Below are positions 1 to 32,000 of a stretch of 32,000 bases of DNA, piece after piece. A program made the position numbers and the translations under genes. Under the pieces are notes generated by a model that was given only the letters and a program-made list of their open reading frames with translations, did not search any database and was not told where the DNA came from. Origin of the DNA: Candidatus Saccharimonadota bacterium (lineage in GTDB: Bacteria > Patescibacteriota > Gracilibacteria > Absconditabacterales > Absconditicoccaceae); contig CP006913.1 in the NCBI GenBank assembly GCA_000503875.1, forward strand, positions 540,001-572,000, given 5' to 3'. How positions within the stretch are numbered: position 1 is the first letter of the stretch; the number at the start of each line of letters is the position of its first letter.

Positions 1-9
1 TATAAAATT

Positions 10-291
10 TTAATTATCAATAACTGAGTTAACAACAATAGAATTACCTATTTTTTCATGTTTAGCATTATCAAATAATATTTGTGTATCAGTATATTCA
101 CAAACACCAGAAATTGGTTTTAGAGAGTGAAAAACAGTTCAATTATCATATAATGGTGATTCTATATCTTTCAGCTTTCACAAAAACTGGACAATATTTC
201 ATAGTTGTGTCCCCAATGTAACAGTTTCTTGATCACTCAAAGAAATTGCAGCTAATTTCTGTAAACGTAAAAATTCTTCTTTATTAAGCAT
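10..291 (-). CDS. gatC: Asp/Glu-tRNA amidotransferase subunit C (GatC)-like, 93 aa
   Basis: Hand translation with TGA=Gly runs from ATG (complement of 289-291) to TAA (10-12), with 3 in-frame TGA. MLNKEEFLRLQKLAAISLSDQETVTLGTQLGNIVQFLGKLKDIES...NAKHEKIGNSIVVNSVIDN follows the GatC pattern: an N-terminal LAxLxLxxxE helix, then L..I..F...L, then a hydrophobic C-terminal tail. Size is typical for GatC. Confidence 0.7.
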
Positions 292-314
292 ATCTTATAT
301 ATAATAATAAATTA

Positions 315-2861
315 TTAATTAACCTTTATATTAATAGTTCCTTCAACTTCTGGTTTATCACTGTAAGATACTTTTGCTTTGATCGTATATGTTCAAGGAG
401 CATCATATGTTGTAGAAGTACTTATACATTCTCTTCCATTACATTCCAATGTCTTTCCATTTCAAAAGTCCCAATAAATTTTTTCTGGCAATCAGTTAAG
501 GGTTAAACTCATAGGAACTCTATCTCCTATTTTTGCTATCTGCCCAGGATGAGCATCCAAAGTTAAAGTAAGTTGAACCGTTTGTTTTTTTACAATAATA
601 GGATACGATAATACTATTTCTTTTTTCATTCATTTTCTTGTTGTCACTGTTACTTTTGGATTATAAGTTCCATTTTCTTTTGCTTGATCATAATTATAGG
701 TATGATTAACTACTGATTGAGATATATTTTTCTTTATTTCCCCATCTCCAAAATCCCAAGTAAAATAGACTATTTCATCACTTGGATCATTTAGTGTTGT
801 TGTTGAAGCATCCAAAGTAACAGTAAAAGGAGATATTCCCACAGAATCAGGCTTTACCAATAATTTACCAATAATAGCATCTCTATTTACACGAACAACA
901 ATATTTTTTTCTGTTTTAGCATTGGTTGTTGCGTCTTCAATAAGTATTTGTACACGATGCTCTTCTGGCGAGTCAATCGTAAATTCAAATATTTTATTAT
1001 CTGGAGACAATACAGGTACACCATCCAAGCTTACTTTTCTAAGAGCACGAGTATTATTTGGAACAACTGAAATTAAATTTAATTGAAGAACTGTTGGTAT
1101 TTCTGAAATAGTAATTATTTCATCACTAAAGGTATTTATTCCAGATTGTGTAAAAGCAGTGAATTTTGGAGAACCTGGTGATTTATATTGTAAGTCATAT
1201 GTTATTTGAAAATCTGTTGCTCCAACCTCAATATCTTCACTTTCACAAGATCATTTTTTACCCTCATCAGTAATAAATTCTACTTTAAGAGAATACATAC
1301 CAGCTGAAGGGAATTGGTAATCAAAAACTGGTTGTTTTGATTTTGTTGTTGCAAGCGTTTTCTTTCAATCAAGAACCAAATATTGATATTCTACGACACT
1401 AGCGTTAGCTTCCAAAAACTGAACATCAAAAGCATATGCTGTACCCTGAGTATTATTTGCAATAATTTCACAAACAGGAACATCAGACTGTTCTACTCTA
1501 AGTGGAAAAATATAAGCATACGCATTTAATCAAGGAAATCTAACTGAAACAGTATATAGTTTTGCTTGTTTATAAGTATAAGTAAATGTAGACGCATCTT
1601 GTTTATCTGCTTGACCATCACCATCAGCATCCCAAACTATTTTGTAGTCTTGTAAAGAAAAATCTCTAAATACACTTGATGCATCAAATCTGATTTTACT
1701 TGGAACTTTTCCAACAATCATTTCTGTATGAGCATCATTATAAGAAATAGATCATTCAACAGGATTTACTGCAATTTCTGATTCAAAAACCAATGATCAT
1801 GCAGGTATATCTTTTTGAAGTTTTTCTCCCGTTGGTGTATTTGTATAATCAACTTTCAACGTCATAGGATATTCTCCTTTCTTAAAATAGATACAGTTAC
1901 CATCAAACTGAGCAGTAGCCATATTCATAGGTACTGTTTGCCCATTTCCACAGTCCAAAATAACTTGATTAAAAGTGGACTGTCCAAAACTTGGCAAAAC
2001 TTGTCCATTAAAGTAATCAGTATTAAGCGCAAAAGAAATAAGCGAAGGAGCTATTAATTTGATAGTAGAAGTAGATACAAATCATGATCATTTTTCAGAA
2101 TCAAGGACATAGACACCAGTTACTATTAGTCTATTATTGTCTACTATATTATCTACAGAAATTTCTTTAATCATATTCAAAACCTTTGATCACAAAGCTA
2201 TTCATCCAATAAATAATACAAAACCAAAAAATAATCAGATTCAATATCATACTTTAGATTTATTTTTTACACTAACCAATCTATATCCGTTTATAATCAA
2301 CATTCACATAGCCAAGAAGACCAACAAACCAAAGAAAATAACAGAGAAAACTTGTAATAAATTTCTCGTTGTTTCTGGATCTAGACCAACACTAGTAAGT
2401 TGTGCTGGGTTATTAATAAGATAATAAAATATACCTACCAATCAACCAACCAAAACTATAAGTAAAACGAAACATCCTATCAAAAATCCCCTCATAGAAA
2501 GTTTAGATCATTGTGTATTTTGAACAACAGTTGGTTTGTTTATATGATTTGGATTATATCACAAAGCTTCCAAATTTTTGTTGTTTTGTTGATATTGAGC
2601 AGAAATTTGTTGAGCTTGCTGATATACTTGTTGTTTTTGAGCATCAGGCAATTGTGGATTTTGAAGCATCGCAGCCAACTGGTTATATTGTTGTTGTAAC
2701 AATTGTTGTTGCTGAAGTAATTGTTGAATTTGTTGTTGATTTAAAACAGCATCAACCTTTTGAGCAGCTTGTGTTGGTGTTTGTTGCGGAATTTGTTGCT
2801 GTCAAACATTAGCATTTTGCTGGGAATTTTGTCCTGCTTTCTGGAAAAATGGATCAACCAT
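315..2861 (-). CDS. Membrane protein, 848 aa: Gln-rich cytoplasmic N-terminus, three predicted TM helices, at least four extracellular PKD-type repeats
   Basis: Track ORFs 630..1028, 1530..1721 and 1797..1997 share one frame and are separated only by TGA. I read every codon: there is no TAA/TAG between TAA 315-317 and TAG 2907-2909, and the first ATG is at 2859-2861. About 40% Gln over about 90 aa (2560-2840). Hydrophobic helices lie at roughly 2190-2490. PKD signatures: WDADGDGQ (1611-1634), WDFGDGE (738-758), WDFGNG (456-473, where the first Gly is TGA at 462-464). Confidence 0.85.
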
Positions 2862-3004
2862 GGAAAAAAGAGAAATAAGAATAAAAATCCTACGAATGGT
2901 AACAATCTAAAAAAGATTTGCAATGCAAAATCATACAAAAGCACTCACGAAGAACCTTTTAACAAAAAAGTCAAGTCAAATAAACAAAAGGAACCAACCT
3001 ACCA

Positions 3005-3034
3005 TTGTATTTATTATCAAAAAACATATATATT
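3005..3034 (+). promoter_or_regulatory. Weak promoter candidate for the 3037-aa gene
   Basis: TTGTAT (3005-3010), an 18-nt spacer, then TATATT (3029-3034), about 35 nt upstream of ATG 3069. Such matches arise easily by chance in AT-rich DNA. Confidence 0.25.
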
Positions 3035-3068
3035 TTCAATAAGATTTTTTTACGCAGATATCATTGAT

Positions 3069-6000
3069 ATGTCAAAGAAGATCTATCATTACATCAAAAA
3101 ACCTTTTTCAATTAAACAATATATTTGACATTTATGTATCATACTCTTGGTAGGATTAGGATTTTTTTCTATAGTACAAACAATTTTTGCTCAGACACCA
3201 ACTTGATTTTCAGTAACAAACATCAAAAATACAGGTGATTATATCACTACAAAAAATTATGGAACTATTAATTTTTCATGAACAGGAATCCCCTCTCTTT
3301 TTCAACGATCTTGGAATAATGTTTGAAATAATCTTTCAACAATATTTTATGAACCAAAACCAAATGGAAATACAATTTATTTCAACAACTTCGACACTCC
3401 AGAAGTTTTGGAACAAAATCAAGTACCTTTAGCTGATTCGATTAGAGATTTTCCTAACGAAAATTTCACAAACGGTACAATATGAACTGGAAATAATTGA
3501 TGGAGCTATTTGTACAAATATCAAATTCAATCATGAGTAACAACATATATATATCCGTATTATTTTAATAGCGATATTTGTTTTGGAATATATCCACCTG
3601 CAACATCATCAGGAGAAATAGGTACGGATTTTCTTTATCCCACTGATGATATTTCGTGAACGGATTGACGAGAGTGTATACGAATTTGAGATTTTTTACC
3701 AACATATTCATCAGATATTGTATTAGTATCATATATTAGCCAAGGTCCTCACCCTTTAGGTGAGTGGGAATGTACAAGGACCTGTACCTCCATTGAAATA
3801 GAACAAACAAACACACAAAACATATTTAAGATGGTAAATCTGACTTTCAATCAGTGAGAATGAAATTCAGAATGAATGCGAACAATATGAACAGGACCAA
3901 TCACAGATTATAGTTTTGCAAATATAGGAAAAAAATATACCCATCCATGATCTGGTATGCTAGATACTTCATGATACAATAATATCCCAGTCATCCGACA
4001 ACGAACAAGTAATCTAAGTGGAAAAATTAAAATTATAAACAAGATTCAAGATGATGAAAACAATTGTTGAAATGGTATTATTTACAAAATATATACAGGA
4101 ATAATAGAAAATTGAGACACATTAACAGGAGTTAAAAACATAAAAACACATTATCTTCCAAATCTATCAGGCACAACTATAGAACGAAGTTGAAATATAA
4201 GCATAAATGAAAATATTTTCTTTGAAATAAATAATAGTTGAGATAATCAATGTGATGGTACTAGGAATTGGATTCAAATATATGATATTACTGACAATGC
4301 CGAAATAACTGGATGACCAAGTTATACAGAAAACGGAAACTACTGATGAGCATTGAATTTTACAGGAAGTCAACAATATAGTCTGGGTACAGGGATTAAT
4401 CAAAGTACAACAAGTGGAATTACTATAGCAGCGTGGATAAATACAAGAGATAAAAATCAATCACAAGGTATTATTACCAAGAAATTTTCTTATGGAATCG
4501 TTCTAAAACAATGAACCTTGCGAATTTCTCCAAGTACCTATTGGATGCGACATGATACAGGAATTCCTATTGATTCAAACACACGAACACATGTAGCGTG
4601 GACCTACGATGGATCTACTATGCGTGCGTATAAAAATGGTTCACAAATCCGAACGTATAATATAAACTGAGAATTAAACGGAAATGAAAGCGAAGTAATG
4701 ATTGGATATGACGAACTCAATCAACGATGACGAAATGGACAAATAGATGAATTTCGTATGTATGACACCACGTTCACTACAGGACAAATCGAAGAACTTT
4801 ACGAATCAAATCTAAAACTTGTAAATAGCTGAGTAAATTCTTCTTGGAATTTTATCATAAACAAAACAGGCTTAGTTGATGGAAAATATATATATACATG
4901 AATATATGATTGAAAATTAGAATTTTTAAGTACATATTGAGACATAAATAGCCGATATACAACAAATTTTAACGAAATTCCTGTTTGTATAAATTGTGAT
5001 GACGAATATTGTTCTACTTCTAACATAGAAGAATATATATGATATATATCATGATGAATAGAACTATGTAGATCAAATTATAATAATAACGATGATAACG
5101 TACCATTATACAATTTTTATGTATGATGATGAGATCACGAAATAGCTTGAGAATATACATGAATATATGATAATAAATATTCATATATGAATGATGCATT
5201 ATATAATGATATAAATATATGTAACACAGATTGTGAAGACACTGATACTTGTGTATGATCTGTTGATAATTGGACTAATATATGATCATTGCCTATATGT
5301 AAAGCAGGTATACCTTACCAAACATTAACAACAGAGTATTATAATTCATATAAAACAAATAAGTTACCATTTTATAGTACCTGATCAATCCTTGTAGATC
5401 AAAATTGACCAATTTTCATACAAAGAACAGGAGATATTGTTTATGAATCTCAACATCTAATGTTTACAGGAATTTGGTTTGATACAGGAATGAGCTGATA
5501 TATAACAACATGATTTGATCGATGACGATGATGGGATTTGAATTGACCTTGGGATATAGCAACCAATGGAGAAAATAGTATGGATTTTTGAACAGAGAAT
5601 GAACCAATAAATAAACAAATAAGAATAAGAGTAAAAGATCATGTTAGTAATCGATCATATCGAACATGAATGATTTTTCGATTAAATACTTGACCTGTTA
5701 TCAATGACATAAAACATACCTATACATGAATAGTGGAAGATACTATAACATTTATAGCTTCTGGTTATGATATATGAAATGAACCATTAAGATACCAACG
5801 ATATAATTGAACTTGATGTTTTTATAGTTCTCTTATACAAGGAGAAAGTTGATCAACATTTTCAAAAAACAGTCAAACAGAAACCTGAATCTATTTTTCT
5901 TATAAAATAATAGATACTCAATGATTATGATCTTGTTGGAGTATAACAGGACAACGAGAAACACCTGATGTTGATGCAATAGTACCATCAAATAACTCTT

Positions 6001-9000
6001 GATCATATGCTCGACAGACACCAATCACAGGAACTATTATTTTTTCTTGAAATATAGGGACATGTACAGGAGATAATGAATATACTTATTATATAGGTAC
6101 ATGAATAGGTAATGATTATTGTATTGTTCAAAATTGAGAAAATCAAATAGTTCTCTGACGATACGGAGTAAATAAGTATCTTACCTTGTTTTCACAAACA
6201 GGGACAAGAATAAATCCATATCTTATAAACGAAAATATACAACCATTTATTATTGAATTCCAAAATACTAATCTTACATGATTTGCACGATCAGTAAGTG
6301 GAACCAACAATAATAGAAAAGTTGAAAGTCAGATTTATAATTCATGATTAATAGGATTATATAATTTTGATAAAATTTTGCTTACCGATTCCGAAAAAGA
6401 CTTTTCAGCTATTCAATCCGGGAAAAATCGATCATATTGGAGAAGACCAAAAGGTACTGGAATATATGAATTGCTTCAATATTATGCTCCAAGTCAACAA
6501 CGAATTATTAGTACACCTATAGAAGAGTTTGATTGATTATTTATAGAAAAAAATGAATTAAATCCTGGTTATAATTATGGAGACACAATTCTTTGACGAA
6601 CAAGTCCTGTTAATTCTACGATAGAAATTCAATATACATTAACTGATGCCAACACTAGTTGTGGAGATGGAATTCAATATAAATTATTAAAAAACAATAC
6701 TACTACTGTATTAGCAACATGAGCTTTTGAATCAAAATCAGTAATTACACATATAGCTAGTTGAGACACTATATATCTTGTAGTAAATAGTTTAAATAAC
6801 AATGATTGTGATAATACAAATTATAATATTAAAATTTATCAGCTTCCAGAATCAAATCTCGGAACAAAATGAAATTATCAATGAACAAATTCATGAGCTC
6901 TTTATACCAGTGGAAAATATAATGGAGCATTAAGCTTCTCTGAAAATAGTTATATAACTATATGAACTGGTATACAATCAGGACATATGAGTATAAGTGC
7001 TCGAATATATAAATCATCATGAGATCAACAAACAATTATCCAAAAACGATGATCTTATGGAATGGTTATTTTCAATAATACGTTACAAGTAGCAAACCAA
7101 AATACTATTAGACGATATGATACTCAAATTTCATTACCAGATGATACACGAACACATATCGGTCGAAGTTATGATGGAATTACAATGAAAGTATATATAA
7201 ATGGTAAACAACAACGATCAAACACTATCGTAGGTACAATACCAAGCAACAATTATCCTATAAATATAGGATATAGTTTTTCTAATGGACTACGAAATGG
7301 ATTGATTGATGAAATGTATATATATAGCTATGCTGTTGATAGTGGTGTATTTGCATCATTATACAATCATAATCTCAATAGAATAGCTTGGGATAGATGG
7401 CAACGAAAAAGTAATCAAAGTTGATCAATATATGATTGAAGATATTCTTTCGAGACAAAAGTAAATTGAATACCAACAAATACATGAGAAATTATAAGAG
7501 ATTTTTCAGCTCCTCTATTTACAGGCTTTATTGGACTTACTGGACGAGAATCAACATGACTTATAATAACAGGTTTTTCATATGATAGTGGTTATTCTAT
7601 TTCTGGATATCAATTTAGATATAATTTAGAATGATTTCGAAGTGAGCGATCAAATATAAGTACAGGTAATTCTTTTATCATAAATAAACAAGATGAACCA
7701 ATTACATGATTGGTAGAAATAAAAATAAAAGATTTTTTCTGATATGAAACAATAGGAACAGGAATAATAGATCGAATAAATACAGGACCAATTATTGTTT
7801 GAGATAATGAATTTTATGGAAAATTAGGACAAAATATTGCTTTAATAGCTTCTTGATATGACACAAATTGATGACCATTGACCTATAAACGATATACCAA
7901 TAATGACTGTATTATAAGTAATCAGATTCTATGAAAAACTTGAAGTACATTAATAACATGAAGTACAATCACAGGAACTACTTATTTTTCTTATCAAATA
8001 TTTGACAAACAATTATCTGGAACATGTTTCAATATTTCTTGAACACGAACTGAAGATACAATGTTTATAGACAATACAAAATATTTTATTGGAGATGGAA
8101 GTTGATGAATAATAAGCTGAGAAATATTTCCTCAAGGAGTGAAAATCATAGAAAATGCAAAATATTGAGAATGTTTATTAACTGGTAATAAAGAAATTAT
8201 CAATTATATACCTAACACCTGATCAAAAGAAAATGATAGTTGTATCGTAGAATTAATACATGGTATATACACCGTAGCAGCTTTTAAAAACATTAATACA
8301 TGATTCATTTATTCACGAATACCCGAAATAACATGAATAACAAAAGATATTAAAAACATTACTTGGAAATGAATATTACAAACACCAGTTATTTCTTCAT
8401 TTACAGGCACTTGGAAATGAGAAACAGCACAATGATCTGGAATATTAACAAATAATATTAATATAAATACAAATAATTTAATTAGAAAATATAGTTTTGA
8501 TAGAATTGAAATAACTGATTCTACAAAAGATTTTTGATATTTTTCATGAGAACATGGACGAAAATACTTATGGAATAATGGTACAAGTGGTTGAGAATTA
8601 GTATTTAATCCAAGAACAAAAAACCGAATTATAAATGAACCTCTTCAAGATTATGAATATATATTTATAAATAATTGATCAGCATATCCTTGAGCAACAA
8701 AATATGGTGATATTATCTATGAACGAACAAGTAATGTTACAGGAAATATAAATATTGAAACTATGATAGATAATGCAAATACTTCATCATGTCCATCAAG
8801 TGATGGAATTATCTATCAAATCAAAAAAGAAACTACTACGTTATATACCAAGGACTATGAAAATACAAAAACTATTAGCAATGATATACAAACTACAGGG
8901 ACTTCTATAAGTTACGGAGATAAACTATATTTTATTATAAATTCAAAAGAAAATAATCAATGCGATAAGATAGATTTCAATGTGAAAATATATCAGAATG

Positions 9001-12000
9001 AAACAAATGATTATTCACTATCATGACAACATATTATAAGTTATTGAGCAATATCCGATAACGGAAAATTTTATTGATGATACAGTATATGATCAACAAC
9101 TGGACAATATTTAAATATAGGAACTATAAATAAAGGAACAGAATTAACATTTAGTACATGGATAAAAACTGTTTCAACAGCAGATCAAACAATAATCTAT
9201 AAACAATGATCTTATGGTCTTGCAATAAAAGATAATGAATTAAAGGTTACAACTGATTGAGCACGACGATATCCAACAAATGCTCAAACAATAAATACAT
9301 TAACAAATTCATTACGAAATCATCTTGTACGAACATACGATGGAACAACAATGATTATTTATCTAAATGGTAATCAAACACGATCATGAAGAATTGTTGG
9401 TTACTACCCTAGCAATAGCAATCAAACAATTATTGGACGAGATACTAATCATGGACAATTTAATTGATCATTAGATGAATTACAAGTATGGAATAAAACA
9501 CTTAGTAATAGTGAAATTCAAAATCTATATAATACACAACTTTCCAAAATTGACAGCCAAAGTCGAGAATTTTCTTTGATACAAACAGGCTTGGCTGATG
9601 GTAGATATATGTTTACAGGATATATAAATGAAACAGAAATGTTTACAGGAGCGACTATTGTTGATAATGATCCCCCAATACTAGAAGTTGCACCAATATA
9701 TACAGGCGATGAATGAACCGGTATTATAGTAACAATTACATGATCAGATAATGGAATATGAGAAATTTCGTGATATCAATATTCATTATTACTTACTAAT
9801 GGTAATCCATATTCAACACGATCAACAGGACGAATAACATGAAATACTATTCTTATTCCAAGTCAAAATGAACCTATAAGCTGAATATTAACTATTTTAG
9901 CGAAAGATAGTTTATGACATCAAACAGGTACAACTACTATTATACAATGGAATAATGTAAAAATAATACCAACAGATCTAATAAATTCAGGAAATGAAAC
10001 AACTAATTTATCATTTACAGCCTCAGGTTATGATCCTGGTGGAAGCACATCTACAGGATATCAATGGTATCTTTGAAATAATTGTTTAGGCGCAGTTATC
10101 TTATCAGGTAAAACATTTACAACAGGAAGAAACGAACCTACTACAGAAATTTTTTCATATACAATGACAGATAAACAATGATTATCTTGAATTTGTGGTG
10201 TAGCAACTGGTATACGAAAAAATATAACACCAACAGCACAAGATCTTTTCAAAAATGGAAATGGAAATACCGGAATCACATTTATTGCTTCAGGTTATGA
10301 TCCTGGTGGAACACTGTTCTCCGTTGCTTGGTATAGAGGAAATGAATGTATATGAACCCCTATATCAACAAACATTGATTTCACTACAGGAAGCTTCCAA
10401 AGCGGTACACGAGCATTTTCTTATTATCTACGAGATAATCAATGAGCTACATGAACAAATAATTGACGTTTATGTCAAATAGCAACAGGATATCGACCAC
10501 ATATCAATCCTATTGCTCACGATTTTACTATTAATTCAAATACAGCAAACGTAGCATCTACTTCAAATCGAAGACTTTGATCAGAAGCACGAGACTCTGA
10601 ATTTAATTTATCAGTAAATGCAACTATTAGTTCATGATCAAAGGGATATTGCCAACTAAATAATGATTGGATTTCATTTCAACCAAATACAAACCAAATA
10701 GGAACAGGATTCTGTGAACTCAGATTAACTGATAATAACAATGGTATGACATATGTAAAAGCATATGCACTTAATATAGATACTACACCACCACAGACAA
10801 ACAGTTCAGGAACAAACGAAACTACCAAATTAATATATAACGATACATCAACAGGAACTACATATTACAAAATTCTAACAGGTGTTTGGAGCTCTAGTTC
10901 ATGTGGAAATTCATGATACACAACGTATAGTTCATGAACAACAATAACAATACCATATATTTCTGGATTCAATGATAATAAAACACTTTGTTATTATAGT
11001 ATGGATGTACACGGAAATACTGAAACAGCAAAATCCGAATTATTTAATCAAGATACAGCAAAACTAAGTGCAAACGTTTCATCTAATATATATATGAATA
11101 CGTTATTTCAGGCAACAATATCTGTAAATAAAGCATGTTCAGGAACATTAACTGGATTATATGGAGAGCAGCCACTTGTATTTGCTACTGCAGGAACATA
11201 CTCAATAACAGGATCTTTTCTAGAAACAAGCTGACCAAAAACAGCATATATTTTCTTGCAAACAAACAATCCAGAAGAAGGTATATTCTCATATAATAAT
11301 ACATTTACCATAGATCAAATAGCTCCAAATACGCCAATTATCACAGAAAATTTACAATATAACGATTACTATTCTATCAAACGAAGTTCATCAACAGATT
11401 GATGAGCGGGTATGCTTTGATATAATTATCAAATAAGTAATGGAGAAAATATTATAAAAAATTGATTTACTGAAGTAAACTATCTCAACATCTTTAAATC
11501 TGAAGTACAAAACAACAGTCAAATTTCTATCAAAGTACAAGCTCAAGATAAAGTAAATAATACAAGTTCACGATCTACACCTACAACAATTACTATATCA
11601 TCACAACAAACAACGACTATTGATACTACACCAAACCAATTTATATTTACAAAAGTAACAAATGCAAAAAGAGATACAGAATATACTTCAAATGAAATAG
11701 TAATTTGATGATTGAGTACAAATACAAGTATTCCAATAACACTTTCGAATTGAACATTATTTATTAATGACACAAACGTAACTAATTCTGGAACAGTAAA
11801 AAATGGAGATATTGTATATATAAAATTAGATTCAAGTGATACATATAGTGAAACAACTAAAGCAACATTATTGGCAAATAATATAGCAGCAACATATAAT
11901 ATAACAACAGAATCTAAAAATACTTGATCTACAACATCATTCTTAGATGAATTAAAGAAATTATTGGAACAATTAAAAGATGAAGATACAACAGGAACCA

Positions 12001-12182
12001 CAACAAGTACTGGTATTGATACCAAATGGATAAGCGCTCCTTATATAGCTGCAAACGGAAAAACATATAATCTATACAAAACTCTCGATGGTAAATATAG
12101 TGCTTATAATTTTATTTATAAAAAGACATTTAATTCTCTTACAGAATTAAAACAATATATTAACAAAAACAATCCTAGATAA
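3069..12182 (+). CDS. Giant secreted surface protein, 3037 aa: three LamG/concanavalin-A-like lectin domains plus Ig-like and Fn3-like repeats
   Basis: The frame is open from ATG 3069 to TAA 12180-12182. It was read codon by codon and only TGA interrupts it. It joins track ORFs 7062.., 8763.., 11001.. and 11964.., all in the same frame. The N-terminus MSKKIYHYIKKPFSIKQYIGHLCIILLVGLGFFSIVQTIFAQ looks like a Sec signal peptide. It has three LamG domains and four ASGYD Ig-like domains (5757, 7848, 10020, 10287). There is a CYYSMDVHGN motif (10989-11018) and an Fn3-like STDGGAGMLGYNYQI (11391-11435). Confidence 0.85.
4350..4809 (+). other. LamG (Laminin_G_3-like) lectin domain 1 of the 3037-aa protein
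   Basis: ALNFTGSQQYSL...ITIAAWIN...THVAWTYDGSTMRAYKNG...GQIDEFRMYDTTFTTGQIEELY. Confidence 0.75.
6924..7376 (+). other. LamG domain 2
   Basis: GALSFSENSYITI...MSISARIY...THIGRSYDGITMKVYINGK...GLIDEMYIYSYAVDSGVFASLY. Confidence 0.7.
9096..9539 (+). other. LamG domain 3
   Basis: QYLNIGTINKGTELTFSTWIK...NHLVRTYDGTTMIIYLNGN...GSLDELQVWNKTLSNSEIQNLY. Confidence 0.75.
12042..12179 (+). repeat. C-terminal NGKTY module, single copy, at the extreme C-terminus of the 3037-aa protein
   Basis: YIAANGKTYNLYKTLDGKYSAYNFIYKKTFNSLTELKQYINKNNPR followed by the stop. Confidence 0.7.
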
Positions 12183-12263
12183 TCATACTTACCCACCCAA
12201 AGGGAAAACCAAAACATATTAGAACATATTTTCAAAAAAAGACAAGAACGAAAACAGAAAAAA

Positions 12264-12342
12264 GCTTCATCAAAATAGCCAAAAAATAAAAATACTCTAT
12301 AATAGGTATATCTTTTATCTAGTATGGCTTTTTTGATGAAGC
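12264..12342 (+). promoter_or_regulatory. Long-range inverted repeat enclosing the start codon of the 1280-aa gene
   Basis: The left arm gcttcatcaaaatagcca (12264-12281) pairs with the right arm tggcttttttgatgaagc (12325-12342). That gives 12 bp, one T:T mismatch, then 5 bp, with a 43-nt AT-rich loop. The ATG is at 12324-12326, so its T and G and the next five codons lie in the stem. A TATAAT at 12298-12303 sits inside the loop. Confidence 0.5.
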
Positions 12343-15300
12343 AAGCAAAACGAAAGGAACATCTCAAAAAATTGATGTTTATTCAACATATTATATTCTG
12401 AGCTATAATCTGCCTTGGAATTGGTTTTATTATAACCAAAACATTGGCTAATGATTGAAGCGTATCTCGAAATCAATGAGAATATATCAATGATTATTTT
12501 TGGAGTCAAAATCCGTCAACATGAAATATTTTTGATGCTTTATATAGTGGCAATACAGCATATACAAAAAACATGAGTTGATATGATTTTCAAAATAATA
12601 CATGTAGCAAAAACAATATAAATATTGTTATATATACCTGATGAAACCAATATACTATATTACCTGAAATTATCACAGAAAATACAGTATTTATTCTTAA
12701 TTCATGAACTTACGTAAATACAATTTCTCAAATAACATTAAGCGGAGACTGTATAGCAATAATAGGAAGCTGAAAGGCTACTTTTTGAGGAAACATTAAA
12801 AGAAATACACAAACAAAATATACTATAATTGACAATATATTATATCGAAATAATAGTTTTTATAGTCCTACATATACAACACAGACATGAATAAATATTC
12901 AAGTTTTTGCTAATTCTACATCAAATTATTTGATAAGTGGATCATTTCTATCTTGATACATAACATGAACAATACAAAATCAAGCAACCAATATTCCTAT
13001 CACATTAGAACACCCAAACAATTCAAATACTATAGATATAGTTCTTTATGATACATATAATCATATAAATCACAGTAAAAAGACAATTATTAATGATAAC
13101 ATTATACCAATAATAACAGCATTTCTATCATGAACTGCAACACCAATAAATAATTGAGAAACATATAATACAGGAATCAGTTTATCTGTTAGTGATGATA
13201 ATCTTTCATGAATTACAAATAATTGATCTTCCCTTAATTGATCTTCTTTTGTTTTTACAAACCAATGATTATATAGTGTAATTGCTTGAGATAAAGCAGG
13301 TAATACAACTGGAATTTCTTTCGAAATAGATACTACTCCACCAAATATTATCAATCTTCAACCAGTTAGTGGTAGTAACGTAAATACATCACTTTTAACA
13401 TTATCTTGGACAACACAAGAGAATACTACAAAAATTAAATCTCAAAAATATTATCTTTATAGTGGAACTAACCTATTAGCATCGGGCATTGTACAAGCAG
13501 GAGTAACTAGTCAAACATTACCAAATATCAATAATGGAACATACAAACGACAAATTGTTTTAGAAGATACCGCTGGCAATATAGCAACTTGAGAATCTTC
13601 AAATATTAAATTTACCAAGATTCCTAGTATATTTATAACACCAACAGCACATTTATTAAGTAATAAACGATATACCAATACAGATCCTATTATTATACTG
13701 TCTGGTAATAAGAATTTTGATTATACAATAATTAAATCTGGTTTCTTATTGGGTAATAGCACTTATACATGAATAACAAAACAAGAAATTATTTCAATCA
13801 GCCCACAAACAGGAGATATTCTTATACAAATTGGATATACGACACAAGATTGAGAAATTGGAACAGGAAATTTCAGCTTTTTTATTGATACAACTCTTCC
13901 ACAGTTTACACTTAAACCACTAGGAAAAAGAACAAATAGTACTAATTCTATATTATATACACGAACAGGAAGTAAAACAGATGATAGAATTAAATATTAT
14001 AATTTTTTGATAAACAACTCTATAGTATATAGTGGAACTAACAAGTATTATACCAAGACATGATTACAAGTAAACGGAACATATATAGCTCAAGTAAGAG
14101 GAATTGATATAGCAGGTAATATGGGACAATCTATAGCAGAAACAACTATTATTGATCAGACGCCTCCTACAATTCACAATGTAGTAAATAATACATTATA
14201 CAAAGAATTACCCTACCCTATTATTAGAGATGAAAATAATGATCCTGTACAAGTAACTGTTAAGAAAAATTGAGTAACAATATTGTCAGGAATACAAAAT
14301 ACAGAATATGTAGTATGATTAGATGTAGGTGAAGCTGTATATATAATTACAACAACAGATATAGCAGGTAATACTACCTGATTAACATTTACTATAGATA
14401 CTACAGTTCCAACGGTAGGATTACTGACACCAATAAGTTGAACAATTATAACAGGTAATAATTCAATCGTGTTTACATGGACAGGAAACGATACAAATTT
14501 TTCTGGATTTGATTTTAGTTTACGAAGTAATGATTATTGATATTTCAGTACAGGAAGACAAACAACAAATAGAAATCTGACTATTAATAATCTTAATAAT
14601 GGTATTTATTATCGAAAAGTTATTGCTACAGACAAAGCAGGAAATACAACAACATCATCTACACAGCATTTTACTATAAGTGTTCCTCTCACATGACAAA
14701 TAAGTATCAGTTGAGCAGTAACTGTAGCATATATACAATATGTAAATTCAGAAAATATAAAATTAATAACAAACATTAATAAACCTACAGTATTAACAAT
14801 TACCGGAAATATAGTTTGAGAATATGGATCTCAAATAATTAACAAAGAAATTTGAGCAGGATCACAAACAACATCAATACAATTAACAGCAGGTGAAGGA
14901 AGAAAAGATTTTTATATAACTCTTCAAGACTATATAGATAATAATATATTAAGTTATTTTCAAAGTGTTGTTGTAGATAAAACATTACCAAGTAAACCAA
15001 TATTAACGACTATAAATAATCAAATATACACAGGTACAGTAACATTAAATTGGCCAGTATCAACAGATGATTGATCTGGAATAAAAGGATATAGTTATCA
15101 AATTACACAAAACAATCAAATAAAAAAAGCAGGAACAACATCTTCTGCATCAATGGTAATACAAAATATGGAATTATGAAACCAAGGGTCTTTTACGCTA
15201 AAAATAAAAGCTATCGATAATGTTAATAATGAAAGTGATCGATCAGAAAATGCTGTATTTAGCTACACAGGAATTCCCGATACTTCACCAGATAGTTTCA

Positions 15301-16166
15301 CTTTTTCTAGACAAACAAATGTAGAAATAGAAAAAACATATAAATCAAATACAATAACAATAACTTGATTAAGTCTAAATACAACTGTTATGGCAACTAT
15401 TGATGAATGAACATTGTTTGTAAATGGAATCGATGTAAATGAACGGGCTCTAGTACAAAATGGAGATGTTATTTATATAGAATTAGAATCAAGTGATGAA
15501 TATGATGAAGTAACAACATCAACATTAACTATAAACGATAAGACAGCTACATTTAAATTAACTACCGAAAATAATGATGATGACGATGATGATGACGACG
15601 ATGATAATGATGATGATTATAATTTATCAGATAATGAAATTGATGAATTAGAACAAACCTACGAATTAATAAGTATTCTTGATAGTAGTCTAAAATTAAA
15701 ATTTAAAGAAATGTTGGAGGATAAAATTGATGAATTGGAAAAAGAAGATGCAGATGAAGATGAAATAGAAAAATTACGTTATATTTATGATCGTGTTGTC
15801 GAAGATATTAATTGAACAGAAGATATTATCTATACTGCTCCAAATTGAAAAACGTATATTATAGTGTACAAAGAATGAGTTTGATATTCTTCTATTAACT
15901 TTAGTACAGCAAATAAAACTAAATATTTTTCAACATTAACGGAAATCAAAACTTTTATAGATAAAAACAATACTAAGTTATCATTAAATTATACTGTTGA
16001 TAACTCTCGAAGTACTGCGACATATAATGCACCAAATGGTAAAACATACAAAATATTTAGAACAACAAATGGTCAATATGGCTCGTATAATATGGTAATA
16101 CCAAAATTATTTAATACATTACAAGAATTAAAAAATCATATTAATAAAAACAATCCAAAAAAGTAA
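12324..16166 (+). CDS. Large secreted surface protein, 1280 aa: beta-helix cap, repeated Ig-like D-x-AGN domains, Fn3-like domain, poly-Asp/acidic helical linker, two C-terminal NGKTY modules
   Basis: ATG 12324 to TAA 16164-16166 in the same frame as track ORF 15414..15815; only TGA interrupts. The N-terminus has a basic stretch plus a hydrophobic anchor (MAFLMKQAKRKEHLKKLMFIQHIIFGAIICLGIGFII). Repeated motifs are typical of bacterial surface Ig-like domains: AGDKAGNTTGISFEIDTTPP, LEDTAGNIATG, IDIAGNMGQS..IDQTPPT, TTDIAGNTTGLTFTIDTTVPT, ATDKAGNTTT, and WPVSTDDGSGIKGYSYQI. Confidence 0.85.
15576..15617 (+). repeat. Poly-Asp tract (D10-N-D3) encoded by GAT/GAC
   Basis: Read directly as gat gat gac gat gat gat gac gac gat gat aat gat gat gat, in frame in the 1280-aa gene. 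Confidence 0.95.
15825..16163 (+). repeat. Two tandem NGKTY modules at the C-terminus of the 1280-aa protein
   Basis: Copy a (15825-15971) is IIYTAPNGKTYIIVYKEGVGYSSINFSTANKTKYFSTLTEIKTFIDKNN. Copy b (16023-16163) is YNAPNGKTYKIFRTTNGQYGSYNMVIPKLFNTLQELKNHINKNNPKK followed by the stop. Confidence 0.7.
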
Positions 16167-16182
16167 TTTATAATTGATCACT

Positions 16183-17322
16183 TTAAGAAATTAATTCATA
16201 GATATTCTCTATCTTTTCTACGGTTTCATCTCGATGAAAAGTTTTAACTGGCAAGATTTCAACATCTTGCTGGTTTTCTTTTATTGTTAGAATTGCATCC
16301 AAAATTTGTTTAGAAGATCATGGTTTAATAAATATAGTAGTACCTCAAACAACTTCAGGTAAAGAAGCAATATATGTTGTAATAAGTGGTTTTTTCATAG
16401 CAACTGTTTCTGTATGTACAGATCAAAATCATTCAGAAAGTGATGGAGCTACAACAATATCACAAGAAGCCACCATATCACGTAAATCATTTTTATCAAC
16501 TCATTGAAAAATTTGTATCTGACGAGCAAATCAAAATTTTTCTAAAAAACGCAAACGATTAAGCGTTTTTGTTTTTCTTTTGGAATCTATTATATTAAAA
16601 ACAAACAATACAGTTGGATCATATTTTATCATTTGAGGAATACAGTCAATTAGTGAGTCCAAACCTTTAGATTTACCTGCGTGACCATAATACAAAACAA
16701 TAAATCTTCAATTCCAAGAATATTCTTTTTTCCAATCGGTAATTTTTTGTTCATCTACATATTCTGGATTCCAAAAATCATAATCTACCCCATTATAAAT
16801 AACATGTAATTTTTCATCGGAAATACCATATAATAACCTCAATGAATTCATTGTATATTTAGAAACACAGTGATATATAGTATACGGCATAATAAAAAGC
16901 ATTTTTTCCAAAAATAGATATACTCTTCCCCAAAACCAACCTTTATATAAAATCCAAAGTTTCCCAAATACTTCATGAACTGTTAAAACTACTTTTTTAT
17001 GAAAAAAATATCATAATATACTAGCAGGAAACGCACCAACATAAGTACTTGCATGAATAAGATCAAATTTTTGTTGTTTCAAAAGAAAGAATCCTTTGAT
17101 TAAAGAAAAAAATAGAAAAGAAAATCTTCAAAAACCTACTCTATATATTTCCAGATTATTTAAATGTTCATATGTTTTAAGTCTTTTATCAAAATGACTG
17201 GTGATAAGTGTTATATGATATCATTTTGCTCTTAATCTTTGGATAATTTGTTCAAAAACAGTTTCTACACCTCAACAATGAGGTAAATAATAGTCCAAAA
17301 ATAATAATATGCTCTTTTTCAT
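16183..17322 (-). CDS. GT4-family (GT-B fold) glycosyltransferase, 379 aa
   Basis: ATG (complement of 17320-17322) to TAA 16183-16185. The sequence contains ...VAPSLSEGFGSVHTETVAMKKPLITT..., which is the E-x7-E signature region of retaining GT4 enzymes. Both Gly of EGFG are TGA (16423-16425 and 16429-16431). The N-terminal MKKSILLFLDYYLPHCGGVETV resembles the GT4 N-terminal Gly-rich loop. Confidence 0.85.
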
Positions 17323-17435
17323 GAGTATTTTTTACAAAATATCAAAACAAAAGGATTGTACAGATATAGAAACTAGTTTCAAGTGATTATACTAAGGGCA
17401 AAACACAGAAAAACACAAATTTTATCCTCCAAAAT

Positions 17436-17464
17436 TTGACAAAATTCATATTTCTAGATACAAT
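17436..17464 (+). promoter_or_regulatory. Sigma-70-type promoter candidate for the CHAP hydrolase gene
   Basis: TTGACA (17436-17441), an exact 17-nt spacer, then TACAAT (17459-17464), 29 nt upstream of ATG 17493. It sits in the 170-bp divergent intergenic region shared with the GT4 gene. On the other strand a TATAAT (complement of 17386-17391) lies 64 nt upstream of the GT4 start. Confidence 0.55.
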
Positions 17465-17492
17465 TATATAAGATTTATTTCTTGCAAAGAGA

Positions 17493-18800
17493 ATGAAACA
17501 AAAAATAAAGGTAACAACAGCAAAATTATTTAATCATCTCCACAAAGTCAAAAAAAGACATGTAGAGAGATTTTTGCATACTTGGACACATACCCATCAT
17601 GCTATGATTCATATGGGTGAATTACTTATTGTAGGAACAATTTGATTTTCTAGTTTATTATTTGCCAATTATAATAATTCATATGAGCATCTACACAGAA
17701 ACACAGCTCAAGAGATAGTTCAGTCATTAAGTAAAGCTATAGAACAACAAAGCCAAAAAACAAACGAAAGTAAGGTTATCTCCGTTTGGGAAATGGATGG
17801 AAATGTAAATAATACCTTTTCTGTATGATATTGTACCTACGGAGCTGCACGCATTTCTCCAGAATTTTTCCCTTATTCAGAAGACAAAATGTCCCAAGAA
17901 AGAACCCGAGGTGGAAATGCTATAGATCGATGTGAAAATGCTGAAAAAGCTGGATTTAAAATTTGATCAAAACCAAGTATATGATCGCTCATTGTTTATA
18001 AAAAAGTTTGAAATGATATAACTTTCTGACACGTAGGTAAAGTTATGTATTACAATAAATCAAAGGAATCATTAATTATAAGAGATATGAATTGGATTGC
18101 TAAATCTATTATGAGTGATCGTCGAGAAGATTCAAAAAACGAAAATATTAAATGTTATATTTATCCAGGGAAAACTACAGTAGATGAAACAATAAACACC
18201 ATAACTGATAAATTTAACGTAAATACAGGTAACGTAGTAATTACTGGTAATTCAAACACAGGTAATATTATAAATACTACCCCAAATAAACCTGAATCAA
18301 ATTGAAATACGACAACGACTACTACTACAACTACTACTACAACTACTACAAACAATACAACACATGACGTTGCTCCAATAGAACCAACAATACAAGAGCC
18401 AGAAAACACTACTTTTTATGAACAATTAGATACATTAAACGAAAATGAAATAGTAATAATACCTAATGATAGTTTTTCTGATATTAGCAAACATTTTCTT
18501 TCACAATATGAAATGAAAATAACTATTATTAAAAAAGATCAAATAACTGTAGGTGAAAATATATTATTAAATATAACTATTATCAACAAAGACACTAAAG
18601 AACCATATCAATGAATTCTTCCGTTTATATTCAATAGTATCAGTCAAAACAATATTTTAGAAGGATCACTTGAAACATTACAACTTATGCATAATAAAGA
18701 AAATATAATTAATTTTAAAGCAAAAGAAAAAGGAACCAGTACTATTCTTCTAACCATTGATGATCAAAAAATAGTAACGATTCCTATTACAATAAACTAG
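17493..18800 (+). CDS. Membrane-anchored CHAP-domain peptidoglycan hydrolase with poly-Thr linker and C-terminal beta-rich domain, 435 aa
   Basis: ATG 17493 to TAG 18798-18800. There is a TM segment MIHMGELLIVGTIGFSSLLFA. CHAP-like catalytic context: GYCTYGAARISPEFF (Cys codon 17832-17834), then GNAIDRCENAEKAGFKIGSKPSIGSLIVY, then FGHVGKV (His codon 18030-18032). A run of 14 consecutive Thr codons lies at 18309-18350. Confidence 0.8.
18309..18350 (+). repeat. Poly-Thr tract (14 consecutive ACN codons) in the CHAP protein linker
   Basis: Read directly as acg aca acg act act act aca act act act aca act act aca, in frame. Confidence 0.95.
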
Positions 18801-18801
18801 A

Positions 18802-20229
18802 TTAAAGATTAATGACTTTCACATATGGAGAAACAGCATTACCTTCAACAACATCATTGATAACAATTATTTTTTGTCCCTTCTTAACGAATCAATTTGA
18901 TTCTAAATAAGCAAGGGCTTTTTTTTCATCTTCTATTGGATATTTCCCCCAAGATTCGATTAAGAAAGGATAAATAGCAAATAAGAAATTCATAGACCTT
19001 AAAACCTTAAGATCTTTTGTAAACGCAAAAACCGTATGATTCGGTTTATAAGCAGAAACAACTCTAGCCAAAAATCATGAATTAGTAAACAAAAGAATAT
19101 AATCTGCTTTTACTTGGTCAGCAACAAATAAGGCATTTTTTGCTATCATTTTTTTATCTAAAGCATAATCAGTAGTAAAGGTTATTTCAAAATCTTTATG
19201 TTTATTGTTTGTATGTTGTTCCGCTTCAAGAATAACATCCGTCATCATTTGACAAGATTGAATAGGAAATTTACCAACAGCTGTTTCGTCAGAAAGCATA
19301 GTACAGTCTGTTCTCAAGATAACAGAATTATATACATCAGAAACTTCTGCTCTTGTAGGAAATGGAGATTCTACCATACTTTTCAAAAGTTCTGTTGCAA
19401 CAATAATAGTTTTTCCATACGTAAAACATGTATCCATAATAACTTTTTGATGATATGGAAGTGTAGAAATTTCTATTTCAACTCCTAAATCCCCTCTTGC
19501 TACCATAATACCATCAGATTCTTTTACTATTCATTCTAGATTTGCCAATGCTTCTTGGTTTTCTATTTTGGAAATAATTTGAATATGTTCTGCATTATGC
19601 TGTTTCAATAAACTTTTTATTTCAATAACATTAGTTTGATGTCTAATAAATGATGCAGCAATCAAATCAATATTATGTTCAATAGCAAATAATATATCAG
19701 ATTCATCTTTATCGGTAATACCTGGTAGCTTAAGATTAACTCCCGGTAAATTAACATGTCTTCTAGATCAAATACTATGATCATTCAATGCTTCTACAAC
19801 AACATAAGTAGGTGTTACTTTAATAACTTTTGCTTTTAGTAATCAAGAATCAATAATAATAATCTGATCTTTTTTTACATCTTCCAATAAATAATTATAA
19901 TCACAAAATATATCTTGAGGCTCAACCAATAACGATTCATCAACAAAAATTTTAAAATGATCTCATTTTTTTACAATTACTTTTTCTTGAACATTTCCTG
20001 TTCTAATTTCTGGTCACTTTGTATCTAATAATGTACTTAAATTAGTTTTTCATGAGTCATTAAGGTCTTTAATAATTTCTAATAATTTAGCAACAGCATC
20101 CTGTTGTGCGTGAGAAAAATTAAATCTAATAATATTTGTTCAAGCATTATAAAGATCAATAAGTTTCTCTTCATTACAGTTAATGTCCGAAACAGTAGCG
20201 ATAATTTTGGTCCTTTTTATGGATTTCAT
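18802..20229 (-). CDS. pyk: Pyruvate kinase, 475 aa
   Basis: ATG (complement of 20227-20229) to TAA 18802-18804. Motifs: KIIATV, NIIRFNFSH, LLDTKGPEIRTG (the first Gly is TGA at 20014-20016), MVARGDLGVEI, TELLKSM, and FTNSGFLARVVSAYKP. Confidence 0.92.
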
Positions 20230-20252
20230 ATAAGCACAATAAATAATAAAAA

Positions 20253-21761
<1,509 letters not shown>

Positions 21762-21856
21762 ATTATTACAAAAAAAATAAAAATCTTGGTTAGTATAGGA
21801 ATTTCCTTTCTATTTTCACGACAAAAAGATACGTTGAAACAAATATATTTGACAAA

Positions 21857-21886
21857 TATAAAAAAAGTGATGTAAAACACCACTTT
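21857..21886 (-). terminator. Rho-independent terminator candidate downstream of the Cys-repeat gene
   Basis: The minus-strand RNA is AAAGUGGUG-UUUUA-CAUCACUUU: a 9-bp stem including one G:U pair, with a 5-nt loop. It is followed by UUUUAUAUUU and begins 26 nt after the TAA at 21912-21914. Confidence 0.55.
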
Positions 21887-21911
21887 AAAAAACAATAAAA
21901 AATCAGATTCT

Positions 21912-23183
21912 TTAAAAATATTTATCTAACCATTGCCAAAATGATCTGTTCGTATAAGTTGTTTCCGATTCTTCAGTATCTATAGTATTTATAAGGTCTC
22001 CTATAGTAGGCTTATTTTCGTCATAATTTTGAACTAAATAATCTCTATAGGTCATCTTCTTAAAAGTACAAGTTCTATTTGCATAATATCATTTAAGTTT
22101 TCATCCGACACAAAGTCTAAGTTCAACTTCACAAGGGAGATCAATCAATCCAATAGACGATTTATATGCTTTAATAAATTGACCGTTTTTCACTTGTTCT
22201 CACCAAGGAGTAACACATTTAATGTTTGCTGTTGAGGTTTGAGAAACTGAATTAGTGTCGGCTGGTCTTCCTGAACTAGGAGATCACCAAGTATCTATAG
22301 AATCTGATGTTCAATTTATTTTTCCATGAGTATCAAAATTCGATCAATTTAAAGATGGCTCTGTTGGTTGTATAAAAGTATCTTTAGGTTTTTGTGTATA
22401 AGAAATAGCTTCTGGTTTTACATATGAGTATAAAGTATGTTCTTTACATGATTTCTGAGAATAAAAACCAGAAAGTTTACCATTTATACAATATCTTCTT
22501 TGTACATTACAAAGATTAGTAACATCTTTTCTTTGTTCATATGCCAATACAAAATCTCCATTTGCTACATATTCTCCCCAAGAAGTTATACAAACAAAAT
22601 CTTGTTGAGAAAGAGATAATCAAGATGATTGAACTCATGTATCGATAGTGATTCAACTAGGTAAGATAAGGTTATTATCAAGTTCTCCATTAAGAGATCC
22701 AGTAAGAGAAGAATCCTGATTATCAGGAGGAAAATAATCTTTTTCTACAGAAGACGATGGCGTTTGAGGCGAAAGACCTTGTGATGAAGTACTTGTATAT
22801 GATGAATTATTTGACTGTAATGGCATATTTGCCTGTGATGAAATGTTTTCTGAGGGAGTTGTTGCCTGTAACGGAGTATTTGCCTGTGAATCAGTTATTC
22901 AATCTTGAAAAAGATAATCCCAATCACCAGCAGCACCATGTGTTCCAGCTTCAGTAGAATCAATTCACCAGTCATCAGGAGTCCCCGGTAATACGAAAAC
23001 AACTTGATCAGGAGAACTTGATGTTTTTAACCAAAATGACTCCTGCTGCGTAATAACAAGTGCACAGAAAAACATCAAAAACCAAACCACAAAAAATCTT
23101 TTGAGAATTTCTCAAAAAGAAATCTGGCTTTTAAACTGGATTTTTATATTCTTACTAGTTCTTTTTTTATGAGTAATCTTCAT
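21912..23183 (-). CDS. Secreted or membrane-anchored protein with Ser/Thr/Gln-rich linker and two 4-Cys repeat modules, 423 aa
   Basis: ATG (complement of 23181-23183) to TAA 21912-21914, extending track ORF 22344..22547 in frame through TGA codons. The N-terminus has basic residues followed by the hydrophobic FFVVWFLMFFCALVI. The two modules are CITSWGEYVANGDFVLAYEQRKDVTNLCNVQRRYCINGKLSGFYSQKSC (22446-22592) and CVTPWGEQVKNGQFIKAYKSSIGLIDLPCEVELRLCVGGKLKGYYANRTC (22068-22217). Confidence 0.75.
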
Positions 23184-23257
23184 TGCTATAAAACACAAGA
23201 AGTAAAGATACTCAAGTATACTCCAAAAGCCAAAAAAATGCAAATTTTAAGTGATTT

Positions 23258-24292
23258 TTACTTAATAATACCACTCCCAATACACTCATCCCCTATATAT
23301 GCTACTACGACTTGACCAGAAGCTACTGCTCGTTGTGGTTCATCAAATTTTATATTGATTTTATTGTTTTTTAAAGAAATAAGCGTTGAAGGTTGCGGTT
23401 CTTGCCTATATCTAATCTTTGTTTTTACCTGCAAAGGAAGGCTATATTCTTTTTCTATCCAATGCCAATCTAAAGCAATAAGTGAAGTATGTAATAATTC
23501 TTCATGCGATTTTTCACCGACTACAACAGTATTTGTAATCACATCGGTTTTCACAACATAACATTTAAAATTAAGTCCAAGACCATGCCTCTGCCCTACG
23601 GTATAAAACCATGCACCTTCATGTTTTCCAACAATAGTACCATCAGACATAACAATATTTCCCGTTTTCTTAGGTAATTTTTGTTCCAAAAATTGTTTGA
23701 TAGGCACATTACCAATAAAACAAAGTCATTGACTATCGGGACGATCAGCATTGGGAAGTGATATTTCTTGTGCTATTTTTCTAATTTCGGGTTTTGTAAG
23801 ATTTCATAAAGGAAATAATGATTTAGATAATTGATATTGATTCAATCCTGCCAAAAAATAACTTTGATCTTTATTATAATCAATTCATCTCAAAAGCTTA
23901 TATTGTCATAAATTTTCAACTATTCTAGCATAATGACCCATAGCTATTTTATCAAATCACAAAGCTAATGCTTTTTCCAAAAATACATCAAATTTAATCA
24001 GACTATTACAAAGAACATCTGGGTTTGGTGTTATTCATTTAGCATAGCCATCATAGATATATTGGATAATTCTGTCATTATATTCTTGCTGCATATCGAA
24101 AGATAAAAGTTCTATTCCAAGAAAATCAGCAACTTTAATAGCTTCTTGTGCATCATCATATGTTGTACAGGTTCAACTCTCTGATACATAATTTTTCATA
24201 AAACCTCCAACAACATCAAAACCTTGTTGCTTCAAAAGATATGCAGCAACAGCAGAATCAACTCATCATGATAATCAAACTAATACACGCAT
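23258..24292 (-). CDS. mnmA: tRNA-specific 2-thiouridylase MnmA, 344 aa
   Basis: ATG (complement of 24290-24292) to TAA 23258-23260. The PP-loop MRVLVGLSGGVDSAVAAYLL has three Gly encoded by TGA (24275-24277, 24266-24268, 24263-24265). Other motifs: NPDVLCN, IAMGHYAR, KDQSYFL, DSQGLCFIG, and the C-terminal GQVVVAY..ECIGSGII. Confidence 0.92.
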
Positions 24293-24304
24293 AATTTTTT
24301 TTAG

Positions 24305-24335
24305 AAAAAAAACGTACCATTAAGATACGTTTTTT
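24305..24335 (-). terminator. Terminator-like hairpin downstream of the H1-like gene
   Basis: aaaaaacgta (24307-24316), a 9-nt loop ccattaaga, then tacgtttttt (24326-24335). This is a 10-bp stem, mostly A:U, and on the minus-strand RNA it runs into a U-tract. It is symmetric, so it could act in both directions. Confidence 0.45.
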
Positions 24336-24356
24336 ACTTATTTTTTCAAATCAAAA

Positions 24357-24557
24357 CTATTTTTTTTTCGCAGGAGCTTTTTTTGCTACTGGTTTTTTTG
24401 CAACTTTTTTAGCTGCTGGTTTTTTTGCAACTTTTTTAGCTACAACTTTTTTTGCAACTTTTTTAGCTGCTGGTTTTTTTGCAACTTTTTTTGCAACTTT
24501 TTTAGCTACTGGTTTTTTTGCAGGAGCTTTTTTTGCAACTGGTTTTTTAACTGCCAT
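24357..24557 (-). CDS. Histone H1-like / Hc1-like Lys-Ala-Pro repeat protein (putative nucleoid protein), 66 aa
   Basis: ATG 24555-24557 (complement) to TAG 24357-24359. An in-frame TAA lies two codons upstream of the ATG. The sequence is MAVKKPVAKKAPAKKPVAKKVAKKVAKKPAAKKVAKKVVAKKVAKKPAAKKVAKKPVAKKAPAKKK. It is followed by a terminator-like hairpin. Confidence 0.7.
   Translation of the reverse strand: MAVKKPVAKKAPAKKPVAKKVAKKVAKKPAAKKVAKKVVAKKVAKKPAAKKVAKKPVAKKAPAKKK
24369..24540 (-). repeat. Imperfect short direct repeats inside the H1-like gene
   Basis: Units such as ggtttttttgcaggagctttttttgc (near both ends) and gcaacttttttagctgctggttttttt recur. They encode the AKKxAKKPxAKK periodicity. 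Confidence 0.8.
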
Positions 24558-24703
24558 TATTTATTAAGAAAAAATAAAAGTAACACTAATGATATATGTA
24601 TAAAAACACAAAAAGCAATCAAATCAACAGTTTTTTATAAAAAATGCCAAGCGGAAAACACAGTAAATAAGCAGTAAAAAATAGTATTACCAAAAAAAGT
24701 TAT

Positions 24704-25078
24704 TTACATATTCGTTTTTCTTTGTATCATAATACACGAATTATGAACAATAGTAACTCAATGTTGCAAACATTTCTGTATTGCTACATCACTTTCAGAT
24801 CCCGGTTGCATCCAAATGTTATTAATTCACAATCAAATAGCTTCATCAATTATTTTTTCTGTAATAATTGGTGGTACAACAAAAATAACAACATCAATGG
24901 AAAATGGAATTTCTGATAACGAAGGATATGAAGTGCTTCATAAAATTTTTTGTTCATTAGGATTAATAGGTACGACCTTATATCATCAAGACAACAAATC
25001 TTGAAATATTTTGTTTCCATATTTTTCTGGATTAGCAGATGCACCAACCACTGCATACATAAAATTTTTATCAATCAT
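24704..25078 (-). CDS. CoA-binding domain protein (YccU/YneT-like), 124 aa
   Basis: ATG (complement of 25076-25078) to TAA 24704-24706; it is absent from the ORF track because of 6 in-frame TGA. The sequence FMYAVVGASANPEKYGNKIFQDLLSGGYKVVPINPNEQKILGSTSYPSLSEIPFSIDVVIFVVPP...NNIWMQPGSES...GVTIVHNSC matches the CoA_binding_2 family pattern. The start lies 5 nt after the uvrD stop. Confidence 0.8.
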
Positions 25079-25083
25079 TATTA

Positions 25084-27342
25084 TTACATAACTTGTAAAA
25101 ATCTTTGTTCTATTTTTCTAACACCAAATTTTGGATTATGAAATTTTACAATAGCCAATCATTTCCAAACTTCAAGAACATATCATGTACCAAACAATTT
25201 ATGTTTTACAATATCTCATTCATTTACTTTTGATTCATCTTCAGCAAAAGATGATCATCATCATAAATCATATTTTTTCATCAAATCAACAGAAATTTCA
25301 TCAAGAAATCTACTAGGTGGATTCATTTTTGTTTGTCATCGAGTCATTCTACTATTTGCATAAGAGAAGAAAAGATGGTCCTCTGCCCTAGTAATAGCTA
25401 CATACATCAATCTTCTTTCTTCTTCCAATAATTTAGTATCCATAAGAGAATTTGAAAGTGGAAAAACATGATCTTCCAATCCAACAATAAATACAAAAGG
25501 AAATTCTAATCATTTACTAGAATGTACTGTCATCAATTTTACAGCGTCCAAATTTCAATTTGAATTTTCTGCTATATCTGATAATAATGCAACTTCTTCC
25601 ATAAATTGTCTCAATGCTTCATCTCATGTTTGTTGATATTTTTCTGCCATATTTATTATCTGTCAAATATTTTCATATTTTTCATCAGCTTGAGATTCTC
25701 CTCATTCTTCTTTGACCAAGTAATCTCTATATTTAATAGCTTTTACCATCAAATCAATAAATTGTGCTGGTGCCAAAGAAGGTAACTTATTTCTAAGATC
25801 ATGCATAACACGAACAAATTGATCTAATCCTGATTTTGCTTTTGGTGTAAGTTTAACAATATCTGTATGAAGTTGTTCTAAACTATTATGTATACTCATT
25901 GAATGAGTTGAAGCATATTCTGATAATCTATCTATACTTGTCTTACCTATTCATCTTTCAGGAACATTTAAAATTCTTTTGAGAGATACACTATCTTGTG
26001 GATTTATAATATATTTAATATACGACAAAATATCTTTTACTTCTTTTCTCTCAAAAAATTTAAATGCACCAAATATTTTGTAAGGAATTCATTCTTGAAG
26101 AAATATTTGTTCGAAAGGAGATGATTGAGCATTTGTTCTATACAAAATAGCTATTTGTCATCGTTCTTTTATTTTATCTGTGTCTTTCATTTTTTTGATA
26201 AAATCGATAATATTTGCTGCTTCATCCATTTCACTTCCATGAGAAAAACATACAATTTTATCTGATCATGTTCTATGTGCAACAATATCTTTTTGATATT
26301 GATTAGTATTGTTTTTAATCACTTGATTTCATGCATCTACAATATGAGGACGAGAACGATAATTTGTTTGAAGTTTAAACATTTGAATATCTGGCCAATA
26401 TTTTTTTACATTCAAAAAATTTTCCATCAATGCTCAACGCCATCCATAAATACTTTGAAAATCATCTCCAATCAAAGTAATATTAGCTGATTCTCCAGAC
26501 AACATTTTCATAAGTTCAAATTGAATCCAGTTGGTATCTTGAGCCTCATCTACCAAAATATAAGAAAATTGTTTTTGCCATTTTTGTAATACTTCTGGCT
26601 GTTTTTTAAACAACAAATATGGTAATAATAATAAATCATCAAAATCTAAACTATTAGCCAATTCCAAAGCCTCCTGATATTTTTGATAAATGGTATACAT
26701 ATTATGATCATAATCAGAATTAGCTTGTTTAGAAAACATTTTCGGATCAAATCAATTATTTTTTTGGGTAGAAATAAATGATTTTACTTCTTGTGGTTTA
26801 AAAATATCAACCATTCAAAGTTGTTTAAGTACATCTTTGATTACAGATTGAGATTCATTGGTATCAAAAATTCAAAAATTTTTGGTATATTTCATATCAA
26901 GTTTTTCAATATCTTCTTTGAGCATTTTGAGAAAAATACTATGGAAGGTACCAATCCATTTAAATGAATTTCAATCCAAAATACGAGGTTGGGAAGGTGT
27001 GCTTGATTGAATAGTATTTAAAAAATCATCGATACCATCTCAAGAAGAATTAGTCATAATTTCCGATTCTGATGTAGCATTAGATCATTTGGATTGTAGA
27101 TCTTGTGCAATTTTCACCAATCTTTCCTTCATTTCAGCAGCAGCTTTATTGGTAAACGTAACTGCTAAAATTTTGTTATGATGAATTTGTTTACCAAAAA
27201 TAAGATACGCAATTTTGTAGGTAAGCGTTCTTGTTTTTCAACTACCCGCTCCTGCAATAATCAGACTTGATGTATTTATATGTAATGCAGCTTTTGATTG
27301 TTCTTCATTAAGTTGTGAAGAAACGTAAGATTCAATTTTCAT
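25084..27342 (-). CDS. uvrD: UvrD/PcrA-type ATP-dependent DNA helicase, 752 aa
   Basis: ATG (complement of 27340-27342) to TAA 25084-25086, read codon by codon. Motifs: Walker A AGAGSGKTRTL (Gly is TGA at 27238-27240), [35 protein letters not shown] (Gly is TGA at 26434-26436), [35 protein letters not shown], and [15 protein letters not shown]. Confidence 0.92.
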
Positions 27343-27486
27343 AGAAAAAAAACAAAAAAAATAAACAATACGCAGAAACTTCCATCAGAAGTTTAACGTC
27401 AATTTTATACTATTTTAATGTAAACAACGTTATTTGTAATAAAGAAACTATAATAATATACATTGATTTTTAAGAATCTGTTATTC

Positions 27487-27510
27487 TTTGTCAATTCAAA
27501 TTTTGACAAA
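27487..27510. promoter_or_regulatory. Perfect 8-bp palindrome arms with 8-nt spacer, immediately downstream of the third giant gene and upstream of uvrD
   Basis: tttgtcaa (27487-27494), spacer ttcaaatt, then ttgacaaa (27503-27510). Read on the minus strand, the arm at 27487-27494 contains TTGACA, followed by a 17-nt spacer and AAAAAT. Confidence 0.35.
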
Positions 27511-27517
27511 AATCAAT

Positions 27518-30500
27518 TTAGAATCCATTCATAGTCAACGTAAGCGTACCACTATAATTACCAGGAGCTTGATTAGCAGGGACATTTACTAAAAGTGATA
27601 CATTGTCAGCACTTACTTTACAAATTTTATTACTTCCTGAAGCTTTCGCAAAGAGCACATAAGGCGCATTATAAAATTGTGTAGCTGTTCCATTATCTCC
27701 TGTACAAGATGGATCACCTTCAACGACAACAGGATCATGAGAGATAAGAAGATTACCACCAGAAATAACATTTGATTTTTCATTAGTTAAATCAGTTGTT
27801 TGGATAGTTAATGTCCATTCTGAAGTAATACCTCTATAATCTTGACAATACCAAGCAGAAGGAAATGTTCCAGTAAAGGTATATGGAATACCAATTTTCA
27901 CTTCTTGAGCATCCATAGTTAGTGATGTTCAGTATACACATTCAGTAACTCATCACGTAATTTCTAGTTTAATATTACCTTGAGATTGTCCTGGTGGTAA
28001 TACTAAATATTCTATACTATCAAATGTTGATATATCTCAAGTTAAATCACTATCAAAATCTATTTCTGCATAAACAATTTTTGTACCATAGTCTCAAGTA
28101 AGTGTCCATTCGTATGTTCATGTATAGCTTAACCACTCACTTCGATTTTCATTATCATTACTAAATCTCATATTCGTTGCTCCTGATGCATCAAGAGAAA
28201 GAAGAACAACTGATGTCAAAGTATATGATTCATCATTATTAATCATAAATGATCAGGTTAATGGTTCTGGTTGAAGCTCCCCTACACCTACGATAGCAAA
28301 ATCAGTAAAGTGAGTAGTTTCAAATTCGACGTATGATAATCATTCGATAGAAACAACTGTTGAACCTGTATGATAATTCCAAGTTACTCAATGATCTTCA
28401 GAATAATAAATACTAATCAATGTTCATAACTCAATTCATTGTAAAGGAACTCTTATAAAAACAGAAGCTGTATTTCAAGATTGATTTTTTATTTGTAAAG
28501 AAGTATCATTTGAACCAAGAAAAATAGCAGAAGCAATACCTGAAAGTAAAAAACTTCATGTATCACTAAAAGATGGTCAATACAAAATTCCTGTATAATA
28601 ATCTCCACTCGTCGTAGTAAATACCAAACCTGAATCCATTTGAACTTCAATTTTATTATCTCAAGTAGATTGCATAATAATAGGAATAGGTAATTCTCAA
28701 TTTGAATCATTTAATCTAATTTTTTTTGTTCCAACAAGAAATCAAGAAACTGAAGCTATTGATCAAGAAAATTTATATCATCCATAAGAAAATTCATTTT
28801 CTACAACAGAAATATCTGAAATATTAGGTACATTTACATAATCTGGTTCTGTACCATACACAACAGTTTTTTGTCGTGTACATCAAATTAAATTAGCAAC
28901 ATCTTGAGTACAAACTTGAAACGAATAAGTAGAACCAACTCAAGTAAAAGTAGTAGAAGGAATAATAGAATTAATACTAAAAAACCATTTATCTATATCA
29001 TATTTATTTAAATTAGAATTATATAATGTCTCTATCTCTCATGATGATAATGCACGATTCCATATACGAACTTCATCAATACGTCAACTAAAATAATAAT
29101 TATCACCATAATATGCAGATGTTGCTCAAATTGAATTAGCATATTTGGACCATACAATCGGTCATGTAAAAGTATTTCAACTTCCAGCAAGGATTCAATT
29201 GATCCAGAGATACAATTTACCCGCTGCTTGATCTCTAGTAGCAACAATATGATACCAAGTATTTGGGTTAAATGGTCAATCTGCGAAAGCAGTATATCTT
29301 GCTGTAGAACTATAGGTATCAAAATATATCCTATCTGTAGCACCAAAAAATGCAAGAGCAATACCTCATTGTGTAGTTGCAACACCAAAAGGAGCTCATC
29401 ATATAATTGTATAATTACCTGTTCATAATGTTGTTTTATTAACCCATACACTATAGGTAAAATCACCCGTCAATTTAACACTAGGAATTCTTATCTTATT
29501 GCTTATTCAATCAAAAGAAAAGGCTCAATTTCGTCTTCAATCATTTATAGGCGTTGCTCAATATATTTTTATTAATTGTTTATATAAAGAAAGATCTACA
29601 ACTTTAGAAGAGTTTTCTCCGAGCGCAGAAACAGTATCAAAATTTAGCATAAGAACAAGTCAGCTATCATAAACGCTAGCTATAGATTCTCAGCTTCGCA
29701 ACCAAGAAAAATTCACTAAGTTATTTTCTAAAATAGTAATTAATCAGGTTAAGATACCTGGATTATAAATAGATAAAGGATAAGCAAAAGATATTCAAGT
29801 AAAATTGACTATTGGCAAAGTGGAATCTACCTTAATCCAATCAACAGAAGATCTTATAGATCAGGTAGTATTTAGGACAGCATCCTGATAAATAAAATCA
29901 AATAATCCATCAGTTACAAAAGAATAATATGGATCAAGACTATTATTTAGTTGTATAAAACGTCATGTATCAGCTCGATGCATTTCTCCTGTGACAGAAG
30001 ATGTTGTTATAATAGCAGGTTCATAAGATACATATCAAGGAGTAGGAATATATCATCATGTATATTCTCCTATATATAATCAAGTTACATCATTTTGTAA
30101 AGATGATACAAGACCAGTTCATGATATATAATTATAAATTACAGATTGAACTTGTCTATTACTATTTTTACCATAGATATATCCTGCAACTGGTGGATAA
30201 AAATCAAGATCCTTTTGCGAATTACACAATCCATCAACATGTAAAAATAGCTCATCAGAAGAAAAAGGATTTACTGCATAATCGCAAGACATAGTAGGCC
30301 CAGTAAGCAAAAGTATTCCTGTAGTTCGTCATAAATAGTTATACGTAGCTCATCCTGTTGCAAAATAACTTGCATTTGGAATTGAAATATTGCTTAAGCT
30401 ACCGTTAGCATACATCTTTATAGTACCAAAATATTTAGTATAATGAGTATAGTATCTATTATCTACATATATTGCATTAATAGTATTATTATAACATTCC

Positions 30501-32000
30501 AAATTATTTACAACATTATATTGTGACCTATTATTAAAACCAATTCAATACCCATTATTATATAATTGTGCATTATTTATAACTCAAGAATTACTACCAT
30601 CTATATAAATTCCATTATTGGTATTATTAAATGATTGAATATTATTTAATGTAGTATAGTTAGAATTATATATCCTAATTCATCAATAAGAACCATTTAT
30701 ACTATTTTGAAATAACTGTACATTATCCACAAAATTATAATGAGAAATATATATATGAATACCTTCTTGAGAATTATTATATGATTGACTATTAGAAATT
30801 GTGGTATAATTTACACCATTATTAAAATAAATTCATCTATAATAATTATAGGTTTCAACATCATTAATAATACCAAAGCTAGATCAATTAATAAAAGAGA
30901 TACCAGCTGATATTGGTGTATGAAATCAAGAAGAGCCATTAGATTTACCATCAAATTTAATTCCATCTATCAAAATATTGTTTAAATTATCAATAGATAA
31001 GGCTGAAGTCGATCAGGTAGTATTATAGAAAGTAACAAGTCCGGATCAAATCAAAGCAGTACAATGTCATAAAAAATTTATAACTCATGTATTTAAATAA
31101 TCTCCTGAAGATAATATATATAAGGTATTTCATTGTAAATTTTGAGGGACTGTTCCAAGTCATGGAGAAAGATATTTGAGCATCATTTTATTAATATCAC
31201 AACTATTCGCTAACCAATTATATCAAGAGAAATAATATTTCTGTATAATATCTTTTTCAGACTGAATGGTGACAGAATCCAAATATATTATCGTATTATT
31301 AAATGTTTTATATATCATACCTCCGGTAGATAAATAGAGGTTTATAGATTTTTCACCATATCATGGTGTTAAAGTAACATTAAAAGTTCCAGTACCATTT
31401 AATATTCAATTCAAAGATCCTCACACAATATCACCTGAAATAGTATATGAACCGGTAAACGCTAAAACGACAACCAATTCCAAGTTTCTTGTTGTTGTAT
31501 ATGTGTCACTATTGATAAAAAAGTCCGCTCACGGAAGAATACTAGTTGGTTCTGCAATAAATTTAGTAGAATCAAAATCTAAAGAAGATAAAACCAAGTT
31601 AGTAGTTCACGAGTACATTACCGGTTGAATTTGTTTCGAAATAGATCATCAATAAATATTAGTTCAAGTTAATGATATATTACTTCTATATCATCTATAA
31701 TCACAATTAGATATTAAATTCAAAAAAGAATTTTGATTTCGATCCAAAATATTAACAGCTAATCAACAATTCATCTTTCATGATCAGGCTATAATTTCTC
31801 AAACATTTCGTCATAATCAAAGATTTTCTAATCATCATGAGATGAAAGATGATGTATTATCTAACTTTACATTACCATAGCTATTATTGAAAAAGCTATT
31901 TTTACCATAAAATTTTGATCCTGTCGAAAAAGTACTAGAAATAGCATATCACATATTATTATATATATTTACATTATTTATTATTGTTCAAGTAGAACGA
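27518..32000 (-). CDS. Giant secreted surface protein, at least 1493 aa (N-terminus beyond window): right-handed beta-helix (PbH1) repeats, LamG domain, Ig-like domains, distinct C-terminal beta domain
   Basis: I read every codon of the minus-strand frame from 32000 down to TAA 27518-27520. There is no TAA/TAG, only TGA. The frame contains track ORFs 27518..27916 and 30119..30310. It includes PbH1-like repeats, a canonical LamG C-terminal motif GRIDEVRIWNRALSSGEIETLY, and MRFSNDNENRSEWLSYTGTYEWTLTGDYGTKIVY. Confidence 0.85.
29012..29527 (-). other. LamG domain of the third giant protein
   Basis: GAFSFDGISNKIRIP...FTYSVWVN...WYHIVATRDQAAGKLYLWINGI...GRIDEVRIWNRALSSGEIETLYNSN. This is the closest of the four copies to the canonical Laminin_G_3 C-terminal motif. 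Confidence 0.8.
30455..31010 (-). repeat. Right-handed parallel beta-helix (PbH1-type) repeats, period about 22-23 aa
   Basis: Consecutive turns: ...ISFINGSSFGIINDVETYNYYRGIYFNNGVNYTTISNSQSYNNSQEGIHIYISHYNFVDNVQLFQNSINGSYGGIRIYNSNYTTLNNIQSFNNTNNGIYIDGSNSGVINNAQLYNNGYGIGFNNRSQYNVVNNLECYNNTINAIYVDN. The recurring pattern is N-x-GI-x-I...N-x-I-x-N. Confidence 0.7.

Follow-up and report, generated by a model that had tools for sequence, protein, structure and literature searches.

A 32-kb segment of an SR1 (Absconditabacteria) genome in which UGA is read as glycine and CGA behaves as tryptophan

Results

Gene content and reading frames

The window, i.e. the whole stretch of 32,000 nucleotides analyzed here, has a GC content of 29%. 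Its genes, along with single codons discussed below, are reported in Table 1. When TAA and TAG are taken as the sole stops, 14 genes are found, separated by spacers of 1–207 bp and making 96% of the window coding; 12 of them end with TAA and 2 with TAG, the same counts as in the initial annotation. Over 10,236 codons, 373 TGA are in frame, distributed among 13 of the 14 genes, while in-frame TAA or TAG are absent. Gene identities are confirmed by Pfam matches, which are full-length and span TGA codons; the exception is gatC, whose match is sub-threshold. For this gene a recount gave 3 TGA and 3 GGN codons, in line with the earlier statement that TGA supplies half of its six Gly codons. The C-terminal part of the Big_13 protein is paralogous to giant1. 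The frame of giant3 is open to the window end: its 5' end probably lies outside the window, and the ortholog in the related locus L083 is 1626 aa long.

Under the standard code only 24 open frames reach 100 aa, and together they cover 9.4 kb; the longest, 257 aa, barely exceeds the maximum of 210 found in 200 shuffles. Standard-code frames had been described as fragments, and their near-random lengths agree with this. With TAA and TAG as sole stops, the longest frame reaches 3145 codons, against a shuffle maximum of 225 (ln P = -211 for the lack of TAA/TAG over 3146 codons).

Table 1. Genes of the window and single codons discussed in the text
Feature	Position	Strand	Description
GatC-like gene	10..291	-	93 aa; 3 in-frame TGA; stop TAA; NCBIfam GatC match sub-threshold (E 5e-5)
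Membrane protein with PKD domains	315..2861	-	848 aa; 21 TGA, 0 CGA; Pfam PKD and PKD_4
Giant surface-type protein (giant1)	3069..12182	+	3037 aa; 3 Laminin_G_3 domains and Ig-like 'ASGYD' repeats; 142 TGA, 62 CGA, 27 TGG
Large Ig-like (Big_13) protein	12324..16166	+	1280 aa; 41 TGA, 10 CGA; the only CGG of the window (15444-15446)
GT4 glycosyltransferase	16183..17322	-	379 aa; 11 TGA, 1 CGA (16231-16233); Pfam
PcsB/CHAP-like hydrolase	17493..18800	+	435 aa; 8 TGA, 3 CGA; stop TAG; NCBIfam PcsB (E 2e-13)
Pyruvate kinase	18802..20229	-	475 aa; 9 TGA; Pfam PK profile positions 2-327 of 328, spanning TGA codons
Prolyl-tRNA synthetase	20253..21761	-	502 aa; 4 TGA, 10 TGG, 0 CGA
Hypothetical protein	21912..23183	-	423 aa; 12 TGA; conserved in syntenic relatives
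MnmA tRNA 2-thiouridylase	23258..24292	-	344 aa; 10 TGA, 1 CGA (23330-23332)
Lys/Ala-rich H1/HC2-like protein	24357..24557	-	66 aa; no TGA; stop TAG; HC2 match below cutoff; tandem repeats
CoA-binding protein	24704..25078	-	124 aa; 6 TGA; Pfam CoA_binding_2
UvrD/PcrA helicase	25084..27342	-	752 aa; 25 TGA, 2 CGA
Giant protein (giant3)	27518..32000	-	at least 1478 aa; one Laminin_G_3 domain; 81 TGA, 8 CGA
TGA, UvrD residue 611, SSK[G]LEFP	25510..25512	-	Gly column invariant (78/78 standard-code homologs)
CGA, 'W-x-H' Trp of Laminin_G_3 repeat 1	4584..4586	+	paralog alignment
CGA, HIG[CGA]SYDG (giant1)	7164..7166	+	paralog alignment
CGA, UvrD residue 668, aromatic column	25339..25341	-	standard-code homologs and relatives

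Source of the window

With TGA read as Gly, the UvrD protein matches AHB41334.1, from candidate division SR1 bacterium RAAC1_SR1_1, at every residue; if TGA is left unread, the two sequences differ at the 25 TGA sites alone, where AHB41334.1 features G. Named relatives of this protein all come from Absconditabacterales, SR1 or Gracilibacteria. The placement in Absconditabacteria/SR1, previously proposed from the letters alone, is borne out by the identity with AHB41334.1. The window very probably belongs to the closed 1.18-Mb genome of the SR1 (Absconditabacteria) bacterium RAAC1_SR1_1, in which TGA stands for Gly and CGA for Trp.

TGA codons correspond to glycine

The reading of TGA as Gly is supported by the agreement of three independent tests, based on standard-code homologs, on codon exchange with GGN in orthologs and on paralogs within the window. 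The first search for UvrD homologs yielded only Absconditabacteria/Gracilibacteria proteins, whose sequences had themselves been obtained under code 25 or code 4 and are for this reason circular as evidence for Gly; this set was used as a W/G mixture test, and standard-code homologs were drawn from genome DNA instead. In the latter, from 78 standard-code genomes, the seven conserved TGA columns of UvrD are 79–100% Gly (78/78, 78/78, 75/78, 70/78, 62/78, 50/50 and 52/53), the TGA at 27238-27240 (GS[G]KT) falling in an invariant column. Trp is found at none of the 25 TGA columns, and Gly accounts for 42.7% over all of them. The same homologs also conserve the C-terminal domain, which lies past six late TGA codons. 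Roughly half of all TGA sites lie in variable columns, which carry no information.

Alignments to solved structures covered six families. Gly is present at all ten TGA sites of MnmA (9hlv/2hma), at 3 out of 4 of ProRS (PDB 1h4q) and at 4 out of 6 of the CoA-binding protein (1y81 and 2d59); the conserved TGA sites of pyruvate kinase are likewise Gly. For GT4, the second TGA of E-x-F-[TGA] corresponds to Gly in the PDB matches shown, which are too distant beyond this glycine and do not reach the CGA site. The 17 codons quoted in the initial annotation were all found in frame, each in its motif, among them DTK[TGA]PEIRT (20014-16), LS[TGA][TGA]VDS (24263-68), SE[TGA]F[TGA]S (16423-31), HVE[TGA]FA (21513-15) and the GWR[TGA]A of UvrD (26434-36). 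Its view of these as invariant Gly positions agrees with the UvrD standard-code homologs, and tabulation of the residue under each UvrD TGA in these homologs gives Gly in conserved columns and never Trp.

In orthologs from four related genomes, the positions of 271 window TGA are occupied by TGA in 162 cases, GGA in 36, GGT in 23 and GGG in 3, for a total of 62 pairs with GGN, while TGG is never found; conversely, window GGA is opposite TGA in 68 of 168 pairs. Paralogs within the window behave in the same way, with the codons already reported for them: WDF[TGA]NG (462-464) alternates with WDF[GGA]DG (747-749); the Gly of ASGYD is GGT at 5763, 10026 and 10293 and TGA at 7854; that of NGKTY is GGA at 12057, TGA at 15846 and GGT at 16038. 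TGA provides some 45% of the Gly codons, a share that is even from gene to gene; Gly content is 8.2% when TGA is counted and 4.5% when it is not.

CGA codons behave as tryptophan

A second change, missed by the initial annotation, concerns CGA, which, as judged by sequence comparison, behaves as Trp. The window genes contain 87 such codons. The ortholog partners of 23 of them are TGG in 12 cases and CGA in 11, never an Arg codon. In the opposite direction, window TGG faces CGA in 12 of 122 pairs, window AGA in none of 224, and CGT never exchanges with CGA. Scanning all codons over the ortholog pairs flagged only TGA and CGA, no further reassignment being found.

In standard-code homologs, the two CGA columns of UvrD are occupied by Y, F, L or W, with R at 7%, against 70% R in AGA columns. 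At residue 668 the 78 homologs include 29 Y, 26 F, 8 W and 2 R, and the codon is TGG in the related loci L081 and L083; in L083, the Trp of the UvrD YGWRGA motif is in turn encoded by CGA. In the Laminin_G_3 and Ig-like repeats, conserved Trp positions carry CGA in some copies and TGG in others: the 'W-x-H' Trp of Laminin_G_3 is CGA in repeat 1 and again at 7149-7151 and 9315-9317, giant3 has TGG there (29255-29257), and the paralogs of the CGA in HIG[CGA]SYDG are TGG at 4599-4601 (HVA[W]TYDG) and CGA at 9330-9332. The CGA of GT4 is TGG in L082, and the three of the PcsB/CHAP-like hydrolase (17907-09, 17928-30, 18123-25) alternate with TGG in orthologs. CGA 321 of MnmA is TGG in three relatives, but Arg in Firmicute MnmA structures.

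CGG, present once, is probably read as Trp too: frequent exchange between TGG and CGA at conserved Trp would imply a tolerated CGG intermediate. The earlier claim that the window is only interpretable under code 25 holds for TGA as Gly, but not for CGA, which table 25 reads as Arg. The other 63 codons are not all standard, and the actual code is table 25 plus CGA as Trp, and probably CGG as Trp, as Shulgina and Eddy predicted.

Alternative readings

Low GC would also fit a reading of the window by code 4, the code of Mycoplasmatales, Entomoplasmatales and some insect endosymbionts; the two systems share a UGA sense codon and a small genome as well. In addition, metagenome pipelines put W at the TGA sites in 82 of the 119 UvrD relatives from databases. 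Yet a TGA read as Trp, as in Mycoplasma, is hardly credible here: the conserved UvrD TGA columns are all Gly, none of the 25 shows Trp in the 78 homologs, TGA never faces TGG at the 271 ortholog positions while exchanging freely with GGN, and Trp content would reach 4.5%. Code 4 was rejected on the UvrD columns and the ortholog pairs, which uphold the earlier exclusion of Trp. The in-frame TGA might otherwise result from pseudogene decay or sequencing errors, or mark selenocysteine or programmed read-through, readings favored by nothing beyond the codons being there. Their probability is negligible, and they were rejected: TGA codons are all in frame, spread over nearly every gene and unaccompanied by in-frame TAA or TAG, they are conserved in relatives at 162 of 271 aligned sites, and they lie on Gly columns, within full-length Pfam matches.

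With TGA taken as Gly, the meaning of CGA may still be argued. Plain table 25, with CGA as Arg and the other codons standard, is the reading of the initial annotation and of the deposited one (the two CGA sites appear as R in AHB41334.1), and the Arg opposite MnmA CGA 321 in Firmicute structures agrees with it. It is nonetheless strongly disfavored and very unlikely, given the lack of any Arg codon among the 23 ortholog partners, 12 of which are TGG, the failure of AGA and CGT to exchange with CGA, the occurrence of CGA at a conserved Laminin_G_3 Trp that is TGG in paralogs, and the inference of CGA as Trp by Codetta for GCA_000503875.1. It is also unlikely, if a little less so, that CGA is decoded as a mixture of Trp and Arg, or inefficiently, rather than cleanly reassigned. 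The genome has both tRNA(UCG) and tRNA(CCG), CGG is Arg in a sister species according to Codetta, and CGA is avoided in enzymes and common in giant proteins, as if costly or noisy; against this, the codon is kept at strictly conserved Trp, as in the YGWRGA of UvrD in L083, and its exchange with Arg codons is zero.

Decoding and relation to known codes

Both reassignments are already known for this genome: UGA as Gly was published in 2013 and CGA as Trp predicted in 2021. Kantor 2013 reports UGA as Gly and a tRNA-UCA gene in the RAAC1_SR1_1 genome, leaving release factors unmentioned. The supplement of Shulgina and Eddy 2021 (PMC8629427) lists for GCA_000503875.1 the Codetta predictions UGA = Gly, CGA = Trp and CGG = '?', together with tRNA genes for anticodons ACG (0), GCG (1), UCG (1), CCG (1) and CCA (1); in a sister species, CGG is predicted as Arg.

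Conservation, codon exchange in orthologs and paralogs show UGA to be a sense codon for Gly, with termination by UAA and UAG only, and CGA to stand for Trp. From the literature on this genome, we infer that UGA would have a tRNA-Gly of its own, with anticodon UCA, release factor 2 being presumably absent, and that a tRNA with anticodon UCG and Trp identity elements would read CGA and CGG; CGU and CGC would remain Arg through tRNA(GCG), with AGA as the main Arg codon. Neither tRNA nor release-factor genes were found in the window or at the loci of the four relatives, and an Rfam scan of the window gave no match.

NCBI table 25 (Candidate Division SR1 and Gracilibacteria code), for which Campbell et al. 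2013 and Rinke et al. 2013 are cited, and Kantor et al. 2013 for this genome, has the window's genome among its founding genomes, and shares with the window UGA as Gly, UAA and UAG as stops, low GC and the Absconditabacteria. It differs in keeping CGA and CGG as Arg: applied to the window, it gives the wrong amino acid at 87 codons (0.85% of residues), and the apparent Trp content drops by half. The change of CGA/CGG to Trp predicted with Codetta in Absconditabacteria by Shulgina and Eddy 2021 (eLife, PMC8629427) involves the same genome and the same direction, along with AGA as main Arg codon and a nearly absent CGG. Code 4 differs in reading UGA as Trp, where the window has Gly; according to the literature, UGA would be read here by an added tRNA(UCA)-Gly, unlike the changed tRNA-Trp of code 4 (Kantor 2013).

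Consequences for annotation

With both reassignments on record, the window carries no weight as a discovery, its practical value being in annotation. Table 11 breaks the genes up, and pieces of 65 and 101 aa are found in one protein cluster with full-length UvrD. Table 4 pipelines place Trp at every Gly-UGA, as in the 82 UvrD relatives mentioned above, and table 25 places Arg at 87 Trp positions in 32 kb, including conserved Trp of lectin-like domains.

Uneven usage of CGA

CGA and TGG are equally frequent in the window, 87 each, but unevenly distributed: giant surface proteins contain 80 CGA and 45 TGG, the seven enzymes 4 and 27. In Pfam-aligned regions, Shulgina and Eddy 2021 (PMC8629427) counted 25.7 CGA and 57.9 UGG per 10,000 codons, and termed the rarity of CGA an early stage preceding codon rebound; in giant1, outside Pfam, CGA reaches 204 per 10,000. 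A search for giant1 orthologs, meant to ask whether this enrichment is conserved, gave one weak Laminin_G match, and no close homolog was found among 5.8 billion proteins.

The concentration of CGA in giant surface proteins is a mildly new detail. That it is functional, with CGA decoded ambiguously or slowly in lineage-specific surface proteins, is improbable; it would mean, for example, mixed Trp/Arg surface proteins or throttled expression. In a milder and more likely version, CGA may mark Trp gained after the reassignment, because it is one mutation away from the abundant AGA, GGA, TGA, CAA, CCA and CTA. The reassigned codon would then have already rebounded, only in fast-evolving genes unseen by Pfam-based surveys, and its uneven usage offers a small, testable point on how reassigned codons regain usage.

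Open reading frames and gene content

The G+C content of the window is 29%. Under the standard bacterial code, only 24 open frames reach 100 aa, summing to 9.4 kb; the longest one, 257 aa, is near-random, when compared to the frames of up to 210 codons found under the same code in 200 base-shuffled copies. When TAA and TAG are the only stops, the longest frame extends to 3145 codons, while the maximum in 200 shuffles is 225; the log-probability of 3146 codons free of TAA and TAG is about -211. This reading generates 14 genes, separated by spacers of 1 to 207 bp and together accounting for 96% of the sequence; the stop is TAA in twelve and TAG in two. Within these genes, 373 in-frame TGA and no in-frame TAA or TAG are found. 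The gene identities are confirmed by near full-length Pfam matches spanning the TGA codons, for pyruvate kinase, ProRS, MnmA, UvrD, GT4 and the CoA-binding domain, as well as for PKD, Laminin_G_3 and Big_13. The weak exception among the gene identities is gatC, whose GatC match is below threshold.

The initial annotation had read TGA as glycine, placing it on conserved motifs. All 17 codon coordinates reported there are in frame, with the expected codon and motif; the count of three TGA and three GGN glycine codons in gatC is correct, and the paralogous examples ASGYD, NGKTY and WDFG(N/D)G all hold in the window.

TGA as a glycine codon

The closest UvrD relatives found in the databases had been translated with either code 25 or code 4 (TGA as Trp), and are therefore unable to decide for glycine. 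TGA columns were evaluated instead on UvrD/PcrA genes without in-frame stops, from 78 standard-code genomes of many phyla. Glycine is present in 78 of 78 sequences under the TGA of both GSGKT and SKGLEFP, and in 75, 70 and 62 of 78 at further columns, the last of them in GWRGA; at two more columns it is found in 50/50 and 52/53 of the residues present. When all 25 TGA columns are pooled, glycine reaches 42.7% and tryptophan 0, the corresponding value for the GGN columns of the window being 62% Gly. Solved structures show glycine at 10/10 TGA sites of MnmA, 3/4 of ProRS, 4/6 of the CoA-binding protein, and 4/8 and 6/9 of pyruvate kinase; for GT4, a TGA falls on the glycine that is invariant in the E-x-F-G motif; in none of these five proteins does a TGA site correspond to Trp.

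Ortholog DNA was available from syntenic loci of three related genomes (L081, L082, L083), sharing the order UvrD, CoA-binding, MnmA, hypothetical, ProRS, pyruvate kinase, hydrolase, GT4, and from a fourth one (L001) for UvrD, for a total of 25 gene pairs. The partners of 271 window TGA codons include TGA (162), GGA (36), GGT (23) and GGG (3), but never TGG; conversely, 68 of 168 window GGA codons face a TGA in the orthologs. TGA thus behaves as a synonymous glycine codon. Within the window, alignment of the Laminin_G_3 and Ig-like repeats pairs TGA most often with glycine codons (29) and with TGA itself (26). Composition agrees: glycine makes up 8.2% of residues when TGA is counted and 4.5% when it is not, while code 4 would raise tryptophan to 4.5%. 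The glycine reading is accordingly supported by three independent lines: standard-code homologs, ortholog codon exchange and paralogs.

CGA as a tryptophan codon

An all-codon scan of the ortholog pairs flags only two codons: TGA, with Gly as partner, and CGA, with Trp as partner. Several comparisons support this second reassignment, overlooked by the initial annotation. In 23 pairs, window CGA faces TGG (12) or CGA (11) and no Arg codon; in the opposite direction, 12 of 122 window TGG codons face an ortholog CGA, and no ortholog CGA is found opposite window AGA (224 pairs) or CGT (50 pairs). Two UvrD CGA columns feature Y, F, L and W in standard-code homologs, with 7% R, compared to 70% R in AGA columns. 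The database UvrD proteins of the relatives carry R at 43% of the positions where the window has TGG, and W at 28-50% of the positions where it has CGA. CGA and TGG also alternate at conserved tryptophans of repeats in the 3037-aa protein and another giant protein (see table), and in the paralogous motifs AAW/SA-CGA/STW/SVW and YQ-CGA-Y, YK-CGA-Y, YQWY, VAWY.

Two substitutions separate TGG from CGA, but the two codons exchange at strictly conserved tryptophans; the Trp of YGWRGA, aligned to window UvrD residue 301, is CGA in L083. Since such an exchange requires a two-step path, these comparisons suggest that the intermediate, CGG, may be tolerated as Trp as well. A single CGG is present in the window.

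Source, published record and decoding

UvrD, with TGA masked, matches AHB41334.1 (P148_SR1C00001G0543) of candidate division SR1 bacterium RAAC1_SR1_1, from which it differs only at the 25 TGA positions, all G in the database entry; the organism placement originally proposed from the genetic code is thus confirmed. Kantor et al. 2013 (mBio, PMC3812714) reported the closed RAAC1 SR1 genome, with very short ORFs under code 11 and a tRNA-UCA gene, and assigned UGA to Gly from conserved alignment positions; the glycine reading of the initial annotation is therefore a correct rediscovery. CGA and CGG were predicted as Trp in Absconditabacteria by Shulgina and Eddy 2021 (eLife, PMC8629427), whose supplement lists GCA_000503875.1, RAAC1_SR1_1, as UGA Gly, CGA Trp and CGG "?", with tRNA genes ACG 0, GCG 1, UCG 1, CCG 1 and CCA 1. 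The window adds nothing new on the genetic code itself, as both reassignments have been published for this genome; for CGA, whose published assignment is a computational prediction, the window provides independent support.

The meaning of TGA and CGA is the part shown by the present analysis. The mechanism is inferred from published work, since the window and the related loci contain neither tRNA nor release-factor genes. UGA would be read by an extra tRNA-Gly(UCA), RF2 being presumably lost; CGU and CGC would be read by tRNA-Arg(GCG), and CGA and CGG by tRNA(UCG) and tRNA(CCG), for which Trp identity elements are reported in the clade (Shulgina and Eddy 2021, PMC8629427).

The deposited annotation uses table 25 and features R at CGA sites; 87 codons of the window are therefore mistranslated by it, and no standard table translates this DNA correctly. 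In 82 of 119 UvrD relatives, Trp appears where the DNA has TGA, as metagenome pipelines applied code 4, giving 2-5.6% Trp. The AHB41334.1 cluster also contains fragments of 65 and 101 aa, from code-11 annotation. Public protein sets of this lineage are systematically mistranslated.

Uneven use of CGA

The TGA share of glycine codons is similar in the three large surface proteins (264:302) and in seven enzymes (68:90, p = 0.47). The CGA to TGG ratio, in contrast, is 80:45 in the former and 4:27 in the latter (Fisher p = 3.7e-7). Of these, 62 CGA and 27 TGG belong to the 3037-aa protein, where CGA makes up 2% of codons. This CGA frequency is about eight times the published average for Pfam-aligned regions of RAAC1_SR1_1 (CGA 25.7 and UGG 57.9 per 10,000; Shulgina and Eddy 2021, PMC8629427), where low CGA was read as an early stage, with the codon yet to rebound. 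The bias between surface proteins and enzymes is mildly new. Old conserved tryptophans may have stayed TGG, while those gained after reassignment would mostly arise as CGA, one mutation away from the abundant AGA, GGA, TGA, CAA, CCA and CTA codons; duplication of internal repeats would then multiply them.

Two positions, MnmA 321 and UvrD 272, are Arg outside the clade and apparently Trp within it, and are possible leftovers of the reassignment.

Features of individual genes

Features of the window
Feature	Position	Strand	Observation
3037-aa protein	3069-12182	+	three Laminin_G_3 domains, four Ig-like ASGYD repeats
Laminin_G_3 W-x-H-(V/I) Trp, 3037-aa protein	4584, 7149, 9315	+	CGA in 3/3 repeats
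Same Trp, other giant protein	29255	-	TGG
HVA-W-TYDG Trp	4599; 7164, 9330	+	TGG; CGA, CGA
1280-aa protein	12324-16166	+	paralog of C-terminal third of 3037-aa protein
Single CGG	15444-15446	+	in 1280-aa protein
435-aa hydrolase-like protein	17493-18800	+	unannotated
14-Thr run	18312-18351	+	ACT/ACA repeats, in 435-aa protein
Hydrolase-like stop	18798-18800	+	TAG
Pyruvate kinase stop	18802-18804	-	TAA
MnmA residue 321	23330-23332		Arg in Firmicute structures (P-Q-R-A), CGA in window, TGG in three relatives
66-aa Lys/Ala-rich protein	24357-24557	-	AKKPAAKK-type repeats (27/54-nt tandem repeats)
UvrD residue 272	26527-26529		commonest R in 78 standard-code homologs, TGG in window, CGA in L081
Last giant gene	27518-32000	-	one Laminin_G_3 domain; first ATG at 31954

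No close homolog of the 3037-aa protein was found among 5.8 billion proteins, the sole match being one Laminin_G at 27% identity. The 435-aa protein is similar to the peptidoglycan hydrolase PcsB at the CHAP-type end of the latter (E 2e-13); with two of its CGA codons read as Trp it yields T-W-GGNAID-W-CENAEKAG, which resembles the CHAP "WGNA..W" motif. Its gene and pyruvate kinase are convergent, and the single base between their stops leaves no room for a terminator hairpin. The 66-aa protein weakly matches the histone H1-like HC2, and spurious long open frames are found antisense to its gene. The last giant gene is still open at the window edge and the L083 ortholog is 1626 aa long, so that the first ATG is probably not the true start; identity to this ortholog is 33% over the aligned part, compared to 47-82% for the other eight genes.

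What the first reader, a model, noticed from the sequence alone, without database searches (positions are those of the whole stretch)
315..18800. Surface-protein island: candidate host-attachment / attack apparatus
Six adjacent genes all encode envelope or extracellular functions:
- a PKD-repeat membrane protein (315-2861, minus strand), divergently arranged with
- a 3037-aa signal-peptide protein carrying three LamG lectin domains (3069-12182)
- a 1280-aa Ig-like/beta-helix protein (12324-16166)
- a GT4 glycosyltransferase (16183-17322, minus strand)
- a membrane-anchored CHAP cell-wall hydrolase (17493-18800)

A third giant protein lies at 27518-32000. Together the three giants occupy about 54% of the window. 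Code-25 CPR bacteria are small-genome episymbionts or predators, so this investment in lectin and adhesin modules is notable. A peptidoglycan-cleaving enzyme beside them suggests a contact-dependent host-recognition and wall-breaching system. The GT4 could glycosylate the Thr/Ser-rich linkers. The functional link is inference; the sequence shows only the domain content and the adjacency.
Basis: partly seen in the sequence, partly recalled or inferred. Interest (0 to 1): 0.8.

Follow-up and report, generated by a model that had tools for sequence, protein, structure and literature searches.

The report
Conserved surface-fibre gene cluster in SR1 bacteria
The genes are real and four of them form a deeply conserved cell-envelope cluster in code-25 SR1 (Absconditabacteria) bacteria, but the 3037-aa lectin-domain giant is a fast-evolving, lineage-specific insertion, and the idea that giant surface proteins mediate host attachment in this group is already published.

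Summary
Observation confirmed. The window uses TGA=Gly (code 25), and all five listed genes exist at the stated coordinates with the stated domains. CHAP in g5 is invisible to a direct Pfam scan; a family profile, an invariant Cys/His pair and a predicted fold recover it.

Interpretation partly supported. Across 27 related loci, four genes stay adjacent in four different flanking contexts:
- g1: PKD membrane protein
- g3: ~1300-aa fibre protein
- g4: GT4 glycosyltransferase
- g5: membrane-tethered CHAP hydrolase

The LamG giant g2 and the third giant g12 are lineage-specific insertions into this backbone. g2 is about 42% identical where housekeeping genes are about 85%, and it ranges from 2877 to 4701 aa.

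New here: g2 and g3 share a constant C-terminal cassette. It ends in 1-3 copies of a basic 48-aa 'APNGK...KNNP' module with no Pfam or PDB match. The module occurs in only 208 of 1.84 billion protein clusters and only in genes at these two positions.

Best reading: a fibre-display cluster with a constant base and variable heads. The CHAP domain is tethered close to the cell's own membrane, so it more likely remodels the cell's own wall than the host's. Nothing specific supports GT4 glycosylation of the linkers. Giant adhesin-like surface proteins are already reported for Vampirococcus and Strigamonas.

The parts
315..2861 (-). g1: conserved 848-aa membrane protein. Cytoplasmic Gln-rich helical N-terminus (aa 1-122; 2496-2861), three TM helices (aa 123-232; 2166-2495), and an ectodomain of about 7 consecutive Ig-like/PKD beta-sandwiches (aa 233-848; 318-2165).
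   Evidence: Pfam PKD E 1.9e-22. Hydropathy shows 3 TM segments. The AF2 model of the 78%-identical ortholog P0067 has pLDDT 83. Foldseek returns only generic multi-Ig rods. The family has 84 clusters at 41-87% identity, all SR1-type. g1 is present in all loci with sufficient flank.
3069..12182 (+). g2: 3037-aa hypervariable giant. Signal-like N-terminus (3069-3194). Three ~700-aa super-repeats (3891-6128, 6330-8258, 8460-10448), each with a Cys-containing beta-sandwich, a LamG domain (about 4386-4838, 6951-7403, 9102-9521) and Ig-like units. Constant C-terminal cassette (11136-12179).
   Evidence: Laminin_G_3 x3, E 2.4e-49. Internal repeat map. Orthologs occur only in L001, L004, L010 and L022, with lengths 2877, 3873 and 4701 aa. 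g2 is about 42% identical where housekeeping genes are 82-87%.
12036..12179 (+). Single terminal 'APNGK...KNNP' module of g2 (aa 2990-3037). Basic: net +6, pI 9.7.
   Evidence: Module alignment, HMM hit, charge.
12324..16166 (+). g3: 1280-aa fibre protein. Signal-like N-terminus (12324-12449), beta-helix-like region (about 12561-13103), Ig-like repeats (about 13257-14903), constant C-terminal cassette (14799-16163).
   Evidence: Big_13 marginal. N-terminal similarity to g12. Internal repeats. Orthologs in all loci range from 907 to 1964 aa; the C-terminal half is conserved to the last residue while the N-terminal and central part varies.
15579..15824 (+). Acidic linker of g3 (aa 1086-1167): poly-Asp run plus a Glu-rich helix, net charge -29.
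   Evidence: Sequence and charge. Tandem GAT/GAC codon repeat at 15574-15623. The 90 aa preceding the module are acidic in all orthologs checked.
15825..16163 (+). Two tandem 'APNGK...KNNP' modules of g3 (15825-15986 and 16017-16163). Net +11, pI 9.9.
   Evidence: Census: 208 of 1.84e9 representative proteins carry the module, almost always at the extreme C-terminus, in 1-3 copies. No Pfam match and no PDB match.
16183..17322 (-). g4: cytoplasmic GT4 glycosyltransferase (379 aa), convergent with g3 and divergent from g5.
   Evidence: Glyco_transf_4 E 1.1e-25 and Glycos_transf_1 E 7.5e-20. NCBIfam gives only generic GT4 hits, far below every equivalog cut-off. No TM segment. 51-80% identical in all loci.
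17493..18800 (+). g5: membrane-tethered CHAP hydrolase (435 aa). Basic cytoplasmic tail (17493-17615, net +8), TM segment (17616-17672), CHAP domain (about 17775-18176) with Cys114 (17832-17834), His180 (18030-18032) and Asp198 (18084-18086), Thr/Asn-rich disordered linker (18177-18437), C-terminal Ig-like beta-sandwich (18438-18797).
   Evidence: (PcsB CHAP end, E 1e-10). Thr-codon tandem repeat at 18312-18351.
27518..32000 (-). g12: separate, N-terminally truncated giant (at least 1493 aa) with beta-helix repeats, one LamG domain and a C-terminal beta-sandwich. It is not part of the conserved cluster and lacks the APNGK module.
   Evidence: Pfam Laminin_G_3 E 1e-26, Beta_helix E 1.2e-6, weak WxL/GH123_N. 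No module. No counterpart after UvrD in L002, L004, L006 or L008.

Best explanation
This is a clade-specific cell-envelope cluster that builds and displays surface fibres. It has a constant base and exchangeable heads.

SHOWN.
- Four separately transcribed genes stay adjacent throughout SR1/Absconditabacteria: g1, a 3-TM protein with a rod of about 7 Ig/PKD domains; g3, a secreted fibre; g4, a cytoplasmic GT4; and g5, a membrane-tethered CHAP hydrolase with an invariant Cys/His pair.
- The proteins at the g3 position, and at g2 in this lineage, have variable N-terminal bodies.
- They share a constant C-terminal cassette: a ~265-aa beta-rich region, an acidic linker, and 1-3 basic 48-aa 'APNGK...KNNP' modules.
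- g2 is a later insertion between g1 and g3. It carries the same cassette under three LamG-containing super-repeats and evolves much faster than its neighbours.

INFERRED.
- The N-terminal hydrophobic segments of g2 and g3 are cleaved signal peptides.
- The basic terminal modules hold the fibres on the cell non-covalently. They bind either an anionic wall glycopolymer (possibly made with g4) or the acidic ectodomain of g1, which would act as the membrane platform.
- g5 locally cuts the bacterium's own peptidoglycan, so that fibres can be inserted or the wall remodelled.
- The variable distal parts, above all the LamG arrays of g2, are the ligand-binding surfaces and are candidate host-recognition adhesins.
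For: SYNTENY. g1-g3-g4-g5 are adjacent in L002/L012, L006, L007, L008, L015, L017, L025 and L027. Beyond g5 there are four different flanking contexts: PK-ProRS, an M23/giant block, ion channel-RuvC-DHFR, and RecA. Breakpoints therefore fall at the cluster's edges, not inside it.

CASSETTE. g2 2690-3037 matches g3 826-1280 (E 9e-38). g3 orthologs are conserved to the last residue at the C-terminus and vary in the N-terminal and central part.

MODULE.
- It is x2 in all g3 orthologs and x1 in g2 orthologs.
- It is absent from g1, g5, g8, g12 and the other giants in the loci.
- 208 of 1.84e9 representative clusters carry it, at the extreme C-terminus.
- 55 of the 63 long carriers share the pre-C region, but few share the N-terminal body.
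- The modules are basic (mean pI 9.2, about +4 per unit) and follow an acidic linker in otherwise acidic proteins. The g1 ectodomain has net charge -19.

DIVERGENCE RATES. Where housekeeping genes are 82-87% identical, g4 is 75-79%, g3 52-60%, g5 49-65% and g2 about 42%. In L022, g1 is 78% identical while the giant is 41%. The giant's length varies from 2877 to 4701 aa.

CHAP.. Topology: tail net +8, one TM segment, a short spacer, then CHAP, then the linker and Ig-like domain.

CONTEXT. The family has a Gram-positive-type wall, complete peptidoglycan synthesis and a fibrous surface (PMC13059738, PMC8080830).
Against: - There is no experimental or expression data.
- The four genes are not an operon. 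The promoter and terminator scans are no better than chance, so co-regulation is unproven.
- At the edge of the family the cluster is incomplete. L023 has g1 plus a module-bearing protein but no adjacent GT4 or CHAP. L024 has g1 and only a doubtful GT4.
- Part of the synteny is plain genome collinearity, because g6-g11 are also syntenic in many loci.
- The module's fold and ligand are unknown.
- If the N-terminal hydrophobic segments are uncleaved anchors, the polarity reverses, and the constant cassette becomes the distal tip rather than the base.
- The argument that CHAP acts on the cell's own wall is topological inference only.
Confidence: 0.45

Rival explanations
1. One reading: a contact-dependent system for host recognition and wall breaching. 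The lectin/adhesin giants bind the host, the adjacent CHAP enzyme cleaves host peptidoglycan, and the GT4 glycosylates the Thr/Ser-rich linkers.
For: - Adhesin-type domains (LamG, PKD, Ig-like) sit on secreted or membrane proteins.
- Adjacency of g1, g3, g4 and g5 is conserved.
- The CHAP catalytic residues are invariant.
- g2 evolves fast.
- The literature proposes these roles for giant proteins and peptidoglycan hydrolases in V. lugosii (PMC8080830).
- g5 carries a run of 14 Thr in its linker.
Against: - The LamG giant is absent from most relatives that keep the cluster.
- The CHAP domain is tethered about 35-40 residues from the cell's own membrane, and the long linker comes after it.
- Known hosts are Gram-negative, so their wall lies behind an outer membrane (PMC8080830, PMC13059738).
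- The GT4 is cytoplasmic and generic. There is no GtfA-like match and no accessory Sec genes nearby.
- The hydrolases proposed for host attack in V. lugosii are described as secreted, whereas g5 is predicted to be membrane-tethered.
Confidence: 0.15
2. There is no dedicated system. These are independent envelope housekeeping genes: a division or growth autolysin of the PcsB type, a GT4 for a wall polymer or glycolipid, and structural surface or S-layer-type proteins. Their order is preserved mainly by slow genome rearrangement in this clade.
For: - The neighbouring housekeeping block g6-g11 is also syntenic in many loci, and g1's other neighbour is GatC-like.
- The genes form four transcription units in mixed orientation.
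- g5's only NCBIfam hit is the CHAP end of PcsB, a division hydrolase.
- An M23 peptidase sits next to g1 in L002 and L008.
- L023 keeps g1 and g3 without g4 and g5.
Against: - Four different flanking contexts surround an unbroken four-gene unit. So rearrangements do occur, but they spare the cluster.
- The module-bearing gene lies next to g1 in every locus examined where g1's upstream flank is available, including distant L023.
- g2 was inserted exactly between g1 and g3 and carries g3's cassette.
Confidence: 0.25
3. Reversed polarity. The N-terminal hydrophobic segments are uncleaved membrane anchors, the variable bodies are stalks of different length, and the constant basic C-terminal cassette is the distal working tip. 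It would bind a conserved anionic target, such as host LPS or the surface of sister cells in stacked or paired SR1 cells.
For: - g2 and g3 each have a single N-terminal hydrophobic segment after a long basic n-region.
- The module is basic and strongly conserved, as expected for a binding site with a constant ligand.
- Stacking and pairing of cells is reported for V. lugosii and A. praedator (PMC12428579).
Against: - Ala at position -1 (IFA|QT in g2, TLA|ND in g3) is compatible with signal peptidase cleavage. This is read directly from the sequence; no predictor was available.
- LamG arrays are typical distal ligand-binding elements, and they evolve fastest.
- Terminal tandem basic repeats are the usual format of wall-anchoring domains such as SLH, CWB2 and LysM (general knowledge).
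Confidence: 0.12

Closest known systems
Giant cell-surface proteins of cultured Absconditicoccaceae (Vampirococcus lugosii, Absconditicoccus praedator, Strigamonas methylophilicida)
   Same: Same clade and genetic code. Proteins of more than 1400-4000 aa with TM segments or signal peptides and adhesion-type domains (PKD, FN3, concanavalin-A/LamG superfamily). They are proposed to mediate host recognition and attachment and to form the fibrous surface (PMC8080830, PMC13059738).
   Different: In the passages I read (keyword look-ups in the main text, not full reads), those papers list domains per protein. I found no description of the conserved g1-g3-g4-g5 cluster, the constant C-terminal cassette and APNGK module, or the distinction between a conserved backbone and inserted hypervariable LamG giants. 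I could not check whether the three cultured genomes carry the cluster.
Non-covalent wall-anchoring repeat systems of Gram-positive bacteria: SLH domains with pyruvylated secondary cell-wall polymer; CWB2 with PSII in C. difficile; WxL/Csc clusters in lactobacilli and enterococci
   Same: In all of these a terminal constant domain, usually 2-3 tandem units of about 45-90 aa, carries variable functional bodies. The anchoring partner and glycosyltransferases are often encoded nearby. In Csc clusters a membrane-anchored partner protein is encoded alongside. (General knowledge.)
   Different: The APNGK module matches no Pfam or PDB family, so it is not SLH, CWB2, LysM or WxL. Its ligand is unknown. 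g2 carries only one unit. The partner here would be a 3-TM, 7-Ig protein with no counterpart in those systems.
PcsB and other CHAP (peptidase C51) peptidoglycan hydrolases
   Same: Papain-like CHAP fold with catalytic Cys and His. The best sequence matches are PcsB, the phage phi812 hub CHAP and staphylococcal CHAP domains.
   Different: g5 scores 41 bits against a PcsB equivalog cut-off of 450. It has no long coiled-coil domain. It is TM-tethered and carries a long Thr/Asn-rich linker plus a C-terminal Ig-like domain. No FtsEX genes lie nearby in the window.
Serine-rich-repeat adhesin glycosylation (the GT4 enzyme GtfA/GtfB with the accessory Sec system)
   Same: (General knowledge.)
   Different: g4 has no GtfA-type NCBIfam match among its 24 hits. 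No SecA2/SecY2/Asp genes lie in the window. The fibres g2 and g3 have only short Thr/Ser stretches; the long Thr run is in g5.
GhpA grappling-hook protein of predatory Aureispira
   Same: It is the top Foldseek hit for the g1 ectodomain (E 7.5e-17): a long rod of Ig-like beta-sandwiches on the surface of a contact-dependent predator.
   Different: TM-scores are 0.14-0.2 and identity is about 12%. The match reflects 'many Ig domains in a row', and human LILRB3, CEA and complement C3 match equally well. There is no evidence of homology or of hook formation.

Membership tests
CHAP / peptidase C51 (PF05257), for g5 | Significant match to the family model | tested here: met
   g5 alone gets no Pfam hit even at E<=10, and phmmer against PDB CHAP domains gives only E 0.16. 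However, at least 14 full-length orthologs carry a precomputed PF05257 hit and one is named a CHAP protein by NCBI. The family profile hits solved CHAP/C51 domains at E 1.8e-7 to 4e-4, and NCBIfam matches the CHAP end of PcsB at E 1e-10.
CHAP / peptidase C51 (PF05257), for g5 | Catalytic Cys and His (plus a polar third residue) conserved | tested here: met
   Cys114 and His180 are invariant in 46 sequences, and Asp198 is at least 90% conserved. They align with the Cys, His and Glu of PcsB and 2lrj.
CHAP / peptidase C51 (PF05257), for g5 | Papain-like alpha+beta fold | tested here: met
   The AF2 model of ortholog P0023 has block-mean pLDDT of 64-95 over the CHAP region. Foldseek matches 9eum (phi812 CHAP, TMt 0.54) and 5t1q (S. 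aureus amidase, rmsd 2.6-3.7 A).
CHAP / peptidase C51 (PF05257), for g5 | Peptidoglycan amidase or endopeptidase activity, and which wall it cuts (own or host) | not testable with these tools
   This needs enzyme assays on SR1 and host sacculi.
PcsB equivalog (NF046104), for g5 | Full-length match above the curated cut-off (coiled-coil plus CHAP) | tested here: not met
   41.4 bits against a cut-off of 450. Only the C-terminal CHAP part aligns.
Laminin_G_3 / ConA-like (PF13385), for g2 and g12 | Match above the Pfam gathering score | tested here: met
   g2 scores 167.8 bits with 3 stretches (cut-off 27.6). g12 scores 94.4 bits. Carbohydrate binding itself was not tested.
PKD domain (PF00801/PF18911), for g1 | Match above the gathering score; beta-sandwich fold | tested here: met
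   79.5 and 73.2 bits with 2 stretches. The model shows about 7 consecutive beta-sandwiches.
GT4 glycosyltransferase (GT-B fold), for g4 | N-terminal Glyco_transf_4 plus C-terminal Glycos_transf_1 domains | tested here: met
   E 1.1e-25 and 7.5e-20, both above their cut-offs.
   None of the 24 NCBIfam hits is a GtfA model, and all lie far below equivalog cut-offs. No SecA2/SecY2-like genes are in the window.
Known wall-anchoring or sorting domains (SLH, CWB2, LysM, WxL, LPXTG, PEP-CTERM), for the C-terminal module of g2 and g3 | Sequence match to the family, or a C-terminal hydrophobic sorting helix | tested here: not met
   All 27 units scanned against Pfam at E<=10 gave only scattered single chance hits. 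The profile against the PDB gave nothing below E 2. The C-terminus is hydrophilic and basic (KNNPKK) with no hydrophobic helix.
Functionally linked gene cluster (g1-g3-g4-g5) | Adjacency conserved beyond general collinearity | tested here: met
   The cluster is intact in four different flanking contexts. Exceptions occur at the edge of the family, in L023 and L024.
Functionally linked gene cluster (g1-g3-g4-g5) | Co-expression or physical interaction of the products | not testable with these tools
   No expression data were available, and no multimer prediction could be run.

The most novel reading that the evidence does not exclude
The 'APNGK...KNNP' module and the 3-TM/7-Ig protein g1 form a previously undescribed surface-display system specific to Absconditabacteria. 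A constant base (g1, the cassette, and a wall modified by GT4 and CHAP) would present interchangeable, rapidly evolving heads. The inserted LamG giants would then be the determinants of host range in these obligate predators.
Probability: 0.3. Interest if true: 0.7.

Novelty: new variant of a known kind. Interest (0 to 1): 0.45.

Why it matters
The molecular basis of the predator-prey junction in epibiotic predators, CPR predators included, is explicitly described as unknown (PMC12428579).

Absconditicoccaceae share a core of only about 236 genes across three genera (PMC13059738). An envelope cluster conserved across the SR1-type genomes sampled here is therefore a good candidate for a core part of their surface architecture.

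Separating a conserved base (g1, g3 cassette, g4, g5) from inserted hypervariable LamG giants yields concrete, testable candidates:
- The module and g1 are candidates for anchoring.
- g2-type giants are candidates for host specificity.

There is also a practical point. Almost all database copies of these proteins are mistranslated (TGA read as Trp) or shattered (TGA read as stop). That hides such families from routine annotation.

Tried and rejected
- Direct Pfam scan of g5 at E<=10 found no CHAP. The domain was recovered only through the family profile and the predicted structure.
I worked around this with database orthologs (P0023, P0067) and with TGA-free stretches of the window.
- The word-indexed search with the module profile returned only 36 candidates, all short fragments. 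It is not a fair census, so I replaced it with the exhaustive HMMER search.
- Foldseek of the g1 model gave only generic multi-Ig matches with TM 0.1-0.2, including GhpA. I rejected these as evidence of homology.
- The C-terminal domain of g5 matched the S-layer protein SbsC, intimin and filamin equally. It is a generic Ig-like fold and gives no functional assignment.
- The promoter and terminator scan was no better than shuffled sequence. Operon structure is left open.
- Rfam and tRNA scans of the window found nothing.
- The weak GT4-conflict Pfam hit on g4 (23.7 bits, below the cut-off of 26) was ignored, because the generic GT4 models score far higher.
- At first I took the small gene and the membrane protein beyond g1 for further cluster members. 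I rejected this: the small gene is GatC-like with GatB nearby, and the membrane protein is a thioredoxin-like/DsbD_TM fusion that is not always present.

Full report
GENETIC CODE AND GENE SET. Table 11 leaves only 12 ORFs of at least 100 aa in 32 kb. Reading TGA as sense raises coverage by ORFs of at least 150 aa from 2.8 kb to 36 kb. TGA lies at the invariant glycines of SGGVDS (MnmA), GSGKT (UvrD) and DTKGPEIR (pyruvate kinase). In alignments with database homologs, the same conserved columns alternate between G (GGN codons) and 'W' (TGA translated with code 4). The window therefore uses code 25, TGA = Gly. TGA supplies 14-67% of Gly codons depending on the gene. The nearest relatives are MAGs labelled Candidatus Absconditabacteria or SR1.

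Twelve genes plus two small ORFs fill the window:
- a GatC-like ORF, 13-294(-)
- g1, 315-2861(-)
- g2, 3069-12182(+)
- g3, 12324-16166(+)
- g4, 16183-17322(-)
- g5, 17493-18800(+)
- pyruvate kinase, ProRS, an unknown secreted protein (g8), MnmA, a 66-aa Lys/Ala-repeat ORF, a CoA-binding protein and a UvrD helicase, all on the minus strand
- g12, 27518-32000(-), which runs off the window

CHECKING THE OBSERVATION. Pfam confirms PKD in g1 (E 1.9e-22), three Laminin_G_3 domains in g2 (E 2.4e-49), a marginal Big_13 in g3 (28.4 vs 27 bits), GT4 in g4, and Beta_helix plus Laminin_G_3 in g12. The three giants occupy 54.5% of the window.

The one claim that did not pass a direct test is CHAP in g5: there is no Pfam hit even at E<=10. 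It is nevertheless correct, on four grounds:
- The best PDB sequence matches are CHAP domains, with the Cys and His aligned.
- 65 full-length orthologs exist. Many carry PF05257 and one is named a CHAP protein by NCBI.
- Cys114 and His180 are invariant and Asp198 nearly so.
- The family profile hits solved CHAP/C51 domains at E 1.8e-7, NCBIfam matches the CHAP end of PcsB at E 1e-10, and an AF2 model of ortholog P0023 superposes on the phage phi812 CHAP domain and a S. aureus amidase.

Minor corrections: five genes are listed, not six, and the next gene beyond g1 is GatC-like and housekeeping. That assignment is weak (Pfam E 0.17, GatB nearby in relatives).

THE SYNTENY TEST. I fetched 27 related loci through g5 and g1 orthologs and a scan of species-representative genomes. 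I re-called ORFs with code 25 and searched them with the window's proteins.

Result 1: g1(-), g3(+), g4(-) and g5(+) are adjacent in every locus with enough flank: L002/L012, L006, L007, L008, L015, L017, L025 and L027. L014 shows g3-g4-g5 up to its contig end.

Result 2: the region beyond g5 has four unrelated forms:
- PK-ProRS-g8-MnmA-CoA-binding-UvrD
- a block with an M23-like peptidase and another 1300-1800-aa protein
- ion channel-RuvC-DHFR
- RecA
The far side of g1 also varies. Rearrangements therefore happen, but they spare the four-gene unit. This is more than the general collinearity that also preserves g6-g11.

Result 3: g2 is present only in the closest relatives (L001, L004, L010, L022), and it always lies between g1 and g3 where both flanks are visible. 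g12 has no counterpart after UvrD in L002, L004, L006 or L008. Both LamG giants are thus lineage-specific insertions into a conserved backbone.

Result 4: at the edge of the family the cluster is incomplete. L023 has g1 plus a g3-like protein only, and L024 has g1 and a doubtful GT4.

ANATOMY OF THE PROTEINS.
- g1. The AF2 model of the 78%-identical ortholog has pLDDT 83. It shows a cytoplasmic helical hairpin (Gln-rich in the window), three TM helices whose sequence is strongly conserved, and about 600 aa of consecutive Ig/PKD beta-sandwiches. Foldseek finds only generic multi-Ig rods (GhpA of Aureispira, LILRB3, CEA, C3) at TM 0.1-0.2. This gives a fold class and nothing more.
- g2. It has a signal-like N-terminus and three ~700-aa super-repeats, each with a Cys-containing beta-sandwich, a LamG domain and Ig-like units. 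Its C-terminal 350 aa are homologous to g3 826-1280 (E 9e-38).
- g3. It has a signal-like N-terminus, a beta-helix-like region similar to g12's, Ig-like repeats and the same C-terminal cassette.
- g5. It has a basic tail (net +8), one moderately hydrophobic TM segment, a short helical spacer, CHAP, an ~85-aa disordered Thr/Asn-rich linker (including a run of 14 Thr) and a confident Ig-like beta-sandwich.
- g4. It has no TM segment or signal sequence and matches only generic GT4 models.

THE CONSTANT CASSETTE AND A NEW TERMINAL MODULE. g3 orthologs range from 907 to 1964 aa. Their C-terminal half is conserved to the very last residue, while the N-terminal and central parts differ. The cassette ends in a 48-aa unit with consensus xxYxAPNGKxYxxxxTxxGxYxSxNFxxxKYFxTLxxxKxxIxxNNPK. 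The unit is present twice in every g3 ortholog, three times in L023, and once in every g2 ortholog.

It is absent from g1, g5, g8, g12 and every other giant in the loci. It matches no Pfam family and no solved structure.

An exhaustive HMMER search of 1.84 billion representative proteins finds 208 carriers (128 at E<=1e-10). The module is almost always at the extreme C-terminus, in 1-3 copies. Many of the hits are short stubs produced by table-11 gene calling. Of the 63 carriers of at least 600 aa, 55 share the ~265-aa region that precedes the linker. Few share g3's N-terminal parts, and only 3 are g2-like.

The units are basic (mean pI 9.2, about +4 each). They follow an acidic linker (net -29 in g3: poly-Asp plus a Glu-rich helix) in proteins that are otherwise acidic. 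The g1 ectodomain has net charge -19.

EVOLUTIONARY RATES. Against relatives whose housekeeping proteins are 82-87% identical, g4 is 75-79%, g3 52-60%, g8 57-59%, g5 49-65% and g2 about 42%. In L022, g1 is 78% identical but the adjacent giant is 41% and 4701 aa long, against 3037 aa here, 2877 aa in L001 and 3873 aa in L004. g2 is therefore hypervariable in both sequence and repeat number, next to a conserved partner.

INTERPRETATION. What is shown:
- a four-gene envelope cluster conserved across SR1
- a fibre family with a constant C-terminal cassette and variable bodies, encoded only next to g1
- a catalytically intact, membrane-tethered CHAP
- LamG giants as recent, fast-evolving insertions

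What I infer (confidence about 0.45):
- The cassette's basic terminal modules hold the fibres on the cell, on an anionic wall polymer (perhaps made with g4) or on g1.
- g5 opens or remodels the cell's own wall.
- The variable heads, especially g2's LamG arrays, face outward as candidate host-recognition adhesins.

The argument that g5 acts on the cell's own wall is topological. CHAP sits within about 35-40 residues of the membrane, while the long linker and Ig-like domain follow it. The clade has a Gram-positive-type wall, and its known hosts are Gram-negative (PMC13059738, PMC8080830).

Rivals:
- unrelated envelope housekeeping genes held together by inertia (0.25)
- reversed polarity, with the constant cassette as the distal tip (0.12)

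COMPARISON WITH WHAT IS KNOWN. The general theme is published. V. lugosii's ten longest proteins (1392-4163 aa) are membrane proteins with PKD and adhesion domains, 'probably' used for host recognition, and its secreted peptidoglycan hydrolases are proposed to attack the host wall (PMC8080830). [quoted passage not shown] A 2025 review states that the molecular basis of epibiotic junctions remains unknown (PMC12428579).

My literature searches turned up no description of the g1-g3-g4-g5 cluster, the cassette and module, or the split between backbone and insertions. The library is limited to open-access papers and preprints.

In mechanism, the closest analogues are non-covalent wall-anchoring repeat systems (SLH, CWB2, WxL/Csc clusters). 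The module fails every membership test for them, so I file this as a new variant of a known kind.

LIMITS.
- No expression or localisation data were available.
- No signal-peptide predictor was available.
- The promoter scan was uninformative.
- Several tools rejected code-25 translations.
- I could not verify that the three cultured species carry the cluster.

Noticed in passing
window 13-294 (-): A 93-aa ORF (MLNKEEFLRLQKLAAISLSDQE...) is conserved next to g1 in L002, L006, L008, L022, L023 and L025. Pfam gives only weak GatC/GatF hits (E 0.17 and 0.12), but GatB lies nearby in L022 and L025. It is probably GatC, so g1's outer neighbour is a housekeeping gene.
   Followed up: partly
window 21912-23183 (-) (g8): A 423-aa protein with an N-terminal hydrophobic anchor and a Ser/Thr/Gln/Pro-rich region. 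It has two copies of a ~50-aa four-Cys unit (CxTxWGE...C...C...C at 22443-22592 and 22068-22217). It has no Pfam or NCBIfam match, is conserved at this position in about 10 related loci, and evolves fast (37-59% identity). It is an uncharacterised extracytoplasmic protein embedded in the housekeeping block.
   Followed up: partly
window 24357-24557 (-), inside the 24293-24703 gap: A 66-aa Lys/Ala/Pro-repeat ORF (MAVKKPVAKKAPAKKPVAKK...) lies over a 27/54-bp tandem DNA repeat at 24377-24548. It has a sub-threshold match to the histone-H1-like protein HC2 (E 1.3e-4). In L023 an HC2-like segment is fused to ribosomal protein L27. It may be a nucleoid-associated basic protein.
   Followed up: partly
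window 27518-32000 (-) (g12): The third giant carries duplicated beta-helix segments, one LamG domain and a C-terminal beta-sandwich with weak WxL / GH123_N-like matches (E 0.017 and 0.003). It lacks the APNGK module and has no counterpart after UvrD in four relatives. It is a second, independent giant-gene insertion.
   Followed up: partly
database homologs P0001-P0149; alignment A1: Nearly all public copies of these proteins were translated with code 4 (Trp at TGA) or broken into stubs by code 11. Only a few NCBI entries use Gly. This degrades domain annotation, which is one reason Pfam CHAP hits are patchy, and it inflates the counts of short 'hypothetical proteins'.
   Followed up: yes
L002 1014-2084, L008 1025-2047; L013/L014/L015/L018 downstream of g5: M23 peptidase genes recur close to the cluster. 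In two relatives one lies between the GatC-like gene and g1. In context B an M23-like gene lies next to another 1300-1800-aa protein. A second peptidoglycan hydrolase class therefore tends to sit near these surface genes.
   Followed up: no
L006 613-1725, L022 12861-14105, L025 12911-14023: A 370-414-aa membrane protein with an N-terminal thioredoxin-like CxxC motif (FFYGNGCPHC) fused to a DsbD_TM/SfLAP-like domain follows the GatC-like gene in several relatives. It is a candidate extracytoplasmic disulfide oxidoreductase. That may be relevant to the conserved Cys pairs in g1, g5 and g8. The window ends before this position.
   Followed up: no
L025 3198-4638 vs L006 10001-11320: In one assembly of the same lineage the g5 ortholog is split into two overlapping ORFs, while it is intact (439 aa) in another sample. 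This is either an assembly frameshift or population-level pseudogenisation.
   Followed up: no
L027 12877-18759 and 19422-22355: In this relative, additional giants (1960 aa, and more than 1269 aa with LVIVD/Big_13) are inserted on the other side of g1, between g1 and the GatC-like gene. Both flanks of g1 therefore appear to be hot spots for giant-gene insertion.
   Followed up: no
window 17436-17464 (+): A near-consensus sigma-70-type match (TTGACA-17-TACAAT, 11/12) lies about 29 nt upstream of the g5 start, in the g4/g5 divergent intergenic region. Promoter-like matches overall are not enriched over shuffled sequence, so this remains only a candidate.
   Followed up: no

What the first reader, a model, noticed from the sequence alone, without database searches (positions are those of the whole stretch)
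11622..16163. Unassigned ~45-aa C-terminal NGKTY...ELKxxINKNNP module preceded by a shared TPxxFxF beta-domain: candidate envelope-anchoring or sorting signal
Both adjacent giant proteins end with the same architecture.
- First comes a domain of about 97 aa starting (T/S)P(N/D)(Q/S)F(I/T)F. It contains ...SN.I.I.GLS.NT...(G)TLF(I/V)N......G.V.NGD(I/V).YI.L.SSD.Y.E.T. It lies at 11622-11915 in one protein and 15279-15569 in the other.
- Next comes an acidic, helix-prone linker.
- Last comes the module (A/P)NGKTY-x(5-6)-(D/N/E)G-x-Y(S/G)(A/S)(Y/I)N(F/M)...F(N/S)(S/T)L.E(L/I)K..I(N/D)KNN. There is one copy at 12042-12179 and two tandem copies at 15825-15971 and 16023-16163. The last copy always sits flush with the stop codon.

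I cannot assign the module to a family from memory. Its strict C-terminal position on giant secreted proteins suggests a cell-surface retention or export/sorting role. No LPXTG, SLH or similar known anchor is visible in these proteins.
Basis: partly seen in the sequence, partly recalled or inferred. Interest (0 to 1): 0.7.

Follow-up and report, generated by a model that had tools for sequence, protein, structure and literature searches.

The report
New C-terminal module on surface proteins
Two neighbouring giant secreted proteins of an uncultured bacterium that reads TGA as glycine end in a small, previously undescribed, positively charged folded module that recurs at the very end of many secreted proteins in this lineage and in one of its phages, and most likely tethers those proteins to the cell's own envelope, although no binding has been tested.

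Summary
The window uses genetic code 25 (TGA = Gly). Two adjacent genes, A (3069-12182, 3037 aa) and B (12324-16166, 1280 aa), end in one and two copies of a ~50-aa module, flush with TAA stops.

An exhaustive profile search found 127 cluster representatives. In 115 of the 123 that carry the module, the last copy lies within 5 residues of the C-terminus. Arrays hold 1-3 copies. All long members appear to come from TGA-recoded genomes.

The module has no match in Pfam, NCBIfam, PDB or BFVD. AlphaFold2 gives a confident mini-domain (pLDDT 95.5): a small antiparallel sheet plus one helix.

- It is the most conserved part of fast-evolving proteins.
- It is strongly basic (pI 9-10) on acidic proteins.
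- It follows variable passengers (LamG lectin, beta-helix, LRR, Ig) that carry N-terminal signal peptides and no other anchor.
- Two related code-25 tailed phages carry two copies in a structural-block protein.

Best reading (confidence ~0.5): a new non-covalent retention module that binds a component of the bacterium's own envelope. A sorting-signal role is unlikely. Docking to a surface protein and prey binding remain live rivals. All functional statements are inferred.

The parts
3069..12182 (+). Gene A: giant secreted protein (3037 aa from MSKKIY; start codon not verified), code 25, 142 in-frame TGA = Gly
   Evidence: orthologue in L003 at 51% identity
3069..3191 (+). A: N-terminal signal peptide or anchor (basic n-region, hydrophobic core, ...TIFA|QT)
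   Evidence: heuristic only, no trained predictor was run
9102..9521 (+). A: best-scoring of three ConA-like lectin domains (Laminin_G_3)
   Evidence: E = 2.4e-49 for the whole protein, 3 stretches
11622..11915 (+). A: ~97-aa Ig-like beta-sandwich domain of the conserved C-terminal cassette
   Evidence: homologous domain modelled at pLDDT ~90; generic Ig-like Foldseek matches
11916..12026 (+). A: short helix (SFLDELKKLLEQLKDED) plus Thr/Gly-rich connector
12027..12179 (+). A: single terminal module copy (pI 9.7, net +6), followed by TAA at 12180-12182
   Evidence: (E = 2.3e-23)
12324..16166 (+). Gene B: 1280-aa secreted protein, 41 in-frame TGA = Gly
   Evidence: orthologue in L003 at 60% identity
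12324..12449 (+). B: N-terminal signal peptide or anchor (...TKTLA|ND)
   Evidence: heuristic only
14550..14678 (+). B: bacterial Ig-like domain (Big_13)
   Evidence: E = 2.4e-6
15279..15569 (+). B: ~97-aa Ig-like beta-sandwich domain of the cassette
15570..15818 (+). B: poly-Asp run followed by the conserved acidic three-helix-bundle domain
   Evidence: (helices at 123-139, 144-167 and 171-193 of the homologue model, pLDDT 84-93)
15819..15977 (+). B: internal module copy (pI 9.4), contains three TGA = Gly codons
   Evidence: (E = 1.3e-19)
15978..16010 (+). B: short spacer between the two module copies
   Evidence: equivalent connector has low confidence in the model
16011..16163 (+). B: terminal module copy (pI 10.1, net +7), followed by TAA at 16164-16166
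   Evidence: E = 7.9e-25; model pLDDT 95.5
315..2861 (-). Conserved neighbour: polytopic membrane protein with a Gln-rich N-terminus and PKD domains
   Evidence: PKD E = 1.9e-22; syntenic in L003, L004 and L009
16183..17322 (-). Conserved neighbour: GT4-family glycosyltransferase, convergent with gene B
   Evidence: Glyco_transf_4 E = 1.1e-25; syntenic in L003, L004 and L009
17493..18800 (+). Conserved neighbour: 435-aa protein with an N-terminal hydrophobic segment and a poly-Thr linker, no family match
   Evidence: syntenic in L003, L004 and L009

Best explanation
The ~50-aa module is a new, lineage-specific, non-covalent surface-retention domain.

Proposed mechanism:
1. Proteins A and B are exported through Sec via their N-terminal signal peptides.
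2. Their variable N-terminal and central domains (lectin-like, beta-helix, Ig-like) are the functional passengers.
3. The constant C-terminal cassette (Ig-like beta-sandwich, acidic helical domain, 1-3 basic mini-domains) holds them on the cell.
4. The basic terminal mini-domain binds a component of the bacterium's own envelope, most plausibly an anionic wall glycopolymer or peptidoglycan.
5. Extra upstream copies are old, specialised duplicates that add avidity or specificity.
6. Phages of these bacteria carry the same module in a structural-block protein, probably to engage the same envelope component.

Shown: the module's existence, fold prediction, position, distribution, charge, conservation and contexts. 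Inferred: signal-peptide cleavage, binding, the ligand and the phage protein's role.
For: 1. Position: in 115 of 123 carriers the last copy is within 5 residues of the C-terminus, and within 2 residues in 106. The same holds in every bacterial locus read directly from DNA under code 25: window, L003-L006, L008, L009.
2. Constant module, variable passenger: three LamG domains in A and Big_13 in B; beta-helix, LRR + Flg_new and Big_9 elsewhere; a 256-aa secreted protein in L008. The LRR + Flg_new proteins are internalin-like (my knowledge of Listeria internalins), with the module where internalins carry LPXTG, GW or WxL anchors.
3. Conservation: in four orthologue pairs the terminal module is 79-87% identical versus 49-60% upstream of the cassette.
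4. Charge: the terminal copy has mean pI 9.0-9.8 and net +4 to +6, on passengers of pI 4.7, next to a very acidic helical domain. From my knowledge, known non-covalent wall anchors that bind anionic polymers show this pattern.
5. Need for an anchor: there is one N-terminal hydrophobic segment, no other TM-like segment in 50 full-length members, and many canonical short signal peptides. No sortase-type signal or hydrophobic tail is present.
6. Folded, specialised units: pLDDT 95.5; beads-on-a-string cassette; copies are position-specific, 47-53% identity for the same position across proteins versus 38-41% between positions within one protein.
7. Phage reuse: L007 and L010 are collinear code-25 tailed-phage contigs. 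L010 has an intein-split terminase, and both have SU10-like capsid and adaptor genes. A ~950-aa structural-block protein holds two copies, 64-72% identical between the two phages. A phage translated with code 25 must infect a code-25 cell, so a ligand on that cell is the economical reading.
8. Published context: Absconditabacteria have a Gram-positive-type wall and giant membrane-proteome proteins thought to form a fibrous surface (PMC8080830). Gracilibacteria encode complete peptidoglycan synthesis (PMC11452946).
Against: - No binding data exist and no ligand is identified.
- The fold resembles none of the known wall-binding folds. Foldseek gives nothing significant, only a partial likeness to half an SH2 domain, which is a protein-binding fold.
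- Signal-peptide cleavage was judged by eye and a crude heuristic, not a trained predictor. Some N-terminal hydrophobic segments are long enough to be uncleaved anchors, including A's at ~20 residues. That would remove the need for a C-terminal anchor.
- Only two module genes were seen per locus. I could not count them per genome, so a general anchor shared by many proteins is not shown.
- The first copy of triple arrays is neutral, not basic.
- The phage protein's role (ejection protein, fibre or other) is unknown.
- A few bacterial proteins carry the module with 17-114 residues after it.
Confidence: 0.5

Rival explanations
1. Protein-protein docking module, working like a dockerin. The terminal mini-domain plugs into a dedicated surface scaffold or membrane protein, for example the PKD-domain membrane protein encoded next door, or into other copies of itself, assembling the giant proteins into a surface coat or fibre rather than binding a wall polymer.
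For: - The only recurring structural likeness is to the C-terminal half of SH2, a peptide-binding fold.
- Module genes come in tandem pairs: window, L003, L005, L006, L008.
- The PKD membrane protein, GT4 and the 435-aa protein are syntenic with B-type genes in four loci. They are more conserved (49-59% identity) than B itself (34%).
- Flush C-terminal placement is also typical of dockerins (my knowledge).
Against: - The PKD/GT4 neighbourhood is absent from L005, L006 and L008, which still carry module pairs.
- No partner was identified and no complex prediction could be run.
- The strong positive charge fits an anionic polymer at least as well as a protein.
- Phage reuse would then require the phage to target the same scaffold protein, which is possible but an extra assumption.
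Confidence: 0.2
2. Distal adhesive tip. The proteins stay anchored in the membrane by an uncleaved N-terminal signal anchor, and the basic C-terminal module at the far end of the rod binds the surface of the host or prey bacterium, for example anionic LPS.
For: - Several N-terminal hydrophobic segments are long (about 20 residues in A) and could act as anchors.
- These lineages are episymbionts or predators whose giant proteins are thought to mediate attachment (PMC8080830).
- A basic tip could bind anionic prey envelopes.
Against: - Many members have textbook short cleavable signal peptides.
- The passengers (LRR, LamG lectin, beta-helix) are the usual ligand-binding parts, and they are the variable parts.
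- Code-25 phages, which only meet the code-25 cell, carry the module.
Confidence: 0.15
3. C-terminal export or sorting signal, recognised by a dedicated secretion or processing machine and possibly removed, in the manner of the T9SS C-terminal domain or T1SS signals.
For: - Strictly terminal position, usually flush with the stop.
- Conserved ...NNP(K/R)(K/R) ending.
Against: - The proteins already have Sec-type N-terminal signals.
- There are 1-3 position-specific copies, whereas known sorting domains are single.
- Two internal copies occur in phage proteins without signal peptides.
- No hit to T9SS CTD, sortase, exosortase or other sorting models in Pfam or NCBIfam.
- No conserved secretion or processing gene was seen in the neighbourhoods.
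Confidence: 0.05

Closest known systems
SLH (S-layer homology) and CWB2 (cell wall binding 2) triplets of Firmicutes surface proteins
   Same: Non-covalent terminal anchoring modules of roughly 50-90 aa, typically in tandem sets of up to three non-identical copies. They are shared by many different secreted passengers and bind anionic secondary wall polymers (my knowledge). Here arrays of 1-3 position-specific copies sit at the terminus of varied secreted proteins.
   Different: No sequence or structural similarity. The module here is smaller, about 50 aa of sheet plus one helix. Copies are modelled as separate beads rather than a packed pseudo-trimer (inter-domain confidence low, pTM 0.51). 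The ligand is unknown.
GW modules of Listeria InlB/Ami and the internalin architecture
   Same: Basic, C-terminal, tandem, non-covalent anchors that bind anionic lipoteichoic acid (my knowledge). P0122 and P0136 have LRR + Listeria-Bacteroides repeats followed by this module in the same terminal slot. The terminal copy has pI 9-10.
   Different: GW modules are ~80-aa SH3-like barrels. No Pfam or Foldseek match to them was found.
Type I/II dockerins of cellulosomal proteins
   Same: Small C-terminal modules, usually flush with the stop, that attach diverse passengers to a surface scaffold (my knowledge).
   Different: Dockerins are Ca-binding duplicated EF-hand-like helices. The module here is mostly beta with one helix, shows no Ca-binding loops, gives no Pfam hit, and no cohesin-like partner was identified.
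T9SS C-terminal sorting domain (Por_Secre_tail)
   Same: Folded domain, strictly C-terminal, on large secreted adhesins and enzymes.
   Different: The T9SS CTD is a single ~80-aa beta-sandwich, is cleaved, and exists in diderm Bacteroidota (my knowledge). Here there are 1-3 copies of a different fold, and no model hit.
SH2 domain (C-terminal half: central sheet strands plus helix alphaB)
   Same: Best, though non-significant, structural and sequence likeness: about 32 aligned columns at rmsd 1.8 A to SAP/SH2D1A, and weak HMM hits to Yes and HCK SH2.
   Different: Only half of the SH2 fold is covered. TM-score is below 0.5, Foldseek E >= 0.3 and HMM E >= 0.24. The N-terminal helix alphaA, which is part of the SH2 fold, has no counterpart in the model. 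It is extracellular and bacterial. This is analogy at most.

Membership tests
Sortase substrates (LPXTG / NPXTG cell-wall sorting signal) | LPXTG-like motif followed by a hydrophobic segment and a basic tail at the C-terminus | tested here: not met
   No motif in the last 150 aa of A or B. Maximum Kyte-Doolittle (17-mer) hydropathy in the last 120 aa is 0.34-0.43.
SLH, LysM, SPOR, SH3b, GW, CW_binding_1/2, WxL, PG_binding (Pfam wall-binding domains) | Significant match to the family HMM | tested here: not met
   No such family reported for the tails, for whole A and B, or recurrently among 131 module copies.
Known wall-binding folds (structure level) | Significant structural match of the module model to a solved wall-binding domain | tested here: not met
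   Foldseek vs PDB: 0 matches at E <= 0.001, best E = 0.3, and none of the listed top 50 is a wall-binding domain. BFVD likewise gave 0 matches at E <= 0.001.
T9SS C-terminal domain and other NCBIfam sorting domains (PEP-CTERM, GlyGly-CTERM, MYXO-CTERM) | Match to the NCBIfam or Pfam model; single terminal copy | tested here: not met
   No sorting-domain model reaches its cutoff. The only hit to a CTERM-anchored family, MXAN_2561, scores 16-18 bits against a 150-bit cutoff and maps to residues 22-135 of the tails, upstream of the beta-domain and modules. Arrays of 1-3 copies. No PEP or GlyGly motif.
SH2 domain | Full alphaA-sheet-alphaB fold with significant sequence or structure match | tested here: not met
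   Only ~32 columns align, TM < 0.5, E >= 0.3. HMM E = 0.24 and 1.2. The module model starts with a strand and has no N-terminal helix.
MBD (methyl-CpG-binding domain, PF01429) | Score above Pfam gathering threshold (21 bits) | tested here: not met
   Only 10 of 131 copies match, best E = 0.0067. On B's tail the score is 11.8 bits against a 21-bit cutoff.
DUF7028 (PF22970) | Score above Pfam gathering threshold (27 bits) | tested here: not met
   17.1 bits on B's tail, covering only the beta-hairpin. Only 3 of 131 copies match, best E = 0.093.
Dockerin | Duplicated Ca-binding loop-helix motif with a Pfam match, and a cohesin partner | tested here: not met
   No Pfam hit. The predicted fold is three strands plus one helix. 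The partner question is not testable with these tools.
Functional class: non-covalent cell-envelope anchor | Demonstrated binding of the isolated module to envelope material | not testable with these tools
   Only indirect evidence: position, charge, conservation, passenger variability and phage reuse.

The most novel reading that the evidence does not exclude
The module is the founding member of a new class of envelope-anchoring domain specific to TGA-recoded CPR bacteria (Gracilibacteria/Absconditabacteria). It would recognise a lineage-specific wall glycopolymer, possibly one built with the help of the syntenic GT4 glycosyltransferase, and so display the giant adhesins these episymbionts or predators use. 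Their phages would have captured the same domain to recognise or penetrate that envelope.
Probability: 0.25. Interest if true: 0.78.

Novelty: new variant of a known kind. Interest (0 to 1): 0.62.

Why it matters
Gracilibacteria and Absconditabacteria are almost entirely uncultured, reduced-genome episymbionts or predators. Their giant surface proteins are assumed to mediate host contact, but how those proteins are held on the cell is unknown.

A defined, portable, confidently foldable ~50-aa module offers three things:
- a sequence marker for this part of the secreted and surface proteome in code-25 genomes, which standard pipelines fragment or mistranslate;
- a concrete reagent, because a module-reporter fusion can be used to ask what it binds, to label or capture these cells from enrichments, and to identify an envelope ligand;
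- a link between these bacteria and their code-25 phages.

It also adds a domain family that is missing from Pfam, NCBIfam and the PDB.

Tried and rejected
- Table-11 ORF calling is useless here; the genes break at TGA.
- Code 4 (TGA = Trp) was rejected, because TGA falls on invariant Gly.
- Word-indexed protein searches with the 3-copy and the 131-copy profiles returned only short table-11 fragments.
- Pfam and NCBIfam on the tails, whole proteins and 131 copies gave no significant family. MBD and DUF7028 are sub-threshold.
- The PDB sequence search with the profile gave nothing.
- Foldseek of the module against PDB and BFVD gave nothing significant. Foldseek of the cassette returned only generic Ig-like sandwiches.
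- tblastn of the capsid-like protein against INPHARED phages gave no match. PDB sequence searches of L007 proteins gave nothing. PHROGs gave one weak hit.
- I first read a BLAST line as showing that only the modules are conserved between the two phage proteins. A proper alignment showed this was a filtering artefact: the C-terminal helical half is conserved too.
- Promoter and terminator scans around the genes were uninformative; counts equalled the shuffled expectation.
- The weak hits P0099, P0110, P0111, P0114, P0120 and P0126 are unrelated repeat proteins that match only the hairpin or the helix. I excluded them.


Full report
**Genetic code and gene models.** Under table 11 the window holds almost no long ORFs. 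Treating TGA as sense raises the bases in ORFs of at least 150 aa from 2.8 kb to 36.6 kb; TAG or TAA as sense does not help comparably. TGA codons fall on invariant glycines: the MnmA PP-loop (LS##VDS = SGGxDS), the UvrD/PcrA Walker A (GAGS#KT) and pyruvate kinase (DTK#PEIR). Two adjacent plus-strand genes result: A at 3069-12182 (3037 aa from the first plausible Met, 142 TGA) and B at 12324-16166 (1280 aa, 41 TGA).

**The observation.** The tails of A and B align over about 400 residues (E = 1.6e-38), and B's last 49 residues match A's at 53% identity. Both genes end in TAA directly after the module. An HMM built from copies found here and in related loci scores each window copy at E = 1e-19 to 1e-25 and hits nothing else in the window.

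**How widespread it is.** A scan of GTDB representative genomes found four loci in MAGs labelled Candidatus Peribacteria or Absconditabacterales. In all four, TGA is a sense codon in the giant genes. Three of the four carry a tandem pair of module genes; L004 has a single B-like gene. Every array ends 0-3 residues before the stop.

An exhaustive HMMER search of 1.84 billion cluster representatives with a deliberately narrow 3-sequence profile found 127 proteins at E <= 1e-3, 88 of them at E <= 1e-10. Of the 128 proteins then held (these 127 plus P0001), 123 carry a recognisable module. The last copy lies within 2 residues of the C-terminus in 106 and within 5 residues in 115. Among proteins of at least 500 aa, 36 have three copies, 24 have two and 3 have one.

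The database versions were translated with code 4. Long members have a Trp fraction of 1.8-9.4% (median 5.2%), against a true 0.3-0.9% in the window proteins, and 16 copies read APNWK instead of APNGK. So the family looks confined to TGA-recoded lineages. None of the members checked has an informative name. Because the search profile was narrow, 127 is a lower bound.

**What the module is.** Nothing is significant in:
- Pfam or NCBIfam for the tails;
- Pfam for whole A and B;
- Pfam across 131 individual copies. The best recurring hit is MBD, in 10 of 131 copies with best E = 0.0067 and far below its cutoff; DUF7028 matches 3 of 131;
- PDB sequences searched with the profile (best E = 0.13).

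AlphaFold2 with a 131-copy alignment gives a very confident model: mean pLDDT 95.5, pTM 0.78, with strands at residues 5-8, 14-19 and 25-27, a bridge at 36 and a helix at 39-49. Foldseek finds no significant neighbour in the PDB (best E = 0.3) or in BFVD. The only recurring likeness is to the C-terminal half of SH2 domains (about 32 columns, rmsd 1.8 A, TM < 0.5). None of the listed matches is a wall-binding domain. It is an undescribed domain family with a simple sheet-plus-helix fold.

**The cassette around it.** A model of a two-copy homologue's tail (P0049, chosen because it has few TGA-to-Trp artefacts) shows four units:
- a beta-sandwich at residues 24-108 (pLDDT about 90);
- a three-helix bundle at 123-193;
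- two copies of the mini-domain at 203-248 and 267-310.

The connectors have low confidence and pTM is 0.51, a beads-on-a-string picture. The beta-sandwich matches generic Ig-like domains: collagen adhesin CNA, titin/obscurin Ig, S-layer SbsC and CARDB, at E about 1e-3. In A the helical part is reduced to one short helix.

**Evidence bearing on function.**
1. *Secretion.* All 50 full-length members examined have one N-terminal hydrophobic segment and no other TM-like segment. Many mid-sized members have textbook short signal peptides, for example MKRLLYISILSILLMLPVATFS|QS. No sortase-type, PEP-CTERM or WxL signal or hydrophobic tail exists in A or B. Cleavage was not tested with a trained predictor.
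2. *Variable passengers.* A has three ConA-like lectin domains and B has Big_13. Other members carry a right-handed beta-helix, Big_9, or LRR plus Listeria-Bacteroides repeats. That last combination is an internalin-like layout, with this module in the slot where internalins carry LPXTG, GW or WxL anchors (my knowledge of internalins). L008 has a 256-aa secreted protein that is little more than a signal peptide, two short helical repeats and two modules. The window's third giant gene (27518-31999, minus strand) lacks the module, so it marks a subfamily rather than all giant proteins.
3. *Conservation.* In four orthologue pairs the terminal module is the most conserved segment: 79-87% identity, versus 68-73% for the last 330 aa and 49-60% for the rest.
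4. *Charge.* The terminal copy has mean pI 9.0-9.8 and net +4 to +6. Passengers have pI 4.7, and the helical domain carries -5.8 charges per 50 aa. In the window, modA has pI 9.7 and modB2 pI 10.1, against whole-protein pI values of 5.2 and 4.9.
5. *Copies are specialised.* The same position across different proteins is 47-53% identical, whereas different positions within one protein are 38-41% identical. Single copies, and the last copy of two-copy arrays, are closest to the last copy of three-copy arrays. The first copy of triple arrays has a conserved Cys pair (APNCK...NPGDC).
6. *Synteny.* A polytopic PKD membrane protein, a GT4 glycosyltransferase and a 435-aa protein of unknown family flank B-type genes in the window, L003, L004 and L009. 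In L009 they are 49-59% identical to the window's copies while B is only 34% identical. L005, L006 and L008 have different neighbours.

**The phage copies.** The clearest positional exception, P0121, lies on L007, where all genes are co-oriented and hold up to 47 in-frame TGA codons. Two adjacent L007 genes hit the SU10 major capsid protein (E = 4.2e-4) and the SU10 adaptor (E = 1.3e-3, nearly full length); the latter also hits a PHROG virion protein. A metagenome scan with the capsid-like protein found L010, a collinear 30-kb relative with 78% capsid identity that also uses code 25.

L010 adds a terminase large subunit (Terminase_6N, 22.8 bits, above the 22.0 cutoff) split by an intein (Hint + LAGLIDADG), and a weak P22-like portal hit. 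These are tailed phages of code-25 hosts. In both, a ~950-aa protein downstream of a ~1070-aa protein holds two internal module copies. It has no signal peptide, a Gly/Ser-rich N-terminal half and a long helical C-terminal half. Between the two phages the modules are 64-72% identical, the C-terminal half 62% and the N-terminal half 28%. This corrects an earlier misreading of a filtered BLAST line. No relatives were found in IMG/VR or INPHARED.

**Interpretation.** These features fit a non-covalent retention module better than the alternatives: terminal position, constant module behind variable passengers, top conservation, positive charge on acidic proteins, Sec signals with no other anchor, and tandem specialised copies. 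The phage copies argue that the ligand sits on the code-25 cell itself and not on its prey, because a phage translated with code 25 only ever meets that cell. Published work reports a Gram-positive-type wall and giant membrane-proteome proteins thought to give a fibrous surface in Vampirococcus (PMC8080830), and complete peptidoglycan synthesis in Gracilibacteria (PMC11452946). Neither paper, in the passages searched, describes a terminal module, and a further search found no such description.

I put about 0.5 on self-envelope retention with a polymer or peptidoglycan ligand, 0.2 on docking to a surface protein, 0.15 on a prey-binding tip and 0.05 on a sorting signal. The remainder covers roles not considered.

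**Limits.**
- All functional statements are inferred.
- The structure models are predictions, and no coordinates or PAE were available to map conserved surface residues or inter-copy packing.
- Signal-peptide cleavage is unverified.
- The number of carriers per genome is unknown.
- The phage protein's role is unknown.
- The family census used a narrow profile and mistranslated database entries.

Noticed in passing
window 1-32000 (all genes): The whole window uses genetic code 25. TGA encodes Gly at invariant positions of MnmA, UvrD/PcrA, pyruvate kinase and a GT4 enzyme. Table-11 gene calling shatters every gene, and public databases hold the relatives either as short fragments or as code-4 translations with Trp in place of Gly.
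   Followed up: yes
L007 1-13580 and L010 1-21236: Two collinear tailed-phage contigs that themselves use code 25. Gene order in L010: terminase large subunit split by an intein (Hint + LAGLIDADG), P22-like portal, scaffold, SU10-like capsid and adaptor, a ~1070-aa protein, the module-bearing ~950-aa protein, then a large helical protein. They have no relatives in INPHARED or IMG/VR. L010 also encodes two small LamG-domain proteins at its left end (254-985 and 951-1652).
   Followed up: partly
window 27518-31999 (-): A third giant surface-protein gene, cut by the window end (more than 1493 aa, 82 TGA). Its N-terminal part resembles B-type proteins of L005 and L006, but it lacks the module and ends ...APGNYSGTLTLTMNGF. 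This is a different C-terminal ending that I did not characterise.
   Followed up: partly
window 315-2861 (-), 16183-17322 (-), 17493-18800 (+): A conserved gene block surrounds the B-type gene: a Gln-rich polytopic membrane protein with PKD domains, a GT4 glycosyltransferase, and a 435-aa protein with an N-terminal hydrophobic segment and a poly-Thr linker. The last has a Cys...His arrangement (GYCTYGAAR ... FGHVGKV) that is reminiscent of CHAP/NlpC-type hydrolases, from memory only; Pfam gave no hit. The block recurs in L003, L004 and L009 and is more conserved than B itself.
   Followed up: partly
window 21912-23183 (-): A 423-aa protein with an N-terminal hydrophobic segment, a Ser/Thr/Gln-rich region and two copies of a ~50-aa four-Cys unit (C.T.WGE.V.NG.F..AY...C......C..GKL.G.Y....C). 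It has no Pfam match and is conserved in L003.
   Followed up: no
L008 13147-13917 and L008 561-962: A small 256-aa secreted protein consists of a signal peptide, two short helical repeats and two terminal modules, right after a 1039-aa Flg_new protein that also ends in two modules. A Phage_holin_4_2 gene lies about 9 kb upstream on the same contig.
   Followed up: partly
P0125, P0118, P0101, P0117 (database proteins): A few bacterial members have 17-114 residues after the last module. P0125 has a Ser/Asn-rich tail and P0118 an 88-residue tail rich in TGA-derived Trp (in reality Gly). I did not check whether these are true extensions or gene-call artefacts.
   Followed up: no
window 15570-15620: B has an uninterrupted acidic run (NNDDDDDDDDDDNDDDY) between the beta-sandwich and the helical bundle. 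Similar poly-Asp/Glu runs occur at the same place in many family members.
   Followed up: no

What the first reader, a model, noticed from the sequence alone, without database searches (positions are those of the whole stretch)
27518..32000. Third giant protein is a mosaic of modules shared with the other two (domain shuffling among paralogous adhesins)
The minus-strand frame is open for all 4.48 kb up to the window edge. It shares a LamG domain (29012-29527) with the 3037-aa protein. It shares a beta-helix entry segment with the 1280-aa protein: LQGNTLYILSSGDYLNTGVINFLGHCTALIGSGLVTFYN in this protein versus TVFILNSGTYVNTISQITLSGDCIAIIGSGKATFGG at about 12690-12800. However, it lacks the NGKTY C-terminal module and ends in a different domain. 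So each giant protein is a different combination drawn from a common module pool. This is the pattern expected for a diversifying adhesin family.
Basis: partly seen in the sequence, partly recalled or inferred. Interest (0 to 1): 0.65.

Follow-up and report, generated by a model that had tools for sequence, protein, structure and literature searches.

The report
Giant modular surface protein (TGA=glycine)
This region encodes the last 1,493 residues of a giant cell-surface protein from a tiny host-dependent bacterium that reads TGA as glycine. Its domain modules recur in many combinations across that bacterial group, but it is not a recent patchwork of its two giant neighbours.

Summary
With TGA read as glycine (code 25), the minus-strand frame 27518-31999 is open for 1,493 codons. 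It contains a Pfam LamG domain, as does protein A. It has a beta-helix entry segment homologous to B (hhalign 98.5%), and it has no NGKTY module.

The pieces shared with A and B cover roughly a quarter of C, at 27-38% identity with no DNA similarity. C's LamG is no closer to A's LamGs, and its entry segment no closer to B's, than to copies in other organisms.

C consists of:
- at least 2 tandem beta-helix units;
- an Ig-like spacer;
- LamG;
- a 400-residue C-terminal cassette (CTDa-b-c).

The front block is collinear with a metagenomic protein, P0002. In other Absconditabacteria and Gracilibacteria the cassette sits behind LRR or beta-propeller heads (46-62% identity; CTDc 76-83% in the closest).

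Three relatives (ProRS 81-83% identical) lack C at the syntenic site, and two of them also lack A. So a lineage-wide module pool and whole-gene gain or loss are supported, but recent shuffling among these three genes is not.

CTDc defines a small unannotated family. It is almost always C-terminal and often occurs as signal peptide plus domain alone, which mirrors WxL proteins. C is most likely a swappable-head adhesin. This is an ordinary kind of protein with one interesting domain.

The parts
27518..31999 (-). Protein C: C-terminal 1,493 codons plus stop of a giant gene. The 5' end runs off the window. Read with code 25 (82 TGA = Gly).
31610..31999 (-). Tail (last rungs and Cys-containing exit cap) of beta-helix unit 1, aa 1-130. 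Cut by the window edge.
   Evidence: C 1-145 aligns with C 491-639 at 30%; matches BH units of P0001/P0002/P0003
31250..31609 (-). Ig-like domain that follows a beta-helix unit ('IGpost'), aa 131-250.
   Evidence: phmmer hits after each BH unit of P0001/P0003; L022 B-like z=13.4
30050..31249 (-). Beta-helix unit 2, aa 251-650. It comprises the entry/cap segment (nt 31028-31231), PbH1 rungs (Pfam Beta_helix, nt 30455-30904) and an exit cap with the 'MSCD' motif.
29630..30049 (-). Spacer ('mid', aa 651-790), probably Ig-like. It precedes LamG, as it does in P0002 and in the archaeal protein P0006.
28955..29629 (-). LamG / concanavalin-A-like jelly roll, aa 791-1015 (Pfam Laminin_G_3, nt 29033-29509).
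28730..28954 (-). Short linker domain, aa 1016-1090.
28250..28729 (-). CTDa, aa 1091-1250. First domain of the conserved C-terminal cassette. All-beta, no Pfam match.
27965..28234 (-). CTDb, aa 1256-1345. Ig-like domain, also repeated in P0015.
27521..27964 (-). CTDc, aa 1346-1493. Terminal beta-sandwich ending ...NQAPGNYSGTLTLTMNGF. It is 83% identical to two Absconditabacteria LRR proteins. AF2 pLDDT 95.
12573..12785 (+). Protein B aa 84-154: beta-helix entry segment homologous to that of C.
12861..13073 (+). Protein B aa about 180-250: IGpost-like domain directly after the entry segment. B therefore carries a 'collapsed' beta-helix unit with no helix body.
   Evidence: z=6.2; weak
4299..9587 (+). 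Protein A: three LamG domains (nt 4299-4871, 6852-7421, 8988-9587) inside three super-repeats of about 700 aa.
11136..12179 (+). Protein A C-terminal block plus one NGKTY module. Shared with B (nt 14799-16163), absent from C.

Best explanation
The region encodes the C-terminal 1,493 residues of a giant secreted cell-surface protein. The source is a code-25 (TGA=Gly) bacterium of the Absconditabacterales/Gracilibacteria lineage.

Anatomy (shown):
- At least two tandem right-handed beta-helix units. Each has a roughly 70-aa entry cap, PbH1 rungs and a Cys-containing exit cap; the unit-1 cap is followed by an Ig-like domain and the unit-2 cap by the spacer.
- An Ig-like spacer.
- A LamG jelly roll.
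- A 400-aa cassette, CTDa-CTDb-CTDc.

Origin (shown):
- The beta-helix/spacer/LamG block is collinear with a protein from another organism.
- In relatives, the cassette sits behind LRR or beta-propeller heads.
- So C joins two older blocks. It is related to its neighbours A and B only at the level of ancient domain homology.
- C is an accessory gene. Three relatives with 81-83% identical ProRS lack it upstream of uvrD.

Mechanism (inferred):
- The variable N-terminal part (beta-helix plus LamG, both typical glycan-binding folds) is the ligand-binding head for host or prey surfaces.
- The conserved cassette is the constant stalk and attachment end.
- The strictly C-terminal, highly conserved CTDc holds the protein on the cell's own envelope, or in a surface assembly together with small CTDc-only proteins. 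This is how large and small WxL proteins are proposed to work in Firmicutes.
For: - Code 25 and the open frame.
- Domains: Pfam Beta_helix and Laminin_G_3 both score above their cut-offs. C has two beta-helix units.
- Front block: one BLASTP alignment covers C 7-1053 against P0002 710-1779, E 6e-58.
- Cassette: it is 46-62% identical to the C-termini of P0012, P0013, P0014 and L006. Module maps of 17 GTDB loci show it behind LRR, DUF5122 propeller and other heads.
- CTDc identity: 76-83% to L005, L006 and L007, against 30-35% for CTDa.
- CTDc family: 126 clusters among 1.84 billion representatives. In 85 of 94 full-length matches the domain ends within 6 aa of the C-terminus. 58 of 94 are proteins of 260 aa or less; those read are about 180-200 aa, a signal peptide plus CTDc only.
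- CTDc structure: the AF2 model has pLDDT 95 and is a beta-sandwich. The nearest folds are the GH123 N-terminal domain and the CsuA/B pilin.
- Secretion of relatives: CTD-bearing relatives start with Sec signal peptides or a His/Lys-rich TM leader. A and B have N-terminal TM or signal segments.
- Synteny: L022, L026 and L030 lack C upstream of uvrD.
- Literature: giant surface proteins with adhesion domains are proposed host-attachment factors in Absconditicoccaceae (PMC8080830, PMC13059738). [quoted passage not shown]
Against: - The N-terminus of C lies outside the window and could not be recovered, so a signal peptide or anchor is not shown for C itself.
- No ligand, localisation or expression data exist.
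- Beta-helix domains can be enzymes rather than binders.
- The anchoring role of CTDc rests on analogy. Pfam WxL and GH123_N_2 hits are below their gathering scores. The second WxL motif is absent. No DUF916/DUF3324 partner was seen.
- Foldseek TM-scores are only 0.45-0.50.
- If the N-terminus is the membrane anchor, CTDc would be the distal tip rather than the attachment end.
Confidence: 0.62

Rival explanations
1. A, B and C are paralogous adhesins of one genome that diversify by recently exchanging modules with one another. C would be a mosaic drawn from A (LamG) and B (beta-helix entry).
For: C and A share a Pfam LamG domain, and C and B share a homologous entry segment. A and B do share a C-terminal block with 69-71% DNA identity. 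Cassette exchange between paralogues does occur in this family, as L005/L006 show at 92.6% DNA identity.
Against: The shared pieces are 27-38% identical, with no DNA similarity between C and A or B. C's LamG is closer to LamGs of unrelated organisms than to A's. A's LamGs arose by internal triplication. B's entry segment matches P0002 and P0004 at least as well as it matches C. C's beta-helix/LamG block is collinear with P0002. Roughly three quarters of C has no counterpart in A or B.
Confidence: 0.07
2. C is mainly an enzyme. It would be a surface-displayed polysaccharide lyase or hydrolase whose beta-helix units cut host or prey envelope glycans, as phage tailspikes and pectate-lyase-fold enzymes do. 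LamG would act as the carbohydrate-binding module.
For: C has a right-handed beta-helix (Pfam PF13229) and a LamG domain. The lineage is predatory or epibiotic (PMC8080830). Giant proteins have been implicated in prey cell-wall degradation in other predators (bioRxiv 10.1101/2023.11.21.568195).
Against: No match to any catalytic family in Pfam or NCBIfam. No PDB sequence match for the beta-helix unit. In P0001 and P0003 the same units are followed in the same protein by LRR arrays, which are binding modules. B orthologues keep the entry and Ig parts but have lost the helix body.
Confidence: 0.15
3. CTDc is a pilin-like polymerisation domain rather than a wall anchor. Small CTDc-only proteins would form surface fibres. 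Large proteins such as C would be incorporated through their C-terminal CTDc as adhesive subunits, analogous to FimH or CsuE (lectin head plus C-terminal pilin domain).
For: Foldseek matches the CsuA/B pilin (probability 1.0, TM 0.46-0.50) and type-1 pilus subunits. Small CTDc-only proteins are abundant in the family. Absconditabacteria have a fibrous cell surface (PMC8080830). Weak DUF4402 hits also occur.
Against: TM-scores are modest and the best hit is an enzyme's accessory domain. No chaperone or usher-type genes were seen in the loci read. The model is confident as a self-contained fold.
Confidence: 0.13

Closest known systems
Giant membrane or surface proteins of Absconditicoccaceae (Vampirococcus lugosii, Strigamonas methylophilicida; PMC8080830, PMC13059738)
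   Same: The genetic code is the same (as I recall for this lineage; not checked in these papers). The genomes are small (V. lugosii 1.3 Mb; the window's contig is 1.18 Mb). There are several proteins longer than 1,400 aa carrying adhesion-type domains, including concanavalin A/LamG and PKD. They are proposed to mediate host recognition and attachment.
   Different: Those papers list WD40, TPR, PKD, saposin, DUF11, integrin, FN3 and ConA domains. In the passages read they do not describe tandem PbH1 beta-helix units or the CTDa-b-c cassette.
Large and small WxL proteins of Enterococcus, Listeria and Lactobacillus (Pfam PF13731; PMC9772566, PMC10599100)
   Same: The domain always sits at the C-terminus. 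The family splits into small proteins (signal peptide plus domain only) and large proteins (host-binding domains plus a C-terminal domain). The domain is an all-beta fold of 140-190 aa. A conserved W-x-L/F motif and a terminal 'Y.GTLT' strand are present. Weak Pfam WxL hits occur in 5 of 8 members.
   Different: Scores are below the Pfam gathering cut-off (21.8 against 25). The second Trp-x-Leu motif is L-T-I/L. No DUF916/DUF3324 partner or LPxTG protein was seen. The lineage is CPR, not Firmicutes. Peptidoglycan binding is untested.
P0002 (JGI metagenome 3300000234, 2,140 aa) and its upstream partner gene
   Same: It has tandem beta-helix units followed by the spacer and LamG, in the same order. 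One collinear alignment covers 1,122 columns (27%).
   Different: P0002 has two LamGs and lacks the CTD cassette. It comes from a different organism. Identity is low.
P0012 and L006 LRR proteins of Candidatus Absconditabacteria MAG JAQUVI01 (internalin-like layout)
   Same: They carry the same CTDa-b-c cassette (58% identity overall, CTDc 83%) at the C-terminus of a secreted protein.
   Different: The head is a leucine-rich-repeat array instead of beta-helix plus LamG. The proteins are 701-956 aa, not giant.
Two-domain fimbrial adhesins and archaic chaperone-usher pilins (CsuA/B, FimG/FimH)
   Same: The CTDc model resembles the pilin Ig-like sandwich (Foldseek probability up to 1.0). The layout is a binding head followed by a C-terminal pilin-type domain.
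   Different: TM-scores are only about 0.5. No chaperone or usher was seen. The cell envelope type is different.

Membership tests
Genetic code 25 (Gracilibacteria/Absconditabacteria, TGA=Gly) | In-frame TGA at positions that are conserved glycines in universal proteins | tested here: met
   UvrD AGAGS-TGA-KT, MnmA VLV-TGA-LS-TGA-TGA-VDS and ProRS VR-TGA-CMV. The Gly-translated ProRS is 100% identical to database entry P0016.
Genetic code 25 (Gracilibacteria/Absconditabacteria, TGA=Gly) | tRNA-Gly with anticodon UCA | tested here: inconclusive
   The window contains no tRNA gene at all.
Pfam Laminin_G_3 (PF13385) | Score above the family's gathering cut-off | tested here: met
   C aa 831-989 scores 94.4 bits against a cut-off of 27.6. 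A has three copies at 167.8 bits.
Right-handed parallel beta-helix (Pfam Beta_helix PF13229, PbH1 repeats) | Score above the gathering cut-off, and internally repeated rungs | tested here: met
   28.6 bits against 25.9 at aa 366-515. Internal repeat C 369-448 ~ 465-545 at 35%; DNA repeat 30461-30845.
Right-handed parallel beta-helix (Pfam Beta_helix PF13229, PbH1 repeats) | Three-dimensional beta-helix fold | not testable with these tools
The beta-helix unit has no PDB sequence match.
WxL domain (PF13731) | Score above the Pfam gathering cut-off | tested here: not met
   Best for C's CTDc alone is 21.8 bits against 25, and 15.5 bits in the full protein. Small family members score 17-20 bits.
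WxL domain (PF13731) | Two conserved Trp-x-Leu motifs | tested here: not met
   The first motif is present: W in 28 of 40 members, L/F/V/M at +2, and 'WTL' in C. The second position reads L-T-I/L and never has Trp.
WxL domain (PF13731) | Domain always C-terminal; small (signal plus domain) and large (extra N-terminal domains) proteins | tested here: met
   85 of 94 matches are within 6 aa of the C-terminus. 58 of 94 proteins are 260 aa or shorter.
WxL domain (PF13731) | Gene cluster with a DUF916/DUF3324 protein; peptidoglycan binding | not tested
   No such Pfam family appeared in the gene tables of the loci read. No systematic search was made. Binding needs an experiment.
Glycoside hydrolase family 123 | GH123 catalytic domain next to the N-terminal beta-sandwich | tested here: not met
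   Only the N-terminal accessory domain is weakly matched: PF22680 at 23.1 bits against 27, PDB 5fqe E 0.13, Foldseek E 1.6e-4 with TM 0.45. No catalytic domain appears in Pfam.
Archaic chaperone-usher pilins (CsuA/B type) | Pilin Ig-like fold | tested here: inconclusive
   Foldseek 6fqa_B/6fq0_B: E about 1e-2, probability 1.0, TM 0.46-0.50.
   C has no DNA similarity to A or B. C's LamG scores 32 bits against A but 57.6 bits against P0006. The feature is met only for A against B, and for L005 against L006 in another genome.
Giant surface proteins of Absconditabacteria (PMC8080830) | More than about 1,400 aa, with interaction or adhesion domains | tested here: met
   At least 1,493 aa, with beta-helix, LamG and Ig-like domains.
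Giant surface proteins of Absconditabacteria (PMC8080830) | Signal peptide or transmembrane segment | not testable with these tools
   The N-terminus lies outside the window. The source contig could not be retrieved.

The most novel reading that the evidence does not exclude
CTDc (nt 27521-27964) is the founding member seen here of an undescribed surface-assembly domain of code-25 CPR bacteria. It would be a functional counterpart of the Firmicute WxL domain, or of a pilin domain.

In this reading, small secreted CTDc-only proteins and large proteins with a C-terminal CTDc co-assemble on the cell wall. Their interchangeable heads are beta-helix/LamG as in C, or LRR or beta-propeller elsewhere. 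Together they would form the fibrous coat used to seize host cells. Heads would be swapped onto the constant cassette by recombination, as L005 and L006 suggest.
Probability: 0.3. Interest if true: 0.6.

Novelty: new member of a known kind. Interest (0 to 1): 0.35.

Why it matters
How Absconditabacteria and Gracilibacteria epibionts recognise and hold their hosts is unknown. Their giant surface proteins are the standing candidates.

This locus shows that such genes come and go as whole units between close relatives. It also shows that they are assembled from a lineage-wide set of modules.

The practical gain is the conserved C-terminal cassette. A short, strictly C-terminal and very conserved domain (CTDc) marks a whole set of surface proteins with different heads. 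It can therefore serve as a search handle for the host-interaction repertoire of these genomes, and as a defined target for binding and localisation experiments.

A caution also follows. Gene callers that use code 11 or code 4 shatter or mistranslate these proteins.

Tried and rejected
- **Recovering the N-terminus.** Exact 34-nt pattern searches from the window end found nothing in genome contigs or metagenome contigs.
- **Close orthologues of C.** A metagenome scan with C aa 1-1090 found only LamG matches at 29-32%. The 5.8-billion-protein search gave at best 27-31% for the front 1,050 aa.
- **Structure of C.** A proxy model of the P0012 cassette from a 4-sequence alignment gave pLDDT 49 and was discarded. 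Only the TGA-free CTDc could be modelled.
- **Sequence searches.** The beta-helix unit had no PDB sequence match. NCBIfam gave nothing useful.
- **Phage origin of the cassette.** No relative was found in viral contigs.
- **HGT against selection for CTDc.** Identical-codon use at conserved residues is 0.70 against 0.56 expected. This is only mildly raised, so conservation is mainly purifying selection.
- **Pyruvate kinase as a divergence yardstick** to the JAQUVI01 MAG gave 25%. It is probably not orthologous, so the true distance is unresolved.
- **TGA-Gly enrichment in giant genes.** None was found; TGA is 14-62% of Gly codons in all genes.
- **Terminator between C and uvrD.** None was found.


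Full report
**Genetic code and the open frame.** Under table 11 the window has only two ORFs of 150 aa or more. With TAA/TAG as the only stops, 14 long ORFs tile it, including 27518-31999 on the minus strand. In-frame TGA sits on invariant glycines of UvrD (AGAGSxKT), MnmA (VLVxLSxxVDS) and ProRS (VRxCMV). The Gly-translated ProRS is 100% identical to a database entry from a 1.18-Mb contig. The code is therefore 25. The best named ProRS relatives are Candidatus Absconditabacterales, at 65-67%. The frame of protein C has 1,493 sense codons, 82 TGA and no TAA/TAG. The other five frames have 55-137 such stops, and ln P of an open frame by chance is about -95. The frame runs off the window, so the N-terminus is missing.

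**The two shared segments are real.**
- LamG: Pfam finds Laminin_G_3 in C at aa 831-989 (nt 29033-29509, E 1e-26) and Beta_helix at aa 366-515, above its cut-off. Protein A (3069-12182, 3,037 aa) has three Laminin_G_3 domains.
BLASTP gives 38% over 71 aa. Smith-Waterman gives z=13 against shuffles. A profile-profile comparison gives 98.5% probability, E 3e-15.
- NGKTY: C has no NGKTY module.

**They do not make C a mosaic of A and B.**
- All-vs-all BLASTP finds only these pieces. A self-blastn of the window finds no DNA similarity between the C gene and A or B, although A and B share 69-71% DNA in their C-termini.
- C's LamG scores 57.6 bits against a Nanoarchaeota protein and 32-39 bits against several unrelated proteins. 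It scores 32, 20 and 9 bits against A's three copies.
- A's LamGs lie in three super-repeats of about 700 aa that are 29-38% identical to each other, which is an internal triplication.
- B's entry segment matches P0002 (50% over 42 aa) and P0004 as well as it matches C.

**What C is made of.** C 1-145 aligns with C 491-639, so there are two tandem beta-helix units and the first is cut by the window edge. Each unit has four parts:
- a conserved entry cap (...NPG...IP..L..NTLYIL.SG.Y...C.ALIGSG.VT...NIIIDNI.DG);
- the PbH1 rungs;
- an exit cap with 'MSCD';
- an Ig-like domain after unit 1 (unit 2 is followed by the spacer).

The same unit is repeated in the database proteins P0001-P0005. A single alignment covers C 7-1053 against P0002 710-1779 (E 6e-58). 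The order beta-helix, spacer, LamG is therefore inherited.

In B and its orthologues the entry segment is followed directly by the Ig-like domain. The score is z=13.4 for the L022 orthologue and z=6.2 for B itself. The helix body of about 300 aa is missing, whereas the B-type proteins P0004 and P0005 keep two full units. B therefore carries a collapsed beta-helix unit.

**The C-terminal cassette.** The last 400 residues or so had no hit in the first search. Searched alone, they match the C-termini of LRR proteins at 46-58% (P0012 from an Absconditabacteria MAG, P0013, P0014).

A scan of GTDB genomes found 17 loci in Absconditabacteria, SR1 and Gracilibacteria MAGs. Module mapping of these loci shows the following:
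- CTDa-CTDb-CTDc sits behind LRR arrays, a DUF5122 propeller or unknown heads.
- CTDa-CTDb occurs internally, next to LRR, beta-helix units or LamG.
- Beta-helix arrays combine with LRR (P0001, P0003), with LamG (P0002), or with the A/B-type C-terminus and NGKTY (P0004, P0005).

Identity to C rises toward the C-terminus: CTDa 29-40%, CTDb 40-53%, CTDc 55-83% in the closer relatives and 27-31% in the most distant loci. Codon identity at conserved residues is 0.70 against 0.56 expected. This points mainly to purifying selection.

Two paralogues on one MAG contig (L005 and L006) share their last 879 nt at 92.6% DNA identity behind heads that are 41% identical. Cassette exchange therefore does occur in this family.

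**CTDc as a family.**
- A profile search of 1.84 billion representatives finds only 126 clusters.
- In 85 of 94 full-length matches the domain ends within 6 aa of the C-terminus. 58 of 94 are proteins of 260 aa or less; those read are about 180-200 aa, a signal peptide plus CTDc alone.
- Pfam gives only sub-threshold hits to GH123_N_2, WxL and DUF4402.
- With a 40-sequence alignment, AF2 models the TGA-free 136 residues at pLDDT 95.
- Foldseek places the model nearest the GH123 N-terminal sandwich (E 1.6e-4, TM 0.45) and the CsuA/B pilin (probability 1.0, TM 0.5).
- The small-plus-large, always-C-terminal organisation is what is described for WxL proteins, which are proposed to bind peptidoglycan and present host-binding domains (PMC9772566, PMC10599100).
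- CTDc fails the Pfam cut-off and lacks the second WxL motif. I therefore say that it works like a WxL domain, not that it is one.

**Synteny.** Relatives with 81-83% identical ProRS keep the order uvrD - mnmA - ProRS - PK - CHAP - GT - B-like (- D-like where the locus reaches that far).
- L022, L026 and L030 have small unrelated genes where C lies.
- L022 and L026 also lack A.
- L028 has B at 72% and an A-like gene at 68%, but its contig ends before uvrD.

The giant genes are therefore accessory, and they are gained or lost as whole genes. No close orthologue of C's front part exists in the collections searched.

**Function.** Giant surface proteins with adhesion domains are already proposed as host-attachment factors in this lineage (PMC8080830, PMC13059738). 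The most likely reading is a modular adhesin: a beta-helix/LamG glycan-binding head on a conserved stalk and attachment cassette. The rival readings are:
- an enzymatic role for the beta-helix;
- a pilin-like role for CTDc;

This is a new member of a known kind. The CTDc family is the one feature worth following up.

Noticed in passing
window 27521-27964 (-); P0146-P0259: CTDc defines a small unannotated domain family: 126 clusters among 1.84 billion representatives. It is nearly always at the C-terminus. Most members are small proteins of 260 aa or less; those read are about 180-200 aa, a signal peptide plus the domain. The AF2 model has pLDDT 95. The organisation is WxL-like, but all Pfam scores are below threshold.
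   Followed up: yes
L005 8915-11101 and L006 8030-10900 (same contig, JAQUVI010000005.1): Two LRR paralogues share their last 879 nt at 92.6% DNA identity, while their heads are only 41% identical in protein. This indicates recent cassette exchange or gene conversion.
   Followed up: partly
window 3069-12182 (+) compared with L022, L026 and L028: The 3,037-aa protein A is absent between the B-like and PKD genes in two relatives (ProRS 81%). It is present as a 2,881-aa gene in a third (ProRS 83%; 68% identical over the last 663 aa). A is built from three super-repeats of about 700 aa, each with a LamG.
   Followed up: partly
window 12573-13073 (+): Protein B and its orthologues keep the beta-helix entry cap and the post-helix Ig-like domain, but lack the helix body of about 300 aa. 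The more distant B-type proteins P0004 and P0005 still have it.
   Followed up: partly
window 15804-16163 and 12015-12179 (+): 'NGKTY' modules of about 55 aa (APNGKTY...SY.F...K.F.SL.ELK.YI.KNNP) lie at the C-terminus, in tandem in B, single in A and in several copies in P0004 and P0005. No Pfam family matches. In B an acidic poly-Asp coiled region precedes them (tandem repeat 15574-15623). They may be an alternative anchoring module.
   Followed up: no
window 24360-24560 (-): A 67-aa ORF made almost entirely of (P)(V)AKK(A/V) repeats, giving a lysine-rich histone-H1-like protein. It coincides with a 27/54-nt tandem repeat. A CoA_binding_2-type ORF follows at 24707-25099.
   Followed up: no
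L006, L020, L004 (P0014up), P0003 N-termini: Several large surface proteins of different genomes share an N-terminal leader, M..H..I.HH.KKHHKKYL followed by a TM helix and ...FA. It may be a lineage-specific export or anchoring signal.
   Followed up: no
P0001-P0005, P0013, P0014, P0136 onward: Public database versions of these proteins were translated with TGA=Trp (code 4). They carry W where the DNA-based code-25 reading gives G (21-78 positions per protein). This lowers homology scores and blocks exact-match look-ups.
   Followed up: yes
window 315-2906 (-): An 848-aa protein (D) has a Gln-rich N-terminus, TM segments and three PKD domains. It is conserved at 54% in relatives, which is far better than the neighbouring giant proteins.
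   Followed up: no
L004 11513-13891 and L020 11105-12565: Further CTDc-terminated genes lie a few kb from, or directly next to, the CTD proteins first found. These genomes therefore carry several CTDc proteins, sometimes in tandem.
   Followed up: no
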